From: Tubiluchus corallicola
Lineage: Eukaryota > Animalia > Priapulida
NCBI GenBank assembly: GCA_030141605.1
Contig: JAQGDQ010000012.1
Coordinates: forward strand, 886,359 to 950,358
Length of the DNA stretch: 64,000 bases
Reading direction: 5' to 3'
A program made the position numbers and the translations under genes. Positions 1-64,000 of this stretch are shown piece by piece. How positions within the stretch are numbered: the first letter of the stretch is position 1; the number at the start of each line of letters is the position of its first letter. The notes beneath the pieces are model-generated. The model was not told the DNA's origin, searched no databases, and worked only from the letters and a program-made list of their open reading frames with translations.

Positions 1-550
1 GTAGCATGTATCCATTGACAAATTGATTTATAAACAACTGTTCTGCATCTAGGAATGTCTAGTGTAAGATTAAATGCTATGTGCAAACTGTCGGCACTTC
101 AGAACCAGTGACAAGAGAGTCTGAGAGGACCTTACATGGAAGTAGCGGTAAATAAGGCTTAATACAGCAACTGATGTTCGAATAGCAAAGGCTGCAATCG
201 TCACTCCAAATTAGAAACAGTCAGACAGGCGACAGGATTTTGCAATTCATCAAGAAGCTGAGGCACCAGCCCAGATGTGACAGCAGTATTCCATGTTTGT
301 AAAAACACTTATTCAATGTGTTCTTAAAATATCACAACATTTGACGAGAACCATCATCTATGAACTTGTCATCAGACTGCAGTTCATCAATGCAAAGTAC
401 ATGCTGTTAATCCATTAATCACAACTTCATTGTTTGGTATATCTGTTATGTGAACACATCAATATTTTTATTATAACACAGAGCCTGATGATAAACAAGG
501 TATTGCCGCTTAGTCACTTTTAGATGTTAACCTCAGTTTCGAAACAAAGT
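1..550 (-). mobile_element. Decayed non-LTR retrotransposon (CR1/L2/Jockey-like LINE) ORF2 C-terminal remnant
   Basis: Minus-strand translation gives MEYCCHIWAGAS (~295-260) and RTSVAVLSLIYRYFHVRSSQTLLSLV (~180-100). These resemble the EYCCHIWAGA and RRNVASLSLFYRYY motifs found downstream of LINE RT domains. Stops and frameshifts are present; boundaries are approximate. Confidence 0.7.
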
Positions 551-578
551 AAGGATTACGAAGCAATGATTAAGTTTA

Positions 579-3500
579 TTAATATGCATGGCACCTTTTG
601 GGCGCTAAACGCTTTGTGGTTGTGGTAAACTTGCGTATTCGAGATGATATTAGGGAAGGTGGTAAGCTACCAGCGGCTTTCAATGCTGCAAATTCTTCCT
701 CCTGTTTCTTGGACTTGACCAACAGAACAGCGGATGGAATTTTCTTCGTACGAGCACATCTTTTTAAGTGCATAGTTCTGGCCTTAAATAAAAAACAAAA
801 ACGTGGGCACATACTCATCATTACAATACTTGTCCTTTAAGAACTAATACGATAGTCTAAAAAATTAATTAGTAATGAAAGTTATTGCCAAACTATCTAT
901 GTAATATTAAAAATAGAGAAAAAGAAAGCAGCATAATAAAAATGAGACAGAAATAACTTTACTAAGTTAGAACTAAAAATCGAGAAATTCAGCTCACCAT
1001 TGAGAATTGATTCTGATTAGAGCTTTGAATAACCAATAATTTCCCCCGGGTATCTCAAAATACGAGTAATTTCAATTGTCTTTATTAATTCTTTGACAAT
1101 TTCTTAGAAAATATAAATCGTTTCTGATTGATCTTCCAGAACAAACACTAACGGTAATCAATGCAGCACAAACAGTTTGGCAATTGGTTGTCTCAATTAC
1201 ACTGATTTTACCTTTCTAGACTTCAACACTCGATCACACAATGGACAATTAGGAACAGAAGCTTCTACCAAACGTTTTCTTTCTTCTTTTTCTTCATGGT
1301 CATCTAAGCAGCTAAAAGCAACAAAATATAAACTAACAATGCGAAGCAGCACATAGGGGAAACAGCGAGTTTAAAACTTAGAGGATAAAAGTTAAAAGAG
1401 CTATTGCTCCACCTGCAAAACAAACTGTATACTGCTTATGGACACATTAGAAAAGTTAAGATTTTTTATTTTTTTCCCTAGAATGAACATGGCATTCGAT
1501 GGATTAAAATCCGCCCAAATTGACTACACATTTAGAAATAGCAGTAAAACAACGTATAGCAATTTTACGAACTATAGTAGCTCATGACGTCACCAGAACT
1601 GCTTAACAAATTTTTTTCTGCGGGACTTTATATATAATATTTCCGATTTGAGCATATATTGGTCTGCCACTGCTTAACTTCCAGCCTGAATAGAAGTTCA
1701 AACTTCCATTACTTAAAGCTGCACTGTTAAGAAAATCTAAACAACTAAAAATGAAAGTTAATGCTATCTACACGGCATTCCTCAAAACTCTTGTACGTAC
1801 CGATTATAATGCTGTTGGCGTCCAGCTGCGCCAAGGTGAGTAATGTCTTTATTGCATAATGCACATAATTCCTTTAATTCATCTCTATTAAAATTACACA
1901 AAAATAACAACATATTAATTTAACACACAGCTCTGTAATGATTACATACTGATGCAGCTACGGCTGTATTTTATGAACCCTTAATTGGACCAAAACAAAC
2001 TCACTGTCATACGAATGACATTTTATTAGAAAAATTATAGACTATCTTGTATGCAAATTTAACAATAGAAGATACGTGTACCCACAGACTGCCTTTAATA
2101 ATGGTACATTAGTGAGAGAAGTGACAAACTCAACCTTAAAGCAAAATGTTCATATAAATCACCGTGCTTACTCATTTTAGTCTTGGTACTTAATAAAGGG
2201 TGCCTCTGAATAACTGCCCGAGGAAACCGGAAGAAAAATAACAAGCCATTGTGTTTGAACAACCAGCTAGGCACAGACTGATGTACTGAAGCATTTGAGT
2301 CAATCTCAGCTCAAGTAAAAACTTTACTGCAATCAGATTAACATGCAAGCAATATTAAATGCTGTAATATGCCTGCCTGTTAATGTACAGTGATAACACA
2401 TATGTATTAAACATCGCATGGCTTTGGGTAGTTTTAGGATGTCATTTTTCACTATATTAGCCTATATAGTAACAAATTCAATTGTCATTTATGTTCAGCA
2501 AGCATAAATTCATTCAAAATACTGTGAAAAAGCTAAAACGTTTATGAGTTTTCTAAAACTATCATAATTTAGTGTAAAAACTAAACAAAACACATTTACA
2601 TATAGTTGGCTTCATTTACTCTACTATACAAACTGAGCTAAATGCACACTAAGCGATGTGTGAATCAACAAAAGGTTAAGCCATACAAATGCTGCAGTAC
2701 GGTATGCTATCTCTTAGTATGCAACTAACTAGTTTCATCGTGATCACAAGCACTGTGCATAAGTGAATGTCGGCGTGCATAGGAATACACTCTACTGTTA
2801 CAGAATGTTAGCGTTCATAAGAAGTAAAGAGGGCTTAAAATGTAATAAGACATTCTTAGACAAGTGCCTGTTTGAATAAGGGCTTGGTAATTAGTTAGGT
2901 TAATAAAGTAAAGACACACCCTCTAAAATGGGTAAACACAGAAAATTAGAATAGATTATAATATAAATTAGGGAAAGTTTATTTATCTTTGTTGCCAAAC
3001 ATAACTATCCACAACATTATCTGACAATCAATGACTAATTTCATGTCAATTAATTAAAGTCAATAACACAAAAGCCTTAACACACAATAAGACACAAACT
3101 CAATTCTAGACAAAGATGTTCTAACACAATTCTTGTATGTAACAAAAGTTGAAACATGTATAAACTATTGTTTCTCATACTTACAATGTCCTTATTGGTG
3201 ATTTATAATTCTCATTGTTGCTTGCCGTTGATTGTTGTACTTCCTTATTAGCTACTGCGTCACCTTTAAATTTCTCCGAACAAAAATTCTTTCTAATGCA
3301 CTGTGTGACATGATTACTATGTTCATCTTTGGTGACATCTATCTGACACAAGGGACAAGTCAAGCATGATATATCTGGCACACATTCTTCAGGATCAACA
3401 GTAGACGTCACACAATTGTCAGGTTTAGGTTTTTCAACATTATCACTAGTGGCTGATAAACCACATTTTGCAATTCTACATTTTGAAACCATGTGAGCAG

Positions 3501-3780
3501 TTTCTGGTATATCTTCCTGCACTTGGTTTCCAAACTTGCCTGTTAGAGAATCAGTGTTGCAATGCACCTCATCAGTATTCACTTTAATAAGCAGCTGATC
3601 TGGTGCATATTTGTTATCTTTGCTCACCACAGTTTTATTCTGAACTTCATCAACTTTCTCTTTAGATTGTGATGTTCTCTGCTGTCGATTCCTATGACGA
3701 GATGCAGAAAGTTTACTTTTTAGTGACTTAAGTCTTGGCCGAATCGACTCTTTGAAATCATCACTAAGCCGTGATGACAT
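579..3780 (-). CDS. SLX4: SLX4-like structure-specific endonuclease scaffold, N-terminal part with UBZ zinc fingers (327 aa if it ends at 579)
   Basis: Phase-consistent GT-AG exons 3780-3185, 1884-1801, 1311-1212, 782-579. The spliced peptide CALCNKDITHLGAAGRQQHYNRCLD...VPNCPLCDRVLKSRKARTMHLKRCAR matches the SLX4 tandem UBZ4 signature as recalled (CQICQKNLS..REQHVNRCLD..CPICGK..SRTSHLKQC). An extra CPLC..H..C finger lies in exon 1. The 3' end is uncertain. Confidence 0.7.
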
Positions 3781-3941
3781 CTTCCAACATCTGCTAATAC
3801 ACGGCTGGTGTTAATTATGGTAACTATTGATATTAATGGGAGTACAAAAACACTGCAAAAAGCACATTAATACATTCACTATTGTACTATGGTACTACAA
3901 TCAGTAAGTACTTATCGCACATTAATATACGGTAGTGCAAG

Positions 3942-5914
<1,973 letters not shown>

Positions 5915-6032
5915 TTTAATAATGAGGTTAGTCTTCTAAACCTTCTTCTTCTAAACTTTTCTCTTTTTACACTTCAATGGGTTGCCACAAGTCATTTAAT
6001 AACAGTGATTACTAGTACTACAGTATAGTACT

Positions 6033-7690
6033 ACAGTATAACCCACTTACAATGAGGCCTGTTATATCATAAACCTGCCTCTGGTTATTACGAGTTAATT
6101 TGAATGTCCCATCAAATCTTACAGTTACATAATGTATTTAAACCTTGTTTATAGCGAGTTCCAATATTAGGAGTTTTTGTTTATTATGAGGGAATTTTAT
6201 TGCTCCGTGATTGTATTTCCCCTGAATATAACGAGCACGAGTTCTAAAACAATGGTTTATAACACCATTCACCAACGATAAAAAGGTCATTCTGTACCTG
6301 TATCATTCTAGACCAGGATTAAAATTAACAATGTATGAAGAACAGCACACACAGATGAGTTTGAATTGAATTTGTGGACGACATGCACCTGCCATTTTTG
6401 CCAAGAGTTTTTTAAAAAAATAAAATATTCTGGTTTGCAAAATAAATGTTTGTGTGACTTTGCAAGCTTGATTTTTAATAAAAAACACTTTTTGACTAAA
6501 TACTGTAATCTCACATTAAATAACACATTGGCTAGCAGACCGTAGACTTGGCTGTTAGACGATGTAGAAATGCTAGGTGAAATGCTTCATAATGATAAAA
6601 ATTTTGATGCGCCAGCGCAGCGACTTAAATAAAAAACCAGCAGTGTTTACTATGCACAGTGAGCAGTTACTGCATCCGGGGTCTTGTGTCTGGAGGTATT
6701 TAAGCAGTGCATAGCAATGGGTGTGCGGACAGCATAGGACAGCCAATACTATAATTTTATTACTTTCTTGTGATTATGAGGTATTTTTGATGATGATTCT
6801 TTTCCCGAATAGCTGAATGTTGAAGTTAGCGTGTTGGAGCCATTTTGTTGTTGTGCTGTTCCCTATGGCTTTCAAATTTTGGTGCCAAACATGACGATAG
6901 TATTGCTGAGAGTATTTTTGACAAACTCCACATGACATGCAAGTGGAGTTTTCCTAAGTTAAAATTAATAAAGAATTAGCTTCACTCAACTATGAGCAAT
7001 CATAGACTCACTAACTCAAGGATTCTGTCTATTGAAAGAGAACATACTGAATCACATGACGTTGAAGAGATTATAAAGGACTTCACAATTTGGAAAGTCA
7101 GAGGATTAAACACCTACTTCTGTGTTTTTCATATGTTTATTATTTTCAACTTTTCATCCTTTTTACACTTTATTACACTTTTATATATAAAAAATTAACT
7201 TACTAAATTTGTTTATTATTATTATTATTATTGTCTACCTCCATAGGTTTAAATTTTTATTATTATTACACTACTCATCAATCAATAAATGAAATATAAA
7301 CCTTTCATATACGTGTGTTGGTAGCCGTGTCAAAGGTGTGTTACGTTTAGGAAGGGGGTGACCAATTTGGTTACGGCACAGGGTGGCCAAACCGCCCGCT
7401 AAGCCATTACATTTAAATGATTACTAATAAAAATAACACAAAACACCCTCAGTTGTCTGCAGATGTCGTTATGAATGAATCACAGCAGTGGTTTCGAAAA
7501 GCAATTTGCAGGCAGTTTTATACGGAAATTTATAGCATGAAACACTGCCTTAATGCTATAATGCTACAGAATTTAAACACTATAAGTTTACAGTTATCTT
7601 ATCTTGTACATCCTGGGCTATAACGAGCCTCGGTAATAGTGAGGAAATTTTGATGGTCCTCTGAAACTCACTGTAAGTGGATAATACTGT
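6033..7690. mobile_element. Tigger/pogo-like non-autonomous DNA transposon interrupted by a nested hAT
   Basis: Left end (ta)cagtataacccacttacaatgag; right end ctcactgtaagtggataatactg(t), whose reverse complement is cagtattatccacttacagtgag. CAGT termini are typical of Tc1/mariner-pogo elements. Confidence 0.65.
6704..7409 (+). mobile_element. Decayed hAT transposon fragment (ZMYM1-like dimerization domain)
   Basis: Translation ...KLKLIKN*LHSTMSNHRLTNSRILSIEREHTESHDVEEIIKDF resembles the hAT C-terminal dimerization motif. Degenerate cagtg(g)c(g)tagc-type ends lie at ~6704 and ~7398-7409. Confidence 0.7.
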
Positions 7691-9660
7691 GGTAGTAGAT
7701 CCATTCGATGTAGTTCAAAGAACAGTCTCTAGGGGACTTTAGAGGGTTGCAGTACTGGCATAATAGGCTTTGTTTTAATTTCACATCGTATTATTACACT
7801 GCATTGCTTTTGTATGCTGCTGTATTTTGTGTAATGTGTGTGACTAAAAACAAACTAAACTAAACTTGGGAATTTCCTAAACACTTTTTGACAGTAACTC
7901 TCCTAAATCATTGATGTCTTTGAAAATAGCAAAACTGGCAAACCCCAAGCATAAGGCATGCGCATAAAATATCACAAATGTCAATCACGAATTATGACAC
8001 ACAAAATAACAGGCTTTCATGCATTTGATACTGAACAACAACTTCCTGAACGTCGTTCAAACTACTCTGACGTGCTTTCTCTAATTTTCAATATTTACCT
8101 TAAATACGTTTATTAGAAAACGTCAACATATATTTTAAACTAATATTAATATTAAGGTAATATTTTTAAAATTAGCTAATCTGGGGTTTTATGCTATATT
8201 CACTTAATTTCCATTGAACTTGAATAAGTTTGAACTAACATGCTGCACACAATGTGGGTAATCTTCCAGTTAGAACAGGAAACAGCGTGTGTCTAATTTC
8301 AAAGCCTGTTGACGGACAATATAGATTTTAGAATGTCAAGATCGAAAGAGAGTGGAGTGCATTCGTTGAGAGAGGAGCTTTTCTGACTGGTGGACATTTT
8401 TAATTGGGATACATGTCGTATTATACTACGTAATAAGCCTTATTATTGCCATCATATGTTTCTCTCTTTCTATTCTCCTTCAACCTTTTTTCTGCTCGAT
8501 CTTTTACTTGTGCTTTTTCTTTTTCTCAGTCTGCATTCATTTGGCGGTGCTCACAACAAATAATTACTTCTTGAGCAGTGAGCACCACATAGGCCAGACC
8601 AGTTGGTCATCAAGTCAGCTACCTTTCTCAGATAAGTGTAAATTGTAAACAAAATTTTGTAGCGCTGTACACAAACTAATCACGTGTGTAATATAATTAT
8701 GAAGTAGGATAAAAATCAACTGTTATGATAAAATGAAAAATACACAATGATGATCAACCAAATATAATGAAGTATAATAACTATCCGATTAAAGTATAAA
8801 CAAACTATAAAATCAAGTCAAACCAGAGCAGAAAATAAATCATAAATAAAAAAATCAGTAAAGGAAACAAACTATGCATTATAAAATGAAACTAAATATA
8901 ATAAAACTAAAATGTGCAATAGTATTCAATCATAGTATGTCTGTTAATCATAATGCCGAAAGGACTATGGAACAAAAGAACTAATATAATTAACTCAATC
9001 TCTCCTGCCATGTTCAAGAATTATTATATACGAACAATGTCAGGACTTGTCACATCCATGAAAAGGGACTGATCCTGCTGGACTTACGCTAGATGCTACT
9101 CTATGTAGTTATATTATATCACCATCTCTTATTATTGTTTGTTAATAAGTATTGTATAATTGTATTATGTGTATTGTATAATTATTTGGCATGAAGACTT
9201 TACTATTATGTAGACTTCACGTATAGTGGAGCATGAAAAGCAACAAATTTTAGTACAAGTATTCTCAACTGCTGGAAAATCTCCTGTTTTCATTCACGAG
9301 ACTTGTCTGCTGGATCCACTTCAGCTCCTGTTGGCATGGATATTAACTAGTTATGTCGCATTTCGTTTCTTCAACAGCTGGGTTGCTAGTTGCTACCCGG
9401 CTAAAACTTTTCAGTAATACCAGCCTCAGTTTTGGCAATCGTCAATAGTTTTTTGCACAAAATTATTACAGTAGATCATTGCAGACTTTTTCTCGTCACG
9501 ATTGGAACACACTTCTGCAGCGATGCCTGCATCAGAGTTTAGACTGCTTTGGAGTACCCCGCATCAAATCTAGTTTAATGTGCCGCGTTTGTCTTGATAG
9601 GAATATTCTGTCATGATCAGAAAAACAGTAGTAGCTGAAGTGCTATGTACTGTAGACAGT

Positions 9661-10130
9661 TTAATAATAATAATAATAATAATAACAACAACAACAACAG
9701 CAACAACAACGACAACAGCAGTAGCCGCAACAACAACAACAACAACAACAATAATAATAAATTTTTATTAGTACTTTTATCATCGCATTAGCAAACATAC
9801 AATAATTAGTATATACTGAACGTAAATACAGTTTGGACCTCCAACGCAGCCCTCAATAGAAGGAACGGGGAAAGGGACGAAGAAGTCAGAGTAGGTGGGC
9901 TAGAGCGAGCAGCAGAAGGACTAGAAAGAAATCCATTGTTAAAGGTAATTTCTTCTGTTTGCAACGTATCACTTCTGCTACCAGATCGCTATATGCTGGA
10001 TTCTTGTCCCCAAATGTCAGTGCAGCCTATGAGGTTGCACCCTTCAGTTGACCAGGACGGCAAGAGGCCTATAGAAACCTTTGGAAGTCTATCTGCTGTG
10101 AAAGAAAACCAAATTACTAGAATGAATTTT
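9661..10130 (-). mobile_element. LINE 3' end remnant with AATAAA and (TTA/TTG)n tail
   Basis: The (AAT)n(AAC)n microsatellite at 9661-9760 follows a minus-strand AATAAA and a degenerate YSDFFVPF-like ORF2 terminus. The microsatellite is certain; the LINE call is tentative. Confidence 0.45.
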
Positions 10131-12759
10131 TAATGTGATTTAGATGTGAATATTCGAACTCGGGGGCCGCAAAAAACCTTTAAAAGACATACTGGACGAC
10201 TACATATAGACATAGTAGAATGTTAGAAAAACTGTTATTTTAGACACAGTTTTGTCTGTCATATAGGGAGAGGGGCGGTGACCTGAAATGACATGCCTAA
10301 AACCTTCGTAGACCATGCTGGTTCTTACGGTAAACCCCACATTTTGAGAGTACGCCGTAGTACGTGGACAAACGTAATGGATGTACACATGCACATACGC
10401 AGAGGTTTTTTTCATGTTTTATATACATATATATAAAACTATAGAATCTTTATATACATATAGATATAAGTTAGTCCAAATCATTATATTTTTGGTACTT
10501 TTACAAGTTTCATTAAAACATACCTTAGGCTGATTGTCCCACCCACGCCATTTCCTGTCTTAAGTAAAGATCCTTTCCACCCTAATGGGATGTTTAAGGA
10601 GATATCAATGATTCCATGAAGGGGGCGATGGTCTAAAAATTTTGAAGAGCCCGGTTTATAGGGTACAATGCCTTAATTATGGTTTTATCAATTATTATAT
10701 AAACTATATTTGCTATAATTATATTTATACTTAACACTGTTCTATATCCGGAAAATTGCTATACTGTGCAAGCAAACATGATAAAAAACGCCTTTTGTGC
10801 TGTCGCAGGACTTAATTATTCTGAAACAACGTTGAGGTCATCATGATTAAAAATTTAAATATTATAACCCTATTATTGCTAATTTTAGGAAAGATATCGC
10901 CATCTTTGTTTTCATATCTAACGGTTGGTGCAAATATAAATGATCCGTTTTTTAAAGGTAAGCCTTGTTATTGCCTAGGGTATTAGTGTATCCTAATACC
11001 TTTCAAAGCATTTACAATTTATAATTATCACGCAGTGAACTAAAAAGAAAAGTTTACTTAACCCAAGTATTTAAAGTGCCAGAAATGAGAGCACATCCCA
11101 TGCCGGTTAAGTAATGTGATTCACGTTGGTTGTAACTTGTAAAGCTAAAATGGATATAACAGACGTACAAATAGCTCTATTTAATCTCTGGGTGCATAAG
11201 GTATCGCACTTTGACTATTTTAGATAAACGTTTTAGACAAATGCTTATCAGATTTGTTGCTAGTGTACTTTTATAGAATGCCCTGTAATTTTATTGTTTG
11301 TTCAGATGTTTGCTATACACTGCAGTTTTGGTGGGACTTTGACTTCATTGCTCAACGTTGTTTCTGTTTTTTAAGTAGCGTGTAGCCTACTTCATCTTTT
11401 CATCACGGTTCTCATAATAAAGTATGACTGTAGTGTTAATTAATTAATTAACGATAAAGGTGACTTGTTCATTGTTTCACTTATAAGTACGCACGATATG
11501 GGTTTGCAGGTAGGAACTAGACGACCGTTTTGTTTTACTTTATTTTGTTATAAGCAACAGTCAACGCGATCATTATAGGTTTGCCATTGTAGACCTACAT
11601 GTTTTTATAAGGACTTATACATAAGTTTGGCTGTTTTTGCGTGCGCTATACTTTCTTTTATTGGCCACCTTGACTGGTTTTTTTTATAAACAAAACAACG
11701 CATTATCCGTTGCAAAAATAAAGCTTAACAACGGACGAAAATAGAACTAGCAAAATATCAGTAAAACATGACTTTATTGCATGATTAACAGACAGACACG
11801 GGAACAGGCTTTCAGAGTATCTACAACGTACATCTTGCAGACAAAAAGGCCGAATTGGCATCATCATGGTTTACTACATCTGAATAACTGCGATACTCAA
11901 AACGCTATACCCTTTACTAACATCAAGGGTTCGTCAAAATCCGTCATCACTTTTAAAATATACAGTATATACAATTTCTAACTATAAATATGTAGTATTG
12001 TAACATTCATTTACACTATGCAATATACTAATAGTACATAAAATAACTCAATTACGCCCATTATTTTATTAACACATTTGACAATTTACAGCAAAACAGT
12101 GCAAGCAATGCAATTTTGAGTCATCTGTATACAGTTTGAAAAAGTTGCAAATGTTATGAACTTAAATGTACTAGAACTTAACAAAGCCATTATAGTTGCT
12201 CAAACAACAATTCAAAATAAATTAAATGTGAATAATAATTTTTCGTGAACATTTATGATATAGAATATATTTAGATAGATGGGTAGATGAAAGGAAATTA
12301 CAATTGAAATTTCCAGTTATAGCAATACTAAAAGACAAAATTGAGCATTAAACTGTTTAGTACGTAATTACAATAGACTTTGGCAAATTAAGTTGATGGC
12401 AAAATTAGCTAAATTTATACGTCAAATTTATAGATCAGAACTTAATTTTGAAAACCATGACGAAATTTTAAAAAACATTAAACCACGACGGAAATTTGTA
12501 AAATCTCTCTCACTTTTTTACATTATGACGTTTATAATGAATAAGGCATTTTTAAGATTTCTTGGCTATCTATAATTGGTTTTGAACCTTATAGTTTTTC
12601 ATCTACTTTATTGTAATGAACAACTCCGGAGTATCCTGATGAGGTTTTTTGTAGTTAATTCTGGGTTGCGGAATATTTAACTATGTAACTATAACTATAT
12701 ATCTATCTTTCTACCTACCTAGCTATCTATATGATTATATGATTTTAAAACTTTTTAAG

Positions 12760-14567
12760 TTAGGCAGTGTCTAGTAGTTTTTGCAGACGAACAATTAAAA
12801 TTGGCATGCATACGTCACAAGAAAAATTCTCCTGATCGTTACACTTAAGAAAAGCATTGAGAAAGTCATCAACCAGCGATTGTTTCAGTTCTTCAGGTAC
12901 CTCGTGCACCATCGGCAACACTTGGCTGTATGTACCTGTATTTAACAAAACGGTGTTTAAATTACGTTACATACTATTAGAAACTCAGCAGTTTGATTAA
13001 GAATGATAACGCACTACGTCATCACAAATTTTTGTCTTGGTCATCCATTTTTGTCTGCTTTAATTTCCGTCCGATAAAATTCGCAAGCGTTCGAACGTCG
13101 GACAACTTTTCTCTACCGACATTTGTCACTTAATCAAATCGCCAGTACATCATTGTCACCTAAGTTTTATTAGCCGTCCTTCTCAATTATTCAATCTTTT
13201 GATAATGTGCATTATTCTCTAAGTTACAAGAATGATAACATATTTCATGTGTAAGTCCTACATGCGTTGTCTACACTTTTTTCATGCTGCGTTTCAAATT
13301 TACTTCAGTTGGGCAGATTGTACACGATAATTACAAACATTTTATAATAAAACACAACGCGGGTCAAGGCGAGTTGTCGTGTTTCTTAAAACAACGAACT
13401 TAAAACTATGTACATAAAAGTGCGTACCTTTGAGTTGTTCTTTCGAAAGCATTGGAAGAAGGAAATTCTGTATGAGACAGTCATCTACTTGAAACCCAAT
13501 ACTGGATGCCAACAAATGATAGTCTTCATCCGGATGTTCTGCAAGATGGAATTCCCTTTTCCAAGGATGCAGCAGAGCCTCGTAACGTTCTCTAGAATAC
13601 TGTAGTACAAAATATAGTACAGTCAGAATTACGAAAAATGTTTTATTTGAATTATTCCAACAGAGCATCAGCGAATCTTTTTAGAATTGAAATAGTTTAT
13701 GTCTTTAAGTATAGTTGAGCGAAAAGATTAATTATTGAATACACCAAACGCTAAACGTGCATACATTGTATCGCAACGAGAAGTAACAGTGTTATTTAAA
13801 GGAAGTTTGCATACATTGTATCGCAACGAGAAGTAACAGTGTTATTTAAAGGAAGTTTGCTTACATTGTATCGCAACGAGAAGTAACAGTGTTTAAAGGA
13901 AGTTAAAATTTATCATTATGTTTGAAATTGCGATAATATCTATAGTTATTTGGCATCTTACCTTTACATATTCGTAGTATTTGTCAGAGTACAGTATTTC
14001 TTCTACACCTTTGACAGTCGGGGCGTGAGAACGTCCAGCCATTTCCATGAGTATCTGACCACCAGGCTTTAGGAGTTTCATCATAATCTTTAGAGCTCTT
14101 TTCTGGTCTTCAACCCAGTGCATTACATTGAAAGAGACTATCTTGTCGAAGGTGCCCCACCATTCTTCCTTCATCGTGGACTCATCCGAAATGTCAGCAA
14201 CTTCGTAGACAATCCTTGGATCCGGATTATTCTCTTTTGCGGATTCGATCATGCCAGAACTAATGTCTATTCCGACAATAACATCAATATTAGCTGGTAT
14301 CTGGACGAGAAGTTCTTTTGTTAGACTTCCATTTGCACAGCCAACATCTAAAATGCGCTCCCCATCTTTCAAATCCAACGGCCATTGTCGCAGACACTGA
14401 ATTGCCAGATCTCTTTGCGATTTGCAGTTCCTGCCATATCCCTCGCCATCATTGCTCATTATAAGCCTTTTGTTTTGTTTGTGCCTTCTTCGTAGTTTCA
14501 AATTGGACTTCATGGGATAAATGTCTTCGCTTCTCCTTGCCGGGAAACTTATTTCGGCAGACGTCAT
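12760..14567 (-). CDS. Class I SAM-dependent methyltransferase, juvenile hormone acid O-methyltransferase (JHAMT)-like
   Basis: Exons 14567(or 14459)-13962, 13599-13428, 12935-12760 are phase-consistent (281 aa from MSNDGEGY). Motifs: ILDVGCANG (motif I), GIDISSGMI, FDKIVSFNVMHWV, LLKPGG. A TATA-like element lies near 14650. Confidence 0.85.
13760..13902. repeat. Intronic 50-bp minisatellite, ~3 copies
   Basis: tacattgtatcgcaacgagaagtaacagtgttatttaaaggaagtttgc is repeated at ~13762, 13812 and 13862. Confidence 0.9.
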
Positions 14568-15084
14568 TATTCCTTGGTTGGTTACTAGCTGTTGCAATAG
14601 TTAGTTGAAAGGTGAGTTAGACACCGTGACGCCAAACTTTTCGCAGTACATATATAAGGATTGTCTTATCTATCATCTTTCAGCAGACAACAAGTCTGCG
14701 AAGTTCCCACTCTATCGTGGGATACAAAACACTTGTCAGTGAGAGCAAACCGTAATTTTTGCAGCTCACGAAAACTCGTCTTCTTTGTTATAAAGATTTC
14801 TTATTTGGTGAAAGCAATTAAACATTTTTGAGTCCTTTGCATTTGATTTAAGTTTTTTAGGCGAACAGTTATTAAAAAAACATGTTTGTGGCCCCTGCAA
14901 CAACAGAGCAAACAGAATTAATTGCATCTTCTGCTAAAGTTCACTATGTAACAAAAGGCTCATTACGTAACAATGCACATTAACTAACAAAATACTGCAT
15001 AAATCACAAAATTTGTCAACTATGTAACAAATTGTGCATCATTGTGCTTCATTTATTATTTAACAAAGTGGTGCATTGTGTAAC

Positions 15085-15670
15085 AATCATTATGTAACAA
15101 ACTAATGCATTGTTGCTCGTGGTCTATGATAGGCCTTGTTGCGGTCTGGGTTTGCTCTTGATTATTGGACTAGGTAATTTTTTTTCTGTTCTAGGTGTGA
15201 GTCTGGTTCGGCCTGTGGCTGTGGCTGTGGCTGTGTGACTGGAGTGTGGTCTATTTGAGGTCTGATCTATTAGAACTCTTTGATCTTCAGGTGTCTGGTT
15301 TTCAGAAGGCCGATCTACCATGTTTATCTTTAGCTGGTCCATCTGGGATCTGGTCTTCTAAGTCTGACCTTGCAGAGGTCTGATCTTCAGTGGCCAACAC
15401 AGATCGACCCCAGACCAGACCACTGATATATCAGGTCTCAGACGGACCGGACTCCAAAAAAGAGTAGACGTAGGGCAAACCACTGGTAGATCAGACCTCT
15501 AAAGACCAGACTCCAGTCAGACCAATGATTCACAGACAAGACCGAGTCACAGCCAGACCCACATCTAGAACAGAAAGAAACTTACTCAGTCCTGTAACTG
15601 GGGCAAACACGCGACAGGGCCTATCCGCAAACCACGATCAACTCTGCATTAGTTTGATACATAATGTATT
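15085..15670. mobile_element. Long imperfect inverted repeat (foldback/MITE-like)
   Basis: Arms are reverse-complementary: cattatgtaacaaactaatgca / tgcattagtttgatacataatg; ttctgttctaggtgtgagtctgg / ccagacccacatctagaacagaa; gaggtctgatcta / tagatcagacctc. The interior is built of GGTCTG/CAGACC subrepeats. Confidence 0.75.
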
Positions 15671-18600
15671 ATTTTTCTTACATAATGATTGTCACGTAGT
15701 GAACTTAACATTGAACTGTTCTGAATTAAGCCCAGATACAAGGATTATATTCTAGAAACAATACCAAATTGTGTCAGTAAAGACTGGGACGAAACGAGCA
15801 AAATAAATATTATATTTTCGATACACGAGATTTGCATCAGGGGAGCAGATTAACTACAAGGTACGTTGCTGGCTCAACTACTTCCAAACACATGTGCCCA
15901 TCATTAGGCCTCACATTTCCATTTCTTAGAAAGAAATCTGGTTATTCTGCCACATTTTTTTCAAACTTTTTAATACCAATGAGTTGAAAACTCTAGTAGT
16001 ATTTATCCAATTGAGTTAAAATTTATTGTGATGATTAGATAGAATGTCCTTGGTTCAAAACCGAAACGTGTAACTATTCAATAATTAATTAATTAGAGAT
16101 GTTTAATTAATTAATTTTAATTGATTTAAACTGCATGTTCGCATGACTCAATCTAGAAGCAACTTGTTAGGATGATTGGCTAAAATGTCCTTGATTCAAA
16201 GCAAAAAATTTGTTTACTCAGATGTTTAGCACGATGATTAACTAGAATGTCACCGATTCCTAAGACCTTTAGCGCCTGTTCTGCTGCGTTTTAGTCTGCA
16301 TTTATCCTTGAAAACCTTAACATTCGGCTATTAAATCTTTAAATTAACTTCTGTATTGATTTAGAATAAGCTTGCTCTCAAACGCTTCTAGTTTAATTCC
16401 AAAGTTTATGCTGATCTTCTTACAATAATTGTATATCTCTCGAATTTTGAATCACTTGCACAGCATTGTACCCCGTTAAACGTTTAGATACATTGCTGTA
16501 TACAGTTATGCACCTTATTATTGACTTTAGTCAGCGAGTGCCTCCGTATTGCATATTGTGGTGTATAACGCCATTGTAAAATTGGAATTGGGTTGTTTTT
16601 TTTATGATAAGCCAAATTCCTTTTTCCTTTTTCAAGCTCTTGTATTTCCCAGATATCTCACGTCTGTCAAATTATCATTATCTCATTATCAAAGTAAATT
16701 AAAATAGTCTAGTTTACGAATTTTTTCATAGGCAGTTTCTACATCGTCAGTTCACTGTTACATAAAAACAGCTATTTTCGTCTGTTTTAATTTTGGCAAA
16801 ACTGCACTCACAAAACAATAAACACGCGTTCTTCTTTGTGTAATTTGATTCACTTACGTTTCTTTTCCAAAGTGTTATATTGCATAATTGATAATATGCA
16901 TCAAGCGTATTAGTAAGTTTTTTTTTTCAAAATTGAAACATCTTTACGGGTTTCAATGGCCTGAATAAATAATTGATATGTTTTCTTGTAAAAACAACTG
17001 AATTCCTGCATGATACGTCATTGAGCCTATTGATTTTATTAGGTATAGACCCTTTTTAGGAACTTTTCCTGATTAAGCAACTGTTTACGTCTATAGAAAC
17101 ACATTTTTTAAACTTTGTTGGATAGAATTATCTCGGTCTAGACGTGACGGCACCAGATAAGTACATTATAATGACTATTGACACTTGACAGAGGCCTGAT
17201 CTTTCTAGGCCTAGTCTATAAAAAATTCTGGGACACTGCGCAGCGGGCATATATTCACTACTCTGTGTATTCTATCGCAGATCATAAAGTTTACCCACCT
17301 GTCGTTTCCCTCACTAGTGACAGGCCACAGAGTTCACTGGAGATAAGCTTCATGTTCAACTCAAAGTTTCATGTGTTCACTCCGATATGGGGTGTACCTT
17401 CACAGTAAGCCCTTCCTGCCTCGAAAAAACCAAACTCTCCAAGTCCTTACTTTAGGGTTTGACAGGGGTTTGTTGTCAGCCAATCAAGCGTGATTTGAAT
17501 GTACAATGAAATGTAAAATTATTTAGCGCTTGTTATACTATTTAATTATGAAGGAAAGTTTTCGCTTAGTAAATTTTGCAAAAGACATACCGATCGTTCT
17601 GAATTATTCAATACTGAATGAGTTCTGACACAATTAAGTTTGCACAATGGAAATCCAAACGTGTCCATCCTCTCTTATTTTGTAAATTTGTGCTTTGGCG
17701 ATGGTTAATTGGAAATCGGCGCTAACATTGAACCCATTATTTTGACATTGAGCGGTGTGAGTTCTTCATTCATTAGGCGGGAACTGACATAGTTATTTGT
17801 TATTTCATCAAACAAGGTAATTTTAAGACGTACAAAGGTACAAAGAAAAGACAACATTGCTTTATCCCGGGCAAATTTCTGCTAAAAAGACCGGCAAAGT
17901 TTCGGTGCAACATGAAAAAAGTTTGTTGGCCCAGAAGGCTGAAAGATAAATAAAGCATTGGATTGCTGCATTAATAAGGTCTGTACGTAACTAGACTGTG
18001 CATAAGCAACTTCTTTCAAACTTCAATGACAGTTTTTTCTGTTTTTGCTCGCTATAATGGACGTGCAAACGCATAAAGTACGCCGTGAATCTACACCAAT
18101 TTATGAACGAGTTTCATTTGCGATCCTGTAAAAGTTTCATTCTAAATAACTGGTGTTAAATTTTCGGAGTCAGTTGTTAAATTTTAGGTGCTATTTTACA
18201 TTCGTTGTTCGTTTTCTTTTTTACGAATGTCGCCTAAGAACTTAATTTTATCAGATCTTATTATTATTGTTTTTGAAAACTAAAGCAAAAGCGGATTGTG
18301 GATAGTGAATGTCTGCAAAATGTATACAAAATTATTTCATTTGCAGATTTGACTGACTGCACAGTAGCTTAAAAAATAAGATTGCATTGATTGATTTCGA
18401 GTCGCAGTCGAGCAGGAACTGCTTGGAAATCTGTCAACAATTTGTTTCGCAGAGTTCAGATGAAACGAAGAAACATGTCGCTTGATTGAAGTGTTAAGAA
18501 GTGAAGCACCCAAAACGTCTTTTGGTTTTGTTCACAAAACGCTTAAGACATCAGTATTCTCAAGTTGGACCCATAATCGTAAAAAAATTGTGGATTTTTC

Positions 18601-19494
18601 ACGCGAAGAGAATAAGGACTATTTTTTATTTCAGTACTGATAACCTATATTTACATACGAAATGCTACAAAATAGGTTACGAGGTTTTTTATTTATATTT
18701 TGCACACCTAAAGTACATCAGCAACTGCACATTTAAGCCTACATGCCTGGCTTTTACGCTTCTTGATATAGGAAACCTACTTTTATAAAATTCTGATGAT
18801 TGTACATGAAATCTGTAAACGTTCCCTTAGAATAAATAATATAAAGTACAAGTGATGTTAATACGGTATATAATAGCATCTTGTATGTAATGTTGTTTTA
18901 ACGGACAGAAACCATAGTCTGCGCCCATTCTACTTCCGCGTGAAAGATTGCACTGATTTCAAAGTTCCTGTATTCGTGGAAGTGTCGTAGCGTCAACATG
19001 GACAGAATCAAACTTGAGGGACGGTAGTCATAATCATATCAGGACGCGTTCTTCTGTTTGTGATTAACCGCTTTTGACACTATATAGTTATAAATCTAGT
19101 TCGTTGTTTAATTAACAAATAAAACAAGACGGCGTTAAAATATACCGCTTAATCTCTAATAGCAATAAATTTGTTGACCTGACGTACAAATACTGTAATC
19201 TAATGTTTACGTGTACCAGACAATTATTATTTTATCCATGCGTGAAACATCGATATATTAGCAATTATAACTACTCGATCTACAATCGAACGACTATACG
19301 CGATACCTAAATAAACAAATTATTGCTGTATGAATGTTTTGCTCTGAAAATCGCGCCACGTTTGCCAAATCTTCAAGCGAATCACAATAACGTAATTTTG
19401 TTTAGAAATTGTTTCTGCACCTCTAAGTCGCTGAAAAGAACAAAAGAACCATGAAGATTACAAATCTGTAGTGACTGGACCGCTGACACTAGTT

Positions 19495-22265
19495 ATGGAC
19501 GAGTCAACGAATGAACCACAACACAAAGGGGTTATAGCAAACGTGGTTGAGAGAGAGGTAAGATATACATGTATATATATATATACATGTATATATCATA
19601 TATATATGTATATGTATGTATATATATATATATGATGTCTTATATATGCTTTTACTTCGTATTCTTTAAGTTAATTATCTAAACAGTATATCAGTTTTGA
19701 CATATTTTTTGCGTTTTTGCAAATTGTTAATGTTTTCTAACTGATAAGATAGCCAAATCTCCTAAACGTTTTTCATTTTCACTTTTCTAATTAAATTTTT
19801 AGGCTTTTACTGCAACACTTTTTTGTGAAAATCCCGTGATCGTAGTAAAACTTTTTTTAATGTAGTTTGGAGGTGCTATTTAAATATACATATATCTAAC
19901 ATTTTTCGTTTTTTATCTTATCTGAATTAATATTCGTCGGTAAGTTTCAGTTGTGTAGTCATGTTAATTGTTAGATTTTCGAGAAAATGCTTCACCATAT
20001 CACACAGTCTAGTAAGCAGTGTATCAGCAAACACTTTGCTCATGTCCTACACATGAAATTAAATGTTTGGGAAGTCGAAAAGCAAAAATATTGTTACAGA
20101 AAAATGTGTTATGTTCCTTAACAGACTCTGCCAGTTTCTTTTACAAAAATCCATTTTAGGCGGACCAAGATGTAATCAAGAAGGCGTTCATGATAAAAAG
20201 ATCTCTGGGAAAAAGTCGGCTGCTTCTTCAGCACTTTAATTACAAGCAACGATGGTTCATTCTCACTCAAGGATTCCTTATGTATTGTGACGGCACACCA
20301 GAGGTTAGTTAAGTTTCTCTATTCGAGGCCAATGGCCAATTCTTGTTAAAAGTAACAGTGAGAAAATGAGAATATGGATACAGCTTATATAACAAATTTG
20401 CGAGTATCAAATAAATCTGTTGAAACAAGTCGTTAAGTTAGTGAGATAAAACATTGATTTAAATCATTGATTGAATAATACCCAAGATTATAAAGATTAA
20501 AATTATTAATAAATGCTAATGATCACTCCAAGAGAACTGTTGGCTTTTAAAAACAGTGAAACAAATTCTGAGTGCACCTTTTTAAAAAAGTACGAACACC
20601 TTCGACAGAAATCGCGGAATAGATGCTAAATCAAACCCGACTAGATTGGCAACGAAATTAACAACTTCCTAAGTTCCTAAGGGCCTTCTAAATTTACCCA
20701 TTTTAATTGTACAGCGAGTTGGTAAACTGAAAGGGGAAATACAGCTGAAGAATGTAACATTCATTGAAGCGCTCGATGACGATGCTTTGGACAGAAAATC
20801 AGCTTTTCAAGTAAGTTTCTCAAAGGCAACAGTCATTATGAAAGGTATACTGGTTTTATGTAATCGACACGTAGACATACAGGGTGTCTCTACAATACAA
20901 GTCTTTTTAGAATAATAAAAATTGATTATAAAGACAGATATTAGATAAAATAATTAATTCTGACAATATCCGACACATTAATTTAAGTCTTTTACATTTA
21001 ATATAAATTTTTTGATTACATTTCCTTGATTTATAATAAGCCTGGCTTAAGGGCAAATCAAATATTTTTTTATAAAAGTCGGCATCAAATTTTACTGAAA
21101 AAAATACCATCAAAGTAAAACATTTTTTTAAATTTCGGTCAATCTAGCGGTAAATAGAAACTTGCTTTATACTAAGAGTGAGTGTCTAAGACGGAGATAA
21201 TTCTTTATGACAACACTTGGAACAATTTATAAAGAAGTGAAAATACATGATGTTTCAGTCTACTACTGTGAGCTACATTTATGTAAAAAAGTATAGAAAA
21301 TAGTACAAAGAAAAGGCACAAAACCACAAATTATCACTTTTACTCTTCTTGCAACTTTTTAGATTGGATACATTGAAGGAAGTTCTGATTTAACACTTTA
21401 CATCATTGCTAATTCCGATGTCCAACGAGAAGAGTGGTTACACGACATTAGACAACGTAAGCACAATTATATACAAAATTTTGTCATACATTTGTGAGAC
21501 AATTGCTTCATGAACATACATCGTGGTGCGATATAATGATAAACTAAGCGATGTTTCATGGCAACTGTTAAAGTCTCAATAAGACGAATTAAAGTTGTTC
21601 TGTGGTGCAGAAAGATTCATGTATAGAAATCAGCTAGCAGGGTTACCTGGCGATGGAGCGCAAATGTTTCTGTATCTTCTCAAACAGCCAAAGGGAAAAT
21701 GTCGATTGAAAAACGGAGAAATCGGTGCTGAACACATTATTAGGAAGAGGCTACCAGTAGAGGCGAGTATGGCAGAGGTGATCAAACGCCGAAACATTTA
21801 GTATTCAATACCCCTCTTGCTCAAAATGATCTACCAGCACGTATACAGGGCCTATAGGCTGCAATTTCAAGGAATTCATCGTTTTAGAGACAAAAAAATC
21901 TGCAAGATATTTGTTGAAATTCTGAATGATTTGATTCTCAACGACAAACTTGTTTTTAACGATACCTTTATCATATATTATCACTGTAATGTGGCGGGCA
22001 TAGACAGAAAAACTGTGTATCTTGCTTAGTAACTAAGTCTATAGAAATTTGTCATCTAAACAGGTTTGCATAACCGTTTAAATGCTCTAATCCTGAAAAT
22101 TATCATCCTGTCTTGTACGTACTCCCTCATATTACTAGTAAATTACATGAAATCTCACTCCATCTCCGAATGAATCTATCCATCCATCCGTCCATCCATC
22201 CATCCACCCATCTATCTATCCATTCATCCACTATCCATTCTTCCACCCACGCATCCATCCATCCT

Positions 22266-22306
<41 letters not shown>

Positions 22307-24300
22307 CACTCTTCCTCTTTCTCTCTCACTTTCTCTCTGTCTCTCTCTCTCTTAAGTTTTTATTTCTATCTTTTTTTAATCTATTTGAAGTGCATGTGTA
22401 TATGTAATCTAACTAATGCTTTTGTGTGATTTTCCAAATTGTATAATAAGGTAGAAATTATTGTCACCTTTTCACAAGAAATACGTTTTGTATTTTTAAA
22501 CTAATCTGTGAATTTGAGTGTGTAGACTATGCGCTACTTTTTTCGTTTAGGAAATTATTTTTAAGAATATGATCTTTTTTATTAACTAGTGTTTCCTGTT
22601 TGTTTATCTGATTTTGATATGTTTTAACTTTTCCGATGATCTTATCTGTTTTGTAGTTGATTTGTAAATTTGTGTATGCAGTATTTGTCACAATTTTCCC
22701 TCCTCCAAACAGAAGGACAGTTGTACATATTTTTATAAATAAAGATTTTAAATCTCTTTCTTCTTTCTCTTTCTCCTCTGACTCTCTTTCTCTATCCCTC
22801 TCTTGCCTAAAATACAAAAAATGTTTATTTTTGACCGGAACGGGACAAGTTATCTTTATACAATTACTATGACCTATTTGCCCTATTCTGTTCTTTGGCG
22901 GTTCAACGACTCTACTTTCTGCGTCATTTGCATTTATAAAGAGTATCAGATAATGATTGTCGGATATTTTACCTCACTCGTAATTTAAATACGACAATGA
23001 GTATCAAAATAAATAAATCTTCTTTGACTCCATTCTCTAACAAGTATGGAGGGTCATCTGACTCACGGTACATATTAGTCAGTGTTGATGTAAGACGTGT
23101 CATAGGTTAATGACATGTGATCGAAATAAAGAAGTAATTATATTTATACTTCATAAATCAACACAATCATTGTCGTAATTACAGGCATGCGCAGTCTATA
23201 ATTTCACGTTTTATTTGTTTAGTGTGTAGAAATAACAAAAATCTCAGGAAACGGTATCACTCATGCATATACACTCAGCAAAGCTGGAAATGTTGTGAGG
23301 AAACTGACAAACTTCACGAAGGTTGTTGCAGCACGACGCCGATTGTGCCAAAGGGTCCAGTGCCCAAACCAAGGATCCCAGAAATTCCTTCACGAAAAAA
23401 GGACCTAGCGAAAACCACTTTTCCAAGGCAAAACAATAAACGTGTTGTGGAGCAATTTTACAAAAAGGACGAGGCATGCGGCGTTCCTGATATGGTAGTG
23501 TTTTTTATTCTTCTCAAAATTAGCTTTTGAAACATTGCAATAAGCGTACTGATGTAATTGCCACACATCCAAACATCCATTATACATATACTTGCTGTTT
23601 GTGCATCTCAGTTTGAGCGATTCATCCAGTCAACTTGATAAGTAAGAAAACTATTTGAAATATTATTGCTATTACTAGGTTAATGGTTGTTTCATTTGCC
23701 TTCGCCACATAGATTTAAATTCATTCTTCGCCATCACCATGCATATTGTATAATGTAAACAGATGAGTTGAGCAAAACTTCTTCCCTTTGCGAAAAACAG
23801 CGAATAAGAGGCTGCATTCAAAAAATTTAAATACCACTGTAAAGACTACGTACAATGCGAACAATGTACACATTACATACCTAAGACCACTTATTTGTTT
23901 GAAACGCAAATCTGTTTAAAATTTAAACTATCATGCATTGATTATTATGATAACTTCCAGCTTGCAATTTGGTCCGATAAAAGTGCGTAACCGCGTGGGT
24001 TACTTTACTCGAACCTAGTGCCCACTGCCCACCCCTGCTTGAAATTGTGTCAACTTGTAGTGGGTCCGTCTCGAACTCACGTGTTTTTTCGCGAAACACG
24101 TGAAACAAAGTTTGTTGATAAAATTCTACATTATGAATGAGTAAAAGTAAATTAATGTGATATTGGTTTAATTTATTTGGTTTTAGAACGTTTTAAGCGT
24201 CGAAGTTTCTCAACCTGCCAATAATACTCGCCAAGATGGAACCCATGGAGGGAAAAAGCAAAAGAACAAAGCAACACCTCGCGTGAAAATGGCAGGTTAG
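19495..24300 (+). CDS. Tec/Btk-type PH domain + Btk zinc motif + proline-rich protein lacking SH3/SH2/kinase (260 aa as a stand-alone product)
   Basis: Exons 19495-19557, 20160-20303, 20715-20810, 21363-21456, 23223-23494, 24187-24300 are all GT-AG and in phase. PH: [31 protein letters not shown]...KGEIQL...AFQIGY...[15 protein letters not shown]. Btk motif: [24 protein letters not shown]. Proline-rich region: [17 protein letters not shown]. Confidence 0.85.
19563..19633. repeat. (TA)n microsatellite
   Basis: Interrupted TA run at the start of intron 1. Confidence 0.9.
22176..22351. repeat. Compound microsatellite (CATC)n-(TA)n-(GT)n-(CT)n
   Basis: Directly visible. Confidence 0.95.
24077..24103. 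promoter_or_regulatory. Paired palindromic E-boxes (TCACGTG...CACGTGA), MiT/TFE-type sites; candidate OCA2 promoter
   Basis: tcacgtgttttttcgcgaaacacgtga lies in a CpG-containing patch, ~190 nt upstream of the likely OCA2 ATG (24289). T-flanked CACGTG is the preferred MITF/TFEB site. Confidence 0.5.
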
Positions 24301-27300
24301 CTATATATTGAATTTTTAGTACTAGTTGTAGTGTAGTAATAGTATATTAGTAATAATGTCTCAATTAACGGTAGATCTTTATTACAACCTTATATTTCTA
24401 GTTTATTAAATTGAATAGTTCGCATGCATGCTCAGACCTCTGAAGATTAGATTTGAAAATGAAAATCTTGAAATAATATAAAACGTATAAATCAATTAAA
24501 GAAGTTGCAAGGGTTTCACTTCACATGTGGTCTGCACAATAAATTGGATTATTCCTCTTTTCTGCAAAACGTTGCGTAAATTTTGGCAGACTGCATTGTC
24601 ACAGAGAAAACATTAATAGGAAGCATTTGTCATATCTTTGGAGCTTTGCAATGAAAACTGTTATCTTTGAAAGCAATTTTATCCTGATAACTGTTTATTG
24701 TGTGTTGTCTCCATCTCCTGACACAAAGGAAAAAAATTTAATTTGCCTTTTTTAATAGAGCATATATTTTGTGAAGTTCACATGTCAGCTATCAAACTTT
24801 ATTTAAATCTTTAATTGAAAGAAAGCTCCTGGGAGCAGTCAACTAGGCGCCGTAAGTATATAAACAACTTAGTGCAGCTGTGCTCAAAAGGAGGACCACC
24901 ATTCAGTCCCTTAAAATTCTTAATCACTTTAAATATTTTTAAATCATAGTACACTTTGACTTACAACAACAGCCGATAGCAAATTCCGTATAAGTTAACT
25001 GTTTAAGAAACATGAGAATGAGGCTACAGATGGAACAAAAATTTCTTGCGTTTTACTAAATTTTGATGATTGTGCTTTACAATATCTTTTAGTGCAGTGT
25101 TTAGCAAATGTTGTTAAAGTGAAACCTTTAAAGATTGGCAAAATTGACCCAAAATATTTTTGGTAATTTGATTTTGAAGTTTTTAAAACTTAGTTTCTTA
25201 AATTTGATGACATTTTCTTGAATTATTTAAATGTTTGCGCTTGACATAAAATTTTTAATTTCAAATTCACAAAAAATAATTTGCTATCAGCTGTTGTTGT
25301 GAGCGTACTATCAATTAAAGTATTTAAATTCATTCGTGAAGCAGCTGCTGATATTTCCAACAAGTCTCTTCATCTTTATTTTCACCATTGCCAATGAACA
25401 ATAGATGTAGTTAGCAATATTTTCACCAAGCTAAAAGGAAGTAAATTAGATCTATGTCTATTAAAGTAAGTGGCTTGAAGAGTCAGATTCGAATTAATAT
25501 CTTGCTTCAAATAAATTTGGAAGAGAATAGCTGAGCAGTCAAATTAAATTAATGGATGACTGCCAGGAAAGTTGGACAGTTTCACCTGTTATACAGCACT
25601 GGTTATTTACTACTTTGTCATGTACTAACCCTACAGATTGAAACCTGACCCTAAAATATGAGAGCAGACTATAGAAAATATAGGCCAAATTATATGAATC
25701 TTACAGACTCGCAGCAGAGTGTAGGAAATGGAAGCTCCGATGTTCTAGCCATGTAGATTGAGACAACACTATAGAAATATAAAGCTTCCATCAATAACAT
25801 TTCCATTGCCTAATATAATATTATGATATTCAGGGAAAATTAATACATTCCATGTTTTACGTATCTTGTTAAGCAGAATGAAATGACATTTTGCACTGGC
25901 TGTACTCTGCAGCTTGAAGTTTGATGAATGAATTTCACATATGATCGTGTCTTCATGCTGTAATCCTGTTATATACTTAAAGAATAGGCCAAGTCTTCTG
26001 GAAAGTTCGGCTTATTTACTATGTTCGCAAAAATGCTAGAAGAATTTAGTAATAAAACTACAATAAGCACCTCGAGTAATTAGTAAAACCTCTTTAAAGT
26101 CGCTATTACTTCATGCTTGGACGCTCCCATTTTGAGAATGCCCACTTCTTCCAATGATGTCATTCACCCTGAAGAAAAGTAGCACACTGTCAATCTTCGT
26201 CAAAAGTATAATACGTTTTTACAAAAAACATTGATAGCTGATTTTGTAACATTTTTGCATGAATATTGGGTAAGCTGCTGAAGTTTGAATTAGTTTAAGC
26301 AGCGCGCACTCCCGGAAAGCCACGATGCGCTTATGAAAAGTCACAAAGTCCCCCAGTTGCATCATAATTTTCAAATGAATGGTGGCAATCACCATGCATG
26401 AAAATTTCTATTCGGAGGTAGTATATTTTAGATTTATGCTTTGTAGAAAGTTTTTTGCAAATTTGTTTGTTACATTCTTTTAAGTTTGAGTGATAACAGT
26501 AAAATAAACCCAAGAAACTGAGTGACTTGTTCTTTCTCTTATCTTGTTATGCTTTAGTTTCTTTATTTGAAATTGACAACTGGTTAATTACTCTTAATTT
26601 GTCACCAACTAGTTTGATATATTTAAAATCAACTACCGCATAATTGTTTTTGACTTTATTTGTACTTAATGGGTGTGATATTTTTATGTTTATTGCTAGT
26701 TTTATTTGCAGATTTCTACAGATGTCTAGACACAAATATGCACTAGACGTTACACTCATACATTCTTCAATACTCAGTAGTTGTTGTGTCCAAAAACTGC
26801 ATTTGAAATTAGCGAACTGAGTTTTTCAATTCTGAACTAGTAGTAACCTAGCTCACCCTCAATCAAGTAACAGCTAATCACACACACTAATACACACAGT
26901 TTGCTATAGGCGTCTGTAATATATAGTCAATTTTTATAGCCAAAAACTAAAAGTTGACTTAACAAAGCATCTACACTGTGAACATTGACAAGTTGTTGTT
27001 GTGTTCACTGTTTGACTTTTATCTGTGACATTTCCATTCATGTGTGTGCACAAGCCAGTCAGAAATGTGGTATAACTATTTTTCTTTTCTCTGATCTTAC
27101 GTCGTGATAAGCTTACTGCATGTTGTGCTTAATATAACATAAGAAATTACATTGATGACACCACTGCAAACATTAGTAAATTGGAGTTTAACTGAGTATA
27201 AATGAAAATGTTCAAAATAATTACAGGAGGTCGCTTAGCTTTATGCTGTGTATTAAACAAATATTTGTGTTATCTTCAATATTATAATGTTGCCTGTGTA

Positions 27301-30300
27301 GCACAGCAAACATTATTTTTATGATATCTTGCTGATATCTGAATTTTTGTACACAGTTGGGTTTATGTAAATTTATGGCACAAAGTTCATACTTCCTGTA
27401 TTAAGGACTCTGCTGTTCGAACCATTTTGTCGATGGAAAGTGAAACATCTTCCTTTAAATAATAACAACTGCCTTATTTTTAAAGTTGTAGTTCCTGTGC
27501 ATATTTATGAGCTCACTTTTGGTGTTTGTTTTTTTTGTTTTCCGTTTGTCAATAGCAAGAACAATAGCTTATAGTCCAGTTTGCATAATAACTTAAAAAT
27601 AGTCGTATGACTTGTCAAATTTTAGGTGAAATTGCACTAGCAACTTTAAATCATTGTTTAGCTACTTTTAATGTGGTGTTTTGCATATACATTTACTTGC
27701 AGTTAATGTATTTATAATTTTTGCACTACTTTGTTGATCACTAAAATGCTAGTGACATATGATTTTAGAACATCAAATTCACTATTATAAGTTATTCCGT
27801 ATTTAATGTGAATATAAAAATAAATTATTTTTGAGAACTTAAGTGACTTTGTGTCTTCACCAGCAAAGTAAACAAAGGATATTAGAAAATATGCAAAGGT
27901 TATTACCTGCATATTTGATAATAGTAGGACATATAGGTTCACTCTACTCATGGGCTTCATTGGTAATCTGCTGTTTCTAGTCGCTGTCATGGATAACGTC
28001 TAATTTTTGTGACAAGAAACGTGATGAGGTTTTTATACGAATTATGTGTATTACGTATTGTTCATATCGTCAAAAGTTAATGCAGTGCAGGTCATTTTTG
28101 ACCAGACTTAAAGTCAGTTGCTACATTGGTTTACTTGCAGTCCTTCTGATAAAAAAATGTCTAATAGTTTCCCATTAACTTTATTGCAGAAAAATCTAGT
28201 CCGCCAGATGATAGTGCTTTTTATCATCAGCTGCATAATTTGCCAAACTCTGCAGAATCTGTTCAGGTAACATACTATTCTTATTAGCATTGTTAATGAC
28301 AATTTTTCCTTAATGCAAAAATGAATAGACACTTTAGTGTAAAATTCCTGTTAAAATACTAAGGAAAACTGATCTAAAGTAGCTTGTTAAAATATACCTT
28401 ATCTAGTTCCGTTACCATCTGATAAAGAATTGAAGATAAAAAAAGCAGTAAATGAGTAGCTAAATTCAACATACCTGAAAAACAACACAAAAATTATGCA
28501 AAAAAGATACAGAAGTAAAATGGTGCCAGATATTTGATGATGGGTTCAATAACAGTCATTGATAAACTTGAAAAGTCCATTCATCATTTTCTGGTCTGCT
28601 ACCCTTGGAGTCTAGTGTTAGTCAGTTTGAAAGTGATTGAAAAATCCCAGTCAGTTTAACTCTGTGCCAAGTAAAGGGCACTCCCTTGGCAAGCTGACAA
28701 AGGAGGAGTTATTTATGCCTGATTAATGTTACTGCCCTGACTTTCTGTCTTTTCACTTGCTACACAAGACCTAATTTTGATATTAACAGGATGACAAACG
28801 ACGTGTTGGTACATCAGAAAATCCTATGGATTACCTAGCACCACCTGACGACCTCACTAGACAAGACACGTGGTTCTATATCAAAGAATCTGGCAGGCAA
28901 ATAAAGGAACATGAAGAAAAGCATTTAGATGGGCTGCCAGAAGCCACAGAAAAAACTCCCTTACTCAGGAAATTGTGAGTTGTTTAGACCTCTTTAAATT
29001 GCATGTAATTGCTGAGCTAATAAAGAGTAATTGACCACAAGACCTCCAGAAAATGTCGTAAAAGTGCTATCTTTCTTTGTGAATGTTTTATCACTTATAC
29101 ATTTTTAAAAGTCTAAAACTAAAATTTTTAAAATATTCTATCACAGATTAGAACAACACTTCTGGAATAAAATGGAAAAGCCTGGTGTACACTGCATTAA
29201 CTGTTACTTTTGTGTATTAATCTTATTTAGGTTAGTGACTTGGCTTCCTACTATCCTGTAGCAAATCTTATGCTTTTGATGTTTCAGATCTGTTATAAGC
29301 TTAGACAGTGATAGCAGTGACGTGTCAGATGCCTGGTCCACTTGGTGGCAGAACTGCTGCAATACATGTAGAATGTGTGCCTGTGAAATTTCTGACAAAA
29401 CAAAAATAAAAATCAATAATTTTAAAATATTTCTCCTGGCAGCTGGTGTATTGTTGTGTTGCGTAAGTAGCTTTAAATCTTGGATTCAAAATTCCCATAA
29501 ATAATACTTTTTCTTCTCATTTAAAACACAGCGTAATATTTTTTATAAGTGAAAATACTTCACAAAATGCATACAAGCTTTCAAATGTATAAGGTAATGA
29601 AAGCTTAGCTTCTTTATTTTGATGAGTATTGGTGCACGAAATTGCTGTATTGTTCAAGTGTACATATTAAACAAACTTTCTGTTTATCTTTCTATCAATT
29701 ACTAATTTGTCAGAAGTCAATAATGAATTAGTTTTTTATCTTGAGAAGGAAAAATATTATTTTAAAGTAAACAAAAATGAGTTAAATGAGTATGAAGGAA
29801 TATAATTTACCTGCAAATACAAACTGATAATTTATCATTAGCAAACTTGCAAGTTAGCAAATACATACATGCGAGTTTATTGCTGCACCTATGCTTACAT
29901 AAAGCCATTATGCAAAGGGCTGTCAGATAGAATCATAGAGCGACAAAATAGTCAATTAAGTACTATTTTTGTTTCCGTTAAGTAACTAAATATCTGTTCT
30001 TGTCTATGTTAAAATGCAGTTACCATTTTTTGCATGCTAATATTGAATAAGTGGACAGTGGTATTTCAGTGCACTAATTTGATTTTCAACTAACTCGCAT
30101 TCTTTGCAGTTAATTTTCAGTATAGCTCCTGTGTCAGATATTCATTGGTATCAGTTTGCCGTCTCGGATGATGTTGATAGGTGTATCCTTTTTTCTCTGA
30201 ACTAAAATATCTATGTTTTGTGACTCATTTAGTTAATGCTTAAGAGTAGCCCTGAACAGTGAATTGTGTACTGAGAACTTGTGTTTGTTTCGTAGTGCTT

Positions 30301-33300
30301 TGATTTTTACAGCTTTACTGCTTTGATAAGTACTGAGAAATTTTGCAAAGAAATGATGGGAGGAATTTAGTAAATTTAATAGCTTACTTTGTGCCATCCA
30401 GAGATACAACAAGGGTTTGTTTTCCACATACGATTGCTTATTTAAGTAGCCGAGAAAGCCAGCATTGCTTAATTATTGAAGTTGGTCCTGAGTGTGGTGT
30501 CGATTTTTGTAACTGGGAACGTTCGAAATTTCTACTTGCACTGAAAGATGCTAAGTTGATGTTTAAGCATTTTTTGATGTAATGTGTACATATTATTCTT
30601 CTTTGTAATATCATAGCATACCCTTTATTATGTATGATCGGTTCTAGCGATTATGTGAACTTCTGCTTTTTATGGCTATAATCATTGTGTGGAATACTGG
30701 ATTCCTTAACTTTTCCCTGCAGCTATCAATCTCACATGGTCTAGTTTAACAGAAGTACTGCAAGTACGTACACGAGGACCATTTTTGAATGACGATGCTG
30801 CTATTACTAAAGCCAGAGACAATGTCACCTTCTACTGTCGACGTTTGTATAAAAATGGTTCCACGGAAGTAAGTATTTTTCAAAAAAGTTGTCTGTGAGT
30901 TTTCAGAATTGACCCGTTGCCTAAAATGGTGGCATTAAAAAGTGTACTAAGTACAAAGTAATAATTTATATCAGTAGCACTACTAATTTTAGTTGAGTTT
31001 TTTATAATTATAAAAGAGAGTTACTGTCAAAACAACTAATGTAGTAGTTATTGAGTCTATTACGTACGTAGATAGTTTCTGAGATCTGGACATTGGCTAT
31101 GCAAGAAGATATTGATATTACTGGAGAGCTTACTGAACAAGTTACGTTGCAGCATGACTTTCATATAGACACAGAAAAAGTTGAGTAAGTAACAGTTCAA
31201 AAAATTCGTTTAAAGACAGTACATGATGTTTACTTGATTATTTTGTCTAGCATCCTTTACACTTTTAAACATTTTTCTAATTTTGGCACTTGACATTTAT
31301 GTAAAAATGGATGAATATTTTCGTTAGGCTTGCCCATTTGCTAGCTCAAATAAGTATTTAGTTAACTATGATTTTGAGCATTGTAATTTTTCTGGTTGTC
31401 TTTCAAAGAATGGGGAAAACTCGAATTTAAAGTTTCGTAATGAGCATAACTTGAATGTAATTTCTCATTATTCCTAGCTAGTCTTGGCATAAGTTTCGCT
31501 TTGTTAGCTTTTCATGTGGAGCTGAGACCTTTTTGTCTTGAGTAAAATGGATTGAGAATCGAAAATCGGCTATCTTGCTAAAGTTAAGTAATGGATGATT
31601 GATGTTTTTCTAGGATGGACGGAGTAGCGATATATCAGCTGCATGTGGAATGCACTGCAGATTATCTGGCAACTCTTGTGGTTCAGTATGCTAATCTAGA
31701 TTACAATGCAGTTAATCAGATTGTGTATGCAGCTGTTGTTTTAGTTGGTGTTTATGTGCTCATTATATTCGAGGTTTGTGGAATTTCTTAGTAAAACTGT
31801 TTTTTGGTGAAATCTTTGTGTGCCAAATAAATTAAATTTACTCTGCAGCTGTAATATAAAGTGTGTTATCTTCCTATGCATCTACACCGATTTAATCAGT
31901 ATTTTTTCGAATAGCGACTGTTAGTCTAGTAATCAGTAATCGTACAAATGTGTCTCTAATATCCTTTCTAATCTCTAAGGATTTCTGGTGTATTTAATCA
32001 GCCGATTATTGTAAACAGTGTCTAGTCTAAGAATATCAGAAATATTCTGCCAAGAAGCCTTGCATAAAATACAATAATTAATAAATTAAACAAATGAAAA
32101 TCTTTTTGCAGCTTGAATTACTATGGTAAATCCATATTATGCTTACTGCTGAGTCAGTCGTGACTGCGGCAGAAGAAATCTTTTTATTTACACACACGCA
32201 CACACACACACACACACACACAGTGCTTGTTGAAAACAAAGGTTTGGTTTGTCAGCTTTATACTGATAGGAAATATGCCCAGAAATTTACGTATTTCATT
32301 GAGTTATAAATCCTTAATTATTTCGAAATTTCGGCATGTTTTTTAGTATGTAAGTACCTGTGAGAAAGAATATTTATACATATATCTGGTCTCACTTGTG
32401 ATGTAGTCATTGTGACATTTTGTTTGTTACAGTTTGTGCACCGCACCTTGGCTGCAATGATTGGAGCTTTTGCCATCATAGCTGTTATGGCGTATTTGCG
32501 AGTGGTAAGTCACTAAAAGCTTTTTGTAAGTGTAATGTGCACTTATTATCAAAAATAAGTGTGTAGTTGTGTTAATAACAAGAAAAGAATGGCATCTGCA
32601 AGGTTTGTTCTATTTCTGTACTTGACTGTGTAATATGTATATTTATGTCTATTTATATTATAAATTAATTTATGAATATTATTTTTAAGAGCATTCCTAG
32701 TTGAAAATATGACAATACTTTGTTGTAAAACTATATATTGCAATCCCCATCAATTTGTAATTGTTTCAACATTTAGTACATTTTTCTACTGTTAATCAGC
32801 GAGATGTTTATTACCGGGACTAGTATGGTGAGTAGTACTGTCAACAAGTAACTTCACACATACTAATCACGATAAACACAGCAGTAACAGTCAGTGGAAA
32901 AGTCTTCAAGTCCATCAGGTACACCTTCAAATGGCTAGGGCCATTTCTTTTAATCACGATAAACACAGCAGTAACAGTCAGTGGAAAAGTCTTCAAGTCC
33001 ATCAGGTACTCCTTCAAATGGCTGGGGCTATTTCTTTATCTTTCAGTATTGCATTACTCACTTGGAGCTTTTTCAAATATTTCAGCGACCCACATTGGCA
33101 GAAATAATGACTTGGATTGATTTTGAAACGTTGGGTTTGTTGTTTGGCATGATGACCATTGTTTCAATTTTCATGGAAACCGGTTTCTTTGACTTTGTTG
33201 CTGTTCAGGTATGTTGAAAATTCATTATTGTTTGTTTGATGCATTTAAGTAAAATTTAGTAGCTTTAGTTTTCAGACCGTTAACTAATTAATAAGCAATA

Positions 33301-36300
33301 TTTGATAACAGATGAAATTAAAAACTACCAAAAAATCTCAAATTTTATCTGTGAATAAATTAACAACCTCTTTTTAGTAAAACTGTCTTGAGCCATGATG
33401 AGGACTAAACTAGCACTAGACAACAAAATTAGGACTAATTCCAGACGAAAATAGTCAATCAATTCTTGTACAGTAATTAATCGTTGTAATATATTGTAGA
33501 TTAATCATATGATCGTAGCAATTACTTGTAGATCGTAATGAATCTGGGTAAAACTGCTAAAATGCCAGAATATGTTGGTAACAAATCTGACTTATAACGC
33601 GCTGCCCCTGCACCCAAAAGCAAGTAATCTGCATTTTCTTTTATAGTGAAGCTGGGTTAATAAAGAATTTCCAATAAATTTTTGACTCTGTGAGTTTAGA
33701 TTGGGCCACCGCCATTCAACAGAAAAGAAAAATTACAACCGTAGACGGAAATTTCAATTCTTGATGAGTAATCAGTAAGAGCCCTAAGTTGTGTCAGCAG
33801 CTGAGAGGTTGCAAGTACAGTCATATCTCTGTTGTCTAGTACTCATACAAATCGGTTTTCGACCAGAAAATTAGAGCTGAAATTGTCTCCGCTCTCGACC
33901 AGAATTTCGGTATTCGACCAACCGCCAAACACATGATGAACGCATGTGCTGCGAGGCGAGTAAAGCTGATCGTAGCCTACCGCACCCGAGAGTAGTCACG
34001 CACATTTGAATCGCCTAACATTGCTAAGTGCTTTCTCCGCTTATTTGTTTATGCAGGAATAATTACGTTTTTCTTCGGTACTCAACCAAATCGGTTTTTA
34101 AACACTGCTTATGGTTGGAAACAGAGGTACTACTGTATTTAGAGTTTAAATTGAGTGCCAAATAATAAATAATGGTACCAGTAATACTTCTGCAGCAATT
34201 AGTAGTGGCTCTTTTAACCACACTTATAACTTATATTAGCGTCACAAACTATTAGAAATTTATGATTTGTTCAGGTGTGGTACTATACTTAAGAGTAGGG
34301 CCTCAGTACTTACAAATTTGTGCATAAGTATTGTTAAGTCTACTTTGCTACATTTAAAATGGATTGATACGCAAAATTACGTTTGAATACGTTAATTTCA
34401 TTCTTGCAGCTCGTTTTTGTCATTGCCATCACTATGCCAATCAGGCACTTGTACTAAAATGTAGGAAATTATCTTGACAAATTCAAGCAGTTAACATACT
34501 TCTGCTACACAGTATTGATCACGTCGCTGATTTTTTAAGAAAAAATTTTGTTAGAAGAAGTTTTGATCTTAATGAATATTGTATTCAAAAATTGATTGAA
34601 AACTGCATATTTTGTAATAGGTACAGTATCTAAAACCTGATGCCGACAGTATTGGCAAAGGTTGGCAGCTAAAAAGCTGATTACTGGTCATTTTTTCTTA
34701 AAAATTTTTGTTATTTTTAGAGATGTTGCCTTGTTGACACATTTATTTGTTTCTTTCAGTCGTATAAGTATGCTCGAGGACGTGTTTGGCCTCTCATCAC
34801 TGCTCTTTGTGCATTTGCTGCTGTGATTTCTGCATTTATGGACAATGTTACTACAATATTGTTGCTTGTGCCTGTTAGCATTAGGTATGCACAGCAGAAG
34901 GTTCAGTTACATCTGAAAATATCTTTATTCGTTTCAGATTTAAGTTCTATGTTAGCCTTTTCAAAATATTTAATCAAATGTTATAACCTTTAAGCTATTT
35001 AGCATACTTGTTGGTATAAAAGTAATGCTAGCAAGTCAACAAAATCGTCAGAGTCATAAGGAATTACTGTTTTTTATGGAAAAACATTGTAAAACTTTTG
35101 AGAAAACCATGTTCACCAGTAACTATTGCATAGTAACTGTGTTATGTAAAATTTTCAAAATTCTCAAATTACTGATTAATATTTCTTAACTCATTGTTTT
35201 CCTTTTAACCAGGCTTTGTGAAGTATTGAATTTGGATCCTATGCATGTGCTTATTGCAGAGGTAGTATTTTCTAACATTGGAGGAACTGCTACGGCTATA
35301 GGAGATCCACCAAATGTTATTATAGTCTCTAATGAAGACCTCATGAAAATGGTATGGTCATTAGTCGGACATGCTTATTTTCTTTGAGTGTGTTTGCTCA
35401 TTTTACAGTGCTTCAATTTGGATGTGAAATTAACTTTTTATGAGGACAGGTGGTGCTATACATTATGCAGAATCGCAAATTTTGATTACGAGATACTATT
35501 TTGCAAGCCCATCAATGCAAACACTTTTAAAAGCTTGACTGAATGGAATATCCGTAATGCACCTCTCTTGCTTGCTTTTTAAGCAAATGATTAAAAAATT
35601 TCTATGACATGTAAAAGTTTTATTGCGATGTAACCTTATAAACGTATCTTTTTCATCGTGAATCTGGTTTCATTCTCATTGATATGCACGTAATAAGTTT
35701 TTAGCCAGTTTTTATATTGTGCATTAACTAATTGTTTCTAATTAAAACAGATTCTATAACAATGCTGAATCGCATTCCAGATAATCTATTCACAAAATAG
35801 ATTCCATGACAATGGTAAATGGTGTTCTAAGTGAGATATGCAGCAAGTTGGGCAGAAAAACTCAATAAGCCAATAATCCAAATGCTTCGCATTCCAGACT
35901 AGTTTTTAAACGAATATTTTTTCATTATTCTAGTTTTCGTTCTTCCTACATGTAATAGTAGCTTCTTGCCCAGTAACTTTGGCATTGCTTTCAATAAATA
36001 AAAGGTGTCAGGTGTGCTCAAACTTTTAACATGACCTGGATTGTCATGTTGTCATTGACCAGTAAAACAGAAAACCTACACGTAGTTAGATCCTTTTGAC
36101 ACATTTTTGCTAATTGTAACTTGTCTATTCTAGGGTATAAATTTTAACTCCTTTACTTTGCATATGGTATTTGGTGTGATTCTATGTGGATTTGTTGCTT
36201 ATGGGCAAATGCGAGTAATGTATCGAAGACGACGTTACTTGCAGTTCAAGGACCCACCTGATGTCGTAGGTGTGCCTAATTTCCTGTTGTGTTATTATCT

Positions 36301-39300
36301 CGAAAATATAATTATATGCATTTTTCTGTACCTTTTGTATAGAAAATGGTTTACAGTTAACTAATTTTTTTGGAGAATTCTCAGCTAGCACTATAAGAGC
36401 AAAAGTGCTCCTGTCAATGCTTAGTTATACAAGAGAAAGTAGAATGATTCCTGATTGCAACACTGCTTGTGAATTGTTCATTTACTTGTATGTTTAATTT
36501 TGACAACATGTTTGATTTGTTTGAATTTATTATACCAGAAATTCACCATGAGATTGAGATGTGGAAGAGAACTAAGAACTCGGTAATGTATGGCACTCGT
36601 GATGCTGAGCGTGTCCGGGCATTACTGGACAGCAAAATGACTGATTTAGAAACACGCATGATTGAAAAGAAGCAGAGTATAGCAACTGGGTGAGATAAAC
36701 TTTAACAGTGTTGTTTAGCCCTTTTTGTCTAGTGAAATTTTGGTTGTTGTTTTCTGTAGGTGATTCTAGATGGCGCCAGTTCATAGATACTGTTTATTAC
36801 CTGGCACATTTAGTTCTCACCTGTCAACTAACATTTAGAGGCTGTTTAACACTTTCTCATTTAGTAATATTGCAGCCATAACATTTTGAGTGACATGTTA
36901 ACACCTAATTAATGCACTAACAATCGATAAATATAAATGGCACAAGAGTTGTAAATTGTAGATTTAAAGGCATTTTATGTCAACTCTCATTTGTTTAAAT
37001 AATCATTCTATATTTCTATATCTCTTATCTCATTCATATTTGTTGTTTATCAATATTGCTGTCACTTATCTGTTTCCATAACCTAGTATTATTAGATAAA
37101 GTATAAGAAAGCAAGCGTGAATTTTATATCATAAGCTGATTGTTTCTTTTGCCAGATTGTTTCCTTTATTTAAAATGATAAAGGTAAATGTTTATGTTTG
37201 CTCATGTGGATTTTGAATTTTGTTACAGCATCTCTGTTAGCTGTTTCTTTACAAATTAGTGGTACCTAGTTGCAAATTTCCAAATTTGTGAGATTTAAAA
37301 AACTTTTTTCAGTAATACATTCGAGGAAGATTTTCAGAGCAAGTTGGCACAACTGCAAAAGGAGGTGAATAAAATATTTTCAATGAAGTCTGCCATTTCA
37401 TGTCATTTTGTTATAATAATTAGCAGAGATTGAAATGATTTAAGAGACTTGAGATTAAGTGGTAGAAGTGATCTAATCTAGCATAGAATCAGAAATTGTA
37501 TATTTTTTATGTAGAGCAATTTCTAAATTGGGTATAATGTAATGAATTTTTAGAGAAAAATGGGAAAGTGCAAAGTTTAATGTCACTCACACATGCACAC
37601 AAGTTTTTTAATTTCAAGTAATAATTGTAAGTAAATTGTGTGTGTGTGGGGGTGGGGGGTGCGTGCGTGCGTGTGTGTTTTTGCATGCCTTTATGTGTGC
37701 ATGCGCATTTGTGCATAAGTGCATGTGTTTGTGCACATGTCTATGTGCACAAGCACAAATACTTGAATAATATTCATTTTTGTATTTATGCATGTTTTAC
37801 ATAAGTTTTCTCCACATGCCAGCCAGTGAGATAGGCCTACATTTTTACCTGTCGTAGTCTCATTTTTAGTGATGACATTTTGTTTCAGTATAAAATTAAG
37901 GACAAGGTTCTTTTGATCAAAAGTGCAGCTGTGTTGGTGTGCTGCATTTTGCTGTTTTTTCTTGAACCTTTGGAGGCACTGCACATTAGTCTCGGTAAGT
38001 GATTAGTTTCATAATGTATGCATTATTATTTATTAAGCTTGAATATGTGTCAGATTTATTACTTCTGTCTGAAGCTGAAGTTGTGTATAACTTCTCAGGA
38101 GATTTTTGCATCTTAAATTTTGATTCCCAAAAACTTTTTATGCTTAATGGGCTAGAATTAGTTCTTTAATTCCACTTTAGTGCTAGAACTCCTCTAAGAT
38201 TTTTACTGAATGAGAGTGATATGTTTTTATAGTTTAGTGGCCTGCTTTTCTTGCATGTTTGTTTTTGTCAAATGCTTTTTTAAATGTGGCCAAGTGCATC
38301 ATCTCAGCAGACCCTAACATTTTTAGGCAATGTATTAGAAAAAATGATTACATCCATGTGCCATTGCACCTCTATTACACCCCATTGAATTGTGTATAAA
38401 GTTCTTTGTGCTGTTATGTGGTTTAGAACTGTGATGAGTACGCAGTAAATGATTATTTAGCATACTAACAGTGAATGCACAGTTTCTGTCATTAGCATTG
38501 ATGATATTGTCATATCATAATTTACCGAACTGTTTTAGTAGGCTAAAAGCATGAAAAATTTACATTCATAATACTTATATTATTATAATACCTTAATGGC
38601 AAATGCAAGTTCCATTGTCCTAAAAGACATATTTCTGTTTGACTCCATATCAATGCAAAGTCTTTAATTTCTTTTTTAAGTGCCTCCACTTATTTTACAA
38701 TCAGCCTTTGGCATATTTATAATTACTTTGCAAGTTTGGACATCTGCATTTACAACATCACATTTTAATATTTGTAGCTTGGATTGCAATTATGGGTGCT
38801 ATCATATTACTAGTTCTTGCTGACAGAGATGACTTAGACAGTGTTTTTCACAAAGTGGAGTGGACGACTCTAATTTTTTTCGCTGCTTTATTTGTTCTCA
38901 TGAAGGCAAGTTTAATAAAAATGGCTATGGCTTCTTATGTATTTCTAGCTTTGAAGTTTTAAATATTTCACAACTATTTAAATATTTGCTGTACGCACAG
39001 TAATAGCGTGAAATTTTTTCTTTAAAATTGATTTTAATCCGAAACCATTTTTATTTTTGCAGATTGAAGAGTAGCTTTTTTATTATTTTACGTGTAGAGT
39101 TTTTGTATGTTTTATAAGTAAATCTTGTTTGGTTCCATACATCTCTATTGTAATTTTACCAGGGAACCAGATATGATATAATTCATCAGATATGATTTTG
39201 TATTCTTGACAAAGTGTATTTTTTGTCAATATTTTGACCAGTATATGCGATAGCTGTTCATTTAAAACTTGTGACACATTACTAGGTTGAATACACCGCT

Positions 39301-42300
39301 TTAAAGAAAAGTAACAAACTTTAGTTGATCTTCATGATATGCCATCGTTTCATTAATAGCTTTTTGTCAAGTTGCACACCAGTGTGGCTATGGGCGTCCT
39401 TCAGTGTTTGGTATGTGACACCCGAACAACAGACTTCTGTTCAATACACAAATGGGATGAACAAAATTTTAAGGGTAAAACTGGACGAGAACGAACAAAT
39501 AGATAACAGCAATACATGAAAAGGAGCAGTGACAAAAACTTAATCAGTGTGTTAAATAGTTGATAATAGTTAAAATTGGAATATAGCCGGCATAGTCACC
39601 TGGAAGGTGTCGTGATTGGACAATAAATACGTTCCTACAAAACATGTCTCACCACAGTTAACTGAAACATGTGACACTATCCGGTTGCTAAACATATCAA
39701 AGATGGATGCACGCAGGACATGATATAAAAAGGGCACTTTAATAACAGCTACTTTTTTTAATACATTTTGATGCAATAATTATAAGGGAAAAAAGCTATC
39801 AAACCATTTACTGACCTTCACGTTTTATGGTTTTGTTTGTTACATGTTTGTCAGACTGGTTATTCAATAAGTAAAGTAAAAGACTACTAGGCTTAAATGG
39901 CAACTAGTAATGTCAAATGGCACTAATTTTTTCTCCAAATATATAACATTTATATGTATAATAAATTACTGACTGCTTGGCAGTGTTTTCATAGATACTT
40001 GAAGGAATAAGACATGGTGTAAATATTAACAATAGGTGCAATTGCTCTTGGAAAAAAGTGGCCATTTAGGTCATTATGATCGGTTGCCTACTTTTGCTGA
40101 CGTGGTTAACATAACCTCATTCTTAGGATACATAAAATACAAGAAAGGTTTAGATTTCCTTTACCAAAGTAGACAAAATACACAAAGTAAATATAAACAC
40201 ATGTTGAACCTGAGGAAACTAGATAATAATACATTTGGATGCTGCAAAAGTAGATTTAGATTAAAGATAGGTAAGAAAAAAGTAGATGTTCCAATAATAG
40301 GTATTTTTATTTTTTCTTGTTGCAGGGAATAGAGAAAATGGGTTTGTTAGACTTCATTGGGAATGCTGTTGCTGATTTAATTGGGGGTGTACAGGGTTCA
40401 AGGCGACAACTTCTTGTGGCTATACTGCTAATATTATGGGTGTCGGCACTTGCTTCCAGTTTCGTAGACAATATTCCATTTACAACTGCTATGGTAAGTG
40501 CTTATCTTGGTTGTGAGCTATGAATATATTTATATACATATTCTTGAGTACTGAAACTGCCATATTGTACAAGAAAGGCAGACGAATTTTGAAAGCAGTA
40601 TTTAGCAACATAATATCACAGTTAGTCTGTGTCATTTTACTTTACCCAGATTTAAAAGCGTTTTGATGTAGTGACACTAGAGCCACTGGTACAATTGATA
40701 CAATTGGAGCTATCGGTACTCTATCTAAATTTGAAAGATACGGTTTGGTATTGTAATTGTGTTTGCAGAAGAAAAAGCAAACGGTAACTCTTTCATAAAA
40801 ATTTCTGGAGTGAAAATTATTCATTCCAACAGTGGAGCAAGTCTAACTTTATTTGTTGCTGCACCACTAGAACAAGATAAAAATACTATAAAGTATTATT
40901 AAATTAGAATGCCAGAAAAATCTCTGCACCTCATTGGGACTTGAACTCAAGACATTCTGCTTTATCAGGCAGTTACGCTAACCACTCAGATGCTCTGACT
41001 TTGCACACAAGAATTTATACTAAAAGCCAATAGAAGTCTGTATGGGAATCACAGTCCTTACAGTATGAAGACATAGTACGAGATCAATTATTGTAATACA
41101 ACTAAAATTAAAAAGTATGAAAAGTTTTTTTTTGCACTCGAGCTCAAGACCTTCTGCTTTCCTGGCAACTTTGATAACCTTGGAAACATCACAACTTTTT
41201 TTGGACAGAAATGTACACTATAAGCCACTATAGGTCTATTAATGGGTAATTAGAGTCCACACTGTATCCAAGACATAGTAAGAAATCAGTTATAATGTAC
41301 GAAAGTGATAGTAAATTAGACAATCAGAAAAATTTTGGTTTCAAGTTTCTTGGAGAGACTAGAAGAAACGCTGAGTGGTGTCCATACAACTCAGGTCCCA
41401 CCATTGGTAAGGCAGACTATTTTTGAACCTAGATAAATTTCCTATTAGTCCTTTATGAATGTGGTTATCTTAAATTTGCGTAATTTATTTTAATAAACCA
41501 ATTTTACTTTATTATTTTTTCTTTTAGATTTTCTTTCGTTGAAAAATTATTTGAAAATCTAATTTATGCCTATAACTTACCCACGTAGGTCTTGTTTATC
41601 TGTTAAAATACCTTGTATGAAATATAAATTTGTGCTTTTAATCAGATAATTGCATATCCACAGATTATATAAACTTTCTTGTTTGATAATTTTTTAACTG
41701 AAAAATGTAAAATTATTAATGTGAAATTTTAAATTTTTTTCTGCAGAAAATTTCTCAAAAATATTTCTTAATGGGATTGTGTCATATTATTAGGTGACAA
41801 TTATTGTTCAATTGGCTGAAGATCCGAAGCTCAACCTACCTGTAGCTCCTCTTGTTTGGTCTCTTGCTTTTGGCGCTTGCCTTGGAGGTAAAAAGTCTAT
41901 GTGCTTTTTTATATTTTTATAACTTAGGTTATTTGTCCATACCATAGTTAAATCATAACAACCCATATTCTCAGTGTTTATAGTACTTGAACTCATATTG
42001 AAGTTAAACATAGACTCGCAATGCTTTTGTATGAAATTAGCCAAAAGTGAAAAACTTGCCATCTTTGACAAATTTGCATTAAAATTAGGAACCTGTGCAT
42101 CTGTAAATTTAAGTAAAATTGCCAGTTAATCATGGTGTAGCCAAGCTAAGACTTTTATCTTAAGTCCCTGTAATTATAGTCCCCCAAAATGTTATTCAAC
42201 AATGTCTTTAAATCCACAATTATTTGCTTTAAACAAAGCCACTTACCAAACTAATTGATGGCTGCTATGATGGCCATCGCAACAGATATACAGTGGCCGC

Positions 42301-45300
42301 CGCTTATTATGGACACGGTTATTGTGGACAGCGGGTTATTGTGGACAACTCGCGAGGGACGGAATTTTCCCCTAATAAAATCTGCCGGTTAATATGGACA
42401 ACCGCCGCTTAATATGGACAGCGAACATTCTTGGCACGTGAACCAGCCGTGCCAACCACGGCGTGCGCGCGTAATTGAAAAGAGCTTCCCGCTCTGCTGC
42501 CTGTGTGAGTCATTGCATCAGTCAGTTCGCCGTTTGCCGTGGCCTTGAGAGCTTCGAAACTGTGATAACTTCCTTCCGTTCAAGGTTGAGAGAAAAGTTT
42601 CCTGCCAAACAAACTCGTCTGACTTCTTTTTTTCAATAAAACAGGAGACGAGTTGATACAGACAGTTTTTTGCCTTTTTTAATGAAGGGGAAGGGTCTTC
42701 ATGGGTCACTTCGCTTAATATGGACAGCCGCTTAATATGGACATACACTGCTGGCCCGAGGTGTCCACAATAAGCGGCGGCCACTGTAGTTCCTACTTCC
42801 TAAACTTCTTGCCAGGAATTGAAAACTTCTCTATAGGTACAGTAGGTGCTGCTTAATAGACTTACTTTGGGACCAAAGTCTTTTGACCCATTTAACCGAT
42901 GGGCGTAGCATTACTGAATGTGTCACCAGCTTACTATGCACTGCAAAGGTTTTTAATGAATTTTAGAAACGAAGTAATGCCTAAATCCCTTTGTGCAGTT
43001 AAAAATTAGAAAAAATATCTTAAAATATTAATTTATATAAGTGAATTAGCAACATAAGTATATAAGTATACTTTTCTAAATCACGCAAGTCTGTTTATTT
43101 GCAAAAATAATGAAAATACGTCCAAGGTCGGCTGATTCATTTTTTTCATGACAAGTTGGGTCAGAAAGTTTCTCATAATGATAAAAATGTTTAAAACTGT
43201 TGTTGTATGATACACAAATAATGTGCTTGAACTGTTGTGGTGACCGTATTTCCCCGCATGAGACTTATTGTACTGTCCCTGCATCCCTGGCATAACAGCA
43301 AGGGCAAACCGATTAAACTTTCTGGAAAGACAGCCAGAGCTTCTAAAGCAAACACCTAGGCAAGTGATTAAATGTTTCGCTTCCAGGAATTCTTGGGTAA
43401 CAAAGTTAATTGCAGAGGACGAGCGGGTCAAAGTAAACCATTAGGCTACCATATTAGCATATGATAAACGTTCCTGCTTACATTCAAAACGGTACTCAAC
43501 ATGATTGTTTCTATGCATATTATAGGACAAAAGCGAACTAAGATGATATAAGTCTTAAAAGCTTATTAGTCACACAAAAGTGACTTATTGAAGCATGTGA
43601 GCAGGTGACTAAAAATATTGAGTCAATTATGTGGAGTTATTTGAGTCAATTGGCGACAATTTTTATGTACATTTGAATAGAAGCAGCCCGTACCAGGTGT
43701 TTTTGAGTCAATTAACTGATTGAGTCTATTAAGCGGCGCCTACTGTATTTACTGAATGATTTGGTTTTTTAAATGTTTTCTGTCTTGGTACGAATTCCGC
43801 AGAAGGTTTTTTATATGGTTGTCTTACTTGCTGGCTGTCCATGGCCATTAAATGAGCACTTGATATCATCCATGCAAGAAAGTTAAAGAGTTCATAAGCT
43901 TAGGTGCATTGGACAATGCTGATAGCTTTTAGTTTTTGTAATATGAATGTAACTTACACTAACAAAATATAGCCACAAATTCCATTACATACAAAAGTTC
44001 TAAATGGAAATTTTCCGTTTGTGGCTTATTTATTTTTTTACCACATTGAACTATTTTGCAAAGTCAAATCTAACTTGTAATGGCATCTTGTGTTAAAAAT
44101 GCATTGGCTTAAAGAGGCTGCAAAGTTGACCTATTGATATTAACTAGGTTAAATGTCAATGTACACATGTGTTATCAGTTGTAATTTTGCTATAGAGAAA
44201 ATTATGTCTTGTGTAGAATTTTCTGACATTCATGAAAATCGGTGGCAGCTCATAGCTAAATTTTGTGGGGTGCTGCTTCAAAAAATTTTTAGCCATTGTT
44301 TTAATCCTGTGTAAAACGTAACAAACATGTAATTTAATGTTGTAGTTATATTTGAAGATTGGGTGTTGAACGACCTCTTTTCTTAACTGCAAATTTCTCA
44401 TTGAGAGATAGCTGTGAAAAATTAAATTTTTTTTGAGCTGTTGTAGTTCACTTATAGTCACAGAACTTATTTCTCGGGGATGCAAGGCGTCCATTATTAA
44501 ATAATTTATGTTTTAAGCACACATGCTAAGTTTACACTTTATTACATCCAAGAATATGACGGCACACAATAAGCATGTGGCTATTGTTACTGTGCCGGCG
44601 ACAGTACTTTTCTACCTAGTAGCAGACGATAGCGTACAGCGTGTTATCTCAGACATGTGCGCATGGGCGTGTGCGTACAATAGCCAAACACCACGTTGCT
44701 TGGGTTGTGAAGCAAATTGTACTTTCCTCACATGCTCCTCACAAGTATAAAGAAAGAACTAACGAAAAAAGACATATTGAATATTGACTTATTATATTAA
44801 ATATTATCGATAATATTGAGTGAACGTACGGGGTGCTGCAGTACCACAGTGCCTATACACGAGCCGTCACTAATGAAAATAGACTCGGGTATCCCTTTCC
44901 TATTACCCGTCGAATAACCGGGTACTTGATTGGTTTGCTCTACCATGGGCTTACAATTGATAGAGATAATGGCTGCTGGCTTGCTAATGCTTTAATGCAG
45001 TTTTCTAGAGGCTGCTTGTGCAGTCCTCTGCAAAATGTAGCTCTATGTGGCCTGTAAAATGCCCGTTACAGTGTTATGGCCCTCCTGTGAATTCTAAATA
45101 TGCCTATAACACCCACAGTTGAACGGGATCTCCAACCATTACCGGCGCCGCTACCCCTGGCCCATTCCCAATCTCCAGAAATGAGAAGTACCAGTTTTGC
45201 AAAAAAAAAACAGTTAGAAGTGGGCAATTTTTGCAGGCGCCTGTTACGGCATTATGGCCCTCCTAAATAAACGATTAATGAGATGGCACTAGATGAAGAC

Positions 45301-46571
45301 CTTTCGTTTAGTATATAGAAAATGGTGCCGTCGTTGGAGATGCAGCTCGAATCTTATATATATAAATTTATCCAAATACCACCAAAATTAATTATTCAGA
45401 TTTCAAGTAATAACGAGTAATAATTTACTAATGAACAACTCTAATCTGTTTGAGTACATTCAGCACATTCAAAGTACTTCCATATATTACATTTCTTTGC
45501 TGAAGCCATTCTGTGTACCTGCTAACTAGTAGAGCTGCTGACTAGAATGAGTCAGGAATGCGAAATGTTCGTCGTAAGTGTCGTCATTATTGTTGACCTG
45601 CTGCTCTGCAAATGCGTCTGAAGATGGCATTTAAATTACTTAAACAAGGGATATCCAGTTAACAACAATGTCTGCCTTTTGCATTGTTGGAACTGGGTAA
45701 AATTATTAAAATACCCTGCTACCTGCTGGAAACGTTATGTGAAAACAATACTTTAGAAGAAGATGCTGTTGAAAAAACAAACGTACATGTTAGTAATCAG
45801 TATATCCAAAAATGGATATCCAATTAACAATAACGTCTGCCTTTCTCATTGTTGGAACTGGGTAAAATTATTAAGATACCCTGGTACCTGATGGAAACAT
45901 TACGTGAAAACAATACTTTAGAAGAAGATGCTGTTGAAAAAATAAATGTACATGTCAGTAATCAGTGTGTCCGAAAATGAATGAAGTATAAACAAGCCTT
46001 GAATGCCTGGCAAGCAAACAAGTACACACAGAACCTTTGTTTTGAATATTAGACAATTTTATTTTTATTGTGTCTGTGTTTAACACTTCGTTGCTGTCGT
46101 GTAGATCTACATATTTATATTTTCTTGTCTGTTTTTTTTCTAGGAAACGGAACTCTAATTGGGGCTTCTTGTAATGTTGTCTGTGCTGGTTTAGCAGAAC
46201 AGTATGGTTACAAATTTACATTTGCAGACTTCTTCAAGTAAGAATACTTGTGGTTTTTTAATTCCGCTTTACACAAAAACCAGTTTTATGAACTTATAAT
46301 ACATATATAGATTAATATATATATATAGTATGGCTGCAAGTTTACAGTTACAGCTATTTTCAAACAAGCACAATAACGCTCAGTTCTCTTTTAAGAAGAC
46401 GAGTGTTAAAATATTTATTAGTGTGACTAAATCAGTGTGTAAGAATAATTGTTAAATCTTGCATTGCATTGTTTATCTAGGATTGGTTTTCCAATGATGA
46501 TTATGTCTGTTATGGTAGCTACTTTATATTTACTCATATGCCATGTTGTAATTGGCTGGAATGATGTCTAA
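24289..46571 (+). CDS. OCA2: P protein / OCA2 (SLC13/ArsB-type melanosomal anion transporter), ~804 aa
   Basis: In-phase exons: 24289-24295, 28190-28266, 28790-28974, 29288-29462, 30110-30182, 30723-30868, 31072-31184, 31614-31773, 32433-32504, 33086-33208, 34760-34884, 35213-35351, 36134-36269, 36539-36689, 37313-37364, 37889-37994, 38778-38905 (GC donor), 40326-40493, 41794-41887, 46144-46237, 46481-46571. Motifs: [93 protein letters not shown]. The start exon is less certain than the body. Confidence 0.93.
24960..25303. mobile_element. MITE-like inverted-repeat element
   Basis: cttacaacaacagccgatagcaaatt (~24960) is the near-reverse complement of aatttgctatcagctgttgttgtgag (~25278-25303). 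Confidence 0.55.
32190..32222. repeat. (CA)n microsatellite
   Basis: Directly visible. Confidence 0.9.
32864..33038. repeat. Tandem duplication of a ~87-bp unit (2 copies)
   Basis: taatcacgataaacacagcagtaacagtcagtggaaaagtcttcaagtccatcaggtac...atttcttt occurs twice. Confidence 0.9.
33818..34135. mobile_element. Tc1/mariner-type MITE with TA target duplication
   Basis: ta|cagtcatatctctgttgtc ... ggaaacagaggtactactg|ta; imperfect TIRs with CAGT ends. Confidence 0.65.
40910..41300 (-). mobile_element. Two degenerate tandem tRNA-derived SINE-like copies
   Basis: Minus-strand B-box-like gagttcaagtccc. Segments such as ctcaagac.ttctgcttt and agacatagta.ga.atca.tta recur at ~210-230 bp spacing. 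Confidence 0.4.
42291..42786. mobile_element. Young Tigger/pogo-type MITE (496 bp)
   Basis: 26-bp TIRs CAGTGGCCGCCGCTTATT(A/G)TGGACAC with one mismatch; TA on both flanks; internal repeats of ttaatatggaca. Confidence 0.9.
42840..43745 (-). mobile_element. Tigger/pogo-like internally deleted DNA transposon
   Basis: TIRs cagtaggtgctgcttaatagact / agtctattaagcggcgcctactg, flanked by TA. The interior has a degenerate CENP-B/HTH-like stretch ([21 protein letters not shown]). Confidence 0.75.
45650..45978. repeat. Tandem duplication of a ~165-bp unit (2 copies)
   Basis: gatatcca.ttaacaa...gttggaactgggtaaaattattaa...gaagaagatgctgttgaaaaaa is repeated. Confidence 0.9.
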
Positions 46572-49500
46572 CACATACCTCGATTGGCTTAAACAACATC
46601 TGGTGCAGCATGCTTAACCAGTACCAAGGCACAGCTCTTACAGCAGTTTCCTAACAGCAGACTATGCCAGTACAGATTATTTTGTATCGCATGGAAAATG
46701 GTACTTAGTCTTTCACATTGTCGCTGTGGTTTACTATGTTGTAAAATATTTTAAGGGTCACCTGGCTAATAGTTAACCACATGAATTTATGCCCTTTAAA
46801 CTTGTGTAACTTGATCTGGAATGTCACTTTTAATAAGACAGTTTGGAATTTGAGACAAGTTCAGTGAGTGAAATTTGGATTAAATGTGCAGGAGTTGGTT
46901 CATTCTAATCATGGTTGGTGTTTAGAATGCACAATTTTTCAAATGTTCGACTTACTTATATTTTTATTAATTGACGATGTTTGCATTTGGCTTACTCAGA
47001 CATTATTTTAGTTTGCTTATACAAGGTAATCCGAATAGTTGTTGTAATATGAGTTCACATTTTATTTCTCTAATGAATTCGTTCTATATTACATGTCTGC
47101 TATTAGTTTTATTCATGCTGTTTCATCATGCACCTCATTTTATTTAACAGTTGTACCTTAAATTATATAACAAGGATTTTACAGCTACTGCTTTTGTCTG
47201 CTAGCAGCAAAATTAGCTACTTTAGCCATCTGTTAAATGCTACCACAGTCGCTATACTATTACAATATTAAATTTTTTGTTCTAAAAATTAATTGTAATG
47301 CATACAATATGCAGTTTTAATATAAAAACTGCTGTCTTTGTTATTGACTATAGTAAGGTAAAAATGTTGCTTTGAAGAGGTCAAACCACACTGCTTGCAA
47401 CAAAGTTAATTTTATTGTAAACATTTAAAGATTTTCTTATGAAAAGCTGCATTTAGTTTTGCTCTGTACTATTTTAGTAGTTTTGGTCATTAACACAACA
47501 GAATGTCTTATTCGCCCCATGTTTTTGAAAGGTTTCTTATTCCTACGTACCTACTCCTCTTTGTGTAAATGATACAATATATAATTTTTCTACTTATCTA
47601 GTATAAATTAGTTTAAGCTATGCAAAGTCCTCAAGTAAACGGGTATTACTACTATATATGCTGTTTGTGCAGATAACTGTGATAGCGTGATAACTGTGCA
47701 TTAATAAAAATATATCATGTATAGTAAACCATATGTATCAATTTAATCTGTTTTTCTTGCTTAAATTGGGAGTCAAGACCAAAATAATTAGAGATATGCG
47801 ATTTGAACAATATATGGGTTGCATGTATATAATTAAGTAACGCATACAATATTTTATGTATACAAAGAAGACCTTCAGGACTTGGGTCTGATGTGAGTTA
47901 ACCCATATCAATCTTAAAAGCAGAGTTGACCAGTAAGTCTCTAATGTAGATAATATTGCTTAATTGCTGACTACGTTAACTTGATATTTCAGTTTTTGCT
48001 AGGGTAGTGTATACTATATCTTTTGCTTATTAATCCTAGTAGCATTTAGATTTATTTTTAGAATTTTGGCTTCTGTCTTACAAATATCTGTGGATTGTAT
48101 AATTTGGTCAGCGCTAGAAAATTTATAGTGGTGATAGAATACATTATAGCTTATAATTATGATTGTGAATGAATAACTCGAAGACAATTGCATTTGTATT
48201 TTAAATCAAGAATGTCCATTACTGTTTGCAGTATTATCACTGCTGTAAGTATGCATGAATTATTTGACAGTGCTTATCTTGTGTTTGTCTATACTAAGTC
48301 AAGATTTTAATCCTATTTATTTCAAATCATTCAAAACGTACCATAGTGGACCCTATGTTCCATTGCATTTTGCATAGATGTTCTTTTTGATGTATAATAC
48401 TTTTATAAGGTCATATTTTATAAATGATGACATCGTCCAATTGTTCTCTTATCACTGAGTACAATACAAAGATTTAGTTTTGAACTAAACTGTTTAGATT
48501 ATTCTATACAAGAATTTGAAGCCAAAATGTAAAGATATTAAATAATATACCTCACAGATATTTTTGTACCATATTTTTTTATCAATCATGTGCACAGTAA
48601 TTGAGAAATAATTGCTAAATAAAATTTGTTATCCGAAAAGTATTTATCCCAATTTTTCATGTGGAATTCGCAGCATTTTGATAATAAAAGTATGCACCTG
48701 TTACACATTTTAGCTGTTTCTTATATGATTACAGTTTCATTTAGAAATTTTCAAAATTATTTCACAAATGTTTCTCATACTGTGGTTTTAGTGAGTCGAT
48801 ACAAATTTTTTGCCTTGATAAGTGGTCTTGCTTTAGCAGCTATTCATGTCTCCATGTAAACTAAATGGGATGTTTTTAGCTATGATAAAATTATTTATAG
48901 GGTACAAGCCCACAAGGATTAATCCGTTTTCTTTCGGTTAGTGTAATATAGAAAAAAAACAATCATTTTGATTGCTTAGCCGACAAGATGCAAAGGGCAA
49001 TCAAACTTTATTGTAATGCCAGATCTTGGCCATCGCCAATTTTGGTTTTATAACAGGGTTAGGGTTAAAAGTGTTTACTGACAGCTTTTCATGTTAGTGT
49101 TCTATTACAGTCAAGAAAGTTTTCAATAGATTAATTTTACTCTACTTACAGGCTAGGTAGCAACCACGGTACCATTGTTTGTGTCTCCTAAGCTTAATAC
49201 AGTATGAAAATTGGGACAAAGCAAAAGGTAGAATTATAAGAAAGAACACTTTAATGAGGCTTGAATTATCAGTGAAGCATGTATGAGTAAAATTAAGATG
49301 CAAGGTGGGTCACCGCAAGCTAAGCTTTGAAGAAGAAAGTCATAAATTCATTAAATTTGTTTAATTACATTTTAATTTAAACAGAAAAGTCGACTACTGG
49401 CCGACAACATCGAACAAGAACATTAGCGAACAAGATTAAAATACACTTTTAAAAATATACATCGATCTCTTATGAACGATTCATTTGCTCCAAAGAAAAA

Positions 49501-50405
49501 CTTTTTAAATGTTAAGTTAGTTTGATAGCTTATAAAAGGATGAAGTACAAAACGGAAACAGTTTTAAAAGCTTTCATGAAATCAGTATATACATGAAATA
49601 GCATCCATTCTACAATTTTTGTTAATACATTTAATTATAAAAGACTGCCATATAGACTTGATATTCATGCTAACTATCGCATAAAATTGATATTGGAACA
49701 TTGCCTAGCAACATGGTGCAATGTTAACATTCACATTCTTTACGGCCCAGCATGTCTAAAAAAGAAACAGTTTTTATATAAAAAGACGTTACACTTTTTA
49801 CAACATTGATCTTAAACAAAGTCAGTTTAAAATACAGGTGTACGTCGTTTTAAAGCCTGTACGTGTACTGTCCATGAGTGCAGCTGACAACGGTAACATG
49901 ATAACTGCTAGGAAAATTATTCGGTAACAATCAAAGCTCGTTAAATAACTGCCAAGAAATTATTAGAAAAAATTCAACTAAAAGAAAATGAAAATTGAAA
50001 AAACAAAATTTGAACATACAAGAAGTGAATAAGCTACTATTTCAAAGTAACCACTTTCAAATGGATTAAGGACGATACAACTGTTCTGTACAATTGGTGC
50101 ATTTAGGAGTCATTCCAAAACAATACACAGTCATTAATTTTTCATTTATGTCATTAATCCAGCATCATTGTGTAGTTTGGCAACTTAATGTGTCTATACT
50201 TTTTAACTTACAATATCGAATGAGTATATACAATGAGTAATTCAAGAATGATAATTCAAATCGTGATTTTAGAAAGGATCCAATACGACTGTACAACACA
50301 ATATTTCAGACAGGCAGCAAAAGTCTCATTAAATGGAAGTGAGCAACTCTTGCTTGTCTTCTCGAACCAAAGAGATTCCATTCTGCAATCACGGTAGCAA
50401 TGTGC

Positions 50406-53400
50406 TTACTCGTCATCTTCCTCATCCTCCTCTTCCTCATCATCTTCTTCTTCGTCATCGTCTTCATCTTGGACAGTTTGGTCCGGTTTCTTCTGACGTT
50501 TTGTGCCACTGCCACTTGCACCTCCTTTCCAAGCTTTCATCTCCTACAAATACAGAAATTCTTTATTCTGAAAGACAATGACCTCTTATACAAAGATATA
50601 TATACTACTACTAACGAAAAGATTTAATTATTTGATTGATTGTACAAGGTAGCTAGAAACAGCAGGTTTTTTAGGTTTTAGCAGGTATCGAGCTTTGTCA
50701 TATATTCGGCACACTACAGTCACTGACATAGCAAAAGAACTTGTTGCTACTATTAGCATAATAACAAAACACCCTATAGCTTATAAAATGGACAAAATAG
50801 GCATAGCACAATATTTTCTGATATGGCGACAAGACCTGATACAGCTATAAACATGGCAACAAAACCTGCAACTTTCACTGGTGTGGTAGATATTTCTTCC
50901 AAAGACAGCTGTACTTACTTGGCACAATGACAAACCACATGTATTGTCACAAGACTTATAAGCCATCACACATAACACGCAGGTTACGTATCATAACCGT
51001 ATGTATGAACAACAAAATCATTACTAAAGTCACACGCTAAAATAGCAGTGCTACGAATGCGAGTGAGTTCAGCGAGTCTATTTTAGTAGCAAATTATTTA
51101 GTAGATTTCTGAATTATAATGACAGATGGATAATAATTAAACAAATCACGAAAGCACATAATATAAAAAATGACTGTGTTTGTCACATGCAGACTGCATG
51201 AATTCGGAAACAAATCTGCATACATGATGGTGCTCATTACTTGGTCCAGGACAGTTTACTCGTGTTTGCTCCCAATTTTCATATTTTGTTCTTATTTAGG
51301 ACCTTTAAAAATCACAACTTTTTTTAGTCATGCCATTGTCTTGGCACCTACCTTAGATGTCTAGTCTACAAAGTTTGCAACTCGGTGTTAATTTATAGTT
51401 TTCAAGTGTTCGACGTTACGAAAGATGTTAGAATTGGAAGCCTAACAAAACGATAATAACAAGGCTGAATGAATTCAAGTCCAAATCCGCAAGCGTAACA
51501 ATGCTTATCACTTGACTGACGGAATGAATTCAGTTAAAAATCTGTGTGCATAATTGTGTTTATCACTTGACAAACATCAGTATGCAGGACACTCATGATT
51601 AATTATTACTTGACTACAACTGGTCCAGCAGCTTACAACAATTTGGTTCCTATCTCATGCCCTTAAAGTGTCCAAGCTCTTTTTTTAGCTGAAAGATGGT
51701 GTGCGTTCCTCTACCATAGGTGTCTACCTTGCAAGTTTTGTAATTCTATGTATGATAGTTTTCAAATTATTCAATGATATGAGTCGATGCTTAATAAAAT
51801 GATAAAAATTAGTGCATGGGTTCCCTTAGCTCCGCAATGCTCACGGATAAAAATGAGTGTACAGGTCCTCTTAGATCTGCGATTGCCCATAAAATGCTCA
51901 TAATAGCAATGACATTTATTGTTGCCTACTACTGTGGCAACAAGCACCATATATGCATGTATTTTTGTTGTCTGCGTTTAACTGAACCCTCGTGCATTGA
52001 AAACCTATATACCACACAAAATGATCAAGCTAAGTTATCTCACAAAACTGATACAGAAGTCAAATGGCTGGTTTGGTTCTTTTAAGTGGTAAATTCCAAA
52101 GTTAGTTATTGATTAGTGGTTCCCATAAAAATTTAAACTAAATGATGTTTATGAAAGCATGGTTCACGAAGCAGAATAGGGGGCTGTAGTATTGAATTAC
52201 TTTTTAAGTGCCAGACATTTTCAATAAGGTCAGTTCCTGCAATTTTTTTAATTAATACTCCATTATTTATACATTCTATTTATATTATACAGAAGCTTTC
52301 CACTGAACACTGTACTACTAAATGATGTTTATGAAAGCATGGTTCACGAAGCAGAATAGGGGGCTGTAGTATTGAATTACTTTTTAAGTGCCAGACATTT
52401 TCAATAAGGTCAGTTCCTGCAATTTTTTTAATTAATACTCCATTATTTATACATTCTATTTATATTATACAGAAGCTTTCCACTGAACACTGTACTACTA
52501 AATGATGTTTATGAAAGCATGGTTCACGAAGCAGAATAAGGGTCTGTAGTATTGAATTACCTTTTAAGTGCCAGACATTTTCAATAAGGTCAGTTCCTGC
52601 AATTTTTTTTAATTAACACTCCATTATTTATACATGCTATTTAAATTGTACAGAAGCTTTCCACTGAACACTGTACTACTAGTCCAACCTAAGACTAGAC
52701 TCATCCTAATTCAGCATTTAAATTTCTTACAACCGTAGCCTTTTGCAGCACTGTTTAATAGAAATTTAAATAGAATGATAAATGTACACAAGGCATATTA
52801 CCGTATCATATCTCTTTCTGTCTTTTTGAGCCAATGCTTCAAACTTTGCTTTTTGGGTCGTAGTTACTTCTGCCCACCGCCGTCCTAGTTCTTTGGCCGT
52901 ATCACCAACAGTCATGTCTGGATTGGCGGCACGCACTTTACCTCTCTCCTCTTGACAAAACCAGAAAAATGCTGACCTAAGCAATGAGAAAAATTTGGTA
53001 ATTAAAGAATAGATCCACATTGAATTATTGGTTTGTTGAAATTAAGAAAGCTGTAAATAATGACAGGATATCCAGTAGTGACTTTCAGTTATTTGACTAT
53101 TGCCTCTGCTTCAAATAAAAGTTCCCTGCAGTTAATCCTATAATGGAAATACAACAGTATACGTGCAGAGAGTATGAATACAACTGACATTTGCAATCAC
53201 TGTCAAACTAAACTAGTTATTAATAAATAGTTAAGATACAAATTTAAACAAAATGCATTGGTTGTTTAATCTTTGTATGTAGAGAAATGGCTTAATAGAA
53301 CAGGAATGATTCTTTGTAGTTTTCTGCAATTACTTCAACTAATTTTGCCTTCAGTTCTAAACACATTCAGACATTTTTTATGAATAGACTAAAAATCGTT

Positions 53401-54504
53401 CAAGGACCAAATGAAGATAATTATAAAATCGGCTAGAGGTCACAGAAGCAATTCCGCTTAAAGTTTAGCTGATTACTGCACCAAAATACCTAATTCATAG
53501 CTATAACAATATAAATGTAGACATACATAGCTCGTTTTGGAGCATTGGGGTCTTTCTTCTTTCTTTTTTTACCACCTTTTTCTCCTTTAGGTGGCACGTA
53601 CCCAACCATTTCTCTGTCATACCTTGCCTTATCACGATCTGCCATATCATTGAATCTTTTTTTCTCCTTGTCTGTCATTGTCTATAAGAACAGTAGATAT
53701 TAAACAAATAAAAATACAAATAAATGTATTCATACCAACAAACCAAAAAGAAAGTCACAAAAAGCCAAAGCGCATAAAAAAGGCTACAATATTAGTTTAT
53801 ATAAATAAGATCTACACTTTTACAATACTTCGACATTTATACATTGTACTACACATTTTTTCTAACAACATCATAAATTATCAGTTCTCTTCTTTAAACA
53901 AATTATAGATTCATTCAATCATAGCAACTGCATCTAGACTGGCTGCATTTGATCTATCAAATAAATAGGCCTATCTGTGAGGCTAACTACCTTTGCAGTT
54001 AGTTTCAGATTCACTAGAGTGCGAGACCTATGTATAGCTTGAACATAATGTTGGCCAGTGCAAATTAGACAAATGTATTAAATTTAATTGACCTTAAACA
54101 GGCCTAGTACTAGGCCCCTCTTTTACAACCTTGCCAATCTATCCATACCTAACAACTTATTTTGGGAAAATGATAAGCAAAATTTGCTGAACATGTAAAT
54201 ATGTGTATACAACATGTTTTTGCGAGTGAGATAGTAAAGTGTGAAGTGCAAGGTAATGAAACATGAGCAGACAACAATATTGCTAGGGTTTTGGAGTGTT
54301 ATATTTGTTATCCGATTTTGCCTGACCTTATAAGGACCTGAAAGGAAATTTACTAACCCTCCATCGTTCAGCACATTTTCTGGAGAACTCCGCAAAGACG
54401 ACACTTTCATCTGGATGCTTTTTCTTGTGTTCCTCGCGACACGTCTGTACGAAAAATGCATATGCTGACATGCGCCCTCGTGGCTTATTTGGATCCTTCA
54501 CCAT
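50406..54504 (-). CDS. HMGB: High mobility group B protein (two HMG boxes + acidic tail), 204 aa
   Basis: Exons 54504-54358, 53681-53527, 52976-52802, 50543-50406 are in phase: [31 protein letters not shown]...[22 protein letters not shown]...[20 protein letters not shown]. Confidence 0.95.
52137..52680. repeat. 180-bp tandem repeat, 3 copies, in an HMGB intron
   Basis: actaaatgatgtttatgaaagcatggttcacgaagc... recurs at 52137, 52317 and 52497; copies 1 and 2 look identical. Confidence 0.95.
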
Positions 54505-56398
54505 GATGAGAGCAGACTAAGCAACTAGTTACACTTGCAAGTTGAAACTAAAACATATTACAAAAATTTAAAACTTTCACATAAAATAATAATGGCAAAT
54601 GCTTTTTAAACTAAATATTCAACATTTCTAAACTAAAATACCGACATGCACAAAACGCTCAAGTTTGATGTTAACAATTAATTTACAAAATTTTGTAAAC
54701 TCACTACTTCACAACCAATTAGAATGAGGTGTACATTATTACCATTTGAACTATTTTGCTGTGTATAAATTTCCTATAAATTAATTTTCATAAATGCAGG
54801 TTGAATGTCATAATAATTAAACAGAAAATTTTAATAGAAAATTTCATTTTAATTTGTATTATAATTTATGCAAACAAAAGTATTTAATGACTACTGCAAA
54901 TCAGCACTTATCATACACATATAAATAAATATCTATTTAAAAAGGCATTGGGTAATTCACTGACAAATGTAATGTAACAAAACTTTATAAATGCACTTTT
55001 GACTGTGTTAATTTTTGAAATGTCACTATACAAATGACTAATATACACATAACAGTGTTTATATTAACTAACTTTTAGAACTGCACATATCTTCAATGAC
55101 TGTGCCATGACAAAGTGTCTCAACTGCTCTGAGCTTGAGATGCATTTTAATGACTATTTCAACCTTTATTATAACTTTTTGTACTATACAAAATTGGATT
55201 TATAATTGGACAAGTAGCGGTCAGCAGAAGATCAAAATAAACCCTGATAATAGAATAATTGTAATTTAATAATACTTATTATAAAATAATAATAATAATT
55301 TACTTTGAACCATTAAGGCATATAGTATATTACTACCTCATTCTTTTCTAAAACCTCAACCTAGAGTTGATAAATGAACTTAAAGTTCTAAAATTATTTT
55401 AACAATGACAAAAGTAGCCAATTAATTGAATATAACTAAAATTATTGTTTTAATTCAAGAACCCAGTTACTCAGTTCTTATTATGTGTATTATGTTAATA
55501 ATATGGATTTAATTCTATTATTCCCCAGGAACAACAACTACCTTGTACAATGATTTTAAGTCTATAAAATACAGTTACTGCAGTTTTGAAACATCGAATT
55601 ATGTACAGGCATCATATAAAATTAATTTTTCGTTTCATATTACGTTCTTTAGAGCATTCAGCTTTTTCTTGCATGAGCGTGAGTTGAAGTAACACAGAAA
55701 TCGGACACTTATCCGTGGGACAATCGCCAAAAGTTCAACATTTGGGATTCTTCACCACACTTCAAACTTCCATTGTACACAAAATGTCGGAAAATCGATA
55801 ATGCAAGACCGCTATAACGTCCTTGAAAATTTTCATCAATCCAAATTTTACTTAAAATGTCATAATTATTGCCCCGGAATCATACGCCGCGCGTCTATCA
55901 CATTCTACATTGGACAGCGAACCCATAGGATTGACTATGAACACACAGGGTCGCGCTAGGCTTTTAGCAACGGCAATCAGTCAGCACTGAATACGCTAGG
56001 ACAAAGACCGGTTTACTGAAAAACGCGCATATCCTGGCAAATACAACTTCAACACAAACAAAAACTTGGAACTAGATAGCTAAATTAATAGACTACAATA
56101 TACATTATCACCATTAACTAGGGAACTCCCGACACATTGTTATAATCAAAGTTTTCGGTCACTTATACACAACCAGCACCGCATAGTAATGTAATGGCGG
56201 TTATACAACGCAACGGCAATAGTGCTCCCATAGACTCCCATACTTAAGAAATCAAATTCGGCTAAAGAATTTTCTGTTAAAAACCTTACGAAACTACTAT
56301 AGACGCTAATACTAAATGCCTACATCCTTTAGCTCTGCAGCAGAGATTTTTTCTAACCCATACGCACTTCTATCAATAAATAAATAAATGTTACTTAC

Positions 56399-56570
56399 AA
56401 GCGTTTTTCCAATGTAGACCAACGTAGAGAAAGAAAGCAATCGCTCCGCAATACACTGAATACAGTAGGCACTAGGCACGCTACGCAGAGGACGATCTCT
56501 ATTGGTTAAATTTACAATTCGCGCACGTTGGTGCCCAATAGGAGCGTAGTATCAACGATGACGTGTTTAA
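56399..56570 (-). promoter_or_regulatory. HMGB non-coding first exon and promoter
   Basis: Minus-strand donor TT|gtaagt at 56398; two CCAAT boxes (attgg ~56501, ccaat ~56535) and a CRE-like atgacgtg (~56558) in a CpG-rich patch. An acceptor lies upstream of the ATG near 54549. Confidence 0.6.
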
Positions 56571-57711
56571 TGCTATCACACTACGTCCCAGTAAAATCTG
56601 TTCGTACTATGAGCGGGTAACGTGAAATGTTGAATGAAAACTTTTTACCAAAGTTTATTAGCATTATCTACTTATTCAAATCTCACAAAGATTTTCAAGA
56701 ACAACAGACTCGTTCTTGAAACCGAAGTTCGGATCTTGTCTACTTTAGTTGAACCTGTATTTTATACAAAGCTGATATAGACAATAACAGTTAAATAACC
56801 ACGTAGTGCCGATTAAAAACATGGGTCATTCGCTTTGCAGTGTATTACGAACTTGCTTTTAAGACATACGACTACTACAATAGAATACAATGAATATTAC
56901 CTAGGTAAATGAAGGTATTTAAGGCCTCAAATGAGATCTGAATTCTGGTACATAGACTTCCTCAAACGTGAAAAATAATGCGCTGGCGTCTTCTACATAG
57001 TAGTACATTTATTTTCAAAGTTCCTGTGTATAATGACTTTGTGCGTAAAATACATTATGAGTTTTACGTTACGCACGTTTCGACGCACGGCATACTCAAC
57101 GCAGAATTTCCAACAAATGCGAGTTTTGGACAAGAAACGTAATCCACACGCAAACATTACAGTGCAACAAGGGTACGTCATGCAAATAAGACAATACATC
57201 TAAATTCTAACTTAGGCATCATTTTAACTTAAGAGTAGCTAATAGTAATTTGTATTCGTCAGAATGTAAGAAACACCGAGGGCACGAATCCTACGTTAGA
57301 GGCAAAATTGTTGTTCGCTAAAATTTCTCAAGATCAGTTAGGAATTATTAGGATTCTTCAATTTCTGGACGCCATCAGTGTTTGTTACCACGTACAAGTA
57401 TACAAAATATTTTAGCTCTACAAATAAAATGATTCAAAATCCAGACCAGCTCACTTTTAAGGATTTAGAAACTTATTTCAACGACACCCATGTTTAGCCA
57501 CCGGCTATAAAACTGAATGTGTAATTTTTGTGTCAAACAACCGAAAGACAAGATTTTGCTTGATTTGAAAGATATCAGTGAAGCACATTCGTTAATTTCT
57601 AAGATAATCTTCAAGTCAATTCAATTCACTGCAATCTTACAGGCTAAAACTGTATGTACGACTCCTATAAATAGTAAGGGATCTTATATGTTTGCAGACT
57701 GTTAAAACACA

Positions 57712-57991
57712 AGAAAGCCGGATTTACCTACTTGTGGGCCCTATAGGCCAAACTCATCAACTGGACCCCGAGTTTCAATTGTGGGTCTATACTTATTGTA
57801 TAGGGCTCCATATTCCGGGCCATATACTTATTGTACAGAGCCGTTATGGGTTTCAGAATATTATATAATGAAATACTCGGTGTTCACTTGAAGCAAGGAT
57901 ATTCGCTGGCTTGCTCCGCGACAAATTAGTTTTAGTGGGCTCCAGACGGTGGGCAATGGCCTGCTATGCCTAGTGGGTAAATCCGGTCTTG
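57712..57991. mobile_element. hAT-type MITE
   Basis: gccggatttaccta... versus ...gggtaaatccggtc (inverted), with GC-rich gggccc subterminal motifs. Confidence 0.6.
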
Positions 57992-58301
57992 GTTAGGAAG
58001 TGTTCCAGGCTCAAGCACAATGAGTGAGATTTACGAATCGTTATAATGAAGGTGCATTATTATACTGCATAATGAGTCTTCTTAGTGACATCATCAACGT
58101 GTCACACAAAAATTGCCACAACAAAACGTCTCCTAGACACCGAGCTACAGTTCTAACACTACTCTAATAAAAATAGTTACACTGATTATGGCATGACCTT
58201 GGCCACAGTATGCTAACGAGAGGTCGACTGAGAGTTTTTGTCTAAGTCCATGCTTTCCTTCCAGGCGACCTTCATGGCTTTGTCCCGAGAACCTTGTCAA
58301 C

Positions 58302-59228
58302 ATGCCTTTCAAAAGTAAGTTTCTCAGTAAAAAATCGGAGAAGAACATCAACAAAAATCTGTCATTTGAACAAAAACTTCTAGCTTTAGTTCAACCTTAC
58401 TGCGTGAAAGAACCTCCAAGCAAGATTTATTTTGATAAAGCCAGTAAAACCAAGCAAATTGGATGGAAATGGAAAAAGAATAATAGTAAAAATACATCCA
58501 ATGAACAACAACTTCTAGGCCTAGGTCAATCCTACTATCACGTCGCACAATTTCCAAGCAGGTATTATTTTGTCAGTAAAATCAAACATGACAGGCGAAC
58601 ACCAAAAAAGAATATAAGCAGAAAATCACCCTGTGAACAAGTTCCGGGCCTAGTTCAATCCAACTATTATATTGCAGTGTCTCCAGGCAAGAATCATTTT
58701 GATTATGCCAGTAAAGAGGACTTCGAACAAAACCCTGATGAAGCGGTTGGCACCAATAAAAAGTTATCATCTGAGCAAGAACTGATAGGTCTAGTGCAAT
58801 CTTGCTATCATGTACAAGAACTTACAAACAAAAATTGTAATGCCCGCACAATTACAGACGAACGACGTGACGAAACTCATAGCCGTGATATGACTACATG
58901 CGAGTTAAAATGTGCAATGAGAGAAGAAAAATTCCATCTTATTGACTTGAGATCGCTAGATAAGGTAGATGCTACTGGTAAGTTCCCCCTCGCTTTGAAT
59001 GTCCCACTCAAAGAACTCACTGCTGCTTTAGATCTAGATCAAAAAACTTTTCAGAGCAAATACCAGAGAAAGAAACCACCATTAAATGAAGAACTAATCT
59101 TGTCAGGCGAATCAGAAAGAAGTTTGAATCAGGCTTTGGAAATTGCCCAGGGAGCTGGATTTACAAGCTGCCGCTTGTATCGTGGAGGTTACGCCGAATG
59201 GGTTAAAAAGAAATATTCTCTTATCTAG
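58302..59228 (+). CDS. Intronless rhodanese-domain protein (Hsp67Bb/TSTD-like) with four N-terminal ~45-aa repeats
   Basis: 308-aa ORF. The C-terminus LIDLRS...TGKFPLALNVPLKELTAAL...FQSKYQRKKP...AQGAGFT..RLYRGGYAEW fits single-domain rhodaneses. Confidence 0.8.
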   Translation: MPFKSKFLSKKSEKNINKNLSFEQKLLALVQPYCVKEPPSKIYFDKASKTKQIGWKWKKNNSKNTSNEQQLLGLGQSYYHVAQFPSRYYFVSKIKHDRRTPKKNISRKSPCEQVPGLVQSNYYIAVSPGKNHFDYASKEDFEQNPDEAVGTNKKLSSEQELIGLVQSCYHVQELTNKNCNARTITDERRDETHSRDMTTCELKCAMREEKFHLIDLRSLDKVDATGKFPLALNVPLKELTAALDLDQKTFQSKYQRKKPPLNEELILSGESERSLNQALEIAQGAGFTSCRLYRGGYAEWVKKKYSLI

Positions 59229-60484
59229 TATCTGGCATGTCTATCGTCGTAACAACCTAATCAATATAACGCACTGTTGGCAACAAGATTTTCAGCAGAT
59301 ATGTAAACCTAGTTCATAAGCTAAACTTTGTTCCAAAACAAAATTGAGAAAAATATATTTATAGGTACTCACTCAGCTGTCTAAACTTTAGCCAGACGTC
59401 TGCTGAACGTTTATACACATTTAATTTTCAATTAAAATTTTTTAAAGTCAACTCAGATATTTCTTTAATCTGCATTTCTTAAACAATGCATTATTTTTAT
59501 GATCGTAAGAAAAGGAATGGATTGCTTTAAGAATTTTATTTTGAGCTCTTTGGAATTCAGCTAAGTTGGATTTGTCCTAGATACGTCCTAGATTAGCTAA
59601 AATAGGTCCACCCCACGACACAATACCACAAATTAAGTATGAATAGATAAACGTGTAATAAATTTTCCTGAGTGTTTGAAAATTAATGACTTTGCGGAGC
59701 TTATAATGCCCATAATTTACCTACTTCTACATTTTTAAAATCACATTATTTAGCCACAGTATTTTGCAGGCCGCATTTTAATAAATTTCAGCGAGTTTCA
59801 AGCCTTTATTTTCGTTAAAACGTTTTCACCACAAACATCGATCGAGACGGTTTGTGTGTGCATAACAAACTCTTCTGTAGTGTATTTTTTAAAATCAATG
59901 TTACAAGATTCTTCATTCCAAGTTCTATCCTCATCGGAATCAATCACAAGATACCTTTTCTTTGAAAACACGACTTCCATCTGTCTGACGAACATGTTTA
60001 TGTACATTTTGAAAGAAAAAATGGTGAAATTCAAACCACACATTCTCCTGATTATTCTGAATAATGCTGAATAGAAAAATCTTGCTAACTTATGATAATT
60101 TATACAGTTACTGACCATGTATAATACACATAGAAGCACACTTAAAAATGCGTCATTTAACAAAAAATAATATGTATTATGAACAGGCAGTTCGCCTATT
60201 GGCAAAGTATAATTGTTATCTATAAATTCAATCAAACACATAAATAAAAACAGCAAAATACTTATTTATTGTCTGCAGTCTATAAATTTTGACAGGAATG
60301 CTGAATTTCTTGAATACAAAAGCTGTAATACAAAACTTCATGCTCATTTTACTTCATAGATGCCCGCTTTGATCTGCAAGTGCAACACTAACATTAGAAT
60401 TACGTACACGTTATCTCCGTTACATGTCATGTACAATAATATTTTACATGTTATATGAGCTAGAAAACGCACACGATATATCAC

Positions 60485-61852
60485 TTAGAATATAATGTAC
60501 ATGTTATCGCCATCAGGTGGTGGATTTCGTCCAATCAGGTAATTATAGAAATGATTTCTTGCCTTCGTATATCCGCCATTTTTATTGCAAGGATAGTAGA
60601 AGCAGCAAACAACCACTAGTAACATAAGCAGGCTTAATATGGAGATAACCAGACCAGTTACTCTAAGCACAGAGCGAAAAGAATAAATCATGTCGTCATT
60701 CTTCTTTACTTGTTTTACCTGATAATTTTTTATTTGTCCTAATGTCTCCGAATTTTTATCCAATTTCTTATTGAAAGGGTCATCCAGGAGAAGCTTGTGA
60801 ACAGCAGAAGACTTTCGGTGGTACACAACTTCCGAAAGCTTATCTGCAAGGCGATTGTGACCGAGTTGTCTCAGCCGGATGGCAAGAGTAAGGAACGTGT
60901 CGTTGGTCCCATTTCGGCTGCTCCAATTTTCTAGTAAGTCAATGCAGGAGACATTTGGTTCAGCTGATCCAGAAGGATTGTGGTCGAGTCGAAACTCCTG
61001 GCTGAAAAATTGTTAATAACAATAAAAACTCAGGAAAATGCGATCAACATCATGATTAAGAGTAGATGAACCAAACTCATTAATCATAATCATTCTGAAA
61101 GTATGGCCCGACTCCTTCGAATCCATTCCTCGGGTTTATTATATGTTTTCGGTTGGACCCGATTGAACGTTTGCTTGTTACTCCACATGACAAGTTCACG
61201 TTTATGTCTTACATGGATCATGTAGAGATAAATTGTTAAAGACATGGAGTTATGTTCGTCTAGTGAAAGTTCTATCGTAGCAAACGCAGCCTGCAAACTG
61301 TAGGTCTATCAAATGATTGACAAATCACGTACAAAGCGTAGAGAGATAAAATAAACAACAGAATAATTGCAAAACTGACAATTTTGCATAGATGACTAAA
61401 CACCTTTGCTATTTTTGAAATTAGAATACATTAAATCAGTATGTGCTCTGTGACGTTAAATGAAAGAGAAAGATAAAAAGCTAGTAACCATTCAACCACA
61501 TATAAATATATAATTATATTTATTAGTACAAGAAAATAGGAAGCACATTCTGCAATTATCATCGTCATCTTGATAATCCTCAGCATCTCCATCAACCCAT
61601 CATTGTCGTCATTACTATCCATGGCAGTAGCAGGAATATTAACTACCAGTACATAATTATCATTACGGTTTATATATTCTGATATGTTTATATAATCACT
61701 TAGTACCTGTGTAGTGATTCTGAAAGGCGTCTACATTCATGCTCTGAAAGACTATCTGCAATCATCTGGCGTTCTGCCTCACTTAGGTCCGCAGTAGCTA
61801 GCGTCCATTTCAATTGGCACACAAGAAAAAGAATCACAATAGTCAAATGCAT
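60485..61852 (-). CDS. Type I membrane protein with a death-fold ectodomain (TMDD1/C12orf81-like), ~220 aa
   Basis: Exons 61852(or 61915)-61707 and 61001-60485 join in phase (AG|C). Signal peptide MHLTIVILFLVCQLKWTLATA; LSEHECRRLSESL...CIDLLENWSSRNGTNDTFLTLAIRLRQLGHNRLADKLSEVV (death-domain-like); TM segment VTGLVISILSLLMLLVVVCCFYY. Confidence 0.7.
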
Positions 61853-63537
61853 GAATCTCACATAACTTTGTATTAGTTCTGCTATCATCTTAGTGAAAAA
61901 CTGATCAAAGAACATGGTACCTCATATATCAATTTTTAAAGAATAAGAATGCATTGTTGACATAAATTTAATTACGTTTTGTTTAGAAGAGATTTTGATC
62001 ACACTAGTTTGTTTGACAGTAAACGAAAGAATCTATTGTTTCTTCAAACAACAATTTTTAAACATTTTGGAAGAAAACTGTTGTAGGCCAAATACCAAAG
62101 TATGAAATAGAAACAGATATAAGTTCATGTAAAATTTCTTTGATCAACTAGACTTCTTTTGTCCAAAATAGTTAATGAAAGCATTTCATTATAATTATGT
62201 GCGAAAGCAACATAATGATTGTGTACAAAATAACAATCACTTTCCTCTATAAAATATAATTGTGGAGGTAGCACAAAAGGCTTGTAGAGAGCAAAATTTA
62301 TGTAATATAATAGAATAAAGATTAAATTATAAGAAACGTTTTACATTTCTGCAGTCTTTATGTAGATGAAAAAAACCAAGTACATTCATTCATTCTCTCA
62401 TTCAACATAAGCTTTTAGTGTATTCTCTTGAGCGTTGAACTGTATTTAATTTATATATAGTTTCTACAAGCATTTGAATCATTGTGTCATTTTCCTGGTA
62501 CATGCCGTCTATTATTAGAATACATTTTCACTAACGATTTTAATCCTATATATTAAACATTTTTCCGCTTTACATACAAAACTGCCACCTACACATCGAG
62601 TAGCAACAAAACAATAATATTAATGCAAATTTTATTATAAAAGTATAATGTATCTAAAAGTATAATTCTAACTAGTGCTAATTGCACAGCTGTAGGTCTC
62701 ACAACCCATTAAAAACTTATAATCAAATATGATAATAAGAGCATTTAGTAAAAACAAACAACAGGTCACACTCGCAAGACTTTAACATGTTTTTGGTGTC
62801 AAAAACCAAAATTTTAGCATTTTGTGCTTCAGAGTCCTTGTTCAGAATAACCGCTAAAACACTAACAAATTACGATCACGTCATAAAGAAATCTTTTTTT
62901 CTCTAAAATACGATGGCAAAAGTAAAACAAAAAAAAACGTACTTTTACTGGCACTTTAAACAAAATAACATGTTTTATCTTTTCAAGTACTGTTGCATGA
63001 TGGAAAAAGAAAGTAAGACCTTTAACTAACTTTTATGTGTATTTGTGAAAGTGTCAAGTTGTATCTCACTTACACATATCTAGAGAAAACTGAAATATGT
63101 ATTGTGTTTTTCTCTAAAAATAAGTGAGTCCATTACTCTGTAAAAACAAGAGATGTCTCACAGTCTCAACGTAGAAGAATATATGATGAGACATCACTGT
63201 TGATTCAACATTTGATCAACACTGATTCCATGCCAGAAGGTTAACATTCATTCAATGTTAAAATATCCACATTGATTTAATTCACAAATCTAACTATTAA
63301 TCAAAGTTAATTTAATGAACTTTACCTGCTGGATTGAATGCCTTATTTTAACACTTTTTTTAGTAAGAATAGATCCTCATCATTGTGTATGTTATATAAA
63401 ACTGCCACCTGCCCAAAAACCCAGGAAAAAAAACACAATTTCCTTTGCACAAGCAAATTGCCATTTCATGATTGCACAAAATATTAATAATAATAAAATT
63501 TCATGCATATATATGTACTGTAGATGTATAATATTTC

Positions 63538-63662
63538 AAAAAGCATCATTTTAACTGGTACTAATCACAGTTATCACAGGTAACACAGTTCAGCTGTATA
63601 ATATTTCCAAAAGCATAATTCTAACTGGCACTAATCACAGTTATCACAAGTAACACAGTTCA
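63538..63662. repeat. Short tandem duplication (~69-bp period)
   Basis: aaagcat.att.taactgg.actaatcacagttatcaca.gtaacacagttca occurs twice. Confidence 0.8.
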
Positions 63663-64000
63663 TTAAAACATTTCAGATACAATACTTGTACAAATTTTCA
63701 TGAACAATTTAGATTAGTTGAAAAAACAACAATTTTATTTTGGACTAAAAAAATGGCACTTTGATGTTTATGGAACTGCATTTGGTCCTTTTGGCACTTG
63801 GCATTGATCGGTTATTGTTACGAGTTGAGAAGTTATCACTGTTTTTTGTCTCTGCATAACATAACTTTAGAAATTGATTGACTATTGAAAGTACACCATG
63901 GATTCTTAAAAGAAATATTAAAAGAAATGATACTGGCAACTTGTTTCTAGATGTGGGGATTGTACTTTCATACTGTACTGATTCTATAACATACAAGAAA

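What the first reader, a model, noticed from the sequence alone, without database searches (positions are those of the whole stretch)
19495..46571. Shared exon allows an in-frame Btk-type PH-TH / OCA2 fusion: a possible phosphoinositide-sensing melanosomal/lysosomal anion channel
Seen in sequence: the last PH-TH exon ends ...AAA ATG GCA G|GT TAG. Without splicing it stops at 24300. With the G|gttagc donor (phase 1) it joins exon 28190-28266 (acceptor actttattgcag, donor CAG|gtaaca, phase 1 to 0), which continues in frame into all OCA2 exons (...[14 protein letters not shown]...ESVQDDKRR...EKTPLL). The resulting ORF is ~1060 aa with no stop. Established: the OCA2 N-terminus is cytosolic, and Tec-family PH-TH modules bind PIP3. 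Inference: one locus could give three products (PH-TH alone, OCA2 from ATG 24289, and PH-TH-OCA2). I know of no described PH-OCA2 architecture.
Basis: partly seen in the sequence, partly recalled or inferred. Interest (0 to 1): 0.85.

Follow-up and report, generated by a model that had tools for sequence, protein, structure and literature searches.

The report
Kinase-less Tec module abutting OCA2 gene
The intact front end of a Tec/Btk signalling kinase, predicted to bind membrane lipids and lacking its kinase part, sits about 650 bases ahead of an ordinary OCA2 pigment-organelle transporter gene; the two can be spliced into one protein on paper, but they are likely two genes, OCA2 likely having its own promoter, and the fusion is untested.

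Summary
The reading frame is real on paper: 26 exons give an open 1,061-aa PH-TH-OCA2 protein. The weak point is not the shared-exon donor 24295, which is strong. A GC donor at 23473 would rescue it (1,054 aa). Three lines point to a separate OCA2 start near 24100-24290: CpG o/e falls from 1.0 to 0.54 there (0 of 500 permutations), a pair of CLEAR-like E-boxes lies about 190 bp before ATG 24289, and OCA2 from that ATG is complete. In-frame joins are cheap here: several routes are open, and 1,294 of 5,000 shuffles of exon 6 stay open. None of 226 OCA2-like hits, including 106 of fusion size, carries PH or BTK. No RNA was available, so nothing tests the junctions. Best reading: a kinase-less Tec PH-TH gene in tandem with ordinary OCA2 (0.55). 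A real long PH-TH-OCA2 isoform stays open (0.3). The scan had not noted this on other DNA.

The parts
19495..19557 (+). PH-TH exon 1 (ATG 19495)
   Evidence: donor score 10.9; CpG-rich stretch at 19000-19500 just upstream (o/e 1.6)
20160..21456 (+). PH domain exons 2-4 (20160-20303, 20715-20810, 21363-21456); basic residues K34, K50, R52 kept
   Evidence: Pfam PH; Tec PH 2lul; 39% identity over 163 aa to Tec-type PH-BTK-SH3 fragment P0122; residues
23223..23530 (+). Exon 5: BTK zinc motif (H145, C156, C157, C167), proline-rich stretch, linker. Possible ends: GC donor 23473, weak GT donor 23494, or read-through to the stop at 23528-23530 (234 aa)
   Evidence: Pfam BTK 31.4 bits; ITK/Tec/Btk hits; donor scores
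23642..24186 (+). Possible untranslated intron: strong GT donor after 23641 (past the stop) to the acceptor at 24187
   Evidence: donor 8.0, acceptor 8.0; not tested by RNA
24077..24103 (.). Inverted pair of T-flanked CACGTG E-boxes (10-nt arms, 7-nt spacer) in a CpG-rich patch: likely OCA2 promoter element of CLEAR/MiT-TFE type
   Evidence: 37 of 5,000 local shuffles; CLEAR element in PMC6355916 passages
24187..24295 (+). Exon 6, the disputed shared exon: strong acceptor, 102-nt open frame, two out-of-frame ATGs, ATG 24289 in good context, strong phase-1 donor
24405..24543 (+). Three poly(A)-type hexamers (24405, 24495, 24538): possible end of PH-TH transcripts
   Evidence: 181 of 2,000 shuffles reach 3, so weak
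28190..46571 (+). OCA2 exons 7-26 (803 aa from ATG 24289): cytosolic tail with acidic dileucine signal at aa 339-344 of the fusion, first TM, luminal domain, CitMHS/ArsB-type core
   Evidence: 44% identity over 687 aa to gar OCA2 P0026; Pfam; hydropathy
30183..30722 (+). Minor-spliceosome (U12-type) intron; branch box at 30703
   Evidence: consensus motifs recalled; Oca2 named as a minor-intron gene in PMC12956336 passage
38906..40325 (+). GC-AG intron of OCA2
   Evidence: required for the open frame; scores 11.2 when read as GT

Best explanation
The locus holds an intact Tec-type PH-TH module without SH3, SH2 or kinase exons directly ahead of a complete OCA2 gene, and these are likely two transcription units: OCA2 likely starts at its own CpG-rich, E-box-bearing promoter near 24000-24250 and uses ATG 24289, while the PH-TH gene likely makes a 234-260-aa soluble adaptor predicted to bind phosphoinositides. 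Shown: exon structure, domains, open frames, splice-site strengths, the CpG step and the E-box pair. Inferred: that the CpG step marks gene-body methylation behind a constitutive OCA2 start; that a MiT/TFE factor drives it; that OCA2 is sorted by its dileucine signal to lysosome-related organelles and sets their pH; that the PH-TH protein docks on 3-phosphoinositide membranes and acts as adaptor or decoy. PH-TH transcripts that fail to end would be spliced into OCA2 exons, often in frame, so a minor read-through fusion mRNA is expected without being a selected product.
For: CpG o/e change point at 24200-24600, from 1.0 to 0.54, 0 of 500 permutations; exons 1-5 0.87 vs exons 7-26 0.51; introns 1-4 0.81 vs introns 6-25 0.55. 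The same step lies ahead of the neighbouring HMG-box gene (0.50 vs 1.23). Gene-body methylation marks CpG-poor housekeeping genes in crayfish (PMC6172769 passages). 2 of the window's 4 T-flanked E-boxes lie 20 bp apart about 190 bp before ATG 24289 (37 of 5,000 shuffles). OCA2 from that ATG has a tail of about 135 aa before TM1 (vertebrate estimate 132-201, n=45) with the E..PLL signal (58 of 68 vertebrate proteins). Donor 23494 is the weakest of 25. In-frame routes are plentiful: exon 5>6, 4>7 (934 aa) and 5>8 (999 aa) are open; 4>6 and 5>7 are not. Exon 6 shows no coding signal (null fraction 0.35) and no SH3 remnant. 0 of 120 and 0 of 106 OCA2-like hits carry PH or BTK.
Against: A GC donor at 23473, in the right phase, scores 10.3 when read as GT. 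It is the only unused GC site at 10 or more in 3,186 exonic nt (3 in 23,891 intronic nt), close to the gene's real GC donor at 11.2. The acceptor at 24187 is strong (rank 40 of 1,471) and opens a frame that runs into OCA2; 1 of 320 intronic ATGs has that. A first exon needs no acceptor. Two out-of-frame ATGs precede ATG 24289, and no AATAAA or ATTAAA lies between the 234-aa stop and exon 6; each is weak alone (1,071 of 5,000 and 327 of 2,000 shuffles). The E-box test was made after the boxes were seen, and their window-wide count is at chance (4 vs 3.3). The splice matrices rest on about 22 sites. An own OCA2 promoter does not exclude a longer isoform.
Confidence: 0.55

Rival explanations
1. 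One gene with two promoters. The upstream promoter makes a 1,054-1,061-aa PH-TH-OCA2 protein (exon 5 joined to exon 6 through the GC donor 23473 or the GT donor 23494); the internal promoter makes plain OCA2. The PH-TH module would hang on the cytosolic tail and tie trafficking or activity of the transporter to PI3K lipids or to SH3-bearing partners.
For: Open frame; strong in-phase GC donor and strong acceptor; base composition turns intron-like right after 23494 (T 0.57 vs about 0.2 before); the module has no other same-strand partner in the window (0 SH3, SH2, kinase, C2 or RasGAP hits in about 195 plus-strand ORFs of 40 aa or more); nothing hydrophobic before aa 387, so the topology works. 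The fly Btk29A locus makes forms that differ at the N-terminus (PMC3344829 passages).
Against: GC donors are rare (about 1-2% of introns, recalled); the GT donor is the worst in the locus; exon 6 has no coding signature and is open in 26% of shuffles; the PH-TH part is not CpG-depleted like the OCA2 body; no such architecture among 226 OCA2-like hits. PIP3 is mainly a plasma-membrane lipid (recalled), which fits poorly with an organelle transporter.
Confidence: 0.3
2. The main chimeric product is a PH-only-OCA2 protein of 934 aa, made by ordinary read-through splicing from exon 4 to exon 7 (second-to-last exon to second exon), skipping exons 5 and 6.
For: Both sites are good (6.4 and 7.8) and the join is in frame; this 2-2 pattern is the favoured one for neighbouring human genes within 30 kb (PMC4450057 passages).
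Against: Phase agreement has a 1 in 3 chance; exon 5 has one of the strongest acceptors in the locus (rank 4 of 1,471); the rule comes from human cells.
Confidence: 0.07
3. The PH-TH exons are the 5' part of a full Tec kinase gene whose other exons lie outside the window, or they were placed here by an assembly error; the closeness to OCA2 is then incidental.
For: The closest relative found goes on into an SH3 domain (P0122); no whole genome was available to look for the rest; no listed contig of run X1 spans the region.
Against: It needs OCA2 nested on the same strand plus further genes inside one intron; exon 5 has no good GT donor before its stop; X1 has depth in 28 of 30 bins and its listed pieces match with 0-1 differences, though X1 may be the source sample.
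Confidence: 0.08

Closest known systems
OCA2 / P protein (vertebrate; gar P0026)
   Same: 44% identity over 687 aa; CitMHS core; long N-terminal tail with E..PLL signal; a minor-spliceosome intron (PMC12956336 passage)
   Different: Here an upstream PH-TH module can be joined in frame; 0 of 226 OCA2-like hits have it. Transport activity was not tested.
Tec-family kinases (Tec 2lul, ITK 2e6i, BTK 1btk; unnamed fragment P0122; fly Btk29A)
   Same: PH + BTK zinc motif + proline-rich stretch, with basic and zinc-ligand residues kept
   Different: No SH3, SH2 or kinase exons found in the window, so it is not a kinase as far as seen
ESM Atlas cluster 'Btk29A-like isoform X1' (256 aa, PH 100% + BTK 100%, 81 members, arthropods)
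   Same: Same size and domain set as the stand-alone product
   Different: Score 0.76 is a lead only, the query was P0122, and members may be split gene models
Read-through chimeras of neighbouring genes (cis-SAGe; PMC4450057 passages)
   Same: Same-strand neighbours under 30 kb apart with an in-frame 2-2 join available
   Different: Described in human cells; here the gap is about 650 bp and the 3' gene's first coding exon carries a strong acceptor

Membership tests
OCA2 / P protein | CitMHS/ArsB-type multi-pass core with best hits to OCA2 | tested here: met
OCA2 / P protein | Long N-terminal tail with an acidic dileucine signal before TM1 | tested here: met
   aa 339-344, TM1 at about 387-419; PMC3418312 passages
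OCA2 / P protein | Organelle location and anion conductance or pH control | not testable with these tools
   needs expression and physiology
Tec-family kinase | PH domain followed by BTK zinc motif and proline-rich region | tested here: met
Tec-family kinase | SH3, SH2 and tyrosine kinase domains | tested here: not met
   none in the plus-strand ORFs of 40 aa or more that were scanned (most ORFs inside OCA2 introns were not scanned); P0122 SH3 finds nothing in the window. Outside the window: untested
GAP1/RASA family (PH-BTK at the C-terminus) | C2 and RasGAP exons upstream of PH-BTK | tested here: not met
   0 hits in upstream plus-strand ORFs
PIP3-binding PH domains | Basic signature in the first two strands (rule recalled) | tested here: met
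   K34, K50, R52 align with Tec 2lul; binding itself not tested
True fusion gene or read-through chimera | Transcripts holding exons of both units on one molecule | not testable with these tools
   no usable RNA run
True fusion gene or read-through chimera | Same architecture in relatives | tested here: inconclusive
   0 of 226 OCA2-like hits, but no close relative of this animal was reached

The most novel reading that the evidence does not exclude
The front half of a Tec kinase gene has been captured as an alternative 5' module of OCA2. An upstream promoter and a GC-AG intron give a 1,054-aa PH-TH-OCA2 protein, the first OCA2/ArsB-family transporter with a built-in phosphoinositide sensor, while a CLEAR-type internal promoter keeps making ordinary OCA2. 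PI3K signalling could then redirect or gate an organelle pH regulator.
Probability: 0.3. Interest if true: 0.72.

Novelty: new variant of a known kind. Interest (0 to 1): 0.42.

Why it matters
If the fusion is real, a lysosome-related-organelle transporter of debated mechanism would carry a signalling-lipid sensor, an architecture not seen in 226 OCA2-like hits nor in two paper searches, and the locus would show exon capture across an internal promoter. If it is not, what remains is an ordinary OCA2 and a modestly unusual, intact kinase-less Tec module. One long-read or junction-read experiment decides it.

Tried and rejected
No RNA holder listed. Run X1 behaves like low-depth DNA contigs, with no listed piece across any junction; X2 touches only an intronic repeat (4 records); neither bears on splicing. 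No whole genome is held. Homologue search with exon 2: 3 candidates, none scored. Representative search with exon 5: 2 hits, one spurious repeat protein (P0121) and one Tec fragment (P0122). Two metagenome scans: 147 and 490 pattern matches, none confirmed. Atlas search with exon 5: no usable hit. The idea that the end of exon 5 plus exon 6 is a decayed SH3 was rejected (1,265-1,898 of 2,000 shuffles score as well in local alignments; no PDB hits). The Markov coding score was uninformative for exon 6 and has low power: the real exon 7 also scores below zero. The alignment of exons to P0122 misplaced exon 2 and was not used. A standard donor at 30180 broke the frame. Paper searches: OCA2 + PH domain + invertebrate + fusion, 0; OCA2 or pink-eyed dilution + pleckstrin or Tec homology, 3 listings, none on topic by title and abstract start; truncated Btk29A, 0. 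No structure or complex was predicted. The taxon was not determined here. Supplements were not opened; those of PMC12956336 may give the position of the Oca2 minor intron.
Full report
1. Observation. I rebuilt the gene from coordinates. Twenty-six exons from 19495 to 46571 give one open frame of 1,061 aa with no internal stop. Two non-standard introns are needed. One is a minor-spliceosome-type intron at 30183-30722, with both the donor and the branch-box signature (motifs recalled); a standard donor at 30180 breaks the frame. Oca2 is named as a minor-intron gene in chordates and several arthropods (PMC12956336, one passage). The other is a GC-AG intron after 38905.

2. The two halves. Exons 2-5 encode PH + BTK motif + proline-rich stretch: Pfam PH (21.1 bits on one exon, under the cut-off) and BTK (31.4 bits), hits to Tec, ITK and BTK structures, and 39% identity over 163 aa to an unnamed PH-BTK-SH3 fragment, P0122. 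Basic residues K34, K50, R52 and the H-x10-C-C-x9-C zinc ligands are kept (their roles are recalled). No SH3, SH2, kinase, C2 or RasGAP domain appeared in about 195 plus-strand ORFs of 40 aa or more (most ORFs inside OCA2 introns and all shorter exons were not scanned). Exons 7-26 encode an OCA2 orthologue: 44% over 687 aa to gar OCA2, first hydrophobic segment at aa 387-419, and an acidic dileucine signal at aa 339-344 of the E..PLL form found in 58 of 68 full-length vertebrate hits. The human N-terminal tail is cytosolic and bears the sorting signal (PMC3418312 and PMC10372470, passages). The latter paper notes that OCA2 is needed for chloride conductance but models as an SLC13-like symporter, so 'channel' is not settled.

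3. The weak link. The shared-exon donor 24295 is strong (8.2; rank 20 of 1,675 GT sites), and so is acceptor 28190. That junction is simply the first OCA2 intron. The fusion depends on joining exon 5 to exon 6. Unspliced, exon 5 stops after 234 aa, and the only strong GT donor nearby (23641, score 8.0) lies past that stop. Against this, a GC site at 23473 is in phase and scores 10.3 when read as GT. It is the only unused GC site at 10 or more in 3,186 exonic nt, with 3 in 23,891 intronic nt, and it gives an open 1,054-aa fusion. Composition turns T-rich right after 23494. Acceptor 24187 is strong (rank 40 of 1,471) and opens a 102-nt frame into ATG 24289; 1 of 320 intronic ATGs has an in-frame acceptor that good. 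But 1,294 of 5,000 composition-matched shuffles of those 102 nt are also open, and an untranslated intron 23642-24186 would explain the acceptor without coding. In-frame joins are cheap in this locus: exon 4>7 (934 aa) and 5>8 (999 aa) are open too, while 4>6 and 5>7 are not.

4. Evidence for a separate OCA2 start. CpG o/e is 1.0 over 17500-24300 and 0.54 beyond, with the best change point at 24200-24600 (0 of 500 permutations; 1 of 500 in the narrow 22400-28190 test). The step holds in exons (0.87 vs 0.51) and in introns (0.81 vs 0.55). The neighbouring HMG-box gene shows the same step, 0.50 over its body and 1.23 upstream (its start site is not known). Gene-body methylation of CpG-poor housekeeping genes is described in crayfish (PMC6172769, passages), and methylation is predicted for Priapulus (PMC8821070, passages). 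Earlier scan notes call this genome priapulid-like; I did not test that. An inverted pair of T-flanked CACGTG boxes lies at 24077-24103. They are 2 of the 4 such sites in the window (total at chance), and 37 of 5,000 local shuffles give two (test made after seeing them). Each matches 7 of the 8 bases of the CLEAR element bound by MITF, TFEB and TFE3 (PMC6355916, passages). ATG 24289 has A at -3 and G at +4 and gives a tail of about 135 aa, at the low end of the vertebrate estimate of 132-201 (n=45). Two out-of-frame ATGs upstream, and the lack of AATAAA or ATTAAA in 23531-24186, lean the other way but are weak (1,071 of 5,000; 327 of 2,000). Three hexamers in 24301-24600 lean weakly towards a PH-TH end there (181 of 2,000).

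5. Relatives. Of 1,077 hits to a conserved exon, the 120 listed (named ones vertebrate, 93-850 aa) have no PH or BTK. Of 106 OCA2-like proteins of 934 aa or more, found among 7,994 scored candidates, none has PH or BTK. Several carry unrelated domains (trypsin, methyltransferase, SANT/SWIRM, oxidoreductase), which I read as merged gene models. Local BLAST and a profile over all 228 fetched proteins found only P0122. No close relative of this animal was reached, so a lineage-restricted fusion would not have shown. An Atlas cluster of 256-aa PH+BTK-only arthropod proteins exists (score 0.76, lead only).

6. RNA. None was usable; this counts neither way.

7. Mechanism and verdict. Most likely (0.55): OCA2 is expressed steadily from its own promoter and works as in other animals, while the upstream kinase-less PH-TH gene makes a small membrane-docking adaptor or decoy. 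Leaky termination would give some in-frame chimeric mRNA, as is common for close same-strand neighbours (PMC4450057, passages). Second (0.3): a two-promoter gene with a real long PH-TH-OCA2 isoform through the GC donor. Lesser: a PH-only read-through product (0.07), or a split Tec gene or assembly error (0.08). The fusion would be new if real: two paper searches found no description, and the scan had not noted it on other DNA. On present evidence it is a testable possibility, not a finding. Interest 0.42.

Noticed in passing
window 30183-30722 (+): Minor-spliceosome-type intron in OCA2, so this animal likely keeps the U12 spliceosome; the 73-nt exon before it starts at about the residue where human exon 6 starts (inferred through the gar alignment).
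   Followed up: partly
window about 26000-26540: High-copy interspersed repeat in the first OCA2 intron (contig depth in the thousands in run X1, also hit by X2).
   Followed up: no
window 23221-23224: One X1 contig (depth 16) lacks bases at the exon-5 acceptor: possibly a paralogous or allelic copy, or a chance short match (table 4).
   Followed up: no
window 32864-33037: Tandem 87-bp duplication (96% alike) just before OCA2 exon 15.
   Followed up: no
window 50309-53041 (-): HMG-box gene with an acidic tail, tail to tail with OCA2; CpG-poor body and CpG-rich stretch at 55500-57500.
   Followed up: partly
window 13896-14600 (-): 235-aa ORF with a class I SAM-dependent methyltransferase domain.
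   Followed up: no
window 58197-59225 (+): 343-aa ORF with a repetitive N-terminal part and a C-terminal rhodanese domain.
   Followed up: no
window 60488-61921 (-): Exons of a protein with a death-like domain followed by a likely transmembrane segment.
   Followed up: no
window 582-4175 (-): CpG-poor multi-exon gene without Pfam hit; one exon has a zinc-finger-like Cys/His pattern recalling SLX4/UBZ proteins (recalled, untested).
   Followed up: no
window 33500-34150, 42280-42790, 44500-45300: CpG-rich inserts in OCA2 introns, probably young repeats or transposon remnants.
   Followed up: no
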